This document shows positions 1 to 64,000 of a stretch of DNA of 64,000 nt, piece after piece. This DNA comes from an uncultured Gemmatimonadales bacterium. Its GTDB lineage: Bacteria; Gemmatimonadota; Gemmatimonadetes; Gemmatimonadales; Gemmatimonadaceae. The notes beneath the pieces were generated by a model that was not told the DNA's origin, did not search any database, and saw only the letters and a program-made list of their open reading frames with translations. The stretch is taken from contig CAWKNZ010000002.1 in assembly GCA_963851265.1 (NCBI GenBank), forward strand, positions 1,248,001 to 1,312,000, written 5' to 3'. Position 1 is the first letter of the stretch, and every line of letters starts with the position of its first letter. The position numbers and the translations under genes were made by a program.

Positions 1-901
1 AACGCGAGCAGCTGACATTCCGACCTCCTCCGCGCGCTCGGCGCGCTGGACGCCGCCCTCCGGGACGCTCGCCGCGCTGTGTGCGTCGGCGCGCGCGCAT
101 GTGGACGCCATGCGCGACGTGGCGCACGCGCTCGAGGCCGCGGCCGCCGCGCGCGCGGCAGGGCCGAGCTTCGCGGGGGCGCTCCGCGGCGCACGCGTGG
201 CGGTCATCGCCGAGATGAAGCGCGCGTCGCCGTCCAAGGGCGCGATCGCGACGGGGCTCGACGCGGGTACGCAGGCTGCGGCGTACGAGGCGGGCGGCGC
301 CGCCGCGCTCTCCGTGCTCACGGAGCCGACGCGCTTCGGCGGTAGCATCACGGACCTCGACGCGGCGGCCGACGCGGTCGCGGGGCGTATCCCGCTCCTC
401 CGCAAGGACTTCATCGTCGACCGGCTGCAGATCGTCGAAGCGAGGGCGCACGGCGCATCGGCGGTCCTGCTGATCGCGCGCGCGCTCGCACCGGACGAAC
501 TGCGGGCGTTGGCCGGCGAGGCCGCCGCCCTCGGACTCGACGTCCTGGCCGAAGTACGTGACGAGTGGGAACTCGAGGCGGCCCTCGCGGCGGACGCGCG
601 CGTGATCGGGGTGAACAACCGCGATCTCGAGACGCTCGCGATCGACCTCGCGACCGGCGAGCGGCTCGTCCCGCAGATTCCCGCCGACCGCATCGCGGTG
701 TTCGAGAGCGGGATCGAGTCCGCGGCCGAGGTCGCACGTGCAGCGGCGGCCGGCGCCGACGCGGTGCTCGTCGGCTCGAGTGTGTCGCAGGCGGCCGACC
801 CGCGCCGCGCGGTCGCGGCGCTCACCGGCGAGCTCACGCGGCGCGACCGGCGGCCCGTCGACGGCCGCGCGAGCGAGTTCGCGAGCGGCGGCCGCGCGTG
901 A
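1..901 (+). CDS. trpC: Indole-3-glycerol phosphate synthase (reading frame is open from position 2, so the start probably lies upstream of the window)
   Basis: Motifs IAEMKRASPSKG, LSVLTEP, LRKDF, GVNNRDL, ESGI; no stop in frame between 2 and the GTG at 101. Confidence 0.95.
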   Translation, partial: TRAADIPTSSARSARWTPPSGTLAALCASARAHVDAMRDVAHALEAAAAARAAGPSFAGALRGARVAVIAEMKRASPSKGAIATGLDAGTQAAAYEAGGAAALSVLTEPTRFGGSITDLDAAADAVAGRIPLLRKDFIVDRLQIVEARAHGASAVLLIARALAPDELRALAGEAAALGLDVLAEVRDEWELEAALAADARVIGVNNRDLETLAIDLATGERLVPQIPADRIAVFESGIESAAEVARAAAAGADAVLVGSSVSQAADPRRAVAALTGELTRRDRRPVDGRASEFASGGRA

Positions 902-1563
902 CCCCGGCGATCAAATTCTGCGGGCTCACGCGCCCCGAGGACGTGCGGCACGCCGCGCGGCTCGGCGCCGCGTACGTCGGCTGCATCTTCGCTGGCGGGC
1001 CCCGGCTCGTCACCGCGGACCGCGCGCGCGCGATCACGGCGGGCGTGCAAGATGACGACACGCACGCACCGCGCGTGGTCGGGGTGATGGGCGCGATCGA
1101 CGCCCGCGCGGTGGCGAATCTCGCGCACGCGGCGGCGCTCGACGTCGTGCAGCTGCACGCCGATCCGGACGTCGCGGACGTCGCTGCCGTTCGGCGACAC
1201 TGGGCCGGCGAGGTCTGGGCCGTCGTGCGCGTCGCCGGGACCGACCTGCCCGAGCGCACCGCGGCGCTCTTCGACGCGGCCGACGCCGTGGTGCTCGACG
1301 CCCGCGTCGACGGCGGCATGCTCGGCGGGAACGGCGTCGCGCTCCCGTGGGCCGCGCTCGCGGACGCGCTCGCGCCGGTCCGCGGTCGGGTCCCGCTCGT
1401 GCTCGCGGGTGGGCTCCGGCCAGAGAACGTTGCTGCGGCCGTCGCCGCGCTCGCGCCCGACGTTCTCGACGTGTCGTCGGGCGTGGAATCCGCGCCCGGT
1501 ATGAAGGACCACACGCGCATGACCGCGTTCGCCGCGGCCGCGCGACCACTCGCCGTCACATGA
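898..1563 (+). CDS. trpF: Phosphoribosylanthranilate isomerase
   Basis: [31 protein letters not shown] overlap with the trpC stop. Confidence 0.95.
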
Positions 1564-2810
1564 CCCTGCTCGACTCCACGTCCGGCGCGTCCGCGCCGGC
1601 GACGACGGACCGCTTCGGCGCGTTCGGCGGCCGCTACGTCCCCGAGACGCTCATCCCCGCGCTCGACGAACTCGAACTCGCGTTCGATGCGGCGATGCGC
1701 GACGCGGGGTACCGCGCCGAACTCGACGACCTGCTGCGCACGTACGTGGGCCGCCCGTCGCCGCTCAGCGCCGCGCCGCGCCTCTCGGCTTTGGTCGGGG
1801 CGCCCGTCTGGCTCAAGCGTGAGGACCTGAACCACACGGGCGCGCACAAGATCAACAACACGGTCGGGCAGGTGCTGCTCGCACGGCGCATGGGCAAACG
1901 GCGCATCATCGCGGAGACCGGGGCGGGGCAGCACGGCGTCGCGACCGCGACCGTGTGCGCGCGGTTCGGACTTCCGTGCGTCGTCTACATGGGCGCGGCC
2001 GACATGGAGCGGCAGGCGCTCAACGTGTGGCGCATGCGGCTGCTCGGCGCCGAGGTCGTTCCGGTCACCGCGGGGACGCGCACGCTCAAGGACGCGACGA
2101 GCGAGGCGATCCGCGACTGGGTGACCAACGTCGAGTCGAGTCACTACATCATCGGGTCGGTCGTCGGGCCGGCGCCGTACCCGCGGATCGTGCGCGAGCT
2201 GCAGTCGCCGATCGGGCGCGAGGCGCGGGCGCAGATGCTCGAGCGCGCCGGCCGGCTTCCGCACACGGTGGTGGCGTGCGTCGGCGGCGGCTCCAACGCG
2301 ATGGGAATCTTCGCCGGCTTCGTCGACGACGCCGACGTCGAGCTGGTGGGCATCGAGGCGGCGGGCGAGGGCGTCGAGACGGCGCGTCATGCCGCTTCGC
2401 TCGCGCGCGGCACGCCGGGCGTGCTGCACGGCGCGTTGAGCTACCTGTTGCAGGACGCGCGAGGGCAGGTGGTCGACGCGCACTCCATCTCGGCCGGCCT
2501 CGACTACCCGGGCGTCGGGCCCGAGCACGCGTACCTGCGCGACTCCGGGCGGGCGCGCTACGTGCCGGTGACCGACGCGGCAGCGCTCCGCGGCTTCGCC
2601 CTGCTCAGCCGCCTCGAAGGCATCATCCCCGCACTCGAAACGTCGCACGCGGTGGCGTGGGTGGCGGACCAGGCGGGCGCGTGGGCCGCCGACGCGCCGG
2701 TGCTCATCTGCGTGAGCGGCCGAGGCGACAAGGACGCCGCGCAGGTGAGCGCGTTAGGCACGCTGCCCGACGTCGGCCCGCTGCCGCCCTACCCCGAGTC
2801 CGACGCGTGA
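1560..2810 (+). CDS. trpB: Tryptophan synthase beta subunit
   Basis: [47 protein letters not shown] overlap start. Confidence 0.98.
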
Positions 2811-3664
2811 CGGCGCTCGCAGGCGCGCTCGCGAGCGGCCCGCGCGTCGGCGCGATCGCGGCACGGTTCGACCGACTGCGGGCCGAGGACCGCGCGGCAC
2901 TCGTGTGCTACGCGACCGCCGGGCACCCGGATCCGGATCGGTCCGTCGCGCTCCTTCGCGGGCTGGAGGCGGCCGGCGCCGACGTGATCGAGCTCGGCGT
3001 CCCGTTCTCCGAACCGCTCGCGGACGGTCCGGTCATCCAGCACAGCTCGAGCGTCGCACTCTCGCACGGCATCGACCTCGCCGGCGCGCTCGCGCTGCTC
3101 GAGCGTGCCGCGCTCGCGGTGCCGGTCGTGCTCTTCACGTACCTCAACCCGTTGCTCGCGGCGGGCCCCGACGTGCTCGCGCGGGCGGCGTCGGCGGGCG
3201 TGTCGGGCGTGCTCGTCACCGATCTGCCCGTCGGCGCCGACGCGGCCCGCGAGGCGTGGATCGGAGAGGGCCCGCTCGACTTCGTCCGGCTCGTCGCGCC
3301 GACGACACCGGCCGCGCGCATGGCGCTCATCGCGCGACACGGCCGCGGCTTCGTCTACCTCATCAGCCGACTCGGCGTGACGGGCGAGCAGAACGAGCTC
3401 GCGGCGTCGCTCCCGGCGACGATCGCGCGCCTGCGCGGCGTGACCGAGCTGCCGATCTGCGTGGGGTTCGGCATCGCGCGCCCCGAGCAGGCCGCCGCCG
3501 TCGCGCGCCTCGCCGACGGCGTGGTCGTGGGCAGCGCGATCGTGCGGGCGGCCGACCGGAGCGTCGACGAGGCAGTCGCGCTCACGCGGGAGCTGCGCGC
3601 CGCCATCGACGGCGCCGACCGGAGCGCGATCGGTCGCGAGGTGCCCGGCACCACATCGCGTTGA
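2807..3664 (+). CDS. trpA: Tryptophan synthase alpha subunit
   Basis: [41 protein letters not shown] overlap start. Confidence 0.97.
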
Positions 3665-3689
3665 CCCCCGCGCCGGCCGATCCTACGTT
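3661..3689 (+). promoter_or_regulatory. Sigma70-type promoter (TTGACC-17 nt-TACGTT), 6 nt before the folB start
   Basis: TTGACC 3661-3666, 17-nt spacer, TACGTT 3684-3689; the same hexamer pair and spacing occur at 62001-62029. Confidence 0.6.
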
Positions 3690-3695
3690 CCCGCC

Positions 3696-4139
3696 GTGAC
3701 CACCCCCACGCGCCAGGCCGCGCTCGACGAGCAGACAGTCTCGCTCGTGGGCATGCGCTTCCATACGCTCGTCGGCGTGCTGCCGCACGAGCAGGAGATC
3801 GCCCAGCCGCTCGAGGTCGACGTGTCGGCGGTGCGCGCGCGCACGGCGGCGGGCTACGCGGCTGGCGACGTGCTCGACTACCGCCGCCTGTACGCGGTGG
3901 TGGCCGATGTGGCCTCGCGGCGCGTCGCGTGGCTCGAGGACGCGGCCGACGCGATCGCATCGCGGCTCCTCGCCGAGGAGGCCCTCGCCCGTGTGCGCGT
4001 GGCAGTGCGCAAGCCGCACGTCGCGCTCGGTGGCCCGCTCGCCTACGCGGAAGTCTGCGTCGAGCGCGCCGCCGGCATGTCGGGTCGCACCGCGACGCGC
4101 GACCTGGCCGTCGACTCGCCCGCGGAGCCGCTCGCGTGA
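3696..4139 (+). CDS. folB: Dihydroneopterin aldolase
   Basis: GMRFHTLVGVLPHEQEIAQPLEVDV, LDY, VRKP; directly upstream of folK. Confidence 0.9.
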   Translation: MTTPTRQAALDEQTVSLVGMRFHTLVGVLPHEQEIAQPLEVDVSAVRARTAAGYAAGDVLDYRRLYAVVADVASRRVAWLEDAADAIASRLLAEEALARVRVAVRKPHVALGGPLAYAEVCVERAAGMSGRTATRDLAVDSPAEPLA

Positions 4140-4609
4140 CCGCGGAGGCATGCGCGCCTGTGGCGGTGTACGTCGCGCTCGGCTCCAACCTCGGCGACCG
4201 CGAGGCGCACCTCGCGGCGGCGCGTGCCGGACTCGCCGCGCTCCCTTCGACGCGCGTCGTCTCGGCGTCCCGGATCGAGGAAACGGCGCCGATCGGGCCG
4301 GCCGGGCAGGGCGCGTACCTCAACCAGATGCTCCACGTCGAGACGGCGCTCGCGCCGACAGCGCTGCTCGCCGCCGCGCAGGCGATCGAGCGCGAGCAGG
4401 GCCGCCGGCGCGATCCGGCCGCACGCTGGGGCCCGCGCACGCTCGACATCGACCTCGTGCTGTTCGGAGATCGACCGATCGGGTCGGCGTCCCTCCAGCT
4501 TCCGCACCCGGAGCTCGCCCACCGCGACTTCTGGCAACGCGAACTCGCCGAACTCGGCGTCGACTGGCAGGTCGCACTCGCGGCGGTGCACGCCGGGGCC
4601 GCCGCGTGA
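4136..4609 (+). CDS. folK: 2-amino-4-hydroxy-6-hydroxymethyldihydropteridine diphosphokinase
   Basis: YVALGSNLGDR, YLNQ, RWGPRTLDIDL, LPHP. Confidence 0.95.
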   Translation: MTAEACAPVAVYVALGSNLGDREAHLAAARAGLAALPSTRVVSASRIEETAPIGPAGQGAYLNQMLHVETALAPTALLAAAQAIEREQGRRRDPAARWGPRTLDIDLVLFGDRPIGSASLQLPHPELAHRDFWQRELAELGVDWQVALAAVHAGAAA

Positions 4610-5433
4610 CTCACGGCGCGGGCAGCGCGCCAGGTCGACGCCTCACGCCGCGCACCTTCGCCGCGGCCAAGGGCCGCCCCGAACCGCTCGTCGTCGTGGC
4701 CGCCTACGACGCACTTTTCGCGCGCCTGGCCGAGGACGGGGGGGTCGACTGCGTGCTCGTCGGCGACTCGTTAGGCAACGTCGTCGCGGGGTACGAGTCG
4801 ACGCTCCCCGTGACGCTCGACATGATGGTCTACCACGGCGCGGCGGTACGCCGCGGCGTGTCGCGCGCGCTCGTCGTCGTGGACATGCCGTTCCTGACGT
4901 ACGAGGTCACGACGGAACGCGCACTGCTCAACGCCGGGCGCGTGATGCAGGAAACCCGCTGCGACGCGGTGAAGCTGGAAGGCGGCTCGGAGCAGACCGC
5001 CGACACCGTCGCCGCGCTCGTGCGCGCGGGGATTCCGGTGATGGGCCACCTCGGGTTCACGCCGCAGCGCGTGAACACGCTCGGAGGTTTCCGCGTCCAG
5101 GGCCGTGACGCGGACGGCGCGAACCGGATCGTGGACGAGGCGAAGCGCCTCGAAGCCGCCGGTGCGTTCTCGATCGTCCTCGAGCTCGTCCCGGGTGAGG
5201 TGGCCGAGCGCGTAACGCGGGCGGTCGCGGTCCCGACGATCGGGATCGGGGCGGGCGCCGCGTGCGACGGTCAGGTGCTGGTGCTCGCCGACCTGCTCGG
5301 CCTAACGGACGGGTTCAAGCCGAAGTTCGTGAAGCGGTACGCAGACCTCGCGGGCGACGTGCGCGGCGCGGTGACGCGCTTCACGGCCGACGTGCGGGCC
5401 CGCGCGTATCCCGACGCCGACCACGCCTTCTGA
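4606..5433 (+). CDS. panB: 3-methyl-2-oxobutanoate hydroxymethyltransferase
   Basis: LVGDSLG, DMPF, VKLEGG, MGHLGFTPQ, IGIGAG, DGQVLV. Confidence 0.97.
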   Translation: MTHGAGSAPGRRLTPRTFAAAKGRPEPLVVVAAYDALFARLAEDGGVDCVLVGDSLGNVVAGYESTLPVTLDMMVYHGAAVRRGVSRALVVVDMPFLTYEVTTERALLNAGRVMQETRCDAVKLEGGSEQTADTVAALVRAGIPVMGHLGFTPQRVNTLGGFRVQGRDADGANRIVDEAKRLEAAGAFSIVLELVPGEVAERVTRAVAVPTIGIGAGAACDGQVLVLADLLGLTDGFKPKFVKRYADLAGDVRGAVTRFTADVRARAYPDADHAF

Positions 5434-5443
5434 GCGGCGACGC

Positions 5444-6334
5444 ATGCAGACGGTGAATACCGCGCGCGAGCTGCGCGAGGCGATTGCGGGCGCGCGCTCC
5501 GGCGCCGCGGCGCGCGTCGCGCTCGTCCCGACGATGGGCGCGCTGCACGACGGACACCTCGCGCTCGTGGACGAAGCTCGGCGGCACGCCGACGTCGTCG
5601 TGATGAGCATATTCGTCAACCCGCTGCAGTTCGCTCCCACGGACGACTTCGCGCGCTACCCGCGCGACCCGGTGGGCGACGCCGAAAAGGCTGCCGCGCA
5701 GGGCGTCGACGTGCTCTTCACGCCGGACGTCCACGAGTTGTACCCGCGCGGCGAGCCGCGCGCGCGCGTCGTCCCAGGTGCGGTGGCCGACCGGTGGGAA
5801 GGCGCGGTCCGGCCGGGGCACTTCGCCGGCGTGCTCACCATCGTCCTCAAACTGCTCAACATCGTGCGGCCCGACGTCGCGGTGTTCGGACAGAAAGATG
5901 CGCAGCAGGTGGCCGTGGTGCGCGCGATGATCGAGGACCTGAACGTGCCCGTCGAACTCGTGGTCGTTCCCACGGTGCGAGAGGACGATGGGCTCGCACG
6001 GTCGAGTCGCAACGTGTACCTCGACCAAGCATCGCGTCGGCGCGCGCGCGCGATCCCGACCGCGCTCGCCGCGGCAGAGCGCGCGTTCGCGGCGGGCGAG
6101 CGCGATGCGAGCGCGTTGGAACATCGCGTGAGAGATTCGCTTCGCGACGCGGGCGACCTCACCGCCGACTACGTCGCGTTCGCAAATCCAGAGACCCTCG
6201 AACCCCTGGCGCGCGCGGACGTCGGGACGCTCGTGATGGTTGCCGCACGCGTGGGACCGACGCGTCTGCTCGACACGATCGTGCTCGGCGCCCCGCGTTT
6301 CGGGACGGGCCGAAGCACGCGGAGCGCGGCGTGA
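5444..6334 (+). CDS. panC: Pantoate-beta-alanine ligase
   Basis: VPTMGALHDGH, SIFVNPLQF, RPGHF, FGQKDAQQ, GLARSSRN. Confidence 0.97.
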   Translation: MQTVNTARELREAIAGARSGAAARVALVPTMGALHDGHLALVDEARRHADVVVMSIFVNPLQFAPTDDFARYPRDPVGDAEKAAAQGVDVLFTPDVHELYPRGEPRARVVPGAVADRWEGAVRPGHFAGVLTIVLKLLNIVRPDVAVFGQKDAQQVAVVRAMIEDLNVPVELVVVPTVREDDGLARSSRNVYLDQASRRRARAIPTALAAAERAFAAGERDASALEHRVRDSLRDAGDLTADYVAFANPETLEPLARADVGTLVMVAARVGPTRLLDTIVLGAPRFGTGRSTRSAA

Positions 6335-6897
6335 AGCCGGCCGAGCACGCGATCTCGCTTCCGCCGTGGGCACAGGTCGGCGAGAAGCGCCGCGCGCACA
6401 TCGCGCGGGTCACGGCCATGCTGGACGGCTGGGCCCAGGCGATCGCGGGCGACGCCGACGAGGCGCGCGCCCTGCACGACGTCGGCGTGCTGCACGACGC
6501 GCTTCGCGACGCGCCCGAAGACGAACTCCGCCAACTGGCCGCAGCGGACGACTCGAGCACGGTCGCGAACGCGCCCGTCGACCTGCTGCACGGGCCCGCG
6601 GCCGCGGCCATGCTCGCACGCGTGGGCGAGACGCGCGCGGCCGTGATCGACGCGGTCCGCTGGCACACGCTCGGCTCGCCCGCGTGGGGGCGGGTCGGTC
6701 GCGCCCTCTACCTCGCCGATTTCCTCGAACCGGGTCGGAAGTTTGCGACCGCCGACCGCGCGTACCTCGCCGCGCAGGTGCCGCGCGACTTCGACGGCAC
6801 CTTCCGACAGGTCGTGCGCATGCGGCTGCAGTGGTCGTTGAACGAAGGCAAGCAGCTCTACGCGGCGACGGTCGAACTGTGGAATGCCGTCCGGTGA
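6331..6897 (+). CDS. HD-domain hydrolase, YqeK-like
   Basis: RAHIARV, LHDA, LLHGPAAA, AVRWHTLG, LYLADFLEPGR resemble YqeK; GTGA overlap start. Confidence 0.75.
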   Translation: MKPAEHAISLPPWAQVGEKRRAHIARVTAMLDGWAQAIAGDADEARALHDVGVLHDALRDAPEDELRQLAAADDSSTVANAPVDLLHGPAAAAMLARVGETRAAVIDAVRWHTLGSPAWGRVGRALYLADFLEPGRKFATADRAYLAAQVPRDFDGTFRQVVRMRLQWSLNEGKQLYAATVELWNAVR

Positions 6898-6942
6898 GCG
6901 CGCGGCGCGCCGCGTGTTCAGCGACTTGAGCCGGCCCTCGCG

Positions 6943-7461
6943 ATGACCGGGATGCCGCTGCCCGTCGACGCCGGCACGCCGGAGCCGCGACGGCGTCGCG
7001 GCCGCGTGCGCGTCGCGGCGGCGGCCGTCGTGATCGCCGCTGCGTTAGGCATCGGCGGGTGGTACGGCGTCCGCGTGGTGCGGGCGCGCCGCGCGGCCGC
7101 GCTCCCGCCCGCGCCGACCGCCGGGCGCGGCGTCACGTCTGACTCGCTCGCGCGCGCGCCGAACGGCGTCCGGGTGAAGGTGCAGGTCGTGAACGCGACG
7201 CGTGTGCGCGGGCTGGCGCGCCGGGCAACTCAGGCGATCCGCGACCGCGGGTACGATGTCGTGGAGATCGGCACCACGGGGCAGCAGCGCGACACCACGC
7301 TCGTGCTCGACCGCTCGGGGCACCAGGACTGGGCGCGTCGGCTGGCCCGGGCGATGGGCGGGGCGCGCGTGGAAGCGCGCCCCGACAGCTCACACTACCT
7401 CGACCTCACGGTCCTCGTCGGCCGGTCGTGGCACCCGCCGGCCGAGCCGTTCTACCCGTAG
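6943..7461 (+). CDS. LytR C-terminal domain membrane protein
   Basis: N-terminal TM helix, then VQVVNATRVRGLARRAT...GYDVVEIG...DLTVLVG. Confidence 0.8.
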   Translation: MTGMPLPVDAGTPEPRRRRGRVRVAAAAVVIAAALGIGGWYGVRVVRARRAAALPPAPTAGRGVTSDSLARAPNGVRVKVQVVNATRVRGLARRATQAIRDRGYDVVEIGTTGQQRDTTLVLDRSGHQDWARRLARAMGGARVEARPDSSHYLDLTVLVGRSWHPPAEPFYP

Positions 7462-8514
7462 CTGGCCGCAGGCGGCGGCGATGTCCGTGCCGCGGCTGCG
7501 ACGGACCGCGACCTCGACGCCGCCGGCGCGCACCGCGCGCGCGAAGCGCTGGATCTGGTCGGCCGGTGTGGGCACGAACTCGCCGGCACCACCCGGGTGG
7601 AGCGGAATGAGGTTCACGAACGCGCGACACTCGCGCGCGAGCGCCGCGAGCGCGCGCGCGTGCTCGGGCGCGTCGTTCACGCCGCCAAGCATCACGTACT
7701 CGAACGTGGTACGCCGGTCGAACGCTTTGGCGGCGTCGAGCACATCCGCGAGCGGGTACTTGATGTTGACCGGCATGAGCGCGCCGCGGAGCGTGTCGTC
7801 CGGCGCGTGGATCGACAGCGCGAGGCGGAACTGCTCCGGGCGCTCGCCGAGCGCGACGATGCCGGGGAGCACGCCCACGGTCGAGACCGTGATGTGACGC
7901 GCGCCGATGCCGAACCCGCGCGGGTCGTTGAGGATCGTGAGCGTGGGCGACACCGCCCCCCAGTTCATGAGCGGTTCGCCCATGCCCATGAACACGATGT
8001 TGGTCGGCCGGATCGGTCCGTCGTCGAGCAGCGCGAGCTCGCGCACCTGCCCGGCGATCTCGCTCGGGCGAAGGTTGCGCTGGAACCCCATCGCGCCCGT
8101 CGCGCAGAAGGCGCACGCGAGCGCGCACCCGGCCTGCGACGAGATGCAGAGCGTGAGGCGGTCCGCGTCTGGAATGGCAACGGTTTCGATCAACTGACCG
8201 TCCGACAGGCGGAACAGGAACTTCTGCGTCCCGTCGGCCGAGCACTGCCGTGCAGCGAGCTCGAGCCGGGGCAGCTCGAAGCGCGCCGCGAGCGTCGCGC
8301 GAAGCGACGCGGGCAGCTCGCTCATCGCGTCGAAGCTCGCCACGGGCCGCTGCCAAAGACGGCGAAGGACCTGTCCCGCGCGGTACGCCGGCTGACCGAG
8401 GTCGGCCATGGCGGCGCATAGCTCGCGCTCCGCCGCGGCCGGATCGACGTCGAGCAGCGTCGGCGGCGCGTCGCGACGGGCGCGCGGATCGAGCGTGGGG
8501 AGCGTCAGGGTCAC
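7390..8514 (-). CDS. rlmN: Dual-specificity 23S rRNA/tRNA m2A methyltransferase (radical SAM)
   Basis: CISSQAGCALACAFCATG, VFMGMGEPL, IAAACGQL. Confidence 0.97.
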   Translation of the reverse strand: MTLTLPTLDPRARRDAPPTLLDVDPAAAERELCAAMADLGQPAYRAGQVLRRLWQRPVASFDAMSELPASLRATLAARFELPRLELAARQCSADGTQKFLFRLSDGQLIETVAIPDADRLTLCISSQAGCALACAFCATGAMGFQRNLRPSEIAGQVRELALLDDGPIRPTNIVFMGMGEPLMNWGAVSPTLTILNDPRGFGIGARHITVSTVGVLPGIVALGERPEQFRLALSIHAPDDTLRGALMPVNIKYPLADVLDAAKAFDRRTTFEYVMLGGVNDAPEHARALAALARECRAFVNLIPLHPGGAGEFVPTPADQIQRFARAVRAGGVEVAVRRSRGTDIAAACGQLRVERLGRRVPRPADEDREVEVV

Positions 8515-8667
8515 GAGACGGAAATCTAAGCCAGCCAGGAACTTGCGTGCCGCGTGTCACGCCACGTGGGACGCGGTTCTCCTACCTCCACCCCACGGCG
8601 TCCGTTAAGATCCTGTGTATAGTCCGCGCCGGCGACAGTCGGGCGGTTCGACCTCTCGTCTGCCTTC

Positions 8668-10503
8668 GTGTCCGACCCCGCTTCAAGTACGCCGCTTCCG
8701 CCTGCGGGTCTTCCCGCGACGTCCCTCCGCACCCACGCGTGCGGCGCGCTCCGGCCGGCCGACGCCGGCACGGCCGTCACCCTCGGCGGCTGGGTGCACC
8801 GCGTTCGCGATCTCGGCGCGCTGGTCTTCGTCGACCTGCGCGACCGCACCGGTATCGCCCAGCTCTCGTTCGACCCGGAGTGGTGCGACCTCGGCACGAT
8901 CACCGCGGCCGCGGCGCTCGGCGTGGAAAGCGTCGTGCTCGTCGACGGAGCGGTCGCGCTCCGCCCGGCCGAACGGCGGAATCCCGAGATGGAGACCGGA
9001 GACGTCGAGGTGCGCGCGCGCGCCCTGCGTCTCGTCGGACCGGCGGCGACGCCCGCGATCCCGGTCGCACGCGGACGGTCGGACAAACTCCCGGCCGAGG
9101 ACCTGCGCCTCCGCCACCGCCAGCTCGACCTCCGCCGCCCCGAGTTGCAGCGGAACCTGGTGCTGCGCCACCGGTTGCTGCAGACGACGCGGCGATACCT
9201 GAGCGCGCACGGCTTTCTGGAGCTCGAGACGCCGATCCTCACGAAGCCGACGCCTGAGGGTGCGCGCGACTACCTCGTGCCGAGCCGGCTGCACGTGGGC
9301 GAGTTCTACGCGCTACCGCAGAGTCCGCAGCTCTACAAGCAGCTGTTCATGATTGCGGGATTCGACCGGTACTTCCAGATCGCGCGCTGCTTTCGCGACG
9401 AGGATCTCCGCGCGGACCGTCAGCCCGAGTTCACGCAGATCGACGTCGAAGCCTCGTTCGTCGCGCAGGCCGACATCGTCGCGCTCACGGAAGGGCTGCT
9501 CGTCGAGCTGTTCGCGGAGGCCGGCTTTCGGGTTGCAGCGCCCTTCCGACAGATGACCTACGCCGACGCGATGGAGCGCTACGGCATCGACCGGCCGGAC
9601 TTGCGGTACGGGCTCGAGCTGTCCGACGTCAGCGACGTCTTTCGCGGCTCGGAGTTCAAGGCCGCGGAATCGGTGTTCGGGGCCGGGGGTCGCTTCCGCG
9701 GGTTCGTCGCGCCGGGCGGCGCGCGGTTCTCGCGGAAGGAGCAGGACGAGTTCACCGCGCTCGCGAAGGGCGCCGGCGCTCCGTACGCGATCGTCTTGAA
9801 GCAGGTCGACGGGAAGCTCGATGGATCGGCGGCGAAGTTCCTGCGCGCGGACGCGGCCGAGCGGCTCGGGCTGGTGGACGACGCGGCGGCGGTGATCGTG
9901 CCCGGTCCGGACCACGTGACGAGCCCCGCGCTCGACCGGCTGCGGCAGGACGTCGCGCGCCGACTGGATCTGGTGCGCGCCGACGTGCTCGAGCTGTTGT
10001 GGGTGGTCGACTTCCCGATGTTCGAGCGCGATCCGTCCACCGGCGCGCTCGCCGCGATGCACCACCCATTCACCTCCGCGCAACCCGAAGACCTGCCGTT
10101 GCTCTCGACCGAGCCGTGGCGCGCGCGCGCGCGCGCCTACGATGTCGTGCTAAACGGCACCGAGCTCGGCGGCGGGAGCATCCGCATCAGCGACGCCGCT
10201 CAGCAGGAGCACGCGCTCTCGCTGCTCGGGATCGACGCGGCCACGGCCGAAGCGCGCTTCGGGTTCCTGCTCGAAGCCCTCCGGAGCGGCGCGCCGCCGC
10301 ACGGTGGCATCGCGCTCGGCTTCGACCGGATCGCGATGCTGCTGTCCGGCGCGACGTCGCTTCGCGACGTGATCGCGTTTCCGAAGACGACGGCCGCCCG
10401 CGCGCTGTTCGAGGGGGCGCCGAGCGTCGTCCCCGTGCAGGACCTCCGCGACCTGCGATGGGGCGGCGACGAAGTGACGGTGAACGAGGGAGGGGCGGAG
10501 TGA
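8668..10503 (+). CDS. aspS: Aspartate-tRNA ligase
   Basis: [56 protein letters not shown]. Confidence 0.98.
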
Positions 10504-11519
10504 CCGAGGACGGCCTGTACCGCGCGCCCGACGCGGCGATCACGCAACGCATCAGCACCGAGGGAGCGGATCTCCTCACGCTTGCCGGCGTGAATGACCA
10601 GAATCTCGTCGAGCTCGCGCGCGTGACGGGCACGCGCGTCGCGCTCCGCGGCGAGTCGCTCACGTTGGGCGGGAGTACCGACGCAGTCGCGCGTGCGACC
10701 GCGATCGGCCAGCGGATGTTGGAGCTGACGCGGCAGGGCGTCGTGCTCAGCCCGGACGACGTGTTGCGGATCAGCCTCGAGTCGGGGCGCGACGCGGACG
10801 GCGCGGGGCCGAGCAACGGGGTGGCGCCCGCGGCCGCAGGCGGCGGCGGTGCGGACGGGCGGCTCGCTCTCCCGGGCGTCCGCAAGATCATCCAGGCCAA
10901 GACGCCCGGGCAGGCCGAGTACATGCGCAAGATCGCCGAACACGACGTGGTGGTCGGGATCGGTCCGGCGGGCACCGGCAAGACGTATCTCGCGGTGGCA
11001 ATGGCCGTCGACGCGCTCGTGCGCAAGCGCGTACGCCGCATCGTGCTCGCGCGGCCCGCGGTCGAGGCGGGGGAGTCGTTGGGCTTTCTCCCCGGTGACA
11101 TGCAGGCCAAGGTGGACCCGTACCTGCGGCCGCTCTACGACGCGCTCGACGAGATGATGCCGCAGGAGCGCGTGCAGAAGGCGCTCGAGACGCGGACGAT
11201 CGAGATCGCGCCGCTCGCGTTCATGCGCGGCCGCACGCTGGGCGACGCGTTCGTGATCCTCGACGAGGCGCAGAACGCGACCAACCTGCAGATGAAGATG
11301 TTCCTCACGCGCCTCGGCGTGAACTCGAAGATCGTCATCACCGGCGACAAGACGCAGATCGACCTGCCGCGGCGGGAAGATTCTGGGCTCATGCAGGTGG
11401 AGCGCATCCTGCACGGCATCGAGGGTATCTCGTTCCACTATTTCGGCGAGGCAGACGTGGTGCGGCACCGGCTCGTGCGCGAAATCATCAAGGCGTACGC
11501 CGACGACGCCGGCGACTGA
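10500..11519 (+). CDS. phoH: PhoH-family ATPase (YbeZ-like)
   Basis: [46 protein letters not shown]. Confidence 0.95.
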
Positions 11520-11572
11520 CGCCGGCGTCGCACGACAGGCGCGCCGCGGTACCGCGAAGCGGGAGACGGACT

Positions 11573-13837
11573 GTGGGACTCTGGGGGTTGTCGGGCGTCG
11601 GTCACGGCACCGCCGGACCGGTCGAAACGGCCGGCGCGGTGCGCGAGCACGCGCTCCGCGCGGGTGTGGCCGTCTTGCTCGCGGTCATTCTGTACCTGCT
11701 GTTCCCGAGCGCGCCCGTCGCAGTCGCGCCGCTGTACGACGTCGGGACCGTCGCGCCCGAGGCGGTCGTAGCGCCGTTCGCCTTCGACGTGCCGAAGTCC
11801 GCTGCGGCGCTCGCGGGCGAGCGCGCGGACGCCGCGAAGGCCGTGCCGCCCGTGTTCGTCCGCCGTCCCGAAGGACTCGACACCGCGCTCGTACGCCTCG
11901 CCGCGCTCGATTCGGCGCTCGCCCGGCCCGCCGAGGCCGACGCGCGTCTCGCCGCGGACGGTTTCCGGCTCACCGCCGGCGAGCTCGCGATCGTCAGAGA
12001 TCCGCGCCGGAAAGCGGCGGCGGTCGACACGGCGCGCCAGCTGCTCGAGCAGTGGTTGCCGCGCGGCGTGGCACAGACGAGCGCGCTCCGCGACGTCCGC
12101 GGCGCGATCGCGGTCAGCGCGCCGGGCGGCGCCGGCCACGCGGTTGCGACCGCCGACGCCGACAGCGTCGCGACGTTCGCGACGTTCCTCACGCGCGCGG
12201 TACGAGCCGGCGCGGCCGACCCGGCGTCGACCCTGCGCACGAAGCTGCTGAGCGCCAGCTTCGCCCCCACGCTCGTTCCGGACCGGACGGAAACCGACCG
12301 CCGCCGCACGATCGCCGCGAGCGGCGTGGCGGCTACGCGCGGTGCGGTTCGCGCGGGCGAGCGCATCGTCGGCGCGCGCGAGGTCGTCGGCCGCGACGAG
12401 TACGAACGTCTTCGAGCGCTCCGCGCCCTCGAGGAGCAACGCGGGAGGCGCACGGCGGGCGCCCAGGTCGCGCGCGTGTTCGGTGCGGTGTTACACAACC
12501 TCGTCCTGCTCGCGATCGTGGGCGTCACGCTCTTCCTGTTCCGGCCCGCGCTCTACGCGTCGTTCCGGACCGTGTCGCTCTTCGGGATCGGCTTCGCGCT
12601 CGTCGCGTTGGCCGCCGCCGCGGTCGCGCGCTGGGGCGACGGGCGACCGGAACTCGTCCCGGTCGCGTTCGCCGCGATGCTCTTCAGCACGCTCTTCGAC
12701 GCGCGGATCAGCACGGTCGCGGTCGTACTGCTCTCCATTCTGTTAGGCGGCCAGGGTCCGTTCCGCGGCACGAACGCGACGTTCATCTTCCTCGTCGCGG
12801 GCACGGCCGCGGCGGTGAGCGTGCGCACCGCGCGGCGTCGGAGTCAGGCGTTCGTGCCCGTGCTCGTCGTCGCCGCCGCGTACGCCGTCGCGGCGGTCAC
12901 GCTCGGGCTCGCGCTCGGGTCGTCGTGGGTCGCCGTCGCGATCACGGCTGGAGGCGGCGCCGCAGCCGCGCTCGGGTCGATGGTGGTCGGGATGGCCGTG
13001 CTCCCGCTCGCGGAGGACTTCACCGGGGTGGACACGTACCTGCGCCTCCTCGAGTGGTCGGACCTCAACCGGCCGCTGCTGCGCCGGCTCGCGGTCGAAG
13101 CGCCCGGCACCTTCGCGCATACGATCGCCATGGCCAACCTCGTCGAGTCCGCGTGCAACGCGATCGGCGCCAACGGCCTGCTCGGGCGCGTCGGGACGTA
13201 CTACCACGACATCGGGAAGCTCGAACGCCCGCAGTACTTCGTCGAGAACCAGGGACGCGGGCGGAACCCGCACGACAAGCTGAAACCGTCGGCGAGCGCG
13301 GCGATCATCCGGAGCCACGTGCGCGAGGGCCTCGCCCTCGCCGACGAGTACAAGCTGCCGAACGCCCTGCGATCGTTCATCACGCAGCACCACGGGACCA
13401 ACCGCATCGTCTACTTCTACGAGCGCGCCCGGGAGCGGGGCGACGCGAACCCGACGACCGCGGAGTACGCGTACGGCGGTCCGCTGCCGAACACGGCGGA
13501 GACGGCGGTCTGCATGCTCGCGGACGGCGTCGAGGCGGCCGCGCGCGCACTCCCCGAGCCGACGGCCGACCGTATCCGCGACCTGGTCGAGCGGATCGTG
13601 CAGCAGCGACTCGAGCAGGGGCAGTTGCGAGACGCGCCGCTCACGATGCGGCAGCTCGAAACGGTGAAGGAGGAGTTCGCGCGGGTCCTCCTCGGCATGT
13701 ACCACGGCCGGATCGACTACCCGCCGGCGCCCGCACCCAACGGAACTCCGACCGGGAGCGGCGCGGGTGACCCGCTCGCGCCGGCGTCGCCCTCCGCGCC
13801 CGAGCCGGTCGCGGTCGCCGCGGGCGACCGCGCGTGA
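11573..13837 (+). CDS. 7TM-HD membrane phosphohydrolase (PgpH/YqfF-like); start uncertain
   Basis: Extracellular domain, multi-TM block, APGTFAH, YYHDIGK, FVENQ, HHGT, MLADGVEAA; phoH-X-ybeY context. Confidence 0.9.
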   Translation: MGLWGLSGVGHGTAGPVETAGAVREHALRAGVAVLLAVILYLLFPSAPVAVAPLYDVGTVAPEAVVAPFAFDVPKSAAALAGERADAAKAVPPVFVRRPEGLDTALVRLAALDSALARPAEADARLAADGFRLTAGELAIVRDPRRKAAAVDTARQLLEQWLPRGVAQTSALRDVRGAIAVSAPGGAGHAVATADADSVATFATFLTRAVRAGAADPASTLRTKLLSASFAPTLVPDRTETDRRRTIAASGVAATRGAVRAGERIVGAREVVGRDEYERLRALRALEEQRGRRTAGAQVARVFGAVLHNLVLLAIVGVTLFLFRPALYASFRTVSLFGIGFALVALAAAAVARWGDGRPELVPVAFAAMLFSTLFDARISTVAVVLLSILLGGQGPFRGTNATFIFLVAGTAAAVSVRTARRRSQAFVPVLVVAAAYAVAAVTLGLALGSSWVAVAITAGGGAAAALGSMVVGMAVLPLAEDFTGVDTYLRLLEWSDLNRPLLRRLAVEAPGTFAHTIAMANLVESACNAIGANGLLGRVGTYYHDIGKLERPQYFVENQGRGRNPHDKLKPSASAAIIRSHVREGLALADEYKLPNALRSFITQHHGTNRIVYFYERARERGDANPTTAEYAYGGPLPNTAETAVCMLADGVEAAARALPEPTADRIRDLVERIVQQRLEQGQLRDAPLTMRQLETVKEEFARVLLGMYHGRIDYPPAPAPNGTPTGSGAGDPLAPASPSAPEPVAVAAGDRA

Positions 13838-14289
13838 GCGTCGAGGTGCACGTCACGGCCGAGGGCGTTCGCGTGCCCGTCGCCCTGGCGCGCGTCGACG
13901 CGCTCGCGCGCGCGGTGTTGCGCGGCGAGCGGGTGCGCGATGCCGCGCTGTCGTTCACGTTCGTGACGCGCCGCGCGATCGCCGGGCTCAACCGTCGCCA
14001 CCTCGGGCACCGCGGTCCGACCGACATCATCACGTTCGAGCTCGCGGGCGCGCCGGGCGTTCCGCTGGGCGGCGACATCTACATCTCGCCCGAAGTCGCG
14101 CGCGAGCACGCCGTCGCGTTCGGGCGCCCGGTTCGTGAGGAACTCGCACGCGTGGTCGTCCACGGAACGCTGCACGCGATCGGTTACACGCACCCGGAGG
14201 ACGCCGGGCGCGAGGCGTCGTCGATGTGGGCGCGCCAGGAGCGCTACCTCGCCCGGTTCCATCGCAGCAGCGCCGGAGCGCGCGCGTGA
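13834..14289 (+). CDS. ybeY: rRNA maturation endoribonuclease YbeY
   Basis: PTDIITF, GDIYIS, HGTLHAIGYTH. Confidence 0.93.
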   Translation: MSVEVHVTAEGVRVPVALARVDALARAVLRGERVRDAALSFTFVTRRAIAGLNRRHLGHRGPTDIITFELAGAPGVPLGGDIYISPEVAREHAVAFGRPVREELARVVVHGTLHAIGYTHPEDAGREASSMWARQERYLARFHRSSAGARA

Positions 14290-15560
14290 TCCTGCTGCTG
14301 GTCGCCTGCGGGGCCCTCGCCCTCGGCGCGGCGTTCGCGTGCGGGCGCGCGCTCGCGGTGCTCCGACACGTGCACAGCGACACCCCTCCCGCGAGCCGCG
14401 TCGAGGCGGACGCGCGACTCTACCGCGCGCTCGGCGTCACGCGGCTCGCGGCGCACACCATCGCGGGCGCCACGGTGGCCCGCGCCGGTGCCGACGCGGA
14501 GCTCGGGTCCGGCGGGTTCGCGCTCCTCATGGCGGCAGGCGCGATCGCGAGCGCGTACGCCGAACTCGCCGGCCGTGAGGCCGGAGACGCAGCCGCGGCC
14601 GCGCGCGCGAACGCCGAGGCAGGGGCGCGGCGCGTCGCGCGGCTCGGCCGGATCGCGGTCGCGCCCTGGGTCGTGCTCACGGACGCGCTCGACGGAGCAC
14701 TCGCGCGCATGTTGCCCGCGACCGACGTCGACGACGCGGCCCGGGACGAGGCGACGGAGCAGTTCCGCGAGATCGTGACCGCCGAGGCCCAGGTCGGGGC
14801 CGGCGAACGCGCGTTCCTCGCGGGCGCGTTCGCGCTCAACGACACGCCGGTGTCCGACGTGATGGTGCCTCGCGTTGACGTCGTCGGCGTGCCACACGAT
14901 GCGCCATGGGCCGAGGTCGTCGCGCGCGTGCGCAGCGCGCGGCACTCCCGACTCCCGGTGTACGACGAAACGATCGACAACGTGGTGGGCGTGATCTACG
15001 CGAAGGACCTGCTCCCCGCGATCGTCGCCGACGAGCCGCCCGAACGGTGGGACCGTCTCGTGCGTGCGACGAGCTTCATTCCGACGACGAACCGGGTCGA
15101 CGACCAACTTCGTGACTTCCGCGCGTCGCGCAACCATTTCGCCGTCGTCGTCGACGAGTACGGCGGAACCGCCGGGATCGTCACGATCGAAGACCTCCTC
15201 GAGGAGATCGTCGGCGAGATTCGAGACGAGCGCGACGACGAGACGCCGCCCATCGAGTCGGAAGGGGCGGATCGCTTCTGGGTCTCGGCGCGGCTCACGC
15301 TCTCCGAGCTGTCCGAAGCGATCGGCTACCCCGTCGAGCACGACGAGGTGTCGACCGTCGGCGGGCTCGTCTACGAGTTGCTCGGTCGCGTCCCGCGCAA
15401 CGGCGAGCGGCTGACCATCGGGCCGTTCCGGGTCGTCGTCGAACGCGTGGTGCGGCGGCGCATCCAGCGCGTGTACTTCGAGCGACAGCGCGAAAGCGCG
15501 GCCGCGGCCGAGGCTGGCGTGGCCGTCGCCGCGACGACGGCCGACGACGCGGGCGCATGA
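14286..15560 (+). CDS. Hemolysin/CorC-like protein (membrane region, CBS pair, CorC_HlyC domain)
   Basis: DVMVPR, HSRLPVY, VVDEYGGTAGIVTIEDLLEEIVGEI, TVGGLV; GTGA overlap start. Confidence 0.88.
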   Translation: MILLLVACGALALGAAFACGRALAVLRHVHSDTPPASRVEADARLYRALGVTRLAAHTIAGATVARAGADAELGSGGFALLMAAGAIASAYAELAGREAGDAAAAARANAEAGARRVARLGRIAVAPWVVLTDALDGALARMLPATDVDDAARDEATEQFREIVTAEAQVGAGERAFLAGAFALNDTPVSDVMVPRVDVVGVPHDAPWAEVVARVRSARHSRLPVYDETIDNVVGVIYAKDLLPAIVADEPPERWDRLVRATSFIPTTNRVDDQLRDFRASRNHFAVVVDEYGGTAGIVTIEDLLEEIVGEIRDERDDETPPIESEGADRFWVSARLTLSELSEAIGYPVEHDEVSTVGGLVYELLGRVPRNGERLTIGPFRVVVERVVRRRIQRVYFERQRESAAAAEAGVAVAATTADDAGA

Positions 15561-16531
15561 CCGGTCTGGTCGTCACGATCTGTGTGGTCGTCGTCGCGCT
15601 GTGCAGCGGCGGTGCGTTCGCGCTACGGATGGTGAGTCGTATCTGGCTCCGGCACCTGCTCGAGCGGCATCCGACGGGCGCGGGCGTCGCCGAGCAGTAC
15701 CTGTCGCGGCCGCAGCGGTTGCACGCGGCCGCTGGCGGCGCGACGGCGATCGCGGCGTTCACCGCGGGCTCGCTGGCCGGCGGTGGCGGTAGCGCGCTCG
15801 GCGCGTTACTCGGCGTCATCGGCGCGTTCACCGCGCTGTGCGTGTTCGGGATGGCGATTCCGCGCGGGCTGGCGCGACGGTTTCCGACGCACGCGGTCCC
15901 GATCGGCCTGCCGGTCCTGCGCGCGGCCGACGTCGTCCTCGCCCCCGTCCGCGCGCTTGCCGAACGCACCCTGGGTGCGGCGGCGCGGCCGGGTGTGACG
16001 CCAGAACCGTCGGCGCTCGCGCATTCCGAGCTGGACGACGTGTTGCGCGAGGGCCGGCTTGAAGGCGTCGGCGACGAGACGGAGCTCGCGATCATCAGCG
16101 GCGTGGTGCAGTTCGGCGGCAAGCGCGCACGCGACGTGCTGACGCCGCGCGCGCAGCTGTTCGCGATCGACGTCGCCGCTCCGCCTGCCGAGATCGCGCG
16201 GGCCGTCGCGGCGTCCGGGTACAGCCGCGTGCCGGTCTACCGCGGCGCGCTCGACGACATCGTCGGCGTGGTGCTCGCGTTCGACGTCCTGCAGACCGGC
16301 GCGGATCAGCCGCCGTCGGTGCACCCCGTCTTCGCGACCACGCCCGACGTGCCGTGCACCGAGCTGCTCGCCCGCATGCTCCGGGCGGGGCTGCACCTCG
16401 CCGTCGTTCGCGACGCGGCGGGCGTGACAGAGGGCATCGTGACGCTGGAGGATTTGCTCGAGGAACTCGTCGGCGACATCCGCGACGAGCACGACGAGCC
16501 CGGGCCGCCCGAGGACAACGCGATCGCTTGA
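15557..16531 (+). CDS. CNNM/CBS-domain membrane protein
   Basis: TM N-terminus, DVLTPR, GYSRVPVY, GIVTLEDLLEELVGDI. Confidence 0.85.
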   Translation: MTGLVVTICVVVVALCSGGAFALRMVSRIWLRHLLERHPTGAGVAEQYLSRPQRLHAAAGGATAIAAFTAGSLAGGGGSALGALLGVIGAFTALCVFGMAIPRGLARRFPTHAVPIGLPVLRAADVVLAPVRALAERTLGAAARPGVTPEPSALAHSELDDVLREGRLEGVGDETELAIISGVVQFGGKRARDVLTPRAQLFAIDVAAPPAEIARAVAASGYSRVPVYRGALDDIVGVVLAFDVLQTGADQPPSVHPVFATTPDVPCTELLARMLRAGLHLAVVRDAAGVTEGIVTLEDLLEELVGDIRDEHDEPGPPEDNAIA

Positions 16532-16554
16532 CGGGGTGCGTTAGCTTCGCTCGC

Positions 16555-17715
16555 ATGACTTCGCCCGTCGCGACGCGCACCGACCCGATCGCCCGCGTGC
16601 TGGCCGACCTCGACGCGGGCCGCACCGCGGCCGTCGCCCGTGCGGTCAGCATCGTCGAGAACCACCGGCCCGGGTTCGACCGCCTGCTCGCCGCGCTTCA
16701 CCCGCGGCTCGGACGCGCGGAGCGCGTCGGCATCACGGGTCCGCCCGGGGCGGGGAAGAGCACCCTCACCACCGCGCTCGCGCGCGCGCTGCGCGCCGCG
16801 GGCAAGCGCGTCGGCATCGTGGCCGTCGACCCGACGTCGCCGTTCACCGGCGGCGCACTCCTCGGCGACCGGGTGCGGATGGAGGCGGTCGCGCTCGACC
16901 CGGGCGTGTACATCCGCTCGCTCGCGACGCGCGGATCGTTAGGCGGCCTGTCGAGCGCGGCGCGCGAGGTCTGCGACGTGCTCGACGGCGCGGGGTTCGA
17001 CGTGATCCTGCTCGAAACCGTCGGCGTCGGGCAGAGCGAGCTCGACGTCTCACACGCGGCCGATACCACGCTCGTCGTGCTGGTCCCAGAGAGCGGCGAC
17101 TCGATCCAGACGCTGAAGGCGGGCGTGATGGAGATCGCCGACGTGTTCTGCGTGAACAAGGCGGACCGTCCTGGCGCCGACCGCCTCCGCAACGACATCG
17201 AGCTGATGCTCGGCCTCCGCCGCGGCGGCACGGGCGAGGCACCCGGGATCATGGGCGGCCATCACGGCATCGATCTCGCCGCCCTCGCCGAGGACCCGGC
17301 GCACCGCGACCACGTCCGCGATCTGCTCAATCCGGCGCGCGCCGCGCGGCGGGCGGCCGGGGGCGACGGCGACGGCCCGTGGACGCCGCCGGTACTGCGC
17401 AGCGTGGCGTCGAAGGGTGAAGGGGTCGACGAGGTTCTGGACGCTCTGGCGCGGCACCGGCGCTATCTTGAAGCCAGCGGCCAACTTGCAGAACGGCGGC
17501 GGGCGCGGTTCCGCGAGCGGGTCGTCGAGATCACGGAAGAGAAGTTGCGTCGTCGGTTGTGGACCGACGCCGACACGACGGCCTGGCTCGACGGCCAGTT
17601 GCCGTCGGTCCAGGCCGGCGACGCGACACCTTTCGCGGTCGCCGACGCGCTCATCGCGCGGAGCGGCACGCTGCTGGGCGGCGCGGCAGGCCGGGCGGCG
17701 CGCGGCGACGTCTGA
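16555..17715 (+). CDS. meaB: B12-mutase-associated GTPase chaperone (MeaB/ArgK family)
   Basis: [46 protein letters not shown]. Confidence 0.93.
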
Positions 17716-17743
17716 CAACGAGCTCGGGCTCGACACGGAGACC

Positions 17744-19438
17744 ATGACCATGGCGACAGCACAGGAACTCGAAACCGCCGTCCGCGACCGCGACGACGAG
17801 ATCGCGCGGCTTCGGGCCGAGGTCGACGCGTGGCGCGCGCGCTACGCGAAGGGCGTCGTGCGCGACGTCGCGTACACCAACTCCGCCGACGAGGTCGAGC
17901 CGCTGTACACCGCCCTCGACGCGGGCGAGCGCGTCGACGCGGAGGTGCCCGGCGCGTACCCGTTCACGCGCGGCATCCACCCGACCGGCTACCGCGGCAA
18001 GCTGTGGACGATGCGGCAGTTCGCCGGCTTCTCGACGGCGCGCGAGACGAACGAGCGCTTCAAGTTCCTGCTCGCACAGGGGCAGACCGGGCTCTCGGTC
18101 GCGTTCGACTTCCCGACGTTGATGGGCTACGACTCCGACCACCCGCGGTCGGAGGGCGAGGTGGGCAAGTGTGGCGTCGCGATCTCGTCGCTCGCCGACA
18201 TGGAGACGCTGATGGCCGGCATCCCGTTAGGCCGAGTCTCGACGTCGATGACGATCAACGGTCCGGCGATCATCCTGTTCTGCTTCTACGCCGCCGCGGC
18301 CGAGAAGCAGGGCGTGCCCCTCGCGGCCATCCAGGGGACGGTCCAGAACGACATCCTCAAGGAGTACATGGCGCAGCACGCGTGGTGCTTTCCGATCGAG
18401 CCCGCGCTCCGCCTCGTCGTCGACATGTTCGAGTGGTGCTCGGCGAACACGCCGAAGTGGAACACGATCTCCATCTCGGGCTACCACATCCGCGAGGCCG
18501 GGAGCACGGCCGCGCAGGAGCTCGCCTTCACGCTCGCGGACGGCCTGACGTACGTGGAGCGCGGCATCGCGCGCGGCCTGAAGGTCGACGATTTCGCGCC
18601 GCGCCTGTCGTTCTTCTGGGACGTCCACAACGACCTGTTCGAGGAGGTCGCGAAGCTGCGCGCGGCGCGCCGGATCTGGGCGCGGCGGATGCGCGACGTG
18701 TACGGCGCGAAGGATCCGCGCTCGTGGATGCTGCGCTTCCACTCGCAGACGGCCGGCGTGACGCTCACCGCACAGCAGCCCGTCAACAACGTCGTGCGCG
18801 TCGCGTACCAGGGGCTCGCCGCCGTCCTCGGCGGCACGCAGTCGCTGCACACGAACTCGATGGACGAGACGCTCGCGCTTCCGACCGAAGAGGCGGTGCA
18901 GGTCGCGCTGCGGACGCAGCAAATCCTCGCGTACGAGACCGGCGTCCCGAACGTGATGGACCCGCTTGGCGGGTCGTATTACGTCGAAGCGCTTACCGAC
19001 CGCCTCGAAGCGGACGCCGAGCGGCTGTTCGAGGAGATCGAAGCGCAGGGCGGGGTCGTCGCGGGGCTCGAGGCCGGGTGGTTCCAGCGGCGGATCGCCG
19101 AGAGCGCGGCGCGTCAGCAGTGGGAGTTCGAGCAGCGGCGCAAACTCATCGTCGGCGTGAACGAATTCGTGACCGACGAGCCCGAACTCGGGATTCCGCT
19201 GTTGAGGATCGGCGAGGACGCCGAGCGCGAGCAGCGCGAGAGCATGGCTCGCATGCGGGCGTCGCGGGACAACGCGCTCGTCGCGGCGCGTCTCGACGCG
19301 CTGCGCGAGGCGGCGCGCGGGACGACGAACGTGGTGCCGCTCATTCTGGACTGCGCGCGGGCGTACTGCACGCTGTATGAGATCCGCGCGGCGCTTGAGG
19401 ACGTGTTCGGCGCTTACCGCGAGCCGGTGTTCTTCTAA
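17744..19438 (+). CDS. Acyl-CoA mutase large (substrate-binding) subunit, methylmalonyl-CoA mutase family; isobutyryl-CoA mutase-type residues
   Basis: [51 protein letters not shown]; no B12-binding domain. Confidence 0.93.
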
Positions 19439-19457
19439 GCGCGCCGGCGCCGCCGAC

Positions 19458-20252
19458 ATGCCGCCTTCGAAATCGCGTTCCGCGCCCAAGCCGCCGGGCA
19501 CCGCCGACTGGTGGGCGACGTATTTCGACGCGCACTACCTCACCGAGTACGAGCCGCTCTTTACCGAGGCGCGCGACCGTCGAGAGGTGGCGCGCCTCGT
19601 CGATCTGCTCGCGTTGCCGGCGGGCGCGCGCGTCCTCGATTGCCCGTGCGGGCAGGGCCGCCACGCGCACCTGCTCGCGAACGCCGGCTACGACGTCGAC
19701 GGCCTGGATTACTCGGCGGACCTGCTCGCGCAGGCCACCGCGCGCGGCACGAGTCCGTCGCTTCGGTTCACGCGCGGCGACATGCGCAAGCTCCCGGCGC
19801 GCTGGACGGGCCGGTTCGACGCGGTCGCGAACCTCTTCACGTCGTTCGGCTTCTTCCTCGATCCCTCCGACGACGCGCGAGTCGTCGCGGAGTTCGCGCG
19901 CGTGCTCAAGCCCGGCGGCGTGCTCGTGTGGCACGGCGGCAGCCGCGACGGCGTGATGGCCCGCTTCCTCGACCGTGACTGGTGGCGTTCGGAGACCGGC
20001 ACGATGATCGGGCACGAGCGATCGTTCGACGCGCTCTCCGGCGTGCTCACCGTCCGGACGTCGTGGCAGGGCCCCGACGGCGGCGGGGAGCGCGAACATC
20101 GCATCCGCCTCTACACTGCCACGCGCCTCGCGGAACTCTGCGCCGCCGCGGGGCTTATCGTCGAGCAGGCGTACGACGGATGGCGCGACCGACCGCTGCG
20201 GCGGCGGTCGTCCGAGATGCTCCTCGTCGCGCGTCGCGAGGACGCGGGCTAG
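19458..20252 (+). CDS. Class I SAM-dependent methyltransferase
   Basis: VLDCPCGQGRH, GLDYS, GDMR, NLFTSFGFF, LKPGG. Confidence 0.88.
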   Translation: MPPSKSRSAPKPPGTADWWATYFDAHYLTEYEPLFTEARDRREVARLVDLLALPAGARVLDCPCGQGRHAHLLANAGYDVDGLDYSADLLAQATARGTSPSLRFTRGDMRKLPARWTGRFDAVANLFTSFGFFLDPSDDARVVAEFARVLKPGGVLVWHGGSRDGVMARFLDRDWWRSETGTMIGHERSFDALSGVLTVRTSWQGPDGGGEREHRIRLYTATRLAELCAAAGLIVEQAYDGWRDRPLRRRSSEMLLVARREDAG

Positions 20253-20264
20253 CTTCTGCAACTT

Positions 20265-20702
20265 ATGACGCGCCCCATCCGAGTACTCGTCGCCAAGCCC
20301 GGTCTCGACGGCCACGACCGCGGCGCCAAGGTTGTCGCGGCCGCGCTACGCGACGCGGGCATGGAGGTCATCTACACGGGCCTGCACCAGACGCCCGAGA
20401 TGATCGCCACGGCGGCCGTGCAGGAGGACGTCGACGTGGTCGGTCTGTCGATCCTCAGCGGCGCGCACATGACGCTGTTCCCGCGCGTGCTCGACCTCCT
20501 GCGCGCCGAGGGGCGCGACGACGTGCTGCTCACCGGCGGCGGGATCATGCCCAAGGAGGACGTCGAGCGGCTCCGTGCGTTAGGCGTCGGCGAGCTGTTC
20601 GGCCCGGGGACCCCGACGAGCGCGCTCGTCGACTACATCAAGCGCTGGTTCTCGGAGCGCGAGGCGGCGGAGTCCCGCGAGGCGAGCGAGGCGGGGGCGT
20701 GA
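20265..20702 (+). CDS. Cobalamin-binding small subunit of the acyl-CoA mutase
   Basis: [15 protein letters not shown] (DxHxxG), [20 protein letters not shown]. Confidence 0.93.
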
Positions 20703-22349
20703 CCGCGCCCGCCGCGGCCCGGCCGCACGCGGCCGGCGCCGCGCGCCCGGCCGGCCGCCTGCGCGTACTGGCCGACGAGGTGCGTGCGCTCGAGGCGCGG
20801 CTGCGCGAGGGCGGCGGACGCGACCGGGCCGCGCGCCAGCACCAGCAGGGGAAGCTGACCGCGCGCGAGCGCGTCGTCGAGACTCTGCGACGCCGGCGCG
20901 CCCTTCGTCGAGATCGGCCTGCTCGTCGCGTACGACGAGTACGACGGCCAGGCGCCGGGCGCGGGCGTCGTCACCGGGCTCGGGGTGGTGCACGGTCGCG
21001 AAGTCGTCGTGGTCGCGAACGACGCCACCGTGAAGGCGGGCTCGTGGTGGCCCGAGACCATCAAGAAGATCCTGCGCGCGCAGGAGATCGCGATGCGCTG
21101 CCGCGTGCCGATCGTCTACCTCGTCGACTCGGCCGGCGTGAACCTGCCATACCAGGGCGGCGTGTTCCCTGGGCAGTACGGCGCGGCGCGGATCTTCTAC
21201 TACAACTCGATCATGCGCCGGTATCTCCGCGTACCGCAGCTGGCTGCGGTGATGGGGCCGTGCATCGCGGGCGGCGCGTACCTCCCGGCGCTGTCGGACG
21301 TCATCGTGATGACGAGGGGTACGTCGTTCATGGGGCTCGGCGGCGCCAATCTCGTCAAGGGCGCGACCGGGCAGACCACCGACAACGAGACGTTAGGCGG
21401 GGCGGTCACGCACACCGAACGCTCGGGCGTGGCACATTACGCGGTCGACGGCGACGAGGCGTGCCTCGACAAGCTGCGCGACCTCGTCGCCCGCCTGCCC
21501 GCCGCGCGCGAGGTGGCCACCGCGCCCGCGCGCGCGCCGGCCGCGCCGCCCGAGTCGCTGTACGACGTGCTGCCCGCCGACCACCGCATGTCGTACGACA
21601 TGCACGACGTGCTGCGCGCCGTGGTCGACGCGGGCGAGTTCGACGAGTTCCAGGGCAACCTCGCGCGCGAGATCATCTGCGCCGACGCGCGCATCGACGG
21701 CATCGCCGTCGGCGTCATCGCCAACCAGCGCGGGCTGATCAAGGGGCGCGCGGGGGAGCGGCCCCGCTTCGGTGGCATCCTCTACGCCGAGAGCGCGGAG
21801 AAGGTCGCGTTCTACATCGACCGGTGCGATCGACAGGGGATCCCGCTCCTCTTCGTGCAGGACGTGTCGGGCTTCATGGTGGGGCCGGACGCCGAGCACG
21901 AGGGGATCATCCGGTCGGGGGCGCGCTTCGTCGAGGCGATGGCGACCGCGCGCGTGCCGAAGCTCGTGCTCACCGTCAACCACGCCTCGGGCGCCGGCTA
22001 CTACGCGATGGCGGGGCAGGGCTTCGACCCCGACTTCATCTTCTCGTGGCCGACCGGACGCATGGGGGTCATGGAAGGCGAGAGTGCCATCCAGGCGGTG
22101 CACGGTCCGACGATCGAAAAGGCGCGCGCCGCGGGGGAGCCGGTCGGGCCCGACGTCGCCGCGTCGATGGACGAGATGCGCGCCGACTACGAGCACCAGC
22201 TAGACGCGCGATACGCCGCGGCGCGCGGGTTCGTCGACGCGATCGTCGCGCCGGAGGACACCCGCGCGGCGCTCGCGCGCGCACTCCGCGCCGCCCTGCA
22301 GAACCCGGGGCCGCACCTCGGCGCGTTCGTGCTTCCGCCCGGCGTGTGA
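20699..22349 (+). CDS. Acyl-CoA carboxylase carboxyltransferase (beta) subunit, with an apparent +1 frameshift near 20880
   Basis: Frame from 20699 gives GGG...[13 protein letters not shown]; the next frame continues [12 protein letters not shown]...[30 protein letters not shown]. Confidence 0.88.
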
Positions 22350-22383
22350 ACGGGGCGCGCGTGCAGACATTTATTGCCAACTC

Positions 22384-23766
22384 GTGACTGACCCGCACTC
22401 TTCCGACCGCGTCGTGCGCGTCGCTTCCGGCCAGGGCTTCTGGGGCGACTCGCTCGACGCCCCGCGCCAGCAGGTCGACGGCGGACCGGTCGACTATCTC
22501 ATGCTCGACTACCTCGCCGAGGTCACGATGTCCATTCTGCAGAAGCAGAAGGAACGCGACCCGGCGATGGGGTACGCGAGGGACTTCCTCGGCGCGATCG
22601 AGAGCGTGCTCCCGGCGATCACCGACCGGGGCGTCCGCGTCATCGCCAACGCGGGCGGAGTGAACCCGGAGGCGTGCGCGCACGCGGTGCTCGGCGTCGC
22701 CGAGCGGCACGGCGTGCGGGGCAAGCTGCGGGTGGGCGTGATCACCGGCGACGACCTCCTGCCGCGCCTCGACGCACTGCTCGCGGGTGGGCACGAACTC
22801 CGGAACATGGACACCGGAGCGCCGCTCGACACGGTGCGCGACCGCGTGCTCTCGGCGAACGCCTACATCGGATCGACGCCGATCGTCGAAGCGTTAGGCC
22901 GCGGCGCGAACGTCGTCGTCACCGGCCGCTCGACCGACACCGCGCTCACCATGGCGCCGCTGCGCCACGAGTTCGGGTGGGCCGCCGACGACTGGAACCG
23001 ACTCGCCGCGGGTATCGTGGCCGGCCACATTCTCGAGTGCGGCGCGCAGTCGTCGGGCGGCAACTGCCTCTACGACTGGCGCGAGATCCCTGACCTCGCC
23101 GACGTCGGCTACCCGATCGCGGAGGCGTCGTCGGACGGGTCGTTCGTCATCACGAAACACCCCGGCACCGGCGGGCGCGTGTCGTTCCACTCCGTGGCCG
23201 AACAACTCGTGTACGAGATGGGCGACCCGCACGCCTACATCACGCCCGACGTGGTCGCCGACTTCACGTCCATCCGCCTCGAAGAGGTCGGCCCCGACCG
23301 CGTGCGCGTGCACGGCATCACGGGCGGCCCCGCGACGGACAAGCTGAAGGTGTCGATCGCGTACCGCAGCGGGTGGAAGGCGGTCGGGACGCTCGTGTAC
23401 GCCTGGCCCGACGCGTACGAGAAGGCGCAGGTCGCGGATCGCGTGCTGCGCGAACGCCTCGACCGCCTCGGACTCCGGTTCGACGAGGTGCTGACCGAGT
23501 ACGTCGGCGCGAACGCGACGCACGGTGTGCTGGCCGGCGCGCCCGCGCCGGACCTCGCCGAGGTGCAGCTGCGGGTGGGGGTGCGCGGCGACGACCGCCG
23601 CGCGGTCGAACGCTTCACGCGCGAGCTCGCGCCGCTCGTGCTCAACGGACCGCCGAGCGTGACCGGGTTCGCCGGTGGGCGGCCGAAGGTCGAGGAGGTC
23701 GTCGCGTACTGGCCGGCGCTGGTCGACAAGACCGTCGTCCAGACGCGGGTCGAGGTGCTCGCGTGA
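22384..23766 (+). CDS. Acyclic terpene utilization AtuA family protein
   Basis: [52 protein letters not shown]. Confidence 0.88.
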
Positions 23767-24128
23767 GCGCGGCCACGGTCCGGGTTCGCCTGCTCGACAT
23801 CGCCCACGCGCGCTCGGGCGACAAGGGCGACACGGCCAACGTGGGGCTCATCGCCCTCCGCCCGGAGTGGTATTCCATCCTCGCCGAGCACGTCACGCGC
23901 GAGCGCGTCGTGGAACACTTTCGGGGCGTCATCAACGGCGACGTGGTGCGCTTCGAACTCCCGAACCTGCTCGCTCTCAACTTCCTGCTCCACGGCGCGC
24001 TCGGCGGCGGCGGCACGCTGTCGCTGAAGACCGACGCGCAGGGCAAGGTGTACTCGACCGCGTTGCTCCGGCTCGTGCTCGACCTCGACGCGGACGCCGC
24101 GGCACGCCTAGGCCTTCCGGTCCGGTAA
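23763..24128 (+). CDS. Small AtuA-related protein (C-terminal-domain-like)
   Basis: [35 protein letters not shown]. Confidence 0.85.
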
Positions 24129-24137
24129 GCAGAACTC

Positions 24138-24305
24138 GTGAACGCCGTCACACGGGCGAAGCTGGCGCTCGCCGTCATGGCCGCGGTGTTTTTCGCGGGC
24201 TCGTTGCGCTCCGGCGCAGACTGGCCGCGGTGGGTCGCCATCGCCCTGCTCGCGGCAGCCGTCCTCCTCCGCTTCATCGGCCCCCGCGCTGGGAACCGCA
24301 CGTGA
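24138..24305 (+). CDS. Small 55-aa two-TM hypothetical membrane protein (absent from the ORF track)
   Basis: GTG 24138 to TGA 24305: MNAVTRAKLALAVMAAVFFAGSLRSGADWPRWVAIALLAAAVLLRFIGPRAGNRT; fills the gap, GTGA-coupled to the next gene. Confidence 0.65.
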   Translation: MNAVTRAKLALAVMAAVFFAGSLRSGADWPRWVAIALLAAAVLLRFIGPRAGNRT

Positions 24306-25312
24306 TTCTACAATCTGAAAGCGCCACGCTCGATTGGGCCGGCATCGGATCGCAGTTCGTCACCTACCTCGGCAATTTCGCGCTCTACGGCGCGCTCGGC
24401 GCCCGCGCAGTGGCGCCGCGCATCGCAGCCGCCGGGGCGGACGCCCCGTCGCGGACGCGGAACTGGGCCAGTCGGGCCGGCGCACGCACCGCGACGATCG
24501 GCATCGTCGGCGCGGGCATCCAGCTCGGTGCGACGCTGCTCGAAGCCGCGAAGCGCGCCGGCGAGCAGCAGCACGCGCCGGGGGGGCCTCCGCACGGCGG
24601 ACCGTCGATCGTGCTGCCGCTCGCGCTCCTTGCGGCGTCGCTCGTCGGGTTCGTACTCGCGCGCTTTCGGGTGCGCGCAGGATGGTGGCTCGCGGGCCTC
24701 GCGGCCCTGGCCCTCGCCCTCGGTCCGGCGGCACAGGGGCAGTGGACGCGGCTGATCAACCCGCTGCACATCCTCGCCGGCGGACTGTGGCTCGGAACGC
24801 TCGCCGTGCTCGTCGGGGCGTTCTTCCCGCTCTTGCTGCGCGGAGACGCCGTGGGGAGCGATCCCGACGTTCGACCGGGCGGGTCGCGGCTCGACGCCGT
24901 GGTGCGCCGCTTTTCGAAGCTCGCGCTCGCATCCTCCGCGCTGCTCGTCGTGACCGGCGTGACCACGGCATGGCGGCACCTCGGGTCGCTCGACGCACTC
25001 TGGACGACGCCGTACGGGTGGGCCCTCGACGTCAAGCTCCTCGTCGTGGCGAGCATCGCCGCATTCGGCTTCTACAACTGGCGCGTCGCGACGCCGGCAT
25101 TGAGCGCCGGATCGGGCGACGCGCGCCTCGCGCGCGCGTCGCTGCGCGAGGTCTCGCTCGGAGTGCTCGTGCTCGTGGTGACGGCCGTGCTCGTTTCGTT
25201 ACCCGCGCCCGCCGAGGAGCGCGCCCATGCGCACAACGCGCACGCGGCGCCGGACGGCCACGCCGGTCCCGCCGCGTCGCCCGGCGCCAGCGGGCACGAC
25301 GACGCGCACTGA
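24302..25312 (+). CDS. CopD-family membrane protein with His-rich C-tail
   Basis: LHILAGGLWLGTL, RRFSKLA, LWTTPYGWALDVKLL; tail AHAHNAHAAPDGH...GHDDAH. Confidence 0.8.
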   Translation: MILQSESATLDWAGIGSQFVTYLGNFALYGALGARAVAPRIAAAGADAPSRTRNWASRAGARTATIGIVGAGIQLGATLLEAAKRAGEQQHAPGGPPHGGPSIVLPLALLAASLVGFVLARFRVRAGWWLAGLAALALALGPAAQGQWTRLINPLHILAGGLWLGTLAVLVGAFFPLLLRGDAVGSDPDVRPGGSRLDAVVRRFSKLALASSALLVVTGVTTAWRHLGSLDALWTTPYGWALDVKLLVVASIAAFGFYNWRVATPALSAGSGDARLARASLREVSLGVLVLVVTAVLVSLPAPAEERAHAHNAHAAPDGHAGPAASPGASGHDDAH

Positions 25313-25485
25313 CACGCGGCGAGGCGCGCGGTCAGACGCGACGTACGAACTCGCGCGGACGATCCGGGTAGTGCTGAGGGCCGGCGGTGCGTGACACCGC
25401 CGGCCCTCGCGCGTGCGTACGCGCGCTGCCCACGCGCGGACCACGCGCGTGCGCAGCACCCTAAGTCGTTATAGGTTGGGATGTT

Positions 25486-28032
25486 ATGAGCGTGAACCCG
25501 GTTCCCGAACTCCTCGCGCCAGCGGGCACGCTGGACGCCGTGCGCGCCGCCGTCGCGAACGGCGCCGACGCGGTGTACCTCGGCGCGTCGCGGTTCAACG
25601 CGCGCGACGACGGCGCGCAGCTCACGCTCGACGAGCTCGAGGAGGCGTGCGCGATCGCGCATGCGCGCGGCGCGCGCGTCTACCTCACGTTCAACATCCT
25701 CATCAAGCCGGCCGAACTGACTGACGCGCTCACATACCTCGGCGAGTGCGTCGATCGCGGGATCGATGCGGCGATCGTGCAGGACATCGGGATCGTTGGC
25801 CTCATCCAGCGCGTCTACCCCGAGCTGGAAGTCCACGGGTCGACGCAGATGACCGTGCATGACGCGAGCGGGGCCGCGGTGATGGAGCGCCTCGGCGTGC
25901 AGCGCGTCGTGCTCGCGCGCGAAAACACGCTCGACGACGTGCGTGCCATCCGTTCGGCGGTTCCGGACCTCGGGCTCGAGACGTTCGTCCACGGGGCGCT
26001 CTGCATCTCGTACTCCGGGCAGTGCTTCATGTCGGGCATGATCTCGGAACGTTCGGCCAACCGCGGCGCGTGCGTGCAGTCGTGCCGCAAGGACTACACG
26101 CTCGACGACGTGCTCACGGGCCAGGAACTCGATCGCGGCTACCTGATCTCCGCGAAGGATCTCGCGGCGCACGACCACCTGCCCGCGCTCGCCGAACTCG
26201 GGGTCGGGTGTCTCAAGATCGAAGGGCGGAAAAAGCGCCCCGAGTACGTCGCCACCGTTACGCAGGGGTACCGCACGTGGCTCGACCGGATCGCGGCGGG
26301 CGCGTGGACGGCGGCCCCGAGCGTCGACGAGACGCAGCCGCTGGTGCAGATCTTCTCGCGAGGGTTCACCGGCGGGATGTACGGCGGCCGAGCCGGGCGC
26401 GGGTACATCACGCGCGACCAACCGGACAACGCCGGCGTGACGTTAGGCGTGGTCGTCGGTCGTGACCGCGGGGATCTACTGGTGGAGGTGAGCGAGGCGT
26501 TCGCACCCGGCGACGGTATCGGTCTGGAGCCGCCGCCGGGCACCCGCGCACGCAGCACCGGGTTCACGATCGACGCGGTGCGCACGCTCGCGACGCGCGG
26601 CGGCGTCACGCGCCAGGCGCTCGGCGCGCGCGCGGCCGCCGGGAGTACCCAGGGCGGATCGCTCCTCGGCTGGCGCGTGGTGCGCACGTCGCACGCCGCG
26701 CTGCTCGAACGCGCGCGCGCGAGCTACGCCGCGCTCCCGAGCGACGCGCGGGCGCGGAAGGCGCGTCTGGACGTGCGTGTGTTCGGCGCGGCGGGTGCGC
26801 CGCTCAAGGCCGTCTTCACGAGCGGCGATGACTCCGTGACGGTGCGCAGCGAACTGCCGCTCGCGCACGCCAGCAAGCGGGAGCTCGACGCTGCGGTGCT
26901 CCGCGAACAGCTCGGGCGCCTCGGCGAGACGCCGTTCGCGCTCGGGGCGGTCGACACGGCGGCGCTCGCGTCGGGTCTCTTTCTCCCCGTGAGTGAACTC
27001 AACCGGCTCCGTCAGGCCGCAACCGACGAGCTGATGACGCACCGCGATTGGGCGCGCGCGTCCGATCTCGCCGACCGCGCCGAGCGGATCGCGGGTGCCG
27101 TGCGCACGGTCGCGGTCACGCGTCAGGCGCACGCGGCGAGCGCCACTGAAGGACTCGCCGGAGCTACCGCGGCACCGTTCGCGCTCCGCGCCTCCGTCTA
27201 CGATCTCGGCGATGCGCGCGCGGCGGCCGCGGCGGGCGCGACCGAGATCGTCCTCGACCCATTCCTCCGCCACCCCACGCCCCCGCTGGCGCGCGTGCGG
27301 GCGCTCGCCGACGATCTGCGAGCCGAGGGCGTCGGACTGCGCCTGCGCACGCCGACGATCGTACGGCCCGCCGAGCGGCGCGTGGTCGACAAGTGGCTCG
27401 CGCTCGGCCTCCCGACGCTCACCGGGCACCTCGGCCTGCTCGCCGAACTCGGCGCGGGCGGAGCGGACGTGATCGGTGATTACGCGCTCAACGTGTTCAA
27501 CGAGCACACGGCGGCGGGGCTGTTCGCGCTCGGCGCGACCGGCCTCACGCTGTCCGTCGAACTCACCATGGACGAGATGACGCAGCTCGTCGCGCCGTGG
27601 AGCGGGGCGGGGTTCGACGTGTTCGTCTACGGCCGCCCCGAAGGGATGACCATCGAGCACTGCGTGCTCTCGGCCGCGTTCGATCGCACGCCGACGACGT
27701 GCCGCGATCTGTGCGTGCAGAAGCACGCGAACGTCGCGATCACCGATCCGCACGGCTACACGTTCGCCGTGGCGACGGATTCGGCGTGCCGCAACCGACT
27801 GCTGCATTCGCGACCGGTCGATGGCTCCGAGTACCTCCCGCGCCTGTGGCGTGCGGGCGTGCGCGGTTACCAACTCGTGTTCAACGTTCCGGGCGCGCCG
27901 GTCGGCGACGTGGTCCGGGCGACGCGCGGCGCGCTCGACGCCCTGGTCGGTGCTGAACGCCCGGACCTCGCCGCGGTTCGCGCCGCCGTCGGGCCAGAAT
28001 TCACGCGAGGGCACTTCGCGCGTGCGGTTTGA
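25486..28032 (+). CDS. U32 peptidase-family Fe-S protein (RlhA-like long form)
   Basis: ELLAPAG, GADAVYLG, HGSTQMTV, HGALCISYSGQC...SANRGACVQSCR, LKIEGRKK, QLGRLGETPF. Confidence 0.9.
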   Translation: MSVNPVPELLAPAGTLDAVRAAVANGADAVYLGASRFNARDDGAQLTLDELEEACAIAHARGARVYLTFNILIKPAELTDALTYLGECVDRGIDAAIVQDIGIVGLIQRVYPELEVHGSTQMTVHDASGAAVMERLGVQRVVLARENTLDDVRAIRSAVPDLGLETFVHGALCISYSGQCFMSGMISERSANRGACVQSCRKDYTLDDVLTGQELDRGYLISAKDLAAHDHLPALAELGVGCLKIEGRKKRPEYVATVTQGYRTWLDRIAAGAWTAAPSVDETQPLVQIFSRGFTGGMYGGRAGRGYITRDQPDNAGVTLGVVVGRDRGDLLVEVSEAFAPGDGIGLEPPPGTRARSTGFTIDAVRTLATRGGVTRQALGARAAAGSTQGGSLLGWRVVRTSHAALLERARASYAALPSDARARKARLDVRVFGAAGAPLKAVFTSGDDSVTVRSELPLAHASKRELDAAVLREQLGRLGETPFALGAVDTAALASGLFLPVSELNRLRQAATDELMTHRDWARASDLADRAERIAGAVRTVAVTRQAHAASATEGLAGATAAPFALRASVYDLGDARAAAAAGATEIVLDPFLRHPTPPLARVRALADDLRAEGVGLRLRTPTIVRPAERRVVDKWLALGLPTLTGHLGLLAELGAGGADVIGDYALNVFNEHTAAGLFALGATGLTLSVELTMDEMTQLVAPWSGAGFDVFVYGRPEGMTIEHCVLSAAFDRTPTTCRDLCVQKHANVAITDPHGYTFAVATDSACRNRLLHSRPVDGSEYLPRLWRAGVRGYQLVFNVPGAPVGDVVRATRGALDALVGAERPDLAAVRAAVGPEFTRGHFARAV

Positions 28033-28131
28033 AGATCGTCAGGTGAGACGCACGCGACGGTGCAACGGAACGGGCGAGTCAGCGACGTCGGACCCTCGTT
28101 CGCGCGCGGGCTCGGCAGTAGCGTCTCGGGC

Positions 28132-30255
28132 ATGACCGCCGCTCCAAGCCGCGCGGGTTCCACCGCGCCGACCCTCGACGACGCGCGCGCACTGCTCCGC
28201 GCACGCTTCCACTTCGAGGAGTTCCGTCCCGGACAGGAGCGCGCGCTCGCCGCAGTCCTCGACGGCCGCGATGCGGTCGTGATCATGCCGACCGGTGGCG
28301 GGAAGTCGCTCTGCTATCAGGTGCCCGCGCTCCTGCTGCCCGGGCTGACCGTCGTCGTCAGCCCGCTCATCTCGCTCATGAAGGACCAGGTCGACGCGCT
28401 CACGGCGCGCGGCCTCCCCGCCGCGTTCGTCAACAGCACACTCACGAGCGCGCAGGCATCGGAGCGCTTCCAGCGAGCGGCGCGCGGCGAATTGAAGCTC
28501 CTGTACGTGGCGCCCGAGCGGTTCGACTTCGGCAACACCGCCGACCGCCTGCGCGACATCGGGGTGTCGCTGCTCGCCGTGGACGAGGCGCACTGCATCA
28601 GCGAGTGGGGACACGACTTCCGCCCGAGCTATCTGCGCATGCGCTCCGTGCGCGAGCGACTCGGCGACCCCACCACGATCGCGCTCACGGCGACGGCGAC
28701 GCCCGAAGTGCGGCGCGACATCGAGGCCCAACTCGGGCTGAACGATCCCGAACGCGTCGTCACCGGCTTCGACCGCACCAACCTGCATTACCACGTCGTG
28801 CGCGTGAAGAACGACGCGGAAAAGGACGCCGCGCTCGTGGACGTGCTCGATCGCAACCCCGGGCTCGCGATCGTGTACGCGGCGACGCGGAAGGCCGTCG
28901 AGCGCGTGACCGGCGTGTTGACGCGCGCGCGTGTTGCGGCCGTGGGCTACCACGCGGGTCTCGATGACGCGCACCGCCAGGACGTGCAGGACGCCTTCAT
29001 GAACGAGAAGGTGCGCGCGATCGTCGCGACCAACGCGTTCGGCATGGGCATCGACAAGCCGAACGTTCGCGTGGTCGTGCACCACGCGATGCCGGGGTCG
29101 CTCGAGGCGTATTACCAGGAGGCGGGCCGTGCGGGGCGCGACGGACAGCCAAGCGAGGTGTTCCTGCTCCACTCGTTCCCGGACCGGTTCACGCACGAGT
29201 TCTTCATCAAGGGTGCCTATCCCGAGCGCCCGTTCGTCGAACGCGTGTTCGAGAAGCTCCGGCGCGAGGCCGACCGCAGCGGCCAGATCGGCGCGGTCGA
29301 CACGGGGCGAATCGCGAACGCGCTGCCCGACAAGGCGGGCCCGCGTGACGTCGAGAGCGCGATCCGGCTGCTCTCCACGGCGAACGCGCTGCGCGCCGAG
29401 TCGGAGTCGCCGTCTCGGGTGTGGGTGCGGCTCCTCGCCACACCCGACCGCATCAAGCGCGAGCTCACCGAGCACGGCGAACTCGAACTCCTTCGCGCGA
29501 TCTGGCGCGCCGCCGGCAAGCAGCTTGAGACGGGTGCGACGGTCGAACTCGACGCGTTGCCGCCGGGGTTCGGCGGCGGCCAGGGCGCGCTCCCGATCCT
29601 CGAAGCGTTGCAGTCGCGCCAGTTCGTGCACGTGGAGCGCGCCGGCGGCGGACTGCGCCTCGCCGACCCGCAGCTCACCGCGGCCGAACTGCGCATCGAT
29701 TGGACCGCGCTCGACCGGCGCCGGCGCGGCGAGTTGGGCAAGCTCGACGCCGTGCAGAAGTACGCGTACCACACGCGCTGCCGCCGCGAGTTCGTGCTGC
29801 GCTACTTCGGCGACCCGGCCGCGCGCGCGGAGTGCGCGGGGTGCGACAACTGCCTCGGGATCACGCACACGGTCGAGGCCGCGGCCGCCGCACCGCGGAC
29901 CAAGCGGCGCGCGCCGGCGCCCGCGTTCGGCGAGACGGTAACGGCGGGCGCGGGGCGCGCGCGTCCGGCGTCGGATCCGTCCGCGCCGGCCCCGAGCGAC
30001 ATCGTGTTGAGCGCGGCGGACAGCGCGCTGCTGGCACGGCTCAAGACGCTGCGCGGCGAGATCGCGCGCGCGGACAAGGTGCCCGCGTACGTCGTGTTCC
30101 CGGACCGCACCTTGGCCGAGTTCGCCGTCCGCCGCCCCCGCACACTCGCCACGATGGGCGACGTGCGAGGCGTCGGACCGGCCAAACTGGAGAAGTACGG
30201 CGAGCGATTCCTCGCCGCAGTGCGCGACGGCGCTGGCGTCGATGACGCGGCCTGA
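28132..30255 (+). CDS. recQ: RecQ-family ATP-dependent DNA helicase
   Basis: MPTGGGKSLCYQ, VDEAHCISEWGHDFRPSY, QEAGRAGRDG, CRR...CAGCDNC, C-terminal HRDC (VPAYVVFPD). Confidence 0.93.
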   Translation: MTAAPSRAGSTAPTLDDARALLRARFHFEEFRPGQERALAAVLDGRDAVVIMPTGGGKSLCYQVPALLLPGLTVVVSPLISLMKDQVDALTARGLPAAFVNSTLTSAQASERFQRAARGELKLLYVAPERFDFGNTADRLRDIGVSLLAVDEAHCISEWGHDFRPSYLRMRSVRERLGDPTTIALTATATPEVRRDIEAQLGLNDPERVVTGFDRTNLHYHVVRVKNDAEKDAALVDVLDRNPGLAIVYAATRKAVERVTGVLTRARVAAVGYHAGLDDAHRQDVQDAFMNEKVRAIVATNAFGMGIDKPNVRVVVHHAMPGSLEAYYQEAGRAGRDGQPSEVFLLHSFPDRFTHEFFIKGAYPERPFVERVFEKLRREADRSGQIGAVDTGRIANALPDKAGPRDVESAIRLLSTANALRAESESPSRVWVRLLATPDRIKRELTEHGELELLRAIWRAAGKQLETGATVELDALPPGFGGGQGALPILEALQSRQFVHVERAGGGLRLADPQLTAAELRIDWTALDRRRRGELGKLDAVQKYAYHTRCRREFVLRYFGDPAARAECAGCDNCLGITHTVEAAAAAPRTKRRAPAPAFGETVTAGAGRARPASDPSAPAPSDIVLSAADSALLARLKTLRGEIARADKVPAYVVFPDRTLAEFAVRRPRTLATMGDVRGVGPAKLEKYGERFLAAVRDGAGVDDAA

Positions 30256-30432
30256 GCGCGCTTCCTAACGCGCCGAAGTCCCCTCGGCGACCGGCGCGGA
30301 GGGCGACGGCGCGCCGCGATCGACTCTCGTCCCAGCCGCGCGACGGGGATGCCGCCGCGCCGTCCCCGGCGAGAACCTGTCCGCCGCGTTGCCTCCGAGG
30401 GTGGTGCCGAGACCGTCCGGCTCGCGTCGGCG

Positions 30433-30810
30433 TTAGGTGGCCCGAGCGCCGCTCGACATCTCCTCCGGGCGCGTCAACGCGCCGACGACGAGCCCCGCGA
30501 CACCGATCGCGACGAACGTGTTGCGCGCCCGCGCGTCTTCGGCGAACCCGAACAGCCACGGCGCGGCGACCGCGAGGGCACTCACCGCCGCGTCGAGCCC
30601 CAAGTGCACCCTGAATGGGATCACGCGCACGACGCCCCACTCGGCGCGCGTCAGGAGCGTCGACAGGAGCACGCCCGCACTGAGCGCGCGCGCGAGTTGC
30701 GCCGGAACGCTGTCGGCGTCGAAACCGACGGCGGCCGGCGCGGCGGCAACCGCCGGGATGTACGCCCAGTCGACGGCGCCGTGTTGCTCGCGGGAGAGCG
30801 GCTGTTGCAT
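30433..30810 (-). CDS. Small hypothetical membrane protein (SPW-repeat-like)
   Basis: HGAVDW...TRAEWGVVRVIPFRVHLGLD...APWLFGF; several hydrophobic segments. Confidence 0.7.
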   Translation of the reverse strand: MQQPLSREQHGAVDWAYIPAVAAAPAAVGFDADSVPAQLARALSAGVLLSTLLTRAEWGVVRVIPFRVHLGLDAAVSALAVAAPWLFGFAEDARARNTFVAIGVAGLVVGALTRPEEMSSGARAT

Positions 30811-31304
30811 CGGGATAAGTGGCAGCGATGTGGAAGGAGGTCTGGTCGCGGCGGCCGGTCGCGGCGCACGTTGCCAACGTGCCCGTCAACCGCTCGCAGC
30901 GACCGGCACGGCGGTCCGCCGTGAAGCGGTCCCGTCATCCGGGGGTATCATCATCCGACAACCGGGCGATCGCAGGCCCGGGCGGCGCGGAGCGATCCGG
31001 ACGACGTGGCCGTGCTTCGGCGGTGTTGCGACCGTGCGAGCGGGTGCTGGAGGTGGCGCGTGCGCCGCTCGGTTCAAGTCGCCCGCACGCCGTCCAACGC
31101 GCGCCCGCGTTGCAATACCGCCGCCCGTACGGCGCCAGCTGCACGAGAACCCGTTCCCGCGCGGCCGAGCGGCACGGCCGAGCCCCCGCTACCGTTGACC
31201 AGACGCTCGGGGCGGTCGACAGGCGTCGGGCCGTGCTGGTGCGCAGCCCTCGCGCTGATGAGCTTTCCCCCGCGCGACACGCGCGCCTCGTCTCTCGATT
31301 TCGT

Positions 31305-32537
31305 ATGGAAGATTCGCTGTACTTCAACGACCAGCACCTCGCCGTCCGCGACATGGTCCGCAGCTTCGCCCAGAGCGAGGTCGCGCCCGTCGCCGGGCAC
31401 TTCGACGAGGTCGCGCAGTTTCCGTGGGAGAACGTCAAGCGCATGGGCGAGCTCGGCCTGCTCGGCGTTCCCTGGCCGGAGGACGTCGGCGGCGCGGGCC
31501 TCGACCTCACGAGCTACATCATCGCGATTCACGAGATGGCCAAGGTCGACGCCTCGCACGCGATCACCATCTCGGCGCACACCACGCTCGGCACGTCGCC
31601 GATCTACTACTTCGGAAACGACGCACAGCGCGCGCGCTACATCCCGATGCTCGCGACCGGCCGCGTCCTGGGCGGTTTCGGCCTGACCGAGCCCGATGCC
31701 GGGAGCGACGCTGGGGGAACGCGTACGACCGCCGTACGGCGCAACGGGCACTACGTCCTGAACGGGTCCAAGCGGTTCATCACGCACGCGTCGGTCGGCG
31801 AAGTGTTCGTCGTCACCGCCGTGACCGACCCGACCGCCGGGACGCGCGGCATCAGCTCGTTCATCCTGACGAAGGAGACGTCGGATCTCGACAAGGTTCG
31901 CGGGCTCGGTATCGGCCACGACGCGTCGCTTCCGGCGCTGCCCGGGTTTCGTGCCGGAAAGAAGGAGGACAAGCTCGGCTGGCGAGCGTCCGACACGGCG
32001 GAGCTGATCTTCGAGGACGTCGAGGTACCCGCCGAGAATCTGCTCGGCACCGAGGGGCTCGGCTTCGTCAACTTCATGAAGACGCTCGACGCCGGTCGGA
32101 TCGGGATCGCCGCGCTCTCGCTCGGCCTCGCCGAAGGGGCGTTCGACCAGTCGCTGCGCTACACGTCGGAGCGCAAGCAGTTCGGGCAGGCGATCGTCAA
32201 CTTCCAGGGCGTGTCGTTTCCGCTCGCCGACATGGCGACCGAGATCGAGGCGGGACGGCACCTGCTGTATTCCGCGACGAAACTCGCGCAGGAAGGACGC
32301 CCGTTCGGGAAGGAGGCGGCGATGGCCAAGCTCTTCTGCTCGGAACTGTCGATGCGTGCGTCGATCAAGGCCATCCAGCTGCACGGCGGCTACGGCTACA
32401 CGAAAGACTACCCCGTCGAGCGCATGATGCGCGACGCGAAGATCTGCGAAATCGGTGAGGGTACGAGCGAGGTGCAACGCCTCGTCATCGCGCGCCACTT
32501 GCTGCGGGAACTCGCGCACGCCGAGGGCAACGCTTGA
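31305..32537 (+). CDS. Acyl-CoA dehydrogenase (short/branched-chain type)
   Basis: [53 protein letters not shown]. Confidence 0.93.
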
Positions 32538-33142
32538 CCGATGCGACGGGCGCTCCAGAGCGCCCGAGGACCGCGCGCGCGAGCGCCGAACGGTCGAGCA
32601 AGTCGTGGCTCCAGCGCGCGCGTGTCCCGCTCGGATTCGTGGTCGGCGGACTCTACCTCTGGTTCGCCCGTCCCAACCCGACGACGCTCGGCCTCGGCGC
32701 GGTGATCGCGCTCGCGGGGGTGCTGATGCGCGCGTGGGCGGCCGGGCACATCGTCAAAAACGGACGCCTCGCGACGACCGGCCCGTACGCGCACACGCGA
32801 AATCCGCTCTACGTCGGCAGCTTTCTCATCGCGTGCGGCTTCGCGGTGATGGCGCAGCCGTGGCTGTTGCTCGTCGTGGCAGCGTTCTGGGCGTTCGTCT
32901 ACGGACCCGTGATGCGCCGCGAGGCCGAGCACGTCCGCGCGCTGCACCCGGAGGCGTATGCCGCGTGGGAACGCGGCGTCCCGATGTTCATGCCTCGTGT
33001 GACCCCGTGGCGCGCCGCGACCGAGACGCCGTCTCCGCGGTTCGATCCTCGGCTCTATCTCTATCATCGGGAATGGCAGGCCGGGCTCGTGTACGTGCTG
33101 GCCGTCATCTGGATGACGTTCCGCGTACGCCGCGGCTTCTGA
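32534..33142 (+). CDS. Isoprenylcysteine carboxylmethyltransferase/PEMT-family membrane protein
   Basis: [18 protein letters not shown] motif; multiple TM segments. Confidence 0.82.
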
Positions 33143-33173
33143 GCCGCGCCGCGACGCGAGGAGTGTACTACTG

Positions 33174-34748
33174 GTGAAGCGGGAGATCCTGATCAACGCG
33201 GGGACGCGCGAGATGCGCGTCGCCATCATCGAGGACGGGCAGTTCGTCGAACTGCTCGTCGAGCGGCCGGACAGTCGGCGGATGGTCGGTGACATCTACC
33301 TCGGCAAGGTCGAGGCGGTGCTGCCGGGCATCCAGGCGGCGTTCGTCAACATCGGGACCGACAAGAGCGCGTTCCTGCACGCGTCCGACGTCGTGTTCGA
33401 CGAGAGTGGCGATCCCGACGAGGACGACGACGAGGAGGAGGGTGCCGATTCCGACGCGCCCGATGCCCCGCCGCGTCGCCGTCCTGGACGTGCGAAGGCG
33501 CCGCCGATCGAAGACGTCCTGAAGAAGGGGCAGGAGCTGCTCGTTCAGGTCACGAAGGAGCCGATCTCGACCAAAGGGTCGCGGGTGACCGCGCAGGTCT
33601 CGCTCGCGGGACGTTTCCTGGTCTACATGCCGCACGCCCCGTCGCGCGTCGGCGTGAGCCGCAAGATCACGGACCGCGACGACCGCCGGCGGCTCAAGGA
33701 GATCGTCGCGGCGGTGTTGCCGGCCGACGCGGGGGGCGTGATCGTCCGAACGGTGAGCGAGGAAGCGTCTCAGGAGACGTTCGGGCGCGAGCTCACGACG
33801 CTGGTCAATCAATGGAAGCGCATCCAGCGAAAGACGCGCTTCATGCGCGCGCCTGCGCTGATCCATCAGGAAACGAGCCTCGCGCGGAGCCTCGTTCGCG
33901 ACCTGTTCAGCGACAAGGTCGACGCGCTCGTCATCGATTCGCGAGCCGTCCAGGGCGAGATCGTCGAGTACCTGCAAGGATTCGCGCCCGAACTGACCGA
34001 CCGCGTCCGGCTCCACGCCGACCCGGCCCCGCTGTTCGATGCGTTCGGCATCGAGCCAGAGATCCGCGACCTGTTCAAGCGTCGCTGCGACCTGCCGTCC
34101 GGCGGCTACCTGATCGTCGAACCCACCGAGGCACTCGTCTCGATCGACGTCAATTCCGGACGGTTCGTCGGCAAGAAGGATCCGGAAAAGACGGTTCTCA
34201 AGACCAACGTCGAAGCGGCGCGCGAGGTGGCCCGGCAGCTCCGGCTCCGCGACGTCGGCGGCATCATCGTCTGCGACTTCATCGATATGGAGACGCAGAC
34301 GAATCGCGATCGCGTGCTCCAGGAACTGCGGCAGGCGCTCGGCCGGGACCGCGCGCGGACCAAGGCGTACGCGGTCAGCGAGCTCGGGTTGGTCGAGATG
34401 ACGCGCCAGCGCGTCCGGCAGAGCCACTTGCAGAGCATGACGGCACCGTGCCCGACGTGCAACGGAACCGGGAGGATCTTCACCCCCGAGACGGTGGTCC
34501 GCCGGATCGAGCGGTCCGTACGGCGCATGGCCGCGGAGGGACGCCGTGACGCCGTGCAGGTCCGGCTCCACCCCGAGACGGCGCTCCACGTCCTCACCGA
34601 GGAACAGGACCTGGTTGGCAAGCTCGAGCGTGCCGTCGGGTTCGATCTCGAGCTCCGCGACGATCCGCTGCTGCGCCCGGACGAGTTCAAGCTCGTCGTC
34701 CGCGGCGCCGAGCAGCGGGACGTCACGGAACGGTACGCAGTGGCCTAG
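33174..34748 (+). CDS. rng: Rne/Rng-family ribonuclease (short, RNase G-like)
   Basis: VLPGIQAAFV, QVTKEPISTKG, IDVNSG, RLRDVGGIIVCDFIDM, GLVEMTRQR, CPTCNGTG. Confidence 0.93.
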   Translation: MKREILINAGTREMRVAIIEDGQFVELLVERPDSRRMVGDIYLGKVEAVLPGIQAAFVNIGTDKSAFLHASDVVFDESGDPDEDDDEEEGADSDAPDAPPRRRPGRAKAPPIEDVLKKGQELLVQVTKEPISTKGSRVTAQVSLAGRFLVYMPHAPSRVGVSRKITDRDDRRRLKEIVAAVLPADAGGVIVRTVSEEASQETFGRELTTLVNQWKRIQRKTRFMRAPALIHQETSLARSLVRDLFSDKVDALVIDSRAVQGEIVEYLQGFAPELTDRVRLHADPAPLFDAFGIEPEIRDLFKRRCDLPSGGYLIVEPTEALVSIDVNSGRFVGKKDPEKTVLKTNVEAAREVARQLRLRDVGGIIVCDFIDMETQTNRDRVLQELRQALGRDRARTKAYAVSELGLVEMTRQRVRQSHLQSMTAPCPTCNGTGRIFTPETVVRRIERSVRRMAAEGRRDAVQVRLHPETALHVLTEEQDLVGKLERAVGFDLELRDDPLLRPDEFKLVVRGAEQRDVTERYAVA

Positions 34749-34790
34749 GGAGGGACCACGGGCGGACTGGCTCCCTCGCGGCGCCGACGG

Positions 34791-34819
34791 TTGACGCCTA
34801 AGTCGTGATCCTGTATAGT
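34791..34819 (+). promoter_or_regulatory. Sigma70-type promoter of rplU-rpmA
   Basis: TTGACG 34791-34796, 17-nt spacer, TATAGT 34814-34819. Confidence 0.75.
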
Positions 34820-34853
34820 GCTACGCTCTTCCAGCTATGCTACTCATCCGCTC

Positions 34854-35171
34854 ATGAACTACGCCATCATTCGCACCGGCGGCAAGCAGTACCGCGCCGA
34901 GCCGGGCAAGACGCTCCGAATCCCCTCGCTCGTCGGCGAGGCCGGGACCGACGTCGAGTTCAACGAAGTGCTTCTCGGCTCCGTCGACGGTTCGGTGCGC
35001 GCGGGCGTTCCCACGCTTGCGGGCGCGAAGGTCACGGCGGAAATCGTCAAGCACGGGCTCGGCGACAAGATCATCGTCTTCAAGTTCAAGCGCCGTAAGA
35101 ACTACGCGCGCAAGCAGGGCCATCGGCAGGGGTACACCGAGGTCCGCTTCAAGGACATCACGCTCGGCTGA
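34854..35171 (+). CDS. rplU: 50S ribosomal protein L21
   Basis: [24 protein letters not shown]. Confidence 0.97.
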
Positions 35172-35183
35172 GGACACTCTCTC

Positions 35184-35498
35184 ATGGCACATAAAAAGGG
35201 CGTTGGCTCGACCCGCAACGGGCGCGACTCGAACCCGCAGTATCGCGGCGTCAAGAAGTTCGGCGGTGAGCAGGTCATCGCGGGGAACATCATCGTCCGC
35301 CAGTGCGGCACGAAGTGGCACCCTGGCCGCAACGTCGGCATGGGCCGCGACTACACGCTGTACTCGCTCGTCGATGGCGTGGTCACCTTCGAGCACCGCA
35401 ACAAGTCGCAGCTGCGGGTGAGCGTCTACCCGGCGGCCGTTCCCGCGTCGGTCACGATCGACCAGCCGGCGCCCGACGCCGAGCCCGCGTCGGTCTGA
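35184..35498 (+). CDS. rpmA: 50S ribosomal protein L27
   Basis: [33 protein letters not shown]. Confidence 0.98.
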
Positions 35499-35541
35499 GC
35501 CGAATCCTGGCACGTTAGGCACCCGGACCGGGTGCGCGAAC

Positions 35542-35584
35542 AACGCGAGAGGCCCCCGCCGTGATGGCGGGGGCCTCTCGCGTT
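35542..35584. terminator. Probable bidirectional intrinsic terminator
   Basis: Perfect 19-bp stem AACGCGAGAGGCCCCCGCC-gtgat-GGCGGGGGCCTCTCGCGTT between convergent genes. Confidence 0.75.
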
Positions 35585-35611
35585 CTGTCGCGCGCTGGTC
35601 AGCGACGCCGA

Positions 35612-36913
35612 TTACGGACGCGTGTAGCCCGGCGGCAACGTCCGGTACCGCCGCGCCAACTCGTCCTGCCGCGAATCCCCCGTGACCTCGCGCCCGCGGA
35701 TGAAGACGTGCTCCGCACGGCTCGCGAACTCGAACGGATCGCCCGTCCACACCACGACGTCGGCGTCGCGCCCGGGCGCGAGCGAGCCCACGCGGTCGGC
35801 CACGCCGAACAGCTCGGCGGGCGTGAGCGTGACGGCACGCAAGGCGGCGTCGTAGCGCATCCCGTACGCGACGGCATTACCCGCCTCGAAGCGCACGTTG
35901 CGTACGTTGAACGCCTCCTCGTCCCCCTCGCCCGCGTTCCCGATGATCGCCACGGGGACGCCCGCCGCCGCGAGCAGCCCCGCGTTCTCCTGCCGCTGGC
36001 CTAACGCGGCGAAGCTCGACGGGATGTTGTTCATCGCACCGGTCACGACCGGGACGCGGTCAGCCGCGAGTTGCTCCGCCACCTGCCACGCCTCGGCGCC
36101 GCCTAGGATCATGAGGCGAAAGCCGAATTCGCGGCGAAGCCGGAGCGCGGCGTCGATGTCGGACGCGCGATCCGCCGCGATCAACATCGGCAGTCGCCCG
36201 GTGAGCACCGGCTGGAGCGCTTCGAGGTCTGCCCGTGACGCGGTGAAGGTGCGCGTCTGGTTCCGCTCGAATGCCGCACGCGACCGCCCGAACGTGCGCG
36301 CATCGCTGAGCAACTCGCGCAGGCGACCGATGAGTTCACCCCGGGCCCCCAGTCCGGCCGCGCGCGCGTCGCCGACCTCCGCGACCATCGCAGCCGAGGC
36401 CCGAAGCACCGCGTCCGCCGCGCTCCGGCCGTCGAGGTGGACGACAGCCGCCTGACCGGCCACGAGTCCGCCGGCGGGGAGGACCACGGCGGTAGTGACG
36501 CCGTCGTTCCGGGCCGGCGGGATCAACGCCGACGCGGGGTTGAAACCCTCCCACACCGCGAACGCGGCGGCTACCGCGTCTCGCCCGCGCGCGCTCGCGT
36601 CTCGCGTGTCCCGCACGGCTCCGATCTCGACGACGCCCAGCTCCGTCGCCGCGTTGACGAACCCGGGGGTGACCACGCGCCCGGTCGCGTCGATGCGGCG
36701 CGCGTCCGCGGGGATCGGCACGTCCGCGCCCACCGCGAGCACGCGCCCGTTGCGCAGCAGGACCGTGCCGCGCTCGATGCGCGGTCCCGAGACCGGGTAG
36801 ACGGTTCCGCCGACGATCGCGATCGTCTGAGCCGACGCCTCGCGCAGCGTGGCCCCGATGAGAACGGCTACTGCGACGGCGCGCGCGAGTTTTCGGCTGC
36901 GAAAGCGGCGCAT
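35612..36913 (-). CDS. Amidohydrolase-family protein, secreted; lacks the HxH motif
   Basis: Signal-peptide-like N-terminus, IDATGRVVTPGFVN, ALRAVTLTPA, GSLAPGRDADVVVW; TGATG overlap with the upstream gene. Confidence 0.85.
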   Translation of the reverse strand: MRRFRSRKLARAVAVAVLIGATLREASAQTIAIVGGTVYPVSGPRIERGTVLLRNGRVLAVGADVPIPADARRIDATGRVVTPGFVNAATELGVVEIGAVRDTRDASARGRDAVAAAFAVWEGFNPASALIPPARNDGVTTAVVLPAGGLVAGQAAVVHLDGRSAADAVLRASAAMVAEVGDARAAGLGARGELIGRLRELLSDARTFGRSRAAFERNQTRTFTASRADLEALQPVLTGRLPMLIAADRASDIDAALRLRREFGFRLMILGGAEAWQVAEQLAADRVPVVTGAMNNIPSSFAALGQRQENAGLLAAAGVPVAIIGNAGEGDEEAFNVRNVRFEAGNAVAYGMRYDAALRAVTLTPAELFGVADRVGSLAPGRDADVVVWTGDPFEFASRAEHVFIRGREVTGDSRQDELARRYRTLPPGYTRP

Positions 36914-38523
36914 CAGCGCGGTCCTCCGGACGATGGGGCACCCGACGGCGCGCCCGTGGTTGGAGCGGGTGGCGAAGACGAGGCGGCCACGGTCGAGGGA
37001 GGGGCGACGAAGCCGAGTTCGAAATCGGTGCGCCACTGGCGGCGCGGGTCGGTGCGGTCGTAGAGCATGGCCCCGTCCACCCAGACCTTCTCGACTCGGG
37101 TGTAGACCGAGAACGGGTTGCCCGACCAGAGTACGACGTCGGCGTTCTTCCCGGGCTCAAGCGACCCGATCCGGTCGTCGAGGCCTAACGCCCACGCCGC
37201 GTTGATCGTGAGCCAGCGCACCGCCTGATCCTCGGTCACCTCGATGCCGACCGCACGCCCCGCGGCCATCGCCTTCGCGGCTTCCTGGTTGAGTCGCTGC
37301 GATCCGGACGGGTCGTCCGAGTGCACGATCGCGCGCGCCCCGGCCTGCTGGACGAGCGCGAGATTCGCCCGCACGCCGTCGATCGCTTCCATCTTGAATC
37401 CGCCCCAGTCGGCCCACAGCGCGCCGCCGACCGAATCGCGAGCGAGCAGGTCGGCGACCTTGTACGCCTCCACACCGTGGTGAAACGCGCGGATGTGATA
37501 GCCGAACTCGCGTGCGATGTCGAGCATCTGCGCCATCTCGTCGGCCCGGTAGCAGTGGTTGTGCACGAGGATGTTGCCGCGCAGCACCTCCGCGAGCGTT
37601 TCGAGCCCGAGGTCGCGCGCGGGGGGGTCGGACTGGCGGTTGCCGGCGAGCCACGCGTCCCAACGCCGGCGATACGCTTCGGCCTGGATCCACGCCGTCC
37701 GGTACCCGGCCACGTTCCCCATCCGGGTACTCGGTCCGCGATTGGCGTACACGCGCTTCGGATTCTCGCCGCACGCCATCTTCAGCCCGTACTTCGCGCC
37801 GGGGAACTTCATCCCTTGCACCGTGCGCGACGGGACCACCTTGAGCACGACGCTCCGCCCCCCGATCAGATTCGCCGAGCCCGGGAGCACCTGAAGCGTC
37901 GTCACGCCGCCGGCGAGGTTGCGCGGGAACTGCGGGTCCTGAGGCCACACCGAGTGCTCGGCCCAGACATAGGGCGTCGTCGGGTTGGTCGCTTCGTTGC
38001 CGTCCGACAGCGCGTCGCCGCCCGGCGCGGCGTACACCCCCAGGTGCGAGTGCACGTCGATGATCCCCGGCGTGACGTACTTCCCGGCGCCGTCGATCAC
38101 GGTCGCTCCCGCGGGCGCGTCGATGGTCGCGCCGATGCTCACGATCTTTCCGTCCCGGAGCAGGATGGCGCCGTTGCGGATCGACGGTCCCGCGGCGGTC
38201 ATCAGCGTGACGTTGCGGATGAGCGTCGGCGTCGACGGAGCCGGCCGGTACGTGCTCGGGAACGGGTCGGCGAGCGGTAGCGAGAGCCCACCGCTGCCCG
38301 GCGCGTTGCGACCCGTGCTGTTGGGCGGCGTCGACGCCGCATTTCCGAGCGGCCCGGTGGTCCCGCCCGCGGTGGTGGGGCCGGGCGGCGTTCGCGGTCC
38401 GGGCGCGGGCGCACTTGGGGTCTGTGCGCGGACGATGCGCGCCGCAGGAACGAGCGTCGCGAGCGCGGCGACGCCGGCGGTACGCACCAGCGCCGTACGC
38501 GTCGCATTCTGGCGAGGTGACAT
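36913..38523 (-). CDS. Amidohydrolase-family protein, secreted
   Basis: TPGIIDVHSHLG, KMACGENPK, HNHCYRADE, HHGVE, HSDD, GSLEPGKNAD. Confidence 0.9.
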   Translation of the reverse strand: MSPRQNATRTALVRTAGVAALATLVPAARIVRAQTPSAPAPGPRTPPGPTTAGGTTGPLGNAASTPPNSTGRNAPGSGGLSLPLADPFPSTYRPAPSTPTLIRNVTLMTAAGPSIRNGAILLRDGKIVSIGATIDAPAGATVIDGAGKYVTPGIIDVHSHLGVYAAPGGDALSDGNEATNPTTPYVWAEHSVWPQDPQFPRNLAGGVTTLQVLPGSANLIGGRSVVLKVVPSRTVQGMKFPGAKYGLKMACGENPKRVYANRGPSTRMGNVAGYRTAWIQAEAYRRRWDAWLAGNRQSDPPARDLGLETLAEVLRGNILVHNHCYRADEMAQMLDIAREFGYHIRAFHHGVEAYKVADLLARDSVGGALWADWGGFKMEAIDGVRANLALVQQAGARAIVHSDDPSGSQRLNQEAAKAMAAGRAVGIEVTEDQAVRWLTINAAWALGLDDRIGSLEPGKNADVVLWSGNPFSVYTRVEKVWVDGAMLYDRTDPRRQWRTDFELGFVAPPSTVAASSSPPAPTTGAPSGAPSSGGPR

Positions 38524-38617
38524 GGGTGGAGGACTCGGGGAGGCGGGAGACGTCGCGCGGCTTACGGTGTGAGTCGCGCCCGCGTTGATCGGACGCGTCG
38601 ACGGGGTACGGAGGCGA

Positions 38618-39319
38618 TCAGCCGGCGAGCCCCTCGCGGAGCAGAGGGATGTCGTCGGTACAGAGCGCGTCGACCCCGAGCCGGACGAGCGCCCGCGCGC
38701 GCTCGGGGTCGTTCACGGTCCAGACGAGCACTCGCCCGCCGGCCGCGTGCACGTCGGCGACGAGCGCCGCGTCGACCTGTGACCAGTGCTGCCACAGGTC
38801 GCGCGCGCGAGCGGCGTGCATCGCCGCGCGCGTATCGACGAGGTAGCTCTCGCTCAGGATGCCGGTCGGAACGTGGGGCGAGCGGCCGGCGAGCCGCTTC
38901 GATATACGGTGGTCGAACGAGTGCACGGCAAAGCGAAGCGCGGGTGCCCCCACCTGGACGGTGTCGAGGAGCACTCGGAGATCGGCATCACTCGCGGCGG
39001 CCTTGACCTCGACGTACAGGATCGCGCGAGCGCCGACGAGCGCCGCGACCTCGCGCAGGAGCGGGACGCGAAGGGAGGGATCCTCGGCGGCACCGACGAT
39101 CTCGTCGGCGCGGAGGGCGGCGAGCGCCGCGCCGGGGCGCCGTCCAACGGCGCCGAACGCGGGGTCATGGTGCACCACCGGCAGGCCGTCCCGCGAGAAG
39201 TGCACGTCGAGTTCGACGCCGTCCGCGCCATGCGCGAGGGCGCGCGCGAAGCTCGCGAGCGTGTTCTCGCGGCACTCGCGCGGCGCGCCTCGGTGCGCAA
39301 TGAGTTCGACAGGTGGCAT
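38618..39319 (-). CDS. Glycerophosphodiester phosphodiesterase
   Basis: IAHRG, ENTLASF, VELDVH, VVHHD, YVEVK, WTVND, CTDD. Confidence 0.9.
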   Translation of the reverse strand: MPPVELIAHRGAPRECRENTLASFARALAHGADGVELDVHFSRDGLPVVHHDPAFGAVGRRPGAALAALRADEIVGAAEDPSLRVPLLREVAALVGARAILYVEVKAAASDADLRVLLDTVQVGAPALRFAVHSFDHRISKRLAGRSPHVPTGILSESYLVDTRAAMHAARARDLWQHWSQVDAALVADVHAAGGRVLVWTVNDPERARALVRLGVDALCTDDIPLLREGLAG

Positions 39320-39406
39320 GATCGGGGGGAACGCATCGAACGACGGTCGGCAGAGCGATCGCGCGCCAGCTTAACATTCGATCGCGGACCGCGTCCACCT
39401 GCTGGG

Positions 39407-39985
39407 ATGATCACCGTGAGTTCCGCCCCCCTGGTCGACGAACATACCGACGACGCGCTCGACGACGCGCTCCTGGCACGCTGGCGCGCCGGCGACGAGC
39501 GCGCGGCGACCGCCCTCGTGGAGCGCCACGCGCCAGCGCTCTGCCGGTACGTGTCGACGCTCGGTGCGCGATTCGAGGCCGAGGAGATCGCGCAGGACAC
39601 GTTCGTCCGCGCGTTCCAGGCCCTCGACAGCTTCCGCGCGGAGAGTTCACTGCGCACGTGGCTGTTCACGATCGCGCGTCGGCTCGTGCTCGACCGGCGT
39701 CGCGCCGGCGGCCGGCGTGCGCGGCACGAAGTGGAAGCGCCCGAGGGCCTCGACGCGGCAGGCGAGCACACCGCGCTCGACGACCTCGTGGCCGGAGAAA
39801 CCCAGGCCAGGCTGCGCGCGGCCGTCGAGCGACTCACGCCCACACAGCGGGAAGTCTTCCTCTTGCGTGTAGTCGAAGGACGCGCGTACAAGGAGATCGC
39901 CCGAATCGCGGGGACCACCGAGGGGTCCGCCCGCGTGCACTACCACAACGCCCTCCGCTCGGTGCAGGAGTTTCTCGATGTCTGA
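39407..39985 (+). CDS. ECF RNA polymerase sigma factor (start uncertain)
   Basis: AEEIAQDTFVRAF, LRTWLFTIARR, LTPTQREVFLLR, YKEIA. Confidence 0.9.
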   Translation: MITVSSAPLVDEHTDDALDDALLARWRAGDERAATALVERHAPALCRYVSTLGARFEAEEIAQDTFVRAFQALDSFRAESSLRTWLFTIARRLVLDRRRAGGRRARHEVEAPEGLDAAGEHTALDDLVAGETQARLRAAVERLTPTQREVFLLRVVEGRAYKEIARIAGTTEGSARVHYHNALRSVQEFLDV

Positions 39986-40631
39986 TTTCGGAGCCGCCAC
40001 CCCGCACGAGGAGCCGCACGACGCGGCGCACGAGGCCGTGCGCGACGCACTGCCCGCGCTCCTCCACGGGCGCGTCACGGCGTCAGCGCGCGCGGAACTC
40101 GACGCCCACCTCGCCACGTGCGCGGCCTGCCGCGCCGATTTCGCCACGCTCGGCGCGATCCGCGACCTGTACACGATGCAGTCGCCCGCCGCGGCGTCGC
40201 CCGCGGTCTCGGTCGACCGCATCGCCGACGCGGTGCGCGCACGAACGGCGGTTCGGCCGGCGGAACCCGTACCCTCGCGCCCGACGAGGGTGCCGCCCCG
40301 GCGCGCGCCGGCGTGGGCGCGCCGCGGCACCGTTCGCGCCGTCGCCGCGAGTGCGCTGCTCGCAATCGGTTCTGGCGCGATGCTCATCTCGCGGACGCCG
40401 CGAACGCCGGCAGTGCAGGGGCCGGCCGCGAGCGCGGTCGCGCTCCGCTCCGACACGCCGGCAGTGCGCGCGACCGGCGCGAGTGGTTCGCTCCTCGGTG
40501 CTAACTTCTCCGACCTCGATGACGGCGAACTCGCCGCCGTCGTGGCCGCGGTCGACGACCCGGCCTCGCCGACCCCCGCCGCGGAGCCCACGCCGGTGAC
40601 GCCCAACGTGCTGGTCCCCGATGGCGAATGA
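39978..40631 (+). CDS. Zinc-binding (ZAS, zf-HC2) membrane anti-sigma factor
   Basis: HLATCAAC (HxxxCxxC) plus one TM segment; follows the ECF sigma gene. Confidence 0.85.
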   Translation: MSDFGAATPHEEPHDAAHEAVRDALPALLHGRVTASARAELDAHLATCAACRADFATLGAIRDLYTMQSPAAASPAVSVDRIADAVRARTAVRPAEPVPSRPTRVPPRRAPAWARRGTVRAVAASALLAIGSGAMLISRTPRTPAVQGPAASAVALRSDTPAVRATGASGSLLGANFSDLDDGELAAVVAAVDDPASPTPAAEPTPVTPNVLVPDGE

Positions 40632-41277
40632 GCGGTGCGCGTGGGCGCGCGCGCTCCGGGCCGCTGCAATGGTCCCGCTCGCGCTGGCCGCGGCGGCAGC
40701 GCGCGCCCAGCTGCCGGGCGGCGCCGACTCGGCCACGCGGCGTCCGGGCATCGAGCGGTTGAGCGCGGTCGTGCAGCAGCGGCTGCAGCTCACGGACGAC
40801 CAGACGGCGCGGCTGCGCGAGACGTCGCGGCGGTACGCCGAACAGCGCCAGGCGCTCCTGCGTGACGAGCGCGACGCGCGGCGCACCGTGCGTGACGAGG
40901 TCGGGCGCGGAAACGCCGCGGACCAGTCGCGCGTACAGGGCGCGCTCGACCGGCTCTACGCGATCCAGCAGCGCCGCGGCGAACTCGCCGCGAGCGAACA
41001 GCGCGAGCTGGCCGAGTTTCTCACGCCGACGCAGCGCGCCCAGTACGCCGGGCTGCAGGAGCGCGCGTTCCGCGCCGCACAGGCCATCCGACAGCAGCGC
41101 GCCGCCGCCGCGACGGGCGGCCAGGTTCTGCCCGCCGACGCCAACCGGGGCGCCCAGGCGCTCCAGGAGCAGCGCCGCGCCGAGCGTCAGCAGCAACAGA
41201 TGGAACGCCAGCAGCAGCGCCAGGCCAACCGGGCGGCGCGTCGGGCGGCACGGCAGGGCGCGGCGCGTATCCCCTGA
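40621..41277 (+). CDS. Secreted helical Spy/CpxP-like protein
   Basis: Signal peptide; LQLTDDQ and FLTPTQRAQY (LTxxQ motifs); Gln/Arg-rich tail. Confidence 0.7.
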   Translation: MANERCAWARALRAAAMVPLALAAAAARAQLPGGADSATRRPGIERLSAVVQQRLQLTDDQTARLRETSRRYAEQRQALLRDERDARRTVRDEVGRGNAADQSRVQGALDRLYAIQQRRGELAASEQRELAEFLTPTQRAQYAGLQERAFRAAQAIRQQRAAAATGGQVLPADANRGAQALQEQRRAERQQQQMERQQQRQANRAARRAARQGAARIP

Positions 41278-41372
41278 GTGCCGCCGGCGCGACCGGGGCG
41301 CCAGCGTAGCGTCGTTGAGGCGGGTCTCGCGCCGGGCTACATTCCGCCCCGCATCGGATCCCGGTCCGGCGC

Positions 41373-41455
41373 GCCGGGGTGGCGGAATGGTATACGCGGA
41401 GGTCTCAAAAACCTCTGTCCGCGAGGGCATACGGGTTCGAGTCCCGTCCCCGGCA
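41373..41455 (+). tRNA. tRNA-Leu (anticodon CAA); CCA not encoded
   Basis: Acceptor stem GCCGGGG/CCCCGGC, D loop GGAATGGTA, anticodon arm GAGGT-CTCAAAA-ACCTC, long variable arm, GGTTCGAGTCC. Confidence 0.96.
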
Positions 41456-41460
41456 TCGAG

Positions 41461-41488
41461 CCGCGGCGCCGAATGAGCGGCGCCGCGG
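41461..41488 (+). terminator. GC-rich hairpin right after the tRNA (terminator or processing element)
   Basis: CCGCGGCGCCG-aatgag-CGGCGCCGCGG; no U-tract. Confidence 0.4.
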
Positions 41489-41533
41489 CGCTCGCGTCGA
41501 CCCGTCCTCCCGTTCACGCCCCGCTTTCACCCG

Positions 41534-42766
41534 ATGGCGAATTACAAGTACGCGCAGATCCCCGCAGCCGGCGAGCGCATCGATTACAGCGCCGACGTAC
41601 TTCGTGTCCCCGACCGTCCGATCGTGCCGTACATCGAGGGCGACGGCACCGGCCCGGACATCTGGCGCGCGTCGGTTCGCGTATTCGACGCCGCGGTCGC
41701 GCGCGCGTACGGCGGGCAGCGGCAGATCGCCTGGATGGAAGTCTTCGCGGGCGAAAAGGCCGTCGCGACGACCGGCGAGTGGCTGCCCGACGAGACGGTC
41801 GAGGCGCTGCGCGAGTTTCGCGTCTCGATCAAGGGCCCGCTCACGACGCCCGTCGGCGGCGGCATCCGCTCGCTCAACGTGGCGCTCCGTCAGATCCTCG
41901 ACCTCTACGCGTGCATCCGGCCGGTGCGCTACTTCGAGGGCGTCGGCGCGCCCGTCAAGGAGCCGCAGAAGCTGGACATCGTGATCTTCCGCGAAAACAC
42001 GGAAGACGTCTACTCGGGGATCGAGTTCCGCGCCGGGACGCCCGAGGCCGACCAGCTGGCGGGCTACCTGGCCGACCACTTCGGCAAGCGCGTGCGCGAG
42101 GGCTCGGCGATCGGGATCAAGCCGATGAGCGAGTTCGGCTCGAAGCGTCTCGTGCGCATGGCGCTCGACTACGCCGTGAAGAACGGCCGTCCGTCGGTGA
42201 CGCTCGTGCACAAGGGGAACATCATGAAGTTCACCGAAGGCGCGTTCCGCGACTGGGGGTACGAGGTCGCCCGCGACAGCTTCGGCGGCACGCTCATCGA
42301 CAAGGGGCCGTGGACGCAGGTGCCTAACGGGCCCGTGGTCAAGGACGCGATCGCGGACGCGATGTTCCAGCAGTTGCTGCTGCGCCCCGACGAGTACTCG
42401 GTCGTCGCGACGCCGAACCTGAACGGCGACTACATCTCGGACGCGGCGGCCGCTCAGGTGGGCGGGCTCGGCATCGCGCCTGGCGGCAACATCGGCGACG
42501 GGCTCGCCGTGTTCGAAGCGACGCACGGCACCGCACCGAAGTACACCAACCTCGACAAGGTCAACCCGGGCTCGGTCATCCTGTCGGGCGTGATGATGCT
42601 GCAGTACATGGGCTGGAACGAGGCGGCGGACCTGATCGTACGCGGGATGGAGCGTGCGATCGGCGCGAAGACGGTCACCTACGACCTCGCGCGCCAGATG
42701 GACGGGGCGACGGAGGTGTCGTGCTCGGGATTCGGCGAGGCGATCGTCGCCGCGATGGGCGCCTGA
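41534..42766 (+). CDS. icd: NADP-dependent isocitrate dehydrogenase
   Basis: [65 protein letters not shown]. Confidence 0.97.
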
Positions 42767-42767
42767 G

Positions 42768-44237
42768 ATGACGGTCGCTCTCACCCTCGACACGAGCGTC
42801 GACACGCTGGCGACGCCGCTGCTGGTCGTCGCACTCGCCGCCGGCGAGCCGCTGCCCGTCGCGCTCGGCGGACTCGATGCCACACTCGACGGCGCGTTAG
42901 GCCGCTCCATTTCGCGGCGCGACTTCCGCGGGGCGCGCGACGAGACGCTGCATCTCGCCGGGCGCGAGTCCGGCGTAGAGCGGGTGCTCCTGGTCGGCCT
43001 CGGCAAGGCAGACGACCGCCGCAGCGCGCTGCGGCGCGCGGGGGCGGTCGCCGCGCGCGCCGCCGCGAAGCTCGGCACGGGCGCGCTCGCGTTCTACGCG
43101 GCCGACCTCGACGCGGACGGCGCGGAGCAGGCAGCCGTCGGGATCACGCTCGGTGCGTGGCAGTATGAGGATCTGAAGACGGCGCCGCCCGAAGGCGAGC
43201 GTCGAGCCCCACTCGCGCGCGCATCGGTGGTGGCGGGAGTCGAGGCGCAGCCCGGGATGGCCGCGGCCGAGGCGATCGGCGCCGGTTACGATCTGGCCCG
43301 CCGCCTCGCGATGATGCCCGGGAACGTCTGCACGCCGGACACCTTCGTCCAGACGGCGCACGACATCGCGGGCCGCTTCGGCCTCTCGGTCACGGTGCTC
43401 GGTCGCGCCGAGATGGAAGCCGAGGGGATGGGGTCGTTCCTCTCGGTCGCGCAGGGCGTGCCCGAAGATCCGAAGCTGGTAGCGATCGAGTACCGCCGTG
43501 GCGGCGACGCGAAGCCGCTCGTGCTGGTCGGCAAGGGGCTGTGCTTCGATTCCGGGGGCATCAACCTCAAGCCCGGCGCAGGGATGTTCAACATGAAGTT
43601 CGACATGTGCGGCGCGGCCGGCGTGATGGGCGCGATGGAGGCGATCGCACGTCTCGGACTTCCCGTGAACGTGATTGGCGTCGTCGGATCGACGACGAAC
43701 ATGCCGAGCGGCACGTCGATGAAGCCGGGCGACGTGGTCCGCAGCATGTCGGGCAAGACGATCGAGAACCACAATACCGACGCCGAAGGACGCCTCGTCC
43801 TCTGTGATCTGCTGCACTGGATCAAGAAGTATGAGCCGGCCGCCGTGATCGATGCGGCGACGCTCACCGGCGCGATCGTGATCGCCCTCGGCCACGCCGC
43901 CGTCGGCGTGTTCGGGAGCGACGCCGCGCTCACGCAGGAAGTGCTCGGCGCGGGCCAGCGGGCGGGCGAGAAGGGGTGGGAGTTGCCGATGTTCGACGAG
44001 TACAAGGAACAGCTGAAGAGCGACGTCGCCGACCTGAAGAACGTCGGCGGCCCGGCCGCGGGGTCGATCACGGCGGCGTGGTTCCTCCGCGAGTTCGTCG
44101 ACGGCGCATACCCGTGGGTGCACCTCGACGTCGCCGGGACGGCGTACTCCGAGACGGACCTCGGCTGGATCCCGAAGGGACCGACCGGGACGCCCACCGG
44201 CACGTTCGTCGAGTTCGTTCGGGCGAGGGCGCGCTGA
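42768..44237 (+). CDS. pepA: Leucyl aminopeptidase (M17)
   Basis: VGKGLCFDSGGINLK, MKFDMCG, NTDAEGRL, ATLTGA, HLDVAG. Confidence 0.95.
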   Translation: MTVALTLDTSVDTLATPLLVVALAAGEPLPVALGGLDATLDGALGRSISRRDFRGARDETLHLAGRESGVERVLLVGLGKADDRRSALRRAGAVAARAAAKLGTGALAFYAADLDADGAEQAAVGITLGAWQYEDLKTAPPEGERRAPLARASVVAGVEAQPGMAAAEAIGAGYDLARRLAMMPGNVCTPDTFVQTAHDIAGRFGLSVTVLGRAEMEAEGMGSFLSVAQGVPEDPKLVAIEYRRGGDAKPLVLVGKGLCFDSGGINLKPGAGMFNMKFDMCGAAGVMGAMEAIARLGLPVNVIGVVGSTTNMPSGTSMKPGDVVRSMSGKTIENHNTDAEGRLVLCDLLHWIKKYEPAAVIDAATLTGAIVIALGHAAVGVFGSDAALTQEVLGAGQRAGEKGWELPMFDEYKEQLKSDVADLKNVGGPAAGSITAAWFLREFVDGAYPWVHLDVAGTAYSETDLGWIPKGPTGTPTGTFVEFVRARAR

Positions 44238-44275
44238 CCCTGACTCCCGCGCGGCGCGCGGCTGCACGCGCCCGC

Positions 44276-46312
44276 GTGGCGCGCGCGGCGGTCACCTGGC
44301 TCGCCCGCGTCGCGGCCGCGCTCGCGATTCTGGCCGGCGCCGCCGCCGCGCGGCGGCTCGGCGCGCAGAGCACGCCGGCGCCGCCGACGCCTAACGTTCC
44401 GGCGCCGATCGGCATGCCGGACCGGGTGCGCGCGCGCGCGGACTCCGCGCGCCGCGCGGCGGGTGACACTCTGCGGCGCCGGCGCGACACGACCGGCGTG
44501 GCCGCGCCGGCCGCGGCCGACACGTCGCGCCGTACGGCCGCCGACTCCATCCGTGGCACCCCCGACTCGCTCAAGACGCCCCGGGTACGGCGCGACAGCA
44601 TCAAGGCGCCGCTCGCGCGCGCCGAGATGCCCACACAGGGCGTGATCGCCGGGCCCGCGTACCGGTTCCGCGGCGATACGATCCTCGCGACCGGGTCGCT
44701 GACCGTTGCCGACTTGCTCGAACGCGTGCCGGGCGTCGTCGTCTACCGGAGTGGGTACATCGCGTCCGCGCAGACCGCGTCCTACCTGGGGGACTTCCGC
44801 CGGGTCCGCGTGTTCCGCGACGGCGTGGAGTTGGACCCCGTCGATCCGCGCAACGGCGGCGTGCTCGACCTCACGGACGTCCAGCTCTGGCTCGCCGAAG
44901 AGGTCACGATCGAGCCGACCGCGGGCGAGGTGCGGGTGTTCATTCGGACGCGCGCGCCGAACAACACCACTCCGCAGACGCGCGTCGACGTGTATACGGG
45001 CGACCAGGAGACCAACCTGTATCGCGCGTTCTACGGGAAGCGGTTCACGAACGGCGGCTTGATCCAGGTGAACCTGCAGGAGTACGGGACCGGGCGCGCC
45101 AACCGCACCGGCGGCGGCGGCGACGCCACCAACGCGCTCATCCGACTCGGCTGGGCGCGTCGCAATCGCAGCATCGATCTGACGTTCACGCGGATCGACC
45201 GCCGTCGGAACCGGGGCAACGATTACTTCAACCTGGATTCGGTGCTCGTCGGCTTCCTCGGCCGGCGCGACGAAGCGTACCTGCGGGCCGCGGTCGGTGA
45301 CCCGGAGCAGGGCGTGTGGGCGCAGGCGATCGCGAACGTGCTGCGCTTCCGGCTCGAAAACCCGCAGCGCGCGCCGCGTGCGGCGACCGACACGACGACG
45401 CCCGTGTACCCCGACTCGAACGTCTACCGCAATCAGTATGTGCTCACCGGCGGGTTCACTCGCTGGGGCGTGCGGTTCACCGCTACGGATCGCTACCGTG
45501 TCGGAAGTGGGCACGCGTACCACGCGCCGTCGTTGCGCGCCGCGTATGAGATCAACCGGCTGTCGCTGTCCGCGCTCGCGGAACGGGTCGGCACGGACTC
45601 GACCAAGCGGCTTGATGCGTCGGCGCGCTTCGCGCTCCTGCCGCGTGTCGCCGTGTTGGGCGGCGTGAGTAGCACGACCGGCGACTCGTCCGTCGGCGGC
45701 ACGCGTCGCGTCGTACGCGCGCAGATCGCCGCGCGGGTGTTGCACGACGCGTGGGTCTCGGTCGGCCGCGTGATCCGCGACGGCGGCATCTTCGCGCCGC
45801 CGCGCCTGTACGCGGTCCCGGAGGGCACGCCGGTCGCGGCGAGCGAAGGGAGGGCGTCGGGGTTCATCGGCGAGTTCCGCGGCGCCGTCCTGCCGTTCAT
45901 CACCGCGAACTTCGGTGGGACGGCGTGGAACGACGCGGGGCTGTATCGGCCGCGGTATCAGGGCAGGGGCGAGCTGCGCTTTGCGAGCGACTTCCTGCGG
46001 CGTTTCCCGACGGGCGAGTTCGGGCTCGCCTTCGCGCTGTCCGACGAGTACCGGAGCCGCACGGAGTTCCCGCTCGCGCCGAGCCCGAGCATCGCGGGGA
46101 CGCCCACCACCGGCACCCCCGGGACCGTCACGCTCGCCAGTGCCGGTGCGAGCAACGTCATCGGCGCGCAGCTCGAGATCCGCATCCAGCACGCGGTCGT
46201 GAGCTACCAGATTCGGAACCTCGGATCCCGGTTCTACCAGGAGGTGCCTGGCGTACAACTCCCGCGCGGCGCGACGCAGTTGTATGGCGTGCGATGGGAG
46301 TTCGGGAACTGA
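44276..46312 (+). CDS. Outer-membrane beta-barrel protein with TonB-receptor plug-like domain (start uncertain)
   Basis: Signal peptide, low-complexity linker, TVADLLERVPGV..VFRDGV plug-like motif, C-terminal YGVRWEFGN. Confidence 0.7.
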   Translation: MARAAVTWLARVAAALAILAGAAAARRLGAQSTPAPPTPNVPAPIGMPDRVRARADSARRAAGDTLRRRRDTTGVAAPAAADTSRRTAADSIRGTPDSLKTPRVRRDSIKAPLARAEMPTQGVIAGPAYRFRGDTILATGSLTVADLLERVPGVVVYRSGYIASAQTASYLGDFRRVRVFRDGVELDPVDPRNGGVLDLTDVQLWLAEEVTIEPTAGEVRVFIRTRAPNNTTPQTRVDVYTGDQETNLYRAFYGKRFTNGGLIQVNLQEYGTGRANRTGGGGDATNALIRLGWARRNRSIDLTFTRIDRRRNRGNDYFNLDSVLVGFLGRRDEAYLRAAVGDPEQGVWAQAIANVLRFRLENPQRAPRAATDTTTPVYPDSNVYRNQYVLTGGFTRWGVRFTATDRYRVGSGHAYHAPSLRAAYEINRLSLSALAERVGTDSTKRLDASARFALLPRVAVLGGVSSTTGDSSVGGTRRVVRAQIAARVLHDAWVSVGRVIRDGGIFAPPRLYAVPEGTPVAASEGRASGFIGEFRGAVLPFITANFGGTAWNDAGLYRPRYQGRGELRFASDFLRRFPTGEFGLAFALSDEYRSRTEFPLAPSPSIAGTPTTGTPGTVTLASAGASNVIGAQLEIRIQHAVVSYQIRNLGSRFYQEVPGVQLPRGATQLYGVRWEFGN

Positions 46313-46370
46313 TGGCAGCCGCGGTCGTTTTGACAAAGTGCTTGTCCCACAATAGGTTGCGCCGCTGCAC

Positions 46371-47279
46371 ATGATCCGGAGCATGACAGGGTTCGGCGCG
46401 GCCGACGGAACCGTCGGGCCGCTGCGCGTCGAGGTAGAGGCGCGGAGCGTGAACCACCGCTTCTTCTCGCCGAGTCTCCGGCTGCCCGCCGCCTTCGCGC
46501 GCTGGGAGGCGGATGTCCGCGACGTGCTTCGCGGGCACGTCGCGCGCGGACACGTGACCCTGTCCATTCGCAGCGAGCGCGATGCCGACGCCACGGGCCG
46601 CGTTCGCCTCGACGGCGGACGCCTGGCCGACTATGCGGCCGCGTATCGCGAGATCGCGACGTCGTTCGGTACGACGCCCGTCGTGAGCTTCGCCGACGTG
46701 CTCCGGCTGCCCGGCGTGCTGCTCGGCGAGGACGACGAGGCGGCGGCCGGACCGAGCGGGACGTCCGACGATCTGGCGGAGCGAGATGCACTGCTCGCGC
46801 TCGTTGCGGCGAGCGCCGCCCGGCTCACGGCGGTGCGCGCCGCGGAAGGCGAACGGATCGCGACGGTGCTCCGGGAGCGCGTTGCAATCGTCGCGACGGC
46901 GTTCGAACGCATTGCCGCCCGCGCGCCGGAGCGCCTGACCGAGCAACGCACGCGACTTCAGGACGCCGTTCGCGAGCTCACGGGGGGCGCCACGTTGAGC
47001 GAGGAGCGCATGGCGCAGGAGATCGCCATCCTCGTGGACCGGGTCGACGTGAGCGAGGAGATCGACCGCTTCCGCGCACACGTGGCCGCCTTCCACGCGG
47101 CGCTGGACGCGACCGACGCCGAGCCGGTCGGCAAGCGGCTCGGCTTCCTGCTCCAGGAGATGCTCCGCGAAACGAACACCACCGGCAGCAAGGCGAACGA
47201 TGCGGGCATCGTGCGCGACGTCCTGCTCGTCAAGGAGGAGTTGGAACGTATCCGCGAGCAGGTGGAGAACGTCGAATGA
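46371..47279 (+). CDS. yicC: YicC/YloC family endoribonuclease
   Basis: MIRSMTGFG, RSVNHRF, DVSEEIDR, GKRLGFLLQEMLRETNTTGSK, IREQVENVE. Confidence 0.95.
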   Translation: MIRSMTGFGAADGTVGPLRVEVEARSVNHRFFSPSLRLPAAFARWEADVRDVLRGHVARGHVTLSIRSERDADATGRVRLDGGRLADYAAAYREIATSFGTTPVVSFADVLRLPGVLLGEDDEAAAGPSGTSDDLAERDALLALVAASAARLTAVRAAEGERIATVLRERVAIVATAFERIAARAPERLTEQRTRLQDAVRELTGGATLSEERMAQEIAILVDRVDVSEEIDRFRAHVAAFHAALDATDAEPVGKRLGFLLQEMLRETNTTGSKANDAGIVRDVLLVKEELERIREQVENVE

Positions 47280-47929
47280 CGGTGGCCGGCCGCGGCGTTC
47301 CGTTTCCCGTGATTCTCTCCGCGCCGTCCGGTGGCGGGAAGACGAGCATCGCCCGACGCCTTCTCGCCGAGCGCGATGACGTCGGCTACTCGGTCTCGTG
47401 CACCACGCGCGCGCCGCGCGAGGGCGAGATCGATGGCCGCGACTACTACTTCCTCACGCCGGCGGCGTTCGACGCCGCCGCGACGCGCGGGGAATTCGCG
47501 GAGCATGCCACCGTGCACGGCAACCGGTACGGCACGCTCAAGCGCGAGGTGGAGCGCGTCATGGCCGACGGCCGCCACGTGTTGATGGACATCGACGTGC
47601 AGGGAGCGCGGCTCTTTTCGGTGGCGTTCCCGGGCGCGGTCCGCGTGTTCGTCCTTCCGCCCTCGGGCGGGGTACTACTCGAGCGCCTCGCGATGCGGGC
47701 GAGCGAGAGCGCCGCGTCGTTCGCGCTCCGCGTCCGCAACGCGCGCGACGAGGTCGCCGCCGCGCACGAGTACGACTACGTCGTCGTCAACGACGCGCTC
47801 GAACGCGCGGTCGCGCAGGTCGGCTCGATCCTCGATGCCGAAGGTACGCGCCGCGACCGCCTCCGCGAGCTCGACACGCAGATCGACGTCGTCGTCGCGG
47901 AGCTCGACGCCGCGGTCGCGGGCGTCTAA
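47276..47929 (+). CDS. gmk: Guanylate kinase
   Basis: SAPSGGGKT, SCTTRAPREGEIDGRDYYF, GNRYGT, DIDVQG. Confidence 0.96.
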   Translation: MTVAGRGVPFPVILSAPSGGGKTSIARRLLAERDDVGYSVSCTTRAPREGEIDGRDYYFLTPAAFDAAATRGEFAEHATVHGNRYGTLKREVERVMADGRHVLMDIDVQGARLFSVAFPGAVRVFVLPPSGGVLLERLAMRASESAASFALRVRNARDEVAAAHEYDYVVVNDALERAVAQVGSILDAEGTRRDRLRELDTQIDVVVAELDAAVAGV

Positions 47930-47968
47930 CGCGTAGCCAACAGCAGCACCACACCAGGAGACAACGCC

Positions 47969-48199
47969 ATGCAGGTTTTCACGCCCAACGAGATCGCCGA
48001 GCGCGCCACCAACAAGTACCTCGCCGTGCTGGTCGCGGCCAAGTACGCGCGCCTCCTCAACGAGTTCCCCCGCATCCCCGGCCGCTCGGGCGAGAAGAAG
48101 CTGACCACGCGCGCGCTCGAGGAGCTGTCGGCGGGCAACATCGGCTTCGACGTCGTTCCGCGCCGCCGCGGCGCGCCGGCGCCCGCCGCCGAGGGCTGA
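47969..48199 (+). CDS. rpoZ: RNA polymerase omega subunit
   Basis: NKYLAVLVAAKYAR, ALEEL; gmk-rpoZ-coaBC synteny; AGGAG RBS. Confidence 0.88.
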   Translation: MQVFTPNEIAERATNKYLAVLVAAKYARLLNEFPRIPGRSGEKKLTTRALEELSAGNIGFDVVPRRRGAPAPAAEG

Positions 48200-48241
48200 C
48201 GCCCGGGCTCTGCCCACCAACCCGGCGGGGCGAGCACGCCC

Positions 48242-49459
48242 GTGCGTCCGTTCGACGGCCGCCACGTCCTGCTCGGGATAACCGGCGGCATCGCGAGCTA
48301 CAAGGCGGCCTGGGTCGCTCGGCTGCTCGCGCAGGCGGGCGCGGTCGTCGACGTCGTGATGACGCGATCGGCGACGGAGTTCGTGGGCGCGGTCACGCTC
48401 GAGGCGCTCGTCGGGCGCCCGGTTCATACGGACCTCATCGCGACCGGCCACGCGCTCGATCACATCAAGCTCGCGCGCGCGGCCGAGGCGATCGTCGTCG
48501 CCCCGTGCACGGCCGACTTCCTCGCGCGCGCGGTCCACGGCCAGGCCGGCGATTTACTGAGCGCTTGCCTGCTCGCCACGACGGCGCCCGTGCTCCTCGT
48601 GCCGGCGATGAACGACCGCATGTGGGCACACCCGCAGGTGCGCCGGAACGTCGAGCACGCGCGTGAGATCGGCTACCACGTGCTCGAACCGGCGAACGGC
48701 CCACTCGCGGCGGGCGAGGGCAGCGGCCCGGGTCGGATGCCGGAGCCCGACGCGATCGTCGCCTGGGCGGGGCGAGTGCTCGAAGCTCCGGGCGCGCTCG
48801 CAGGCCGGCACGTGCTGGTGACGGCCGGCCCGACTCGCGAGGCGCTCGATCCGGTGCGCTACATCTCGAACCACAGCACCGGAAAGATGGGCGTCGCGCT
48901 CGCGACGGCGGCGTGGCGGCGCGGGGCCGCGGTGACGCTCGTCGCGGGCCCGCTCCAGGTTGCCGTTCCCGAGTTCGTCGCGCACGTTGAAGTCGAGACC
49001 ACGGCGGAGATGGCGCACGCGGTCGCGGCCGCGCTGCCCACGGCCGACGTGGCGGTGATGGCCGCGGCGCCGGCGGACTTCCGTCCGGCCGCCGTCGCAC
49101 CCGAGAAGATGAAGCGGCGCGGGGACGGGATCACGCTCGACCTCGCGCCCACGACGGACATCCTCGTGTCCACGCGCGCGCATCGGCGACCTGGCGCCGT
49201 GATCGTCGGGTTCGCGCTCGAAACGTCCGACGGCGAGGCGCACGCCCGCGCCAAGCTCGCCACGAAGTCGCTCGACCTCATCGTGCTCAACGACGCGACC
49301 GAACCCGGCGCCGGCTTCGGCGTCGATACCAACCGTGTGACGATCTTCGGCGCCGACGGCACCGCGGACGTGCTCGCGCTCATGCCGAAGCGCGACGCCG
49401 CGGACGCGATCCTGGATCGAGTGGAACGTCTGCTCGCCTCGCGCGCGGTGGCCCCGTGA
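48242..49459 (+). CDS. coaBC: Bifunctional phosphopantothenoylcysteine decarboxylase / phosphopantothenate-cysteine ligase
   Basis: GITGGIASYK, PAMN, GPTREALDPVRYISNHSTGKMG, VGFALET. Confidence 0.96.
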   Translation: MRPFDGRHVLLGITGGIASYKAAWVARLLAQAGAVVDVVMTRSATEFVGAVTLEALVGRPVHTDLIATGHALDHIKLARAAEAIVVAPCTADFLARAVHGQAGDLLSACLLATTAPVLLVPAMNDRMWAHPQVRRNVEHAREIGYHVLEPANGPLAAGEGSGPGRMPEPDAIVAWAGRVLEAPGALAGRHVLVTAGPTREALDPVRYISNHSTGKMGVALATAAWRRGAAVTLVAGPLQVAVPEFVAHVEVETTAEMAHAVAAALPTADVAVMAAAPADFRPAAVAPEKMKRRGDGITLDLAPTTDILVSTRAHRRPGAVIVGFALETSDGEAHARAKLATKSLDLIVLNDATEPGAGFGVDTNRVTIFGADGTADVLALMPKRDAADAILDRVERLLASRAVAP

Positions 49460-50644
49460 GCGCCGGCGGACCGGACGCGCGAGATCGGCTGCGCCAGTAC
49501 CTCGAACAGCGGCGCGAACTCGGCGAACGCGAACTCGTGCTCGACTCGATGAGCGTGGAAGACGTGTTGCGCGTGATCGGCGTCGACCGGGGCGGGGCCG
49601 CGCTCAAGCCCCCACGTCCGCGCGCGCCAGCGCCCACCGAGATCCCGGCCGACGCGCCACCGGCGGTGACCGAGGCCAACGTCGAGCCCGACGCGGCCGC
49701 CGCCCCGCCGCCTTGGCGGCGGCGAGGACGACGACGGCGCGCCCGCGCCGCACCCCCGGTTACGCGGCGAGGGAGTTGCGGGAGTGCAGGACGCTCTCCC
49801 GCCCGCCCCGCCGGCGGAACCTGAGGCGGCGCCCGACCGGGTCGGCCAGGCGTCCGACGCGGCGCTCGATGCCGCGTCGACCGGCGACTGGCGCGCCACG
49901 CTCCTCGCCGCGGCGACCGGATCTGAACCGCCGAACGAGCCAGCCCCGGACCCCGCGCCCATGTCCAGCCAGTCCCCGCCTGCCTACGTCTCCGGCGCTC
50001 TGTTCCCAGGCCTCGACGTGCCCGTCGGGGTGATCGCGACGGGTGCCGGCACCGAACTCTTCGGCGGCCCGAGTGAAGGGCTCGATTCGCTGGAGCACCT
50101 CGCCGACGCCGTGCGTGCCTGCACCCGCTGCCAGCTGTACCGCACGGCGACGCACGGGGTGCCCGGCGAGGGCCCGCCGGACGCGGATTTCGTCGTGGTC
50201 GGAGAGGCGCCGGGTGCGGACGAGGACGCCAGCGGGCGTCCGTTCGTCGGAGCCTCGGGCCAGCTTTTGACGAAGATCCTCGCGGCCATTAACCTCCGCC
50301 GGGAGGACGTCTTCATCGCGAACGTCGTGAAGCACCGGCCGCCGGGGAACCGCAACCCCGCGCCCGACGAGGTCGCGGCCTGCAGCCCGTACCTCGTGCG
50401 GCAGCTCGAACTGGTCCGCCCGAAGGTCATCCTCACGGTCGGTAACTTCGCCGCGCAGACGCTCCTCGGCACCAAGCTCGGAATCAGCAAGTTGCGCGGG
50501 CAGGTCCACCTCTACCACGGGGTGCCGCTCGTCGCGACGTACCACCCCGCCGCGCTCCTCCGCAACCCGACGTGGAAGCGGCCCACCTGGGAGGATGTCC
50601 AGCTTGCCCGTCGACTTCTCGATCGCGCCGCCTCCCAAGGTTGA
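49456..50644 (+). CDS. Uracil-DNA glycosylase family 4 with long N-terminal extension and an apparent +1 frameshift near 49705-49715
   Basis: CTRCQL, VGEAPGADED, PFVGASG, NVVKHRPPGNRNP, TYHPAALLR in ORF 49784..50644; N-terminal piece starts at the GTGA overlap 49456. Confidence 0.88.
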
Positions 50645-52016
50645 TCCGTACAAGGATCGCCGGCCGCCGTACTCGCTCGACGCCGAGGTGGCGGTCCTCG
50701 GCGCGATGCTCCTCGACCAGGACGCCATCCTGCGCGCCGGCGAGCACGTCGACGACACGATGTTCTACCAGGAAGGGCACCGCCGCGTCTTCCGCGCCAT
50801 GCTTTCCCTGTCGGAGCGGGGCGAGGTCGCGGACCCGCTCACGCTCGCCGAGGAGTTAGGCAGGCGCGGCGAGCTCGAGGCGAGCGGCGGCAAGGAGTAC
50901 CTCGCGTTCCTCATCGACGCGGTCCCGACGGCGGCGAACGTCGAGTACCACGCGAAGATCATTCGCGAGAAGGCACTCTTGCGCCGCCTGATCGAGGTGT
51001 CGACGAGCGTCGTGACGGAGGCGTTCGACGGCCGCCGGCTCGCCGCGGAGCTGCTCGACGAGGCGGAAGCCAAGATCTTCCAGATCGGCGAGGCGCAGAA
51101 CGCGAGCAACTTCACGCGCATCAAGGAGCTGCTCTGGCCGGCGATGGAGCGCATCGAGGCGCAGAGCCGGTCCGGCAACGCCGTCACGGGCGTGCCCACC
51201 GGCTACAAGGACCTCGATGAGATGACGAGCGGGTTCCAGCCGTCGGACCTCATCATCGTCGCGGCCCGCCCGTCGATGGGGAAGACGGCGTTCACGCTGA
51301 ACATCGCGCAGCATGTCGCCATCACAGAGCAGAAGTCGGTCGCGTTCTTCTCGCTCGAGATGAGCAAGGACTCGCTCGTCCAACGCATGCTGACGAGCGA
51401 GGCACGCATCGACGCCCAGACGTTGCGGCGCGGCAAGCTGCGCGACGACGACTTCCCGCGCCTCGCGCGCGCCGCGGGCATCCTGTCGCATGCCCCCGTC
51501 TTCATCGACGACACCCCGGGCATTACGGTCCTCGAGATGCGCTCCAAGGCGCGCCGCCTCAAGAGCGATCACGGGCTCGACCTCGTGATCGTCGATTATC
51601 TGCAGCTCATGGCCGGGCCGAGCGCGGAGAACCGGCAGCAGGAGGTCTCGCAGATCTCGCGCGGCCTCAAGGCGCTCGCGAAGGAACTGCACGTCCCCGT
51701 CGTCGCGCTGTCGCAGTTGTCGCGCGCGGTCGACCAGCGCGCCGGGGCGGAGAAGGGGCGCCCGGTACTGTCGGACCTCCGCGAGTCGGGCGCGATCGAG
51801 CAGGACGCCGACCTCATCATGTTCCTCTACCGCGAGGAGGTCTACGCGGAGCGCGAGAACGGCCAGCTCAAGGACCCGAGCGTGGAGGGAAAGGCCGAGG
51901 TGATCGTCGGGAAGCAGCGCAACGGGCCGATCGGCAACGTGCCGCTCTTCTTCCACAAGCAGTACACGCGGTTCGAGTCGGTGTCGCGCCGCGAGTACGA
52001 GGGCGGACCGGCCTAA
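50595..52016 (+). CDS. dnaB: Replicative DNA helicase
   Basis: AARPSMGKT, FSLEM, VDYLQLM, LSQLSR, DLRESGAIEQDAD, KQRNGPIG; no intein. Confidence 0.98.
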   Translation: MSSLPVDFSIAPPPKVDPYKDRRPPYSLDAEVAVLGAMLLDQDAILRAGEHVDDTMFYQEGHRRVFRAMLSLSERGEVADPLTLAEELGRRGELEASGGKEYLAFLIDAVPTAANVEYHAKIIREKALLRRLIEVSTSVVTEAFDGRRLAAELLDEAEAKIFQIGEAQNASNFTRIKELLWPAMERIEAQSRSGNAVTGVPTGYKDLDEMTSGFQPSDLIIVAARPSMGKTAFTLNIAQHVAITEQKSVAFFSLEMSKDSLVQRMLTSEARIDAQTLRRGKLRDDDFPRLARAAGILSHAPVFIDDTPGITVLEMRSKARRLKSDHGLDLVIVDYLQLMAGPSAENRQQEVSQISRGLKALAKELHVPVVALSQLSRAVDQRAGAEKGRPVLSDLRESGAIEQDADLIMFLYREEVYAERENGQLKDPSVEGKAEVIVGKQRNGPIGNVPLFFHKQYTRFESVSRREYEGGPA

Positions 52017-52019
52017 CGC

Positions 52020-53423
52020 GTGGCGAAGTCGAAGACCGTCTACCGCTGCACGGAGTGCGGCGCCGAGTACAGCAAGTGGCAGGGCCGCTGCGAGACGTGC
52101 GGCGAGTGGAACACGCTCGTGGAGGAAACGGCGGCGCCCAAGGTCGCTGCGGCGAAGGGCGGCGCCGGCGCGGCTCGCCGGATGGGCGGGAGCGCGTCGC
52201 TCTCGGAAGGCGGGACCGTCGTCGCCGCGCCGCGACTGCGCGAGATCGGCGGCTCCGAGAGCGAACGCTGGCGCACCGGGCTTGGAGAGTTCGACTTCGT
52301 GTTGGGCGGCGGGATCGTGCCGGGCTCGATGGTGCTCGTCGGCGGCGAGCCCGGCATCGGCAAATCGACGCTCCTGCTCCAGATCGCCGCGCGAATGCAG
52401 ACCGAGGGCCGATCCACGCTCTACGTCTCGGGCGAGGAATCGCCGCTGCAGGTGAAGCTCCGCGCCGATCGTCTCGACGAGAGTGCCGCGGACGTGACGC
52501 TCCTGTCGGAGACGCTGCTCGAGACCGTCATCGCCACCGGCACCGCGAGCGCGCCCGACCTGATGGTCGTCGACTCGATCCAGACGGTGTTCACGCAGGA
52601 CCTCGAGGGCGCGCCTGGCAATGTCGGCCAGGTGCGGGAGTGCGCGGCGCGTCTGATGCGCTTCGCCAAGGAGACCGGGACGGCGACCTTCGTCGTCGGA
52701 CACGTGACCAAGGGCGGCGGGATCGCCGGCCCGAAGACGCTCGAGCACATCGTCGACACGGTGCTCTACTTCGAGGGCGAGAGTACGCTCGACCATCGCA
52801 TCCTGCGCGCGACCAAGAACCGCTTCGGCTCCGTCGACGAGATCGGCGTGTTCCGTATGACGCAGGGCGGACTGGTCGCGGTCGAGAATCCGTCGGAGTT
52901 GTTCTTAGGCGACCGCACGAGCACCGCGAGCGGCAGTGCGGTCACCGCCCTACTCGAGGGCACCCGCCCGGTGCTCGTCGAGATCCAGGCGCTCGCGGCG
53001 AAGGCCGGGTACGGCACGCCACAACGTGTCGCGACCGGCTACGACGGCCGGCGCCTCGCCCTCCTGCTCGCCGTGCTCGACAAGCGAGCCGGACTCAACT
53101 TCTCGCAACTCGACGTGTTTCTGAACGTCGTCGGCGGCGTGCGCCTGACGGAACCGTCCGGAGACCTCGCCGTGGCGGCCGCGCTCGCGTCGAGCGTGTA
53201 CGATCGTGCGCTCGCGCGCGACGCCGTGTTCCTCGGCGAGGTCGGCCTCGGCGGCGAGATCCGCCCCGTGTCGCAGACCGAGCGCCGGCTCGCCGAAGCC
53301 GCGAAGATGGGCATGCGCACCGCCTACGTCTCCGAGCGCGGCGTACCCCGGCGCGACGTCGCAGGCATCCGCGCGGTCCCCGTGCGCACCATCCGCGAGC
53401 TGTTCGAGCGCACGTTCTCATGA
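52020..53423 (+). CDS. radA: DNA repair protein RadA/Sms
   Basis: CTECG...CETC zinc finger, GEPGIGKSTLL, KNRFG, GEVGLGGEIR. Confidence 0.98.
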   Translation: MAKSKTVYRCTECGAEYSKWQGRCETCGEWNTLVEETAAPKVAAAKGGAGAARRMGGSASLSEGGTVVAAPRLREIGGSESERWRTGLGEFDFVLGGGIVPGSMVLVGGEPGIGKSTLLLQIAARMQTEGRSTLYVSGEESPLQVKLRADRLDESAADVTLLSETLLETVIATGTASAPDLMVVDSIQTVFTQDLEGAPGNVGQVRECAARLMRFAKETGTATFVVGHVTKGGGIAGPKTLEHIVDTVLYFEGESTLDHRILRATKNRFGSVDEIGVFRMTQGGLVAVENPSELFLGDRTSTASGSAVTALLEGTRPVLVEIQALAAKAGYGTPQRVATGYDGRRLALLLAVLDKRAGLNFSQLDVFLNVVGGVRLTEPSGDLAVAAALASSVYDRALARDAVFLGEVGLGGEIRPVSQTERRLAEAAKMGMRTAYVSERGVPRRDVAGIRAVPVRTIRELFERTFS

Positions 53424-53435
53424 CGCCGAACACTG

Positions 53436-54245
53436 GTGAGTGATTACTGGACGCCCGGCGACGACGCGAACCTTCCGCGCCCACGTCGGATCATCCCGCC
53501 GCGAGAGGTCACGCACGCCGGACGCCGCGACCCGACCGCGCCGACAGACTCCGTCGTGCGCGACGTGGGCGTCGTCATCGTCGCTGCCGGAAGCGGGACG
53601 CGAGTGGGCGGTTCCGAGCTGAAACAATTCCGCTGGGTTGCCGGCCGCCCCATGCTCCTGCACAGCGTACAGACGTTCATGGCGCGCCGCGACGTGCACA
53701 CCGTCGTCGTCGTGCTGCCACGGTCCCACGCGGCCGACCCGCCGCCCTGGCTCTTTCAGTGCGACGTCGACCGCCTGCTCGTCTCCGTGGGCGGGCGCGA
53801 ACGTGCGGAAAGCGTGGCGAACGGGCTCGAGGATCTTCCGGAAGAGGTCTCGACGGTGCTCGTGCACGACGCGGCGCGCCCGCTCGTCGACGACGCGCTC
53901 ATCGGCCGCGTGATCGACGAGGCACGTCGTGGGCGCGGCGCCGTTCCGGCGCTCCCGGTGGTCGACACCATCAAGGAGGTCGACGCGGATGGGCGCATCG
54001 TCCGCACGGTCGACCGAACACGGCTCTGGCGTGCGCAGACTCCGCAGGGCTTCCCGCGTGACGCGCTCGCGCGCGCCCACGCGGAGGCACGCCGCGACCG
54101 CCGGCCGGCGACCACCGACGACGCGGCGCTGTTCGAGGGGAGCGATCTGCCGGTCGTCGTCGTCCGCGGCAGTGAACGCGCGCTGAAGGTGACGGACGAG
54201 GCCGACTTCGCCCGTGCCGAAGCGCTCAGCACGCTGACCGAGTGA
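53436..54245 (+). CDS. ispD: 2-C-methyl-D-erythritol 4-phosphate cytidylyltransferase (start uncertain)
   Basis: AAGSGTRVG, KQF, GGRERAESV, VHDAARP, AQTPQGF, TDDA, KVT. Confidence 0.93.
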   Translation: MSDYWTPGDDANLPRPRRIIPPREVTHAGRRDPTAPTDSVVRDVGVVIVAAGSGTRVGGSELKQFRWVAGRPMLLHSVQTFMARRDVHTVVVVLPRSHAADPPPWLFQCDVDRLLVSVGGRERAESVANGLEDLPEEVSTVLVHDAARPLVDDALIGRVIDEARRGRGAVPALPVVDTIKEVDADGRIVRTVDRTRLWRAQTPQGFPRDALARAHAEARRDRRPATTDDAALFEGSDLPVVVVRGSERALKVTDEADFARAEALSTLTE

Positions 54246-54294
54246 GAAGCATCGGACGCCCGACTCGTCGCGTCGCGTTCGACGTCCTCCCGGC

Positions 54295-54960
54295 GTGACG
54301 CCTCGCCCCATTCCGTTCTGGTCGCCAGCTGAGGTCGAGTCGTCGCTCCGCGGGACGATCGCGCACCTGGACGGCGGCGGCGTGGTCGCGTACCCGACCG
54401 AGACGGTGTACGGCTTCGGCACGGCCCTCGACCACGCGAGCGTCGAAACGCTGGTGCGGATGAAGCGCCGCCCGCCTGGGAAGCCCTTTCTGATCCTCAT
54501 CGACGGGAGCGCGATGCTCGACCGACTCGGCCTGCACCTCACCCCGGCCGCGTCGCGACTCGCGGCGCGCCACTGGCCTGGCCCACTGACCCTGGTGCTT
54601 CCCGGCGGCGAGCGTCGCGTACCCGGCAGACTGCGAGGACCGGAGGGCGGCGTCGCGGTGCGCTGGACCCCGCATCCGAGCCTGTCGCGCCTCATCCGCG
54701 CGTACGGCGAGCCGATCACCTCGACGAGCGCCAACCGCCCCGGCGTCCCGCCCGCGATGCGAGCCGGCGAGATCGTCGCACAGTGGTCAGACGCGATCGT
54801 CCGCGGCACGCTCCGCGTGCTCGACGGCGGTCTCATCCCCGACTCCGCGCCGTCCACCGTCGTTGATTGCATGGGGCGGTTCCCGCGCGTCATCCGCCCG
54901 GGCGCCATCGCGGCGGCGACGTTGCGCGAGAGCGTCCCGGACCTCGTGGGCGACGCGTGA
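54295..54960 (+). CDS. tsaC: L-threonylcarbamoyladenylate synthase (Sua5/YrdC)
   Basis: AYPTETVYG, KRRPPGKP, WPGPLTLV, STSAN, PSTVVD. Confidence 0.92.
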   Translation: MTPRPIPFWSPAEVESSLRGTIAHLDGGGVVAYPTETVYGFGTALDHASVETLVRMKRRPPGKPFLILIDGSAMLDRLGLHLTPAASRLAARHWPGPLTLVLPGGERRVPGRLRGPEGGVAVRWTPHPSLSRLIRAYGEPITSTSANRPGVPPAMRAGEIVAQWSDAIVRGTLRVLDGGLIPDSAPSTVVDCMGRFPRVIRPGAIAAATLRESVPDLVGDA

Positions 54961-54973
54961 GGTAACACACGTT

Positions 54974-55480
54974 ATGCGCCTCCTCTTCGTTTGCACCGGG
55001 AACACCTGCCGTAGCGCCATGGCCGAAGGGATCGCGCGAGCGATCGCGGCGGAGCGGGGCATGCACGACCTCGTCGTCGAGAGCGCTGGGACGGGCGCCG
55101 CGCCGGTTCCGCGGGATCCGTCGGTGCCCGGTCCTGGTGCCTCGGACGGGGCCCTGCTCGTGGCGCTCGAGCACGGCGTCGATATCAGCGAACACCGCGC
55201 GCGCGCGCTCACGCCAGCACTCGTCGCGCAATCGGATCTCATCCTGGCGATGGGCGGGCGACACGTCGAGCGTGTCGTCGAGATGGGCGGCGCGCGGAAG
55301 GCCCACCTGCTCACGGCGTTCGCGTCGGACGGCGCCTCGCGACGCGCGATCGAGGACCCGTTCGGCGGACCACTCGAGGCGTACCGTGCGACGTTCACCG
55401 ACCTCGATCGCGAGATTCGTCGCGCGCTCGATCGGCTCGGCGTCGTGCGCGGCCCGGACGGGAGTTCGCCCCCGAGCTGA
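54974..55480 (+). CDS. Low-molecular-weight protein phosphatase (YwlE/arginine-phosphatase-like)
   Basis: FVCTGNTCRS P-loop, SAG, DPFGG. Confidence 0.9.
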   Translation: MRLLFVCTGNTCRSAMAEGIARAIAAERGMHDLVVESAGTGAAPVPRDPSVPGPGASDGALLVALEHGVDISEHRARALTPALVAQSDLILAMGGRHVERVVEMGGARKAHLLTAFASDGASRRAIEDPFGGPLEAYRATFTDLDREIRRALDRLGVVRGPDGSSPPS

Positions 55481-55557
55481 CGCCGGCGCGCGACGTTCGG
55501 GCCCTCGCGGCAACGATTTGGCCGCGCGGGAGCCCCGATACCATGTAGGATCCGTGC

Positions 55558-56454
55558 ATGCCCGACCGCGTGCCCGCCGATCGCGTCGTCCCGCCCGCCC
55601 GCCGCCCGACGCGGCTCGTGCTCCTCGGGCACCCCGTGGCGCACTCGCTGTCGCCGACGTTCCAGAACGCGGCGCTCGACGCCGCGTCGATCCCGCTCCG
55701 CTACGAGATCCTCGACGTGCCGCCGCGAGACCTCGCTCGCACGGTCGATCGGCTGCGCGCCTCCGGCGCCGCGGGCAACGCCACGGTGCCGCACAAGGCG
55801 GGCGCGCTCGCCGTCTGCGACCGCGTCACGGACGTCGCGGCCACGCTCGGCGCGGTCAACACCTTCTGGTGCGCCGATGACGGCGCGCTCGTCGGCGACA
55901 ATACCGACGCGGCCGGTGCCGTCGCCGCGCTCTCGACCGTCCTGCGGCGCGCCGGCGAACGCCCGCCCGCACGCGTCGCGGTGCTCGGCGCGGGCGGCGC
56001 GGCCGCGGCCCTCATCGCGGCGGTCGGAGTCGTGCTTCCGCGCGCGGCGGTCGGCGTGTGGGCGCGCGGCGCCGAGCGCGCCGCCGCGTTGGTCGCGCGG
56101 TTCGACGAGCGCGCGACGGTCGCGCCGACGCTCGACGCCGCGTTAGGCGACGCACAGGTCGTCGTGAACGCGACCCCCCTCGGACTCGCGGCCGGCGATG
56201 TCTTCCCGTGCCCGATCGAAGCGCTGGCACCGGGCGCGATCGTGCTGGACCTCGTGTACGGCGCCGCCGAGACTGCGTGGGTCCGTGCGGCGCGCGCCGC
56301 CGGGTACGACGCCAGCGATGGGCTGGTGATGCTGGTCGAGCAGGGGGCTGCCGCGTTCACGCGCTGGTTCGGGCGCTCGCCCGACCGCGCGCGCATGTGG
56401 GCCGCCGTACAGCTGCGAACGGGCCGCACGCCCCCGAACCCGCCCGCCGCGTGA
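55558..56454 (+). CDS. aroE: Shikimate dehydrogenase
   Basis: GHPVAHSLSP, NATVPHK, GAVNT, GDNTD, GAGGAA, NATPLG, DLVY, MLVEQG. Confidence 0.95.
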   Translation: MPDRVPADRVVPPARRPTRLVLLGHPVAHSLSPTFQNAALDAASIPLRYEILDVPPRDLARTVDRLRASGAAGNATVPHKAGALAVCDRVTDVAATLGAVNTFWCADDGALVGDNTDAAGAVAALSTVLRRAGERPPARVAVLGAGGAAAALIAAVGVVLPRAAVGVWARGAERAAALVARFDERATVAPTLDAALGDAQVVVNATPLGLAAGDVFPCPIEALAPGAIVLDLVYGAAETAWVRAARAAGYDASDGLVMLVEQGAAAFTRWFGRSPDRARMWAAVQLRTGRTPPNPPAA

Positions 56455-57233
56455 CACACGGCGGGCTCACGCTCGACGGAGCCGGTAGGATCGGGCGGCG
56501 GCTTGCCGGGCATCTGGTCGACTTCGTGCTCCCAGGGGCGTGCATCACCTGCGATGCGCCGATTCCGATCACGACGGCAGGTGGGATCATGTGCGGACGG
56601 TGTTGGGCCGGAGTTCCCTGGCTGCCGCACCCCCGATGTGACCGGTGCGGCCATCCACGCCGCGTCGGCATCGCGTCCGGCTCCGCCGCGTGCGCCTGGT
56701 GCGCCCTGCTGCCGCCCTACGTGCGGGCGTGCCGCTCCACGTGCTGGGTTCCCGATGGGGCCGGCGGCGAGATCGTCCGCGCGCTCAAATACGGAGGATG
56801 GCGCGTGGCCGCGCACGCGATCGGTACGCGGGTCGGTGCGGTCGCCTGGCCGGACGACGTCACGACCGAACGTGTCGCCGCCGTTCCCGTTCCGCTCGGC
56901 GCCGGGCGCCTGCGCGAACGCGGCTACAACCAGGCGAGCCTCGTGGCGCACGCGGCCGCGCCGCACTGGGATGTGCCCGTGTGGGACGACGTCCTGATAC
57001 GTGCGCGTGCGACGCGCGCACAAGCGCGGTTGACACCGGGGGACCGTTTGACGAACGTTGCCGGCGCTTTCCGGGTTGCGGACGGTGTTCAGGCCCGAAT
57101 CCGCGGCGCTCATCTCATACTCGTGGATGACGTGGTCACCACGGCCGCCACGCTGAACGCCTGCGCCGCCGCGCTCGTCGCGGGCGGCGCGCGCGTGGTG
57201 AGTTACGCGACGTTCGGGCGCGCCTGGTCCTGA
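56451..57233 (+). CDS. comF: ComF-family protein (zinc ribbon plus PRTase)
   Basis: Multiple CxxC, LKY, VPVP, RERGYNQA, LVDDVVTTAATL. Confidence 0.9.
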   Translation: MTHGGLTLDGAGRIGRRLAGHLVDFVLPGACITCDAPIPITTAGGIMCGRCWAGVPWLPHPRCDRCGHPRRVGIASGSAACAWCALLPPYVRACRSTCWVPDGAGGEIVRALKYGGWRVAAHAIGTRVGAVAWPDDVTTERVAAVPVPLGAGRLRERGYNQASLVAHAAAPHWDVPVWDDVLIRARATRAQARLTPGDRLTNVAGAFRVADGVQARIRGAHLILVDDVVTTAATLNACAAALVAGGARVVSYATFGRAWS

Positions 57234-57296
57234 ACCGTTCCGCGCGCCACCCACCCGGTCGTCCGTCACGTTCCCCGACTGCAGGAGTGTTCCGCG

Positions 57297-58310
57297 ATGG
57301 CTATTCGCGTCGGCATCAACGGTTTTGGCCGCATCGGCCGGCAGGTCCTCCGCGCTGCCAAGCAGCAGGGCGTCGCGGACCTCGAGTTCGTGGCGGTCAA
57401 TGACCTCACGGATACCAAGACGCTCGCCCACCTCTTCAAGTACGACTCGGTGCACCGCACCTACGAGGGGCAGGTCGAGGCGGGTGAGGGGAGCGTCACG
57501 ATCGACGGCCAGGCGCTCAAGATTTTCGCAGAACGCGACCCGGCCAAGCTGCCGTGGGGCGACCTCGGCGTCGACATCGTGCTCGAGTCGACCGGCCGGT
57601 TCACCGACGCCGACAAGGCCGAAGCGCACCGGCAGGCCGGCGCGAAGAAGGTGATCATCTCGGCCCCTGCGAAGGGCGAGGACATCACCATCGTGATGGG
57701 CGTGAACTCGGACAAGTACGACGCCGCGTCGCACAACATCATCTCGAACGCGTCGTGCACGACTAACTGCCTCGTGCCGATGGTGAAGGTCCTGCAGGAC
57801 GCCGTCGGCATCCGGCACGCGACGATGGTGACGATCCACAGCTACACGAATGACCAGTCGATCCTCGACCAGCCGCACAAGGATCTCCGGCGCGCCCGCG
57901 CCGCGGCGTTGTCGATGATCCCGACGACGACCGGGGCGGCGAAGGCGACGTCGCTCGTCCTCCCCGAGATGAAGGGGAAGATCGACGGCGTCTCGATTCG
58001 CGTGCCGACGCCGGACGTGTCGATCACGGAGCTCGTCGTCGAAGCCGAGCGCGCGACGACCATCGAGCAGGTCAACGCCGCGTTCCGGGCCGCGGCCGAC
58101 GGCGCGCTCGCGGGCATCCTGCAGTACTCGACAGAGCCGCTGGTCTCGAGCGATTACATCGGCAACCCGCACTCGTGCATCGTCGACGCGCTCTCCACCA
58201 ACGTCATCGACGGCACGATGGTGAAGGCGTCGGGGTGGTACGACAACGAGTGGGGCTACTCGTCGCGCTGCGTCGACCTGCTCCGCTTCGTCGGCGCGCG
58301 GCTGAGCTGA
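57297..58310 (+). CDS. gap: Glyceraldehyde-3-phosphate dehydrogenase type I
   Basis: [35 protein letters not shown]. Confidence 0.98.
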
Positions 58311-58323
58311 CCGGCCGACCGCG

Positions 58324-59523
58324 ATGAAAAAGAAGACCGTCCGCGACCTGACTGACGCCGACCTGCGCGGACGGCGCGCGCTCGTGCGCGTCGACTTCAA
58401 CGTGCCGCTCGACTCGGCCGGGCACGTGACCGACGACACGCGGATCCGCGCCGCGATCCCGACGATCGATTACCTCCGGGACCGCGGCGCGAAGGTCGTC
58501 CTGCTCTCGCATCTCGGCCGGCCAAAGGCGGCGCCCGAGGCGAAGTACTCGCTGCAGCCCGTGGCGAATCGGCTCGCCGAGCTCATGCCCGCCGCTCGCG
58601 TGGACTTCTGCGAGACCACCGATACGGACGACGCCGTGCAGGCGTCGGAGCGGGTGCCCGACGGCGCGGTGCTGCTGCTCGAGAACACGCGGTTCCTGCC
58701 CGGCGAGGAATCGAATGACGAGCGCCTCGCGCGCGAGCTGGCCAAGCTCGGCGACGTGTACGTCAATGACGCGTTCGGGGCGGCCCACCGCGCCCACGCC
58801 TCGACCGAGGGTGTCGCGCATCTGGTGCACCCGGCGGTGGCCGGCCTGCTGATGGAGAAGGAGCTCGCATACCTCGGCGCGGCACTCGCCAACCCCGAGC
58901 GTCCCTTCGTCGCGATCCTGGGCGGCGCGAAGATCTCCGGCAAGCTCGACGTCATCGCGCAGCTGCTACCCAAGGTCGACAGGCTGTTGATCGGCGGTGC
59001 GATGGCGAACACGTTCTTCCGCGCGATGGGCCTCGAGACGGGCGGCTCGCTCGTCGAGCCCGATCGGGTCGACCTCGCACGCGAGCTCTCACGCACCGCT
59101 GGGGAACGGCTCGAACTCCCCGTCGATGCGATGGTCGCCCCCACGCTCGCGGCCACCGCCGAGGCGCACGTGGTCGCGCGCGACGCCATTCCCCCGGGCG
59201 AGGCGATGTTCGACGTCGGCCCGGCGACGGTGCGCGAGTTCGGCGAGGCCGTCCGCGGCGCTCGCACGGTGCTCTGGAACGGCCCGATGGGCGTCTTCGA
59301 GACGCCCCCGTTCGACGCCGGTACGTTAGGCATTGCGCACGCGCTCGCCGACGCGACGCGCGCCGGCGCGACCACGATCGTCGGCGGCGGAGACTCCGCC
59401 GCCGCGATCGTGCAGGCGGGACTCGACTCGGCCGTCACGCACGTATCCACCGGCGGCGGCGCCTCGCTGGAGTTCCTCGAAGGCAAGACGCTGCCCGGCG
59501 TCGCCGCGCTCGACGACGCGTGA
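58324..59523 (+). CDS. pgk: Phosphoglycerate kinase
   Basis: [40 protein letters not shown]. Confidence 0.98.
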
Positions 59524-59529
59524 CCTGAG

Positions 59530-60279
59530 ATGCTCAAGCCGATCTTCGCCGCCAACTGGAAGATGAACCACGGGCCGACCGACGCCCGCGCGTTCATGCG
59601 CTCGTTCCTCGCGCAGGCCCCACGCGGCGACGGGCGCACCATCGCGTTCTTCCCCCCGGCGATCACGCTCCACACCGTGGTGAACGCGCTGCACGACCGC
59701 CCCGAGATCCTCGTCGGCGTGCAAAACGTGCACGAGGAGGCCGCGGGCGCCTACACCGGGGAGATCTCCGCCGGGATGGCACGCGACGCCGGCGCGCGCC
59801 TCGTCCTTGTCGGACACTCCGAGCGGCGGCACGTGTTCGGCGAGACTGACGCGCAAACGGCGAAGAAGTGCGAGCTCGTCGCACGCGCGGGGCTGATTCC
59901 GATGCTGTGCGTCGGCGAAACGCTGAGCGAGCGCGAAGCCGGATTGACGGACCAGGTCGTCGTCCGGCAGCTCACGGCCGCCATCGCCGGCCTCGATACG
60001 GCGCACATCGGGACGATGCTTGTCGCGTACGAGCCGGTGTGGGCCATCGGCACCGGGCGAAACGCCAGCGCGGAGGACGCGGCCGCGGTGCACGCGGCGA
60101 TCCGAGCGGCGCTGCGGGAACGCGTCGGCGACCGCGCGGCGGTGATGCCCATTCTGTACGGCGGAAGCGTCAACCGTGGCAACGCCCGCCTCCTCATCGG
60201 CGCCCCCGACGTCGACGGGCTGCTCGTCGGCGGCGCCAGCCTCGACCCGGGGAACTGGGCGGCGATCGTCCAGGACTGA
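59530..60279 (+). CDS. tpiA: Triosephosphate isomerase
   Basis: ANWKMN, GHSERR, AYEPVWAIGTG, YGGSV, LVGGASL. Confidence 0.98.
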   Translation: MLKPIFAANWKMNHGPTDARAFMRSFLAQAPRGDGRTIAFFPPAITLHTVVNALHDRPEILVGVQNVHEEAAGAYTGEISAGMARDAGARLVLVGHSERRHVFGETDAQTAKKCELVARAGLIPMLCVGETLSEREAGLTDQVVVRQLTAAIAGLDTAHIGTMLVAYEPVWAIGTGRNASAEDAAAVHAAIRAALRERVGDRAAVMPILYGGSVNRGNARLLIGAPDVDGLLVGGASLDPGNWAAIVQD

Positions 60280-60401
60280 ACCGACTCGCGATGGGGCGGT
60301 TCGGCTCGGCGCGGGGCACGCGGTTGGTCGCGCGTCCCGCGTCGCGTAGCTTTCGGAGGCGCGCCGCCCGGCGTGCCCCCTAATACCGACTCGGGACCCC
60401 G

Positions 60402-60836
60402 ATGTATACGCTGCTGTTCACGTTGCTGGTTCTCGTTTGCCTCGTGCTGATCGCTGCCGTCCTGCTGCAGGCGGGGAGGGGCAACGGCCTCGCCTCGAGC
60501 TTCGGGGGCGCCAGCTCCACCGCGGAGTCGGTCCTCGGGACCCGGCAGGCGGGAAACCTGCTCACACGTACGACGTGGTGGGCCGGCGGCCTGTTCGTCG
60601 GTCTCGCGTTTCTGCTCAGCGTGATGGGCGCACGTCAGCGCGCGCCACGTTCGGTGCTCGACAATTCGTTCGCGCCCGCGCGTTCGAGCGCGCCCGCGTC
60701 CACGGGCCCGGCGGGTTCCCCTGCCGGCGGGCCCACCGCCGCGCCGGCCGTTCCGCTGACGCCGGCTGCCCCGGCCGCGCCAGCCGGGTCGCCGGCGGGC
60801 GCGACCGCGCCGAGCGGCGCCGCGCCGCGCCGCTGA
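60402..60836 (+). CDS. secG: Preprotein translocase subunit SecG
   Basis: VLLQAGRGNGLASSFGG, LTRTT; two TM segments; follows tpiA. Confidence 0.92.
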   Translation: MYTLLFTLLVLVCLVLIAAVLLQAGRGNGLASSFGGASSTAESVLGTRQAGNLLTRTTWWAGGLFVGLAFLLSVMGARQRAPRSVLDNSFAPARSSAPASTGPAGSPAGGPTAAPAVPLTPAAPAAPAGSPAGATAPSGAAPRR

Positions 60837-60847
60837 GCGGGCCCGAC

Positions 60848-61963
60848 GTGGCCGAAGTGGCGCGCGAGGGGGTTCTGCTCCTCGAAGACGGGACGCAGTT
60901 TCGCGGCGAGATCGTCGGCCCGGACGGGCCGACCGTCGCCGAGGTGGTGTTCACGACCAACATGACGGGGTATCAGGAGGTGTTCTCCGACCCGTCCTAC
61001 CGCGGGCAGATCGTCGTGATGACCGCGCCGATGATCGGGAACTACGGCGTGAACGCCGACGATCCCGAGTCGGCCGAGCCGCAAGTCTCGGGTGTCGTCG
61101 TGCGCGAACTCTCGCCCACGTACTCCAACTGGCGCGCCCGCGGCTCGTTAGCGGACTGGCTGGCCGGCGCGAACGTGCCCGTGTTGACCGGGGTCGATAC
61201 GCGGCGCCTCACACGGCACCTGCGCAGCGTCGGCGTGATGCGCGGGGTGATCGCGCTCGGGCGCGACGCGAACCCGGAAGCGCGCGCGGCGCTCGAGGCG
61301 TGTCCCTCGATGGAGGGCCTCGACCTCGCGAGCCGCGTCAGCACGCGCGCGCCGTATGTGTGGGGCAACCCGCGCGCCGACCGCCACATCGTGGCGTACG
61401 ACTACGGCATCAAGCGCAACATCCTGCGTCTATTCGACGACCACGGCTGCCGCGTGACGGTCGTGCCGTCCGACACGCCTCCCGAAGCGGTGCTCGAGCG
61501 TGATCCCGACGGTGTGTTCCTCGCGAACGGGCCCGGTGACCCCGCGGCGGTCGGATACGCGCCGGCGGCCATCCGGACGATCGCCGAACGCGGCGTTCCG
61601 GTGTTCGGCATCTGCCTCGGACACCAGCTGCTCGGCCTAACGTTCGGCGGCAGCACGACCAAGATGCCTTACGGTCACCGCGGCGGGAATCACCCGGTCA
61701 AGGACCTCGCGACGGGCAGCGTGCTCATCACCTCGCAGAACCACGGTTTCGCGGTTACCGGCGACGAGCACGGTGTCGCGGGCGCGACGGCGTTACGCGT
61801 CACCCACGTCAATCTGAACGACGGCAGCGTCGAAGGGCTCGCGCATCGTGAGCTGCCCGTGTTCGGCGTCCAGTACCACCCCGAGGCCGCGCCCGGCCCG
61901 CACGATGGACGTCCGGTGTTCGACGATTTTCTGGCGGCGGTGCGCGCCCGACGTAGCGGCTGA
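60848..61963 (+). CDS. carA: Carbamoyl-phosphate synthase small subunit
   Basis: LLLEDG, TNMTGYQE, DPSY, NGPGDP, GICLGHQL, SQNHGF, QYHPEAAPGP. Confidence 0.97.
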   Translation: MAEVAREGVLLLEDGTQFRGEIVGPDGPTVAEVVFTTNMTGYQEVFSDPSYRGQIVVMTAPMIGNYGVNADDPESAEPQVSGVVVRELSPTYSNWRARGSLADWLAGANVPVLTGVDTRRLTRHLRSVGVMRGVIALGRDANPEARAALEACPSMEGLDLASRVSTRAPYVWGNPRADRHIVAYDYGIKRNILRLFDDHGCRVTVVPSDTPPEAVLERDPDGVFLANGPGDPAAVGYAPAAIRTIAERGVPVFGICLGHQLLGLTFGGSTTKMPYGHRGGNHPVKDLATGSVLITSQNHGFAVTGDEHGVAGATALRVTHVNLNDGSVEGLAHRELPVFGVQYHPEAAPGPHDGRPVFDDFLAAVRARRSG

Positions 61964-62000
61964 GCCACCTCCGGACGAGCGCCCGACGCGAGCCAACCTC

Positions 62001-62029
62001 TTGACCTACAACGAGTAAGCTCGTACGTT
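62001..62029 (+). promoter_or_regulatory. Sigma70-type promoter upstream of the HU gene
   Basis: TTGACC 62001-62006, 17-nt spacer, TACGTT 62024-62029. Confidence 0.65.
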
Positions 62030-62151
62030 CGGGGCGTGTCCGGGCTTCGCCGTCGCGACCCGGCGCGCCGTTCCGGCGGTTCCGACGCGGGTGTTCCCTG
62101 GTCGGGACTGGCACCGCGTGTCGGCCGCGAGACCGTAGCCAGAGAGCTGGG

Positions 62152-62499
62152 ATGACCAAAGCCGACCTCGTCGAGTTGGTGACCGCCGCGATGGCCCGTA
62201 CCGCGGGCCCGACGATCTCGAAGAAGGACTGTGCGCGCGTGGTCGACACGTTCCTCGACGCGATCAAGGACGCGCTCCACGAGCAGCGCAACATCGAGGT
62301 CCGCGGCTTCGGCACGTTCAAGATCCGTCAGCGTAAGACGCGAATGGCGCGAAATCCTCGGACCGGCTCGCCAGTCGAGGTGTCCGCCCGGCCGGTGCCG
62401 GTTTTCAAGCCGTCCAAGGAACTGCGCGCACTCGTCGCTGGCGTCGACGTGTCCGTGATCGAACACGAGATGGAGCACGAGACCGAAACGGTGGACTGA
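62152..62499 (+). CDS. HU/IHF family DNA-binding protein
   Basis: MTKADLV, IEVRGFGTF, RMARNPRTG, PVFKPSKEL. Confidence 0.93.
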   Translation: MTKADLVELVTAAMARTAGPTISKKDCARVVDTFLDAIKDALHEQRNIEVRGFGTFKIRQRKTRMARNPRTGSPVEVSARPVPVFKPSKELRALVAGVDVSVIEHEMEHETETVD

Positions 62500-62632
62500 C
62501 GCACGCGTCGACGCCGTCCACCCGAGCCCGCTCGATCGCGTAATACGAGCGATGCGCGTCGACGGGATCGCGCGACCGTACGGCTGAGCTGCACGTTCGC
62601 ACGAGGCGATGCGCGAAGATGTGCGATGAAGG

Positions 62633-62659
62633 GAACGGCCCCGCACTCCGGGGCCGTTC
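62633..62659. terminator. Hairpin between HU and mdh, possible terminator
   Basis: GAACGGCCCC-gcactcc-GGGGCCGTTC 10-bp stem; weak U-tract. Confidence 0.4.
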
Positions 62660-62752
62660 GTCGTGTGTGGCCGTGCGGCGTCCGTTGCTGCCCCCCAGCA
62701 CGGCCGATAGCTTGGCGAAGCTGGCCGCGCACCCTCACACGCCTCGCCTGAC

Positions 62753-63682
62753 ATGGTCAACAAGATCACGGTCGTGGGCGCCGGAAACGTCGGCGCCACG
62801 ACCGCGCAACGCATTGCAGAAAAGGAACTCGCCCGCACGGTCGTGATGGTCGACGTGGCCGAGGGCATCCCGCAGGGGAAGGGCCTCGACCAGTACCAGA
62901 GCGCGCCCGTCGAAGGCTTCGACACCCGCGTCATCGGGACCAACGGTTACGAAGAGACCGCCGGCTCGGACGTCGTCGTCATCACCGCGGGCATCGCGCG
63001 AAAGCCCGGCATGTCGCGCGACGACCTCCTCAACACGAACGCCGGGATCGTGAAGTCGGTCGGCGAGCAGATCGCTGCGACCTCGCCCGACGCGATCGTC
63101 ATCGTCGTATCCAACCCGCTCGACGTGATGTGCTACGTCGCGAAGCAGGCGACGGGCTTCCCGCGTGAACGCGTGATCGGGATGGCCGGCGTGCTCGACA
63201 CGGCGCGCTATCGCGCGTTCCTCGCCGAGGCGATGGACGTGAGCGTGCGCGACATCCAGGCGATGGTGCTCGGCGGGCACGGCGACACGATGGTGCCGCT
63301 CATCAGCTACACGTCGGTGAGCGGAATCCCGGTCACGCAGTTGCTCGCGCAGGACAAGCTCGACGCGATCGTCGACCGCACCCGCAACGGCGGGGCGGAG
63401 ATCGTGAAGCACCTCAAGACGGGGTCCGCGTACTACGCGCCGTCGAGCGGCGCGGTGCAGATGGTCGAGGCGATCGTGCAGGACCAGCGCCGCATCCTCC
63501 CGTGCGCCGCTTGGCTGCAGGGCGAGTACGGCATGTCGGACCTCTTCCTCGGCGTTCCCTGCAAGCTCGGCAAGGGCGGATTGCAGCAGGTGATCGAGGT
63601 CCAGCTGACGGCGGACGAGCGCGCGGCGCTCGAACGGAGCGCGCAGGCCGTGCGCGAGCCGATGGCCTCCGTCAAGCTTTGA
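62753..63682 (+). CDS. mdh: Malate dehydrogenase (LDH-like type)
   Basis: [46 protein letters not shown]. Confidence 0.97.
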
Positions 63683-63702
63683 ACGTTCACCCGACCTGAT
63701 CG

Positions 63703-64000
63703 ATGCAGCTGGTCCGCAATTTCTGGCAGTCGCAACTTGGGAAGAAGGTCGTCATGGCCGTCACCGGCCTGATCGGCGTCGGGTTCGTGATCGGCCACAT
63801 GGCCGGCAACCTTCAGATGTTCGAGGGGCCGGACAAGATCAACGGCTACGCGCACTTCCTGCACGGTACCATGGGGAACGCCCTCTGGATCGTGCGGCTC
63901 GTGCTGATCAGCGCGGTGGTCGCCCACGTGGTCGCCGCGGTGCAGCTGACGCGGCAGAAGCAGGCCGCTCGGCCCGCGGCGTACGGGTACAAGAAGTGGG
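63703..64000 (+). CDS. sdhC: Succinate dehydrogenase cytochrome b558 subunit (3'-truncated by the window)
   Basis: Manual translation MQLVRNFWQSQLGKKVVMAVTGLIGVGFVIGHMAGNL...AH; follows mdh. Confidence 0.88.
   Translation, partial: MQLVRNFWQSQLGKKVVMAVTGLIGVGFVIGHMAGNLQMFEGPDKINGYAHFLHGTMGNALWIVRLVLISAVVAHVVAAVQLTRQKQAARPAAYGYKKW

What the first reader, a model, noticed from the sequence alone, without database searches (positions are those of the whole stretch)
2752..61642. Over-represented dispersed octamer CGTTAGGC embedded in genes via rare codons: candidate chromosome-wide DNA signal
Seen: by manual scan at least 20 exact copies (13 CGTTAGGC at 2752, 4769, 7043, 16937, 18225, 20578, 21391, 22892, 26441, 35513, 42895, 56141, 59324; 7 GCCTAACG at 5300, 35999, 37183, 42322, 44389, 52011, 61635), plus near copies (12741 TGTTAGGC, 50854 AGTTAGGC, 52904 CTTAGGC, 30263, 30431). 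A rough zero-order expectation at about 72% GC is about 2 copies. Fourteen copies read NCG-TTA-GGC on the coding strand and account for most TTA codons I saw. Two read GGC-CTA-ACG, two read CCT-AAC, one forms the dnaB stop and one is intergenic. Use of both strands, several frames and disfavoured Leu codons in housekeeping genes (trpB, panB, pgk, icd, carA) argues for a DNA-level rather than protein-level cause. Known analogues: DNA uptake sequences (Neisseria, Pasteurellaceae), Chi, KOPS, cyanobacterial HIP1; this word matches none that I know. Inference: an uncharacterised uptake, recombination, nucleoid-protein or methylation-linked site of this lineage.
Basis: partly seen in the sequence, partly recalled or inferred. 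Interest (0 to 1): 0.85.

Follow-up and report, generated by a model that had tools for sequence, protein, structure and literature searches.

The report
Genome-wide DNA word (C)GTTAGGC, Gemmatimonadaceae
A soil bacterium of the Gemmatimonadaceae keeps the short DNA word (C)GTTAGGC written about 1,800 times through its genes, stop codons and spacers against its own codon habits, most like the "self tags" that some bacteria use when they take up DNA, but what reads the word is still unknown.

Summary
All 20 listed copies are there (shuffles give 1.1). The genome (4.6 Mb, 73% GC, Gemmatimonadaceae MAG) has 1,396 CGTTAGGC and 1,762 GTTAGGC. It is the most over-represented octamer, at 24x an order-3 Markov null.

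The cause acts on DNA, not on protein or mRNA. TTA makes up 17.5% of Leu codons in the G_GGC context and 0.2% elsewhere. Sense sites (xxG-TTA-GGC) fill 9.5% of their synonymous opportunities and antisense sites (CCT-AAC) 13.7%.

The word is rich only in scattered genera of one order. Sites are conserved within the genus but mostly differ between genera.

New here: copies exclude each other within about 300 bp in either orientation, and this recurs in two other genera. Occupancy also rises with native codon usage.

Best reading (about 0.4): an uptake-sequence- or HIP1-like self tag that accumulates by molecular drive. Replication polarity is weak. RecC, Vsr, C5 and N4/N6 methylases were not found in this genome. 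ComEC, PilM and an Eco57I-like protein occur in rich and poor genomes alike, and IntI does not track richness, so no reader was identified.

The word equals the integron attC core site used in this order. That link is unexplained. Earlier runs of this scan reported the same word from other windows of this genome and from other genomes.

The parts
2752..2759 (+). CGTTAGGC in a PALP (trpB-like) gene at 1560-2810, read xCG-TTA-GGC
   Evidence: found only in G000 among 4 congeners, which have CTC/CTT-GGx here
4769..4776 (+). CGTTAGGC in panB (4606-5433), read xCG-TTA-GGC
   Evidence: present in all 4 genomes of the genus
5300..5307 (-). GCCTAACG in panB, read GGC-CTA-ACG on the coding strand
   Evidence: G000 only
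7043..7050 (+). CGTTAGGC in a LytR_C-domain ORF (6943-7461)
   Evidence: G000 only
12741..12748 (+). TGTTAGGC (core GTTAGGC with T at -1) in a 7TM-HD receptor gene (11588-13837)
   Evidence: core also in G004 and G002
16937..16944 (+). CGTTAGGC in meaB (16555-17715)
   Evidence: in all 4 congeners
18225..18232 (+). CGTTAGGC in the methylmalonyl-CoA mutase gene (17744-19438)
   Evidence: in all 4 congeners
20578..20585 (+). CGTTAGGC in a B12-binding domain gene (20265-20702)
   Evidence: core also in G004 and G002
21391..21398 (+). CGTTAGGC in a carboxyl transferase gene (20985-22349)
   Evidence: also in G001 and G002, and at the orthologous site of G012, another genus
22892..22899 (+). CGTTAGGC in atuA (22414-23766)
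   Evidence: in all 4 congeners and in G012
26441..26448 (+). CGTTAGGC in a peptidase U32 gene (25486-28032)
   Evidence: also in G001 and G002
35513..35520 (+). intergenic CGTTAGGC, 15 bp after the rpmA stop (gene 35184-35498)
35999..36006 (-). CGTTAGGC on the coding (-) strand of an amidohydrolase gene (35612-36913)
   Evidence: in all 4 congeners
37183..37190 (-). CGTTAGGC on the coding (-) strand of an amidohydrolase gene (36913-38487)
   Evidence: in all 4 congeners
42322..42329 (-). GCCTAACG in icd (41534-42766), read xxG-CCT-AAC on the coding strand
   Evidence: congeners have CCG-AAC or CCG-GAC
42895..42902 (+). CGTTAGGC in pepA (42768-44237)
   Evidence: core also in G004
44389..44396 (-). 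GCCTAACG in a Plug-domain (TonB-receptor-like) gene (44276-46312), read CCT-AAC
50854..50861 (+). AGTTAGGC (core with A at -1) in dnaB
   Evidence: core also in G002
52011..52018 (-). GCCTAACG supplying the dnaB stop codon (GCC-TAA)
   Evidence: genome-wide, 106 of 359 TAA stops lie in GCCTAAC
56141..56148 (+). CGTTAGGC in aroE (55558-56454)
   Evidence: also in G001
59324..59331 (+). CGTTAGGC in pgk (58324-59523)
   Evidence: also in G002
61635..61642 (-). GCCTAACG in carA (60848-61963), read GGC-CTA-ACG
   Evidence: also in G004 and G002

Best explanation
Y-GTTAGGC-R (core GTTAGGC, mostly CGTTAGGC) is a double-stranded DNA word that an unidentified protein of certain Gemmatimonadales lineages reads. 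A directional process keeps writing it into the genome wherever the encoded protein tolerates it.

The most likely process is the one proposed for DUS, USS and, more recently, HIP1. Cells take up or recombine fragments that carry the word in preference to others. Alleles that gain the word therefore spread by homologous recombination (molecular drive), and the word ends up marking native DNA.

Shown here: the DNA-level cause, symmetry between strands, genome-wide spread, retention at sites over genus-level divergence, independent placement in different genera, and mutual exclusion within about 300 bp.

For: Abundance. 1,762 GTTAGGC and 1,396 CGTTAGGC; it is the top octamer under an order-3 Markov null (58 expected).

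The cause is not protein or mRNA.
- Given the protein sequence and codon usage, xxG-TTA-GGC occurs 953 times against 32 expected.
- The antisense reading xxG-CCT-AAC occurs 177 times against 12 expected.
- Occupancy of synonymous opportunities is similar on the two transcription strands: 953 of 10,014 against 177 of 1,291.
- The word also sits in spacers (379 of 1,762 in the 16.5% of the genome scored non-coding or low) and in stop codons (106 of 359 TAA, 73 of 644 TAG).
- TTA is 953 of 5,441 Leu codons in the G_GGC context and 0.16-0.2% elsewhere. tRNA-Leu(UAA) is present.

The motif is compact. In 379 non-coding copies only position -1 (C 75%, T 13%) and position +7 (G 55%, A 24%) add information. 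The same flanks appear in G012, G292 and G299.

Maintenance within the genus. Of 22 window sites, the congeners (about 80% DNA identity) keep 9, 10 and 14. Six sites are in all four genomes and 6 are in G000 only. Where the word is absent, the sequence is mostly CTC- or CTG-GGC.

Independent accumulation between genera. Only 2 of 41 mapped sites from other genera are shared with G000.

Saturating, per-segment behaviour.
- Pairs of coding sites within 100, 100-200 and 200-300 bp number 3, 7 and 12, against 35, 31 and 30 expected. The ratio is about 1 beyond 300 bp.
- 0 of 1,000 randomisations were as low.
- The depletion holds for same-orientation, opposite-orientation and sense-antisense pairs.
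- It recurs in G012 (under 300 bp: 19% against 34.5% for a Poisson process; CV 0.72) and more weakly in G292.
- For USS and DUS, a second copy within 100 bp adds no uptake, and even spacing is expected from neutral accumulation (passages of PMC7811141; PMC1939737).

Native DNA carries more copies. Occupancy is 4.9% in the lowest quartile of codon adaptation and 11-12.6% above the median.

The machinery exists. ComEC, DprA and a pilin-PilMNO-PilQ cluster are present.

The HIP1 precedent. HIP1 is hyper-abundant and conserved, and is now linked to transformation (abstracts of PMC5861425 and bioRxiv 10.1101/2024.09.10.611283; abstract and sections 9 and 13 of PMC13756078).
Against: - No experiment shows competence or biased uptake in any Gemmatimonadota. 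One literature search found none in print.
- No receptor was found. The ComP_DUS family is not in G000.
- ComEC (31 of 31) and PilM (31 of 31) are equally present in motif-poor relatives. The on/off pattern therefore does not follow the uptake machinery, unlike the correlation reported for HIP1 (PMC13756078).
- One-off variants are barely enriched. TTG in the same context is 7.7% against 4.5%, and CTA is not enriched. H. influenzae, by contrast, has many imperfect USS; I recall this and did not check it.
- The word rarely forms inverted-pair terminators: 20 inverted pairs within 200 bp, several of them attC sites.
- The exclusion range of about 300 bp requires very short effective fragments.
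- Weak leading-strand excess. Summing rows by hand for C2 950-1600 kb: leading-oriented sense sites 108 of 1,131, lagging-oriented 13 of 216.
- The exact identity with the integron core site is not predicted by this model.
Confidence: 0.4

Rival explanations
1. The word is the binding site of an abundant, unidentified chromosomal DNA-binding protein (nucleoid organisation, or a self-marker for a defence or repair system). Selection on the host maintains the sites. One site per few hundred bp is enough, because the protein spreads or occupies a domain.
For: - Strand symmetry.
- A sharply defined 7-9 bp word with almost no tolerance of one-off variants.
- Site conservation within the genus.
- An orientation-independent exclusion zone of about 300 bp and spacing more regular than Poisson in G012 (CV 0.72).
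- HIP1 has been argued to serve nucleoid structure (abstract of PMC5861425).
Against: - Selection at about 1,800 to over 6,000 separate sites, each of minute effect, is hard to sustain.
- Sites are almost entirely different between genera (2 of 41 shared).
- Close relatives do without the word, including one member of a motif-rich genus (G288 against G235 and G292).
- No candidate protein was found.
- The 45-kb motif-free stretch around parAB-gidA in G000 is not conserved in G001, G004, G299 or G292. This argues against a fixed chromosomal architecture.
Confidence: 0.17
2. The word is tied to integrons or to a tyrosine recombinase. A protein of the IntI/Xer type, or one derived from it, reads GTTAGGC. 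The dispersed copies arise from or serve that system, for example as secondary recombination sites, or as a tag that also favours capture of cassette DNA.
For: - GTTAGGC is an instance of the integron core site GTTRRRY, and its complement of RYYYAAC (passages of PMC3053210).
- Cassette arrays in motif-poor relatives use exactly GCCTAAC...GTTAGGC (L081, L082, L084).
- G000's own attC-like hairpins end in GCCTAACG...CGTTAGGC.
- The dispersed word's preference for C then T at -1 matches the two attC arms seen.
- An exact match to one named 7-mer is unlikely by chance (1 in 8,192 per word, before allowing for the number of known motifs).
Against: - IntI over its curated cut-off occurs in 5 of 10 motif-rich and 13 of 21 motif-poor genomes, so it does not track richness.
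- The dispersed copies are single. They lack an inverse-core partner and a hairpin; only about 9 attC-like pairs exist among 1,762 copies.
- Known IntI chemistry inserts or excises DNA and does not make in-frame synonymous substitutions (established knowledge).
- Sites that invite cassette insertion into housekeeping genes should be selected against.
Confidence: 0.12
3. The word is linked to methylation in the original HIP1 sense. It would be the target of an orphan or Type IIG/III methyltransferase, and repair or selection tied to the modification enriches it.
For: - An asymmetric 7-mer ending in AAC is the style of site that MmeI-family enzymes recognise (recalled, not tested).
- G000 encodes an intact 1,141-aa Eco57I/MmeI-type protein.
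- HIP1 contains methylase sites, and its effect on transformation depends on methylation (abstracts).
Against: - The Eco57I-like gene is a single-copy, vertically inherited gene in 30 of 31 relatives, rich and poor. Not one alignment column separates 7 rich from 12 poor genomes.
- No PF00145 or PF01555 methylase in G000.
- The two Type I hsdM genes are broken into several frames.
- Vsr occurs in 0 of 10 rich genomes.
- Restriction-modification targets are usually avoided, not enriched (established knowledge).
Confidence: 0.1
4. The word is a polar chromosome signal of the Chi or KOPS/AIMS type, read by a recombination nuclease or a translocase in one orientation relative to replication.
For: - In C2 800-1350 kb the word is mostly forward, and in 1350-1800 kb mostly reverse.
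- After normalising for opportunities, leading-oriented sense sites are still somewhat commoner: 108 of 1,131 against 13 of 216 (summed by hand).
Against: - The raw skew follows gene orientation. 85-100% of coding DNA is on one strand in those regions.
- Antisense-class sites show no polarity: 2 of 29 against 10 of 142.
- Genome totals are 708 forward and 688 reverse.
- RecC was not found in G000 or in 30 of 31 genomes.
- The on/off pattern among genera is not expected for core recombination signals.
- AddAB and AdnAB were not searched.
Confidence: 0.04
5. The word is a codon-level or purely mutational effect: a translational preference for TTA before GGC, or a context-specific mutation bias.
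For: Most copies (983 of 1,762) are in one reading frame, as Leu-Gly.
Against: - The antisense frames (CCT-AAC, CTA-AC), stop codons and spacers carry the same word at equal or higher occupancy.
- Gaining the word from CTC-GGC needs two changes towards A/T in a 73% GC genome.
- Site-wise mutation bias does not predict mutual exclusion within 300 bp.
Confidence: 0.02

Closest known systems
DNA uptake sequences: DUS of Neisseriaceae (read by the minor pilin ComP) and USS of Pasteurellaceae
   Same: - A short non-palindromic word, hundreds to thousands of copies on both strands, with little or no replication polarity.
- Mostly inside genes, in the frames that the proteins tolerate.
- Shared by related species and missing from others.
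- A second nearby copy is redundant, and spacing is fairly even (passages of PMC7811141 and PMC1939737).
   Different: - A different word in a different phylum.
- Only 7-9 informative bases, with no flanking AT tracts.
- Almost no enrichment of one-off variants.
- Few inverted-pair terminators.
- No ComP-family protein in this genome.
- Uptake bias and competence are untested.
- Richness is patchy among genera that all have ComEC and PilM.
HIP1 (GCGATCGC) of cyanobacteria
   Same: - A hyper-abundant octamer written into genes, conserved at sites between related genomes, and absent from some lineages of the same phylum.
- Function long unknown, now proposed to aid transformation (abstracts of PMC5861425 and PMC4390886; abstract and sections 9 and 13 of PMC13756078).
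   Different: - HIP1 is a palindrome containing known methylase sites. This word is asymmetric, and no cognate methylase was found.
- HIP1 abundance tracks type IV pilus and competence genes. Here those genes are present regardless of richness.
- The 10-90 kb periodicity reported for HIP1 was not tested here.
Integron core site GTTRRRY (R' box of attC; attI)
   Same: The letters are identical. GTTAGGC, with GCCTAAC as its complement, is the R box of the attC sites in this order and in this genome.
   Different: - The dispersed copies are single, without a partner box or hairpin.
- They lie at synonymous positions of housekeeping genes.
- They do not follow the presence of IntI.
Chi and KOPS/AIMS
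   Same: Over-represented chromosomal oligomers, 8 bases long in E. coli (recalled).
   Different: Those are strongly co-oriented with replication. This word is not, once gene strand is controlled for, and RecC was not found.

Membership tests
DNA uptake sequences (DUS/USS kind) | Short word hyper-abundant genome-wide relative to composition-aware nulls | tested here: met
   1,396 observed against 58 expected (order-3 Markov). 953 against 32 given protein sequence and codon usage.
DNA uptake sequences (DUS/USS kind) | Both orientations, with no strong bias relative to replication or transcription | tested here: met
   708 forward and 688 reverse. Sense occupancy 9.5%, antisense 13.7%. Only weak leading-strand excess in C2 950-1600 kb. 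Replichores were inferred from gene strand and GC skew, not mapped.
DNA uptake sequences (DUS/USS kind) | Competent cells preferentially take up DNA that carries the word | not testable with these tools
   Needs an uptake or transformation competition assay. One search found no report of competence in the phylum.
DNA uptake sequences (DUS/USS kind) | Transformation machinery encoded | tested here: met
   ComEC, DprA, and a pilin-PilM-PilN-PilO-PilQ cluster. ComEA reached only below-cut-off hits, one of which is Tex. The same genes are in motif-poor relatives.
DNA uptake sequences (DUS/USS kind) | A dedicated receptor (ComP in Neisseria) | tested here: not met
   The PF16732 ComP_DUS family has no match in G000. 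It is over the cut-off in 1 of 31 genomes, a motif-poor one. One PilW-like pilin does not track richness. The receptor of USS is itself unknown (recalled).
DNA uptake sequences (DUS/USS kind) | A close second copy is redundant; spacing is relatively even | tested here: met
   Pairs under 300 bp: 22 observed against about 96 expected. 0 of 1,000 randomisations were as low. Recurs in G012 and G292, not in the small G299 sample.
DNA uptake sequences (DUS/USS kind) | Frequent inverted pairs acting as terminators (Neisseria, some Haemophilus) | tested here: not met
   20 inverted pairs within 200 bp among 1,762 copies, several of them attC-like.
HIP1-type highly iterated palindromes | Palindromic word | tested here: not met
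   GTTAGGC and GCCTAAC are not self-complementary.
HIP1-type highly iterated palindromes | Cognate orphan methyltransferases | tested here: not met
   No PF00145 or PF01555 in G000. hsdM genes are fragmented. The Eco57I-like protein does not discriminate rich from poor genomes. Other methylase families were not searched.
HIP1-type highly iterated palindromes | Sites conserved between related genomes beyond neutral expectation | tested here: met
   9, 10 and 14 of 22 sites are kept in congeners at about 80% identity, against a background occupancy of about 10%.
Chi (RecBCD/AddAB) | Co-orientation with replication, and a cognate RecC or AddB | tested here: not met
   Weak polarity. RecC was found in 1 of 31 genomes, not in G000. 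AddB was not searched.
KOPS/AIMS | Strong strand skew that switches at dif | tested here: not met
   The skew in C2 follows gene strand. Antisense-class sites show none.
Integron attC/attI recombination site | Core site GTTRRRY | tested here: met
   GTTAGGC fits the consensus and is the R' box of local attC sites.
Integron attC/attI recombination site | Inverse core RYYYAAC 50-140 bp upstream, with an imperfect hairpin | tested here: not met
   Only 12 GCCTAAC...GTTAGGC pairs lie within 200 bp. About 9 of them are spaced like attC sites, and 5 of those share an attC-like consensus. The other roughly 1,740 copies are single.
Integron attC/attI recombination site | Depends on an integron integrase | tested here: not met
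   TIGR02249 is over its cut-off in 5 of 10 rich and 13 of 21 poor genomes.

The most novel reading that the evidence does not exclude
The word is a transformation or self-recognition tag whose specificity was taken from, or is shared with, the integron recombination site. On this reading, lineages that read GTTAGGC preferentially acquire DNA carrying it. That includes their own genes and also integron cassettes, each of which ends in two copies. DNA uptake specificity and cassette capture would then be coupled, possibly through a reader derived from a tyrosine-recombinase DNA-binding domain. This would be the first uptake-type signal outside Proteobacteria and Cyanobacteria, and the first tied to integrons.
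Probability: 0.12. Interest if true: 0.92.

Novelty: new variant of a known kind. Interest (0 to 1): 0.8.

Why it matters
Genome-wide self tags are known from only a few groups (Neisseriaceae, Pasteurellaceae and perhaps cyanobacteria), and their origin and readers remain debated.

This case offers several things:
- **Independence.** It is a very clean example in an abundant but barely cultured soil phylum.
- **Natural contrasts.** Relatives switch it on and off, even within one genus (G235 and G292 against G288).
- **A measurable length scale.** The exclusion zone of about 300 bp constrains the possible mechanisms.
- **An unexplained identity.** The word is the same as the integron core site.

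If it marks DNA for uptake, it would show that natural transformation with self-preference operates in soil Gemmatimonadota. It would also give a handle for making them genetically tractable.

Tried and rejected
Candidate readers or drivers that were tested and did not explain the rich/poor pattern:
- IntI.
- Vsr: 3 of 31 genomes, none of them rich.
- ComEC: 31 of 31.
- PilM: 31 of 31.
- RecC: 1 of 31.
- ComP_DUS.
- C5 and N4/N6 methylases: none in G000.
- The Eco57I/MmeI-like 1,141-aa protein. Orthologues were fetched from 20 genomes and 19 were aligned (G007 was left out because its gene is split). No column separates rich from poor, and identity follows phylogeny.
- A PilW-like minor pilin: absent from two rich congeners and present in poor genomes.
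- Of the two below-cut-off ComEA hits, the one at C2:858 kb is Tex. The other, at C7:759.9 kb, was not followed up.

An origin-linked motif desert was considered. G000 has a 45-kb gap over gidA-parA-parB-mnmE, but G001, G004, G299 and G292 have copies close to parB, so the idea was dropped.

My strict attC scan found nothing because its scoring was too harsh. Folding the candidate sequences replaced it.

Sequencing runs are held only as contigs with small shares of the stretch, so I laid none. I draw no conclusion about modification or polymorphism.

Identity to congeners is higher in 2-kb windows that carry the word (82.3% for n=24 against 79.1% for n=39). This is confounded by gene conservation and by non-independent windows, so I treat it as a hint only.

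A whole-proteome comparison of rich and poor genomes could not be run within the fetch limits.

Full report
**Observation**

- The 20 exact copies of CGTTAGGC are at the stated coordinates, 13 forward and 7 reverse. 100 dinucleotide-preserving shuffles gave a mean of 1.1 and a maximum of 4.
- The window is G000:C2:1248001-1312000, in a 4.60-Mb, 12-contig, 73% GC genome.
- dnaB relatives place the genome in the Gemmatimonadaceae.
- Genome-wide there are 1,396 copies of the octamer on all contigs, at 0.27-0.41 per kb. Under an order-3 Markov model it is the most over-represented octamer (58 expected), and the next-ranked words overlap it.
- The core is GTTAGGC, with 1,762 copies. The preceding base is C in 1,396, T in 243, G in 69 and A in 54.
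- In 379 copies outside confidently coding DNA, only -1 (C 75%, T 13%) and +7 (G 55%, A 24%) add information.

**The cause acts on DNA**

I labelled reading frames with a codon-usage model trained on 1,560 long ORFs; 83.5% of bases scored as coding.

The 1,762 copies divide as follows:

| Reading | Copies |
|---|---|
| xxG-TTA-GGC | 983 |
| xxG-CCT-AAC (word on the antisense strand) | 192 |
| xGC-CTA-ACx | 73 |
| GTT-AGG-C | 39 |
| In stop-codon frames | 96 |
| Non-coding or low-scoring DNA | 379 |

Counting every place where the protein would allow the word gives these occupancies:

| Class | Occupied / opportunities | Expected from codon usage |
|---|---|---|
| X-Leu-Gly (sense) | 953 / 10,014 (9.5%) | 32 |
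| X-Pro-Asn (antisense) | 177 / 1,291 (13.7%) | 12 |
| xGC-CTA-ACx | 58 / 1,731 | 7 |
| GTT-AGG-Cxx | 24 / 3,050 | 0.5 |

- The excess of sense copies therefore reflects how common Leu-Gly is, not a strand preference.
- TTA is 17.5% of Leu codons between xxG and GGC, and 0.16-0.2% elsewhere.
- 983 of 1,189 TTA codons lie in the word. tRNA-Leu(UAA) is present.
- At gene ends, 106 of 359 TAA stops and 73 of 644 TAG stops are supplied by the word.
- In the window the host genes are ordinary housekeeping genes.

**Polarity**

- Orientation switches along C2, but so does gene strand.
- I took C2 950-1350 kb as + leading and 1350-1600 kb as - leading. This is inferred from gene strand and the sign of GC skew.
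- Summing the rows by hand gives:

| Site class | Leading-oriented | Lagging-oriented |
|---|---|---|
| Sense | 108 / 1,131 | 13 / 216 |
| Antisense | 2 / 29 | 10 / 142 |

- There is at most a weak leading-strand excess, unlike Chi or KOPS.
- RecC was found in 1 of 31 genomes and not in G000.

**Distribution among relatives**

I call a genome "rich" when the word outnumbers its reversed control word.

- In 31 relatives, 10 genomes are rich. These are all 5 of the genus (727-2,415 copies), plus G012 (6,360), G008, G017, G018 and G030. Most others are depleted.
- In a sample of 301 genomes of the phylum, 14 are rich: 11 of 71 in the family, 3 of 125 in a second family of the order, and 0 of 105 elsewhere.
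- One genus holds two very rich genomes (G235 and G292, about 4,000 copies each) and one poor one (G288, 66 copies).
- The unpublished genomes G011, G078, G117 and G198 are among the motif-poor rows of these tallies.

**Turnover**

- The three congeners aligned are syntenic and about 80% identical.
- Of the 22 core sites in the window, G001, G004 and G002 keep 9, 10 and 14. Six sites are in all four genomes and 6 are in G000 only.
- Where the word is missing, the sequence is mostly CTC- or CTG-GGC. A gain therefore needs one or two changes towards A/T.
- Between genera, 89 sites in six loci were examined, 41 mapped to the window, and 2 are shared.
- The word is thus retained for long periods within a lineage but is placed independently in different lineages, with the same flanking preferences.

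- I drew the same numbers of occupied sites at random from the real opportunities. Observed nearest-neighbour distances below 100, 300 and 600 bp are 0.27%, 2.0% and 9.2%, against 3.1%, 8.2% and 15.2%. 0 of 1,000 draws were as low.
- Counting all pairs:

| Distance | Observed | Expected |
|---|---|---|
| 0-100 bp | 3 | 35 |
| 100-200 bp | 7 | 31 |
| 200-300 bp | 12 | 30 |

- Beyond 300 bp the ratio is 0.9-1.0, with a slight excess at 600-1000 bp.
- The depletion holds for same-orientation pairs (15 against 73), opposite-orientation pairs (7 against 23) and sense-antisense pairs (6 against 23).
- With all 1,762 copies and a Poisson null the effect is weaker: under 300 bp, 4.5% against 10.9%.
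- It recurs in G012 (156 kb, 215 copies; under 300 bp 19% against 34.5%; CV 0.72) and in G292 (115 kb, 151 copies; under 100 bp 5.6% against 13.5%). It does not appear in the small G299 sample (80 kb, 65 copies).
- A site-by-site mutational bias does not predict this. A benefit that saturates per DNA segment does.
- For USS and DUS, two copies within 100 bp do not raise uptake, and even spacing is described as an expected result of neutral accumulation (passages of PMC7811141). Karlin's even-spacing observation is cited in PMC1939737.

**Native against atypical DNA**

- Sense-site occupancy is 77 of 1,558 in the lowest quartile of codon adaptation. It is 297 of 2,627, 215 of 1,712 and 139 of 1,122 in the upper bins.
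- The longest motif-free stretch, C1:182,876-227,962, carries gidA, parA, parB and mnmE. The gap is not conserved in four other rich genomes.
- That block is about 5 points less similar to congeners than its flanks. This is compatible with an import from a motif-poor lineage, but it is not shown.

**The integron coincidence**

- Dense same-strand runs of the word in motif-poor relatives are cassette arrays with attC sites of the form GCCTAAC-N70-110-GTTAGGC.
- GTTRRRY and RYYYAAC are the integron core and inverse core sites (passages of PMC3053210).
- G000 has an intI gene at C6:3005-6044 and attC-like hairpins ending in GCCTAACG...CGTTAGGC.
- IntI does not track richness: 5 of 10 rich against 13 of 21 poor genomes.
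- The dispersed copies are single.
- I cannot explain the identity.

**The search for a reader**

- Not found in G000: Vsr, RecC, ComP_DUS, and C5 or N4/N6 methylases.
- Present in rich and poor genomes alike: ComEC, PilM and the Eco57I/MmeI-like protein. Not one alignment column of that protein separates 7 rich from 12 poor genomes.
- A PilW-like pilin does not track richness.
- G000 has the usual transformation toolkit.
- This differs from HIP1, whose abundance is reported to track pilus and competence genes (PMC13756078, abstract and sections 9 and 13).

**Literature**

- A whole-word search for the word and its complement found 2 papers. Going by their listings, one is on integron recombination sites and the other an unrelated bladder-cancer paper; I did not open either.
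- Searches combining Gemmatimonadota with uptake sequences or with attC found nothing on this phenomenon.
- I therefore believe it is not in print in the library searched.
- Earlier runs of this scan reported the same word from six other windows of this genome and from two other genomes, with the same leading reading. Those are unchecked notes, not independent evidence.

**Verdict**

This is a real, strong, lineage-restricted DNA-level signal. It works most like DUS, USS and HIP1. It is not a member of the DUS-ComP system, of HIP1, of Chi/KOPS, or of functional attC sites. The uptake-tag mechanism is my best estimate at about 0.4.

Noticed in passing
L081 (G021:C95:1-20000), L082 (G019:C3:1-9000), L084 (G021:C80:1-7000), L083 (G029:C1:1-11000): Chromosomal integron cassette arrays in motif-poor relatives. 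Cassettes of about 500-600 bp are separated by 80-125 bp attC sites of the form GCCTAAC...GTTAGGC. The local GC (61-63%) may be below that of the host genomes, which I did not measure.
   Followed up: partly
G000:C6:1-6100 (L110); G000:C10:188,900-203,800 (L111): G000 has an integron integrase that matches in two pieces about 2 kb apart (C6:5244-6044 and C6:3005-3166), with an attC-like hairpin at C6:1592. Four more attC-like hairpins lie on C10 without an adjacent intI. They end in GCCTAACG...CGTTAGGC.
   Followed up: partly
G000:C1:182,876-227,962 (L157-L159): This 45-kb stretch has no copy of the word. It carries gidA, parA, parB and mnmE, has normal GC and codon usage, and is about 5 points less identical to congeners than its flanks. 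The gap is absent from G001, G004, G299 and G292.
   Followed up: partly
G000:C1:2,107-17,073: dnaA (C1:12048-12530) lies in a 15-kb stretch with no copies, lower GC (0.678) and a low coding score. It is about 180 kb from parAB on the same contig. The position of oriC is not settled.
   Followed up: no
G000:C7:582,089-585,511 (L107): An intact 1,141-aa Eco57I/MmeI-type methylase-like protein is a single-copy, vertically inherited gene in 30 of 31 genomes of the order. That is unusual for a restriction-modification enzyme.
   Followed up: partly
G000:C7:767,800-773,000 (L108); G000:C9:1-8,400 (L109): Type I hsdM genes are split over several frames at two contig ends. One lies beside hsdS and a GmrSD/Schlafen-type gene, the other beside a Tn3-family transposase.
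   Followed up: no
G000:C2 about 1,350,000 (40-100 kb right of the window): Gene orientation flips from about 90% + to about 90% -, and GC skew changes sign near 1.35 Mb. A Xer-like recombinase gene lies at C2:1346667-1347503. This is probably the replication terminus.
   Followed up: no
G235, G292 and G288: One genus holds two genomes with about 4,000 copies each and one with 66. This is the sharpest natural contrast for finding the responsible gene.
   Followed up: no
window 34796-34801 (-) and 52905-52910 (+): The only two TTAGGC in the window that are not preceded by G. 22 of the 24 TTAGGC carry the full 7-mer.
   Followed up: no
G000:C5:24,000-37,000 (L180): A type IV pilus cluster: a sigma-54 regulator, a pilin, three ORFs with no Pfam family (140, 324 and 376 aa), PilM, PilN, PilO, a 190-aa ORF with no Pfam family, and PilQ with an AMIN domain. 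The unnamed ORFs are untested candidates for a DNA receptor.
   Followed up: no
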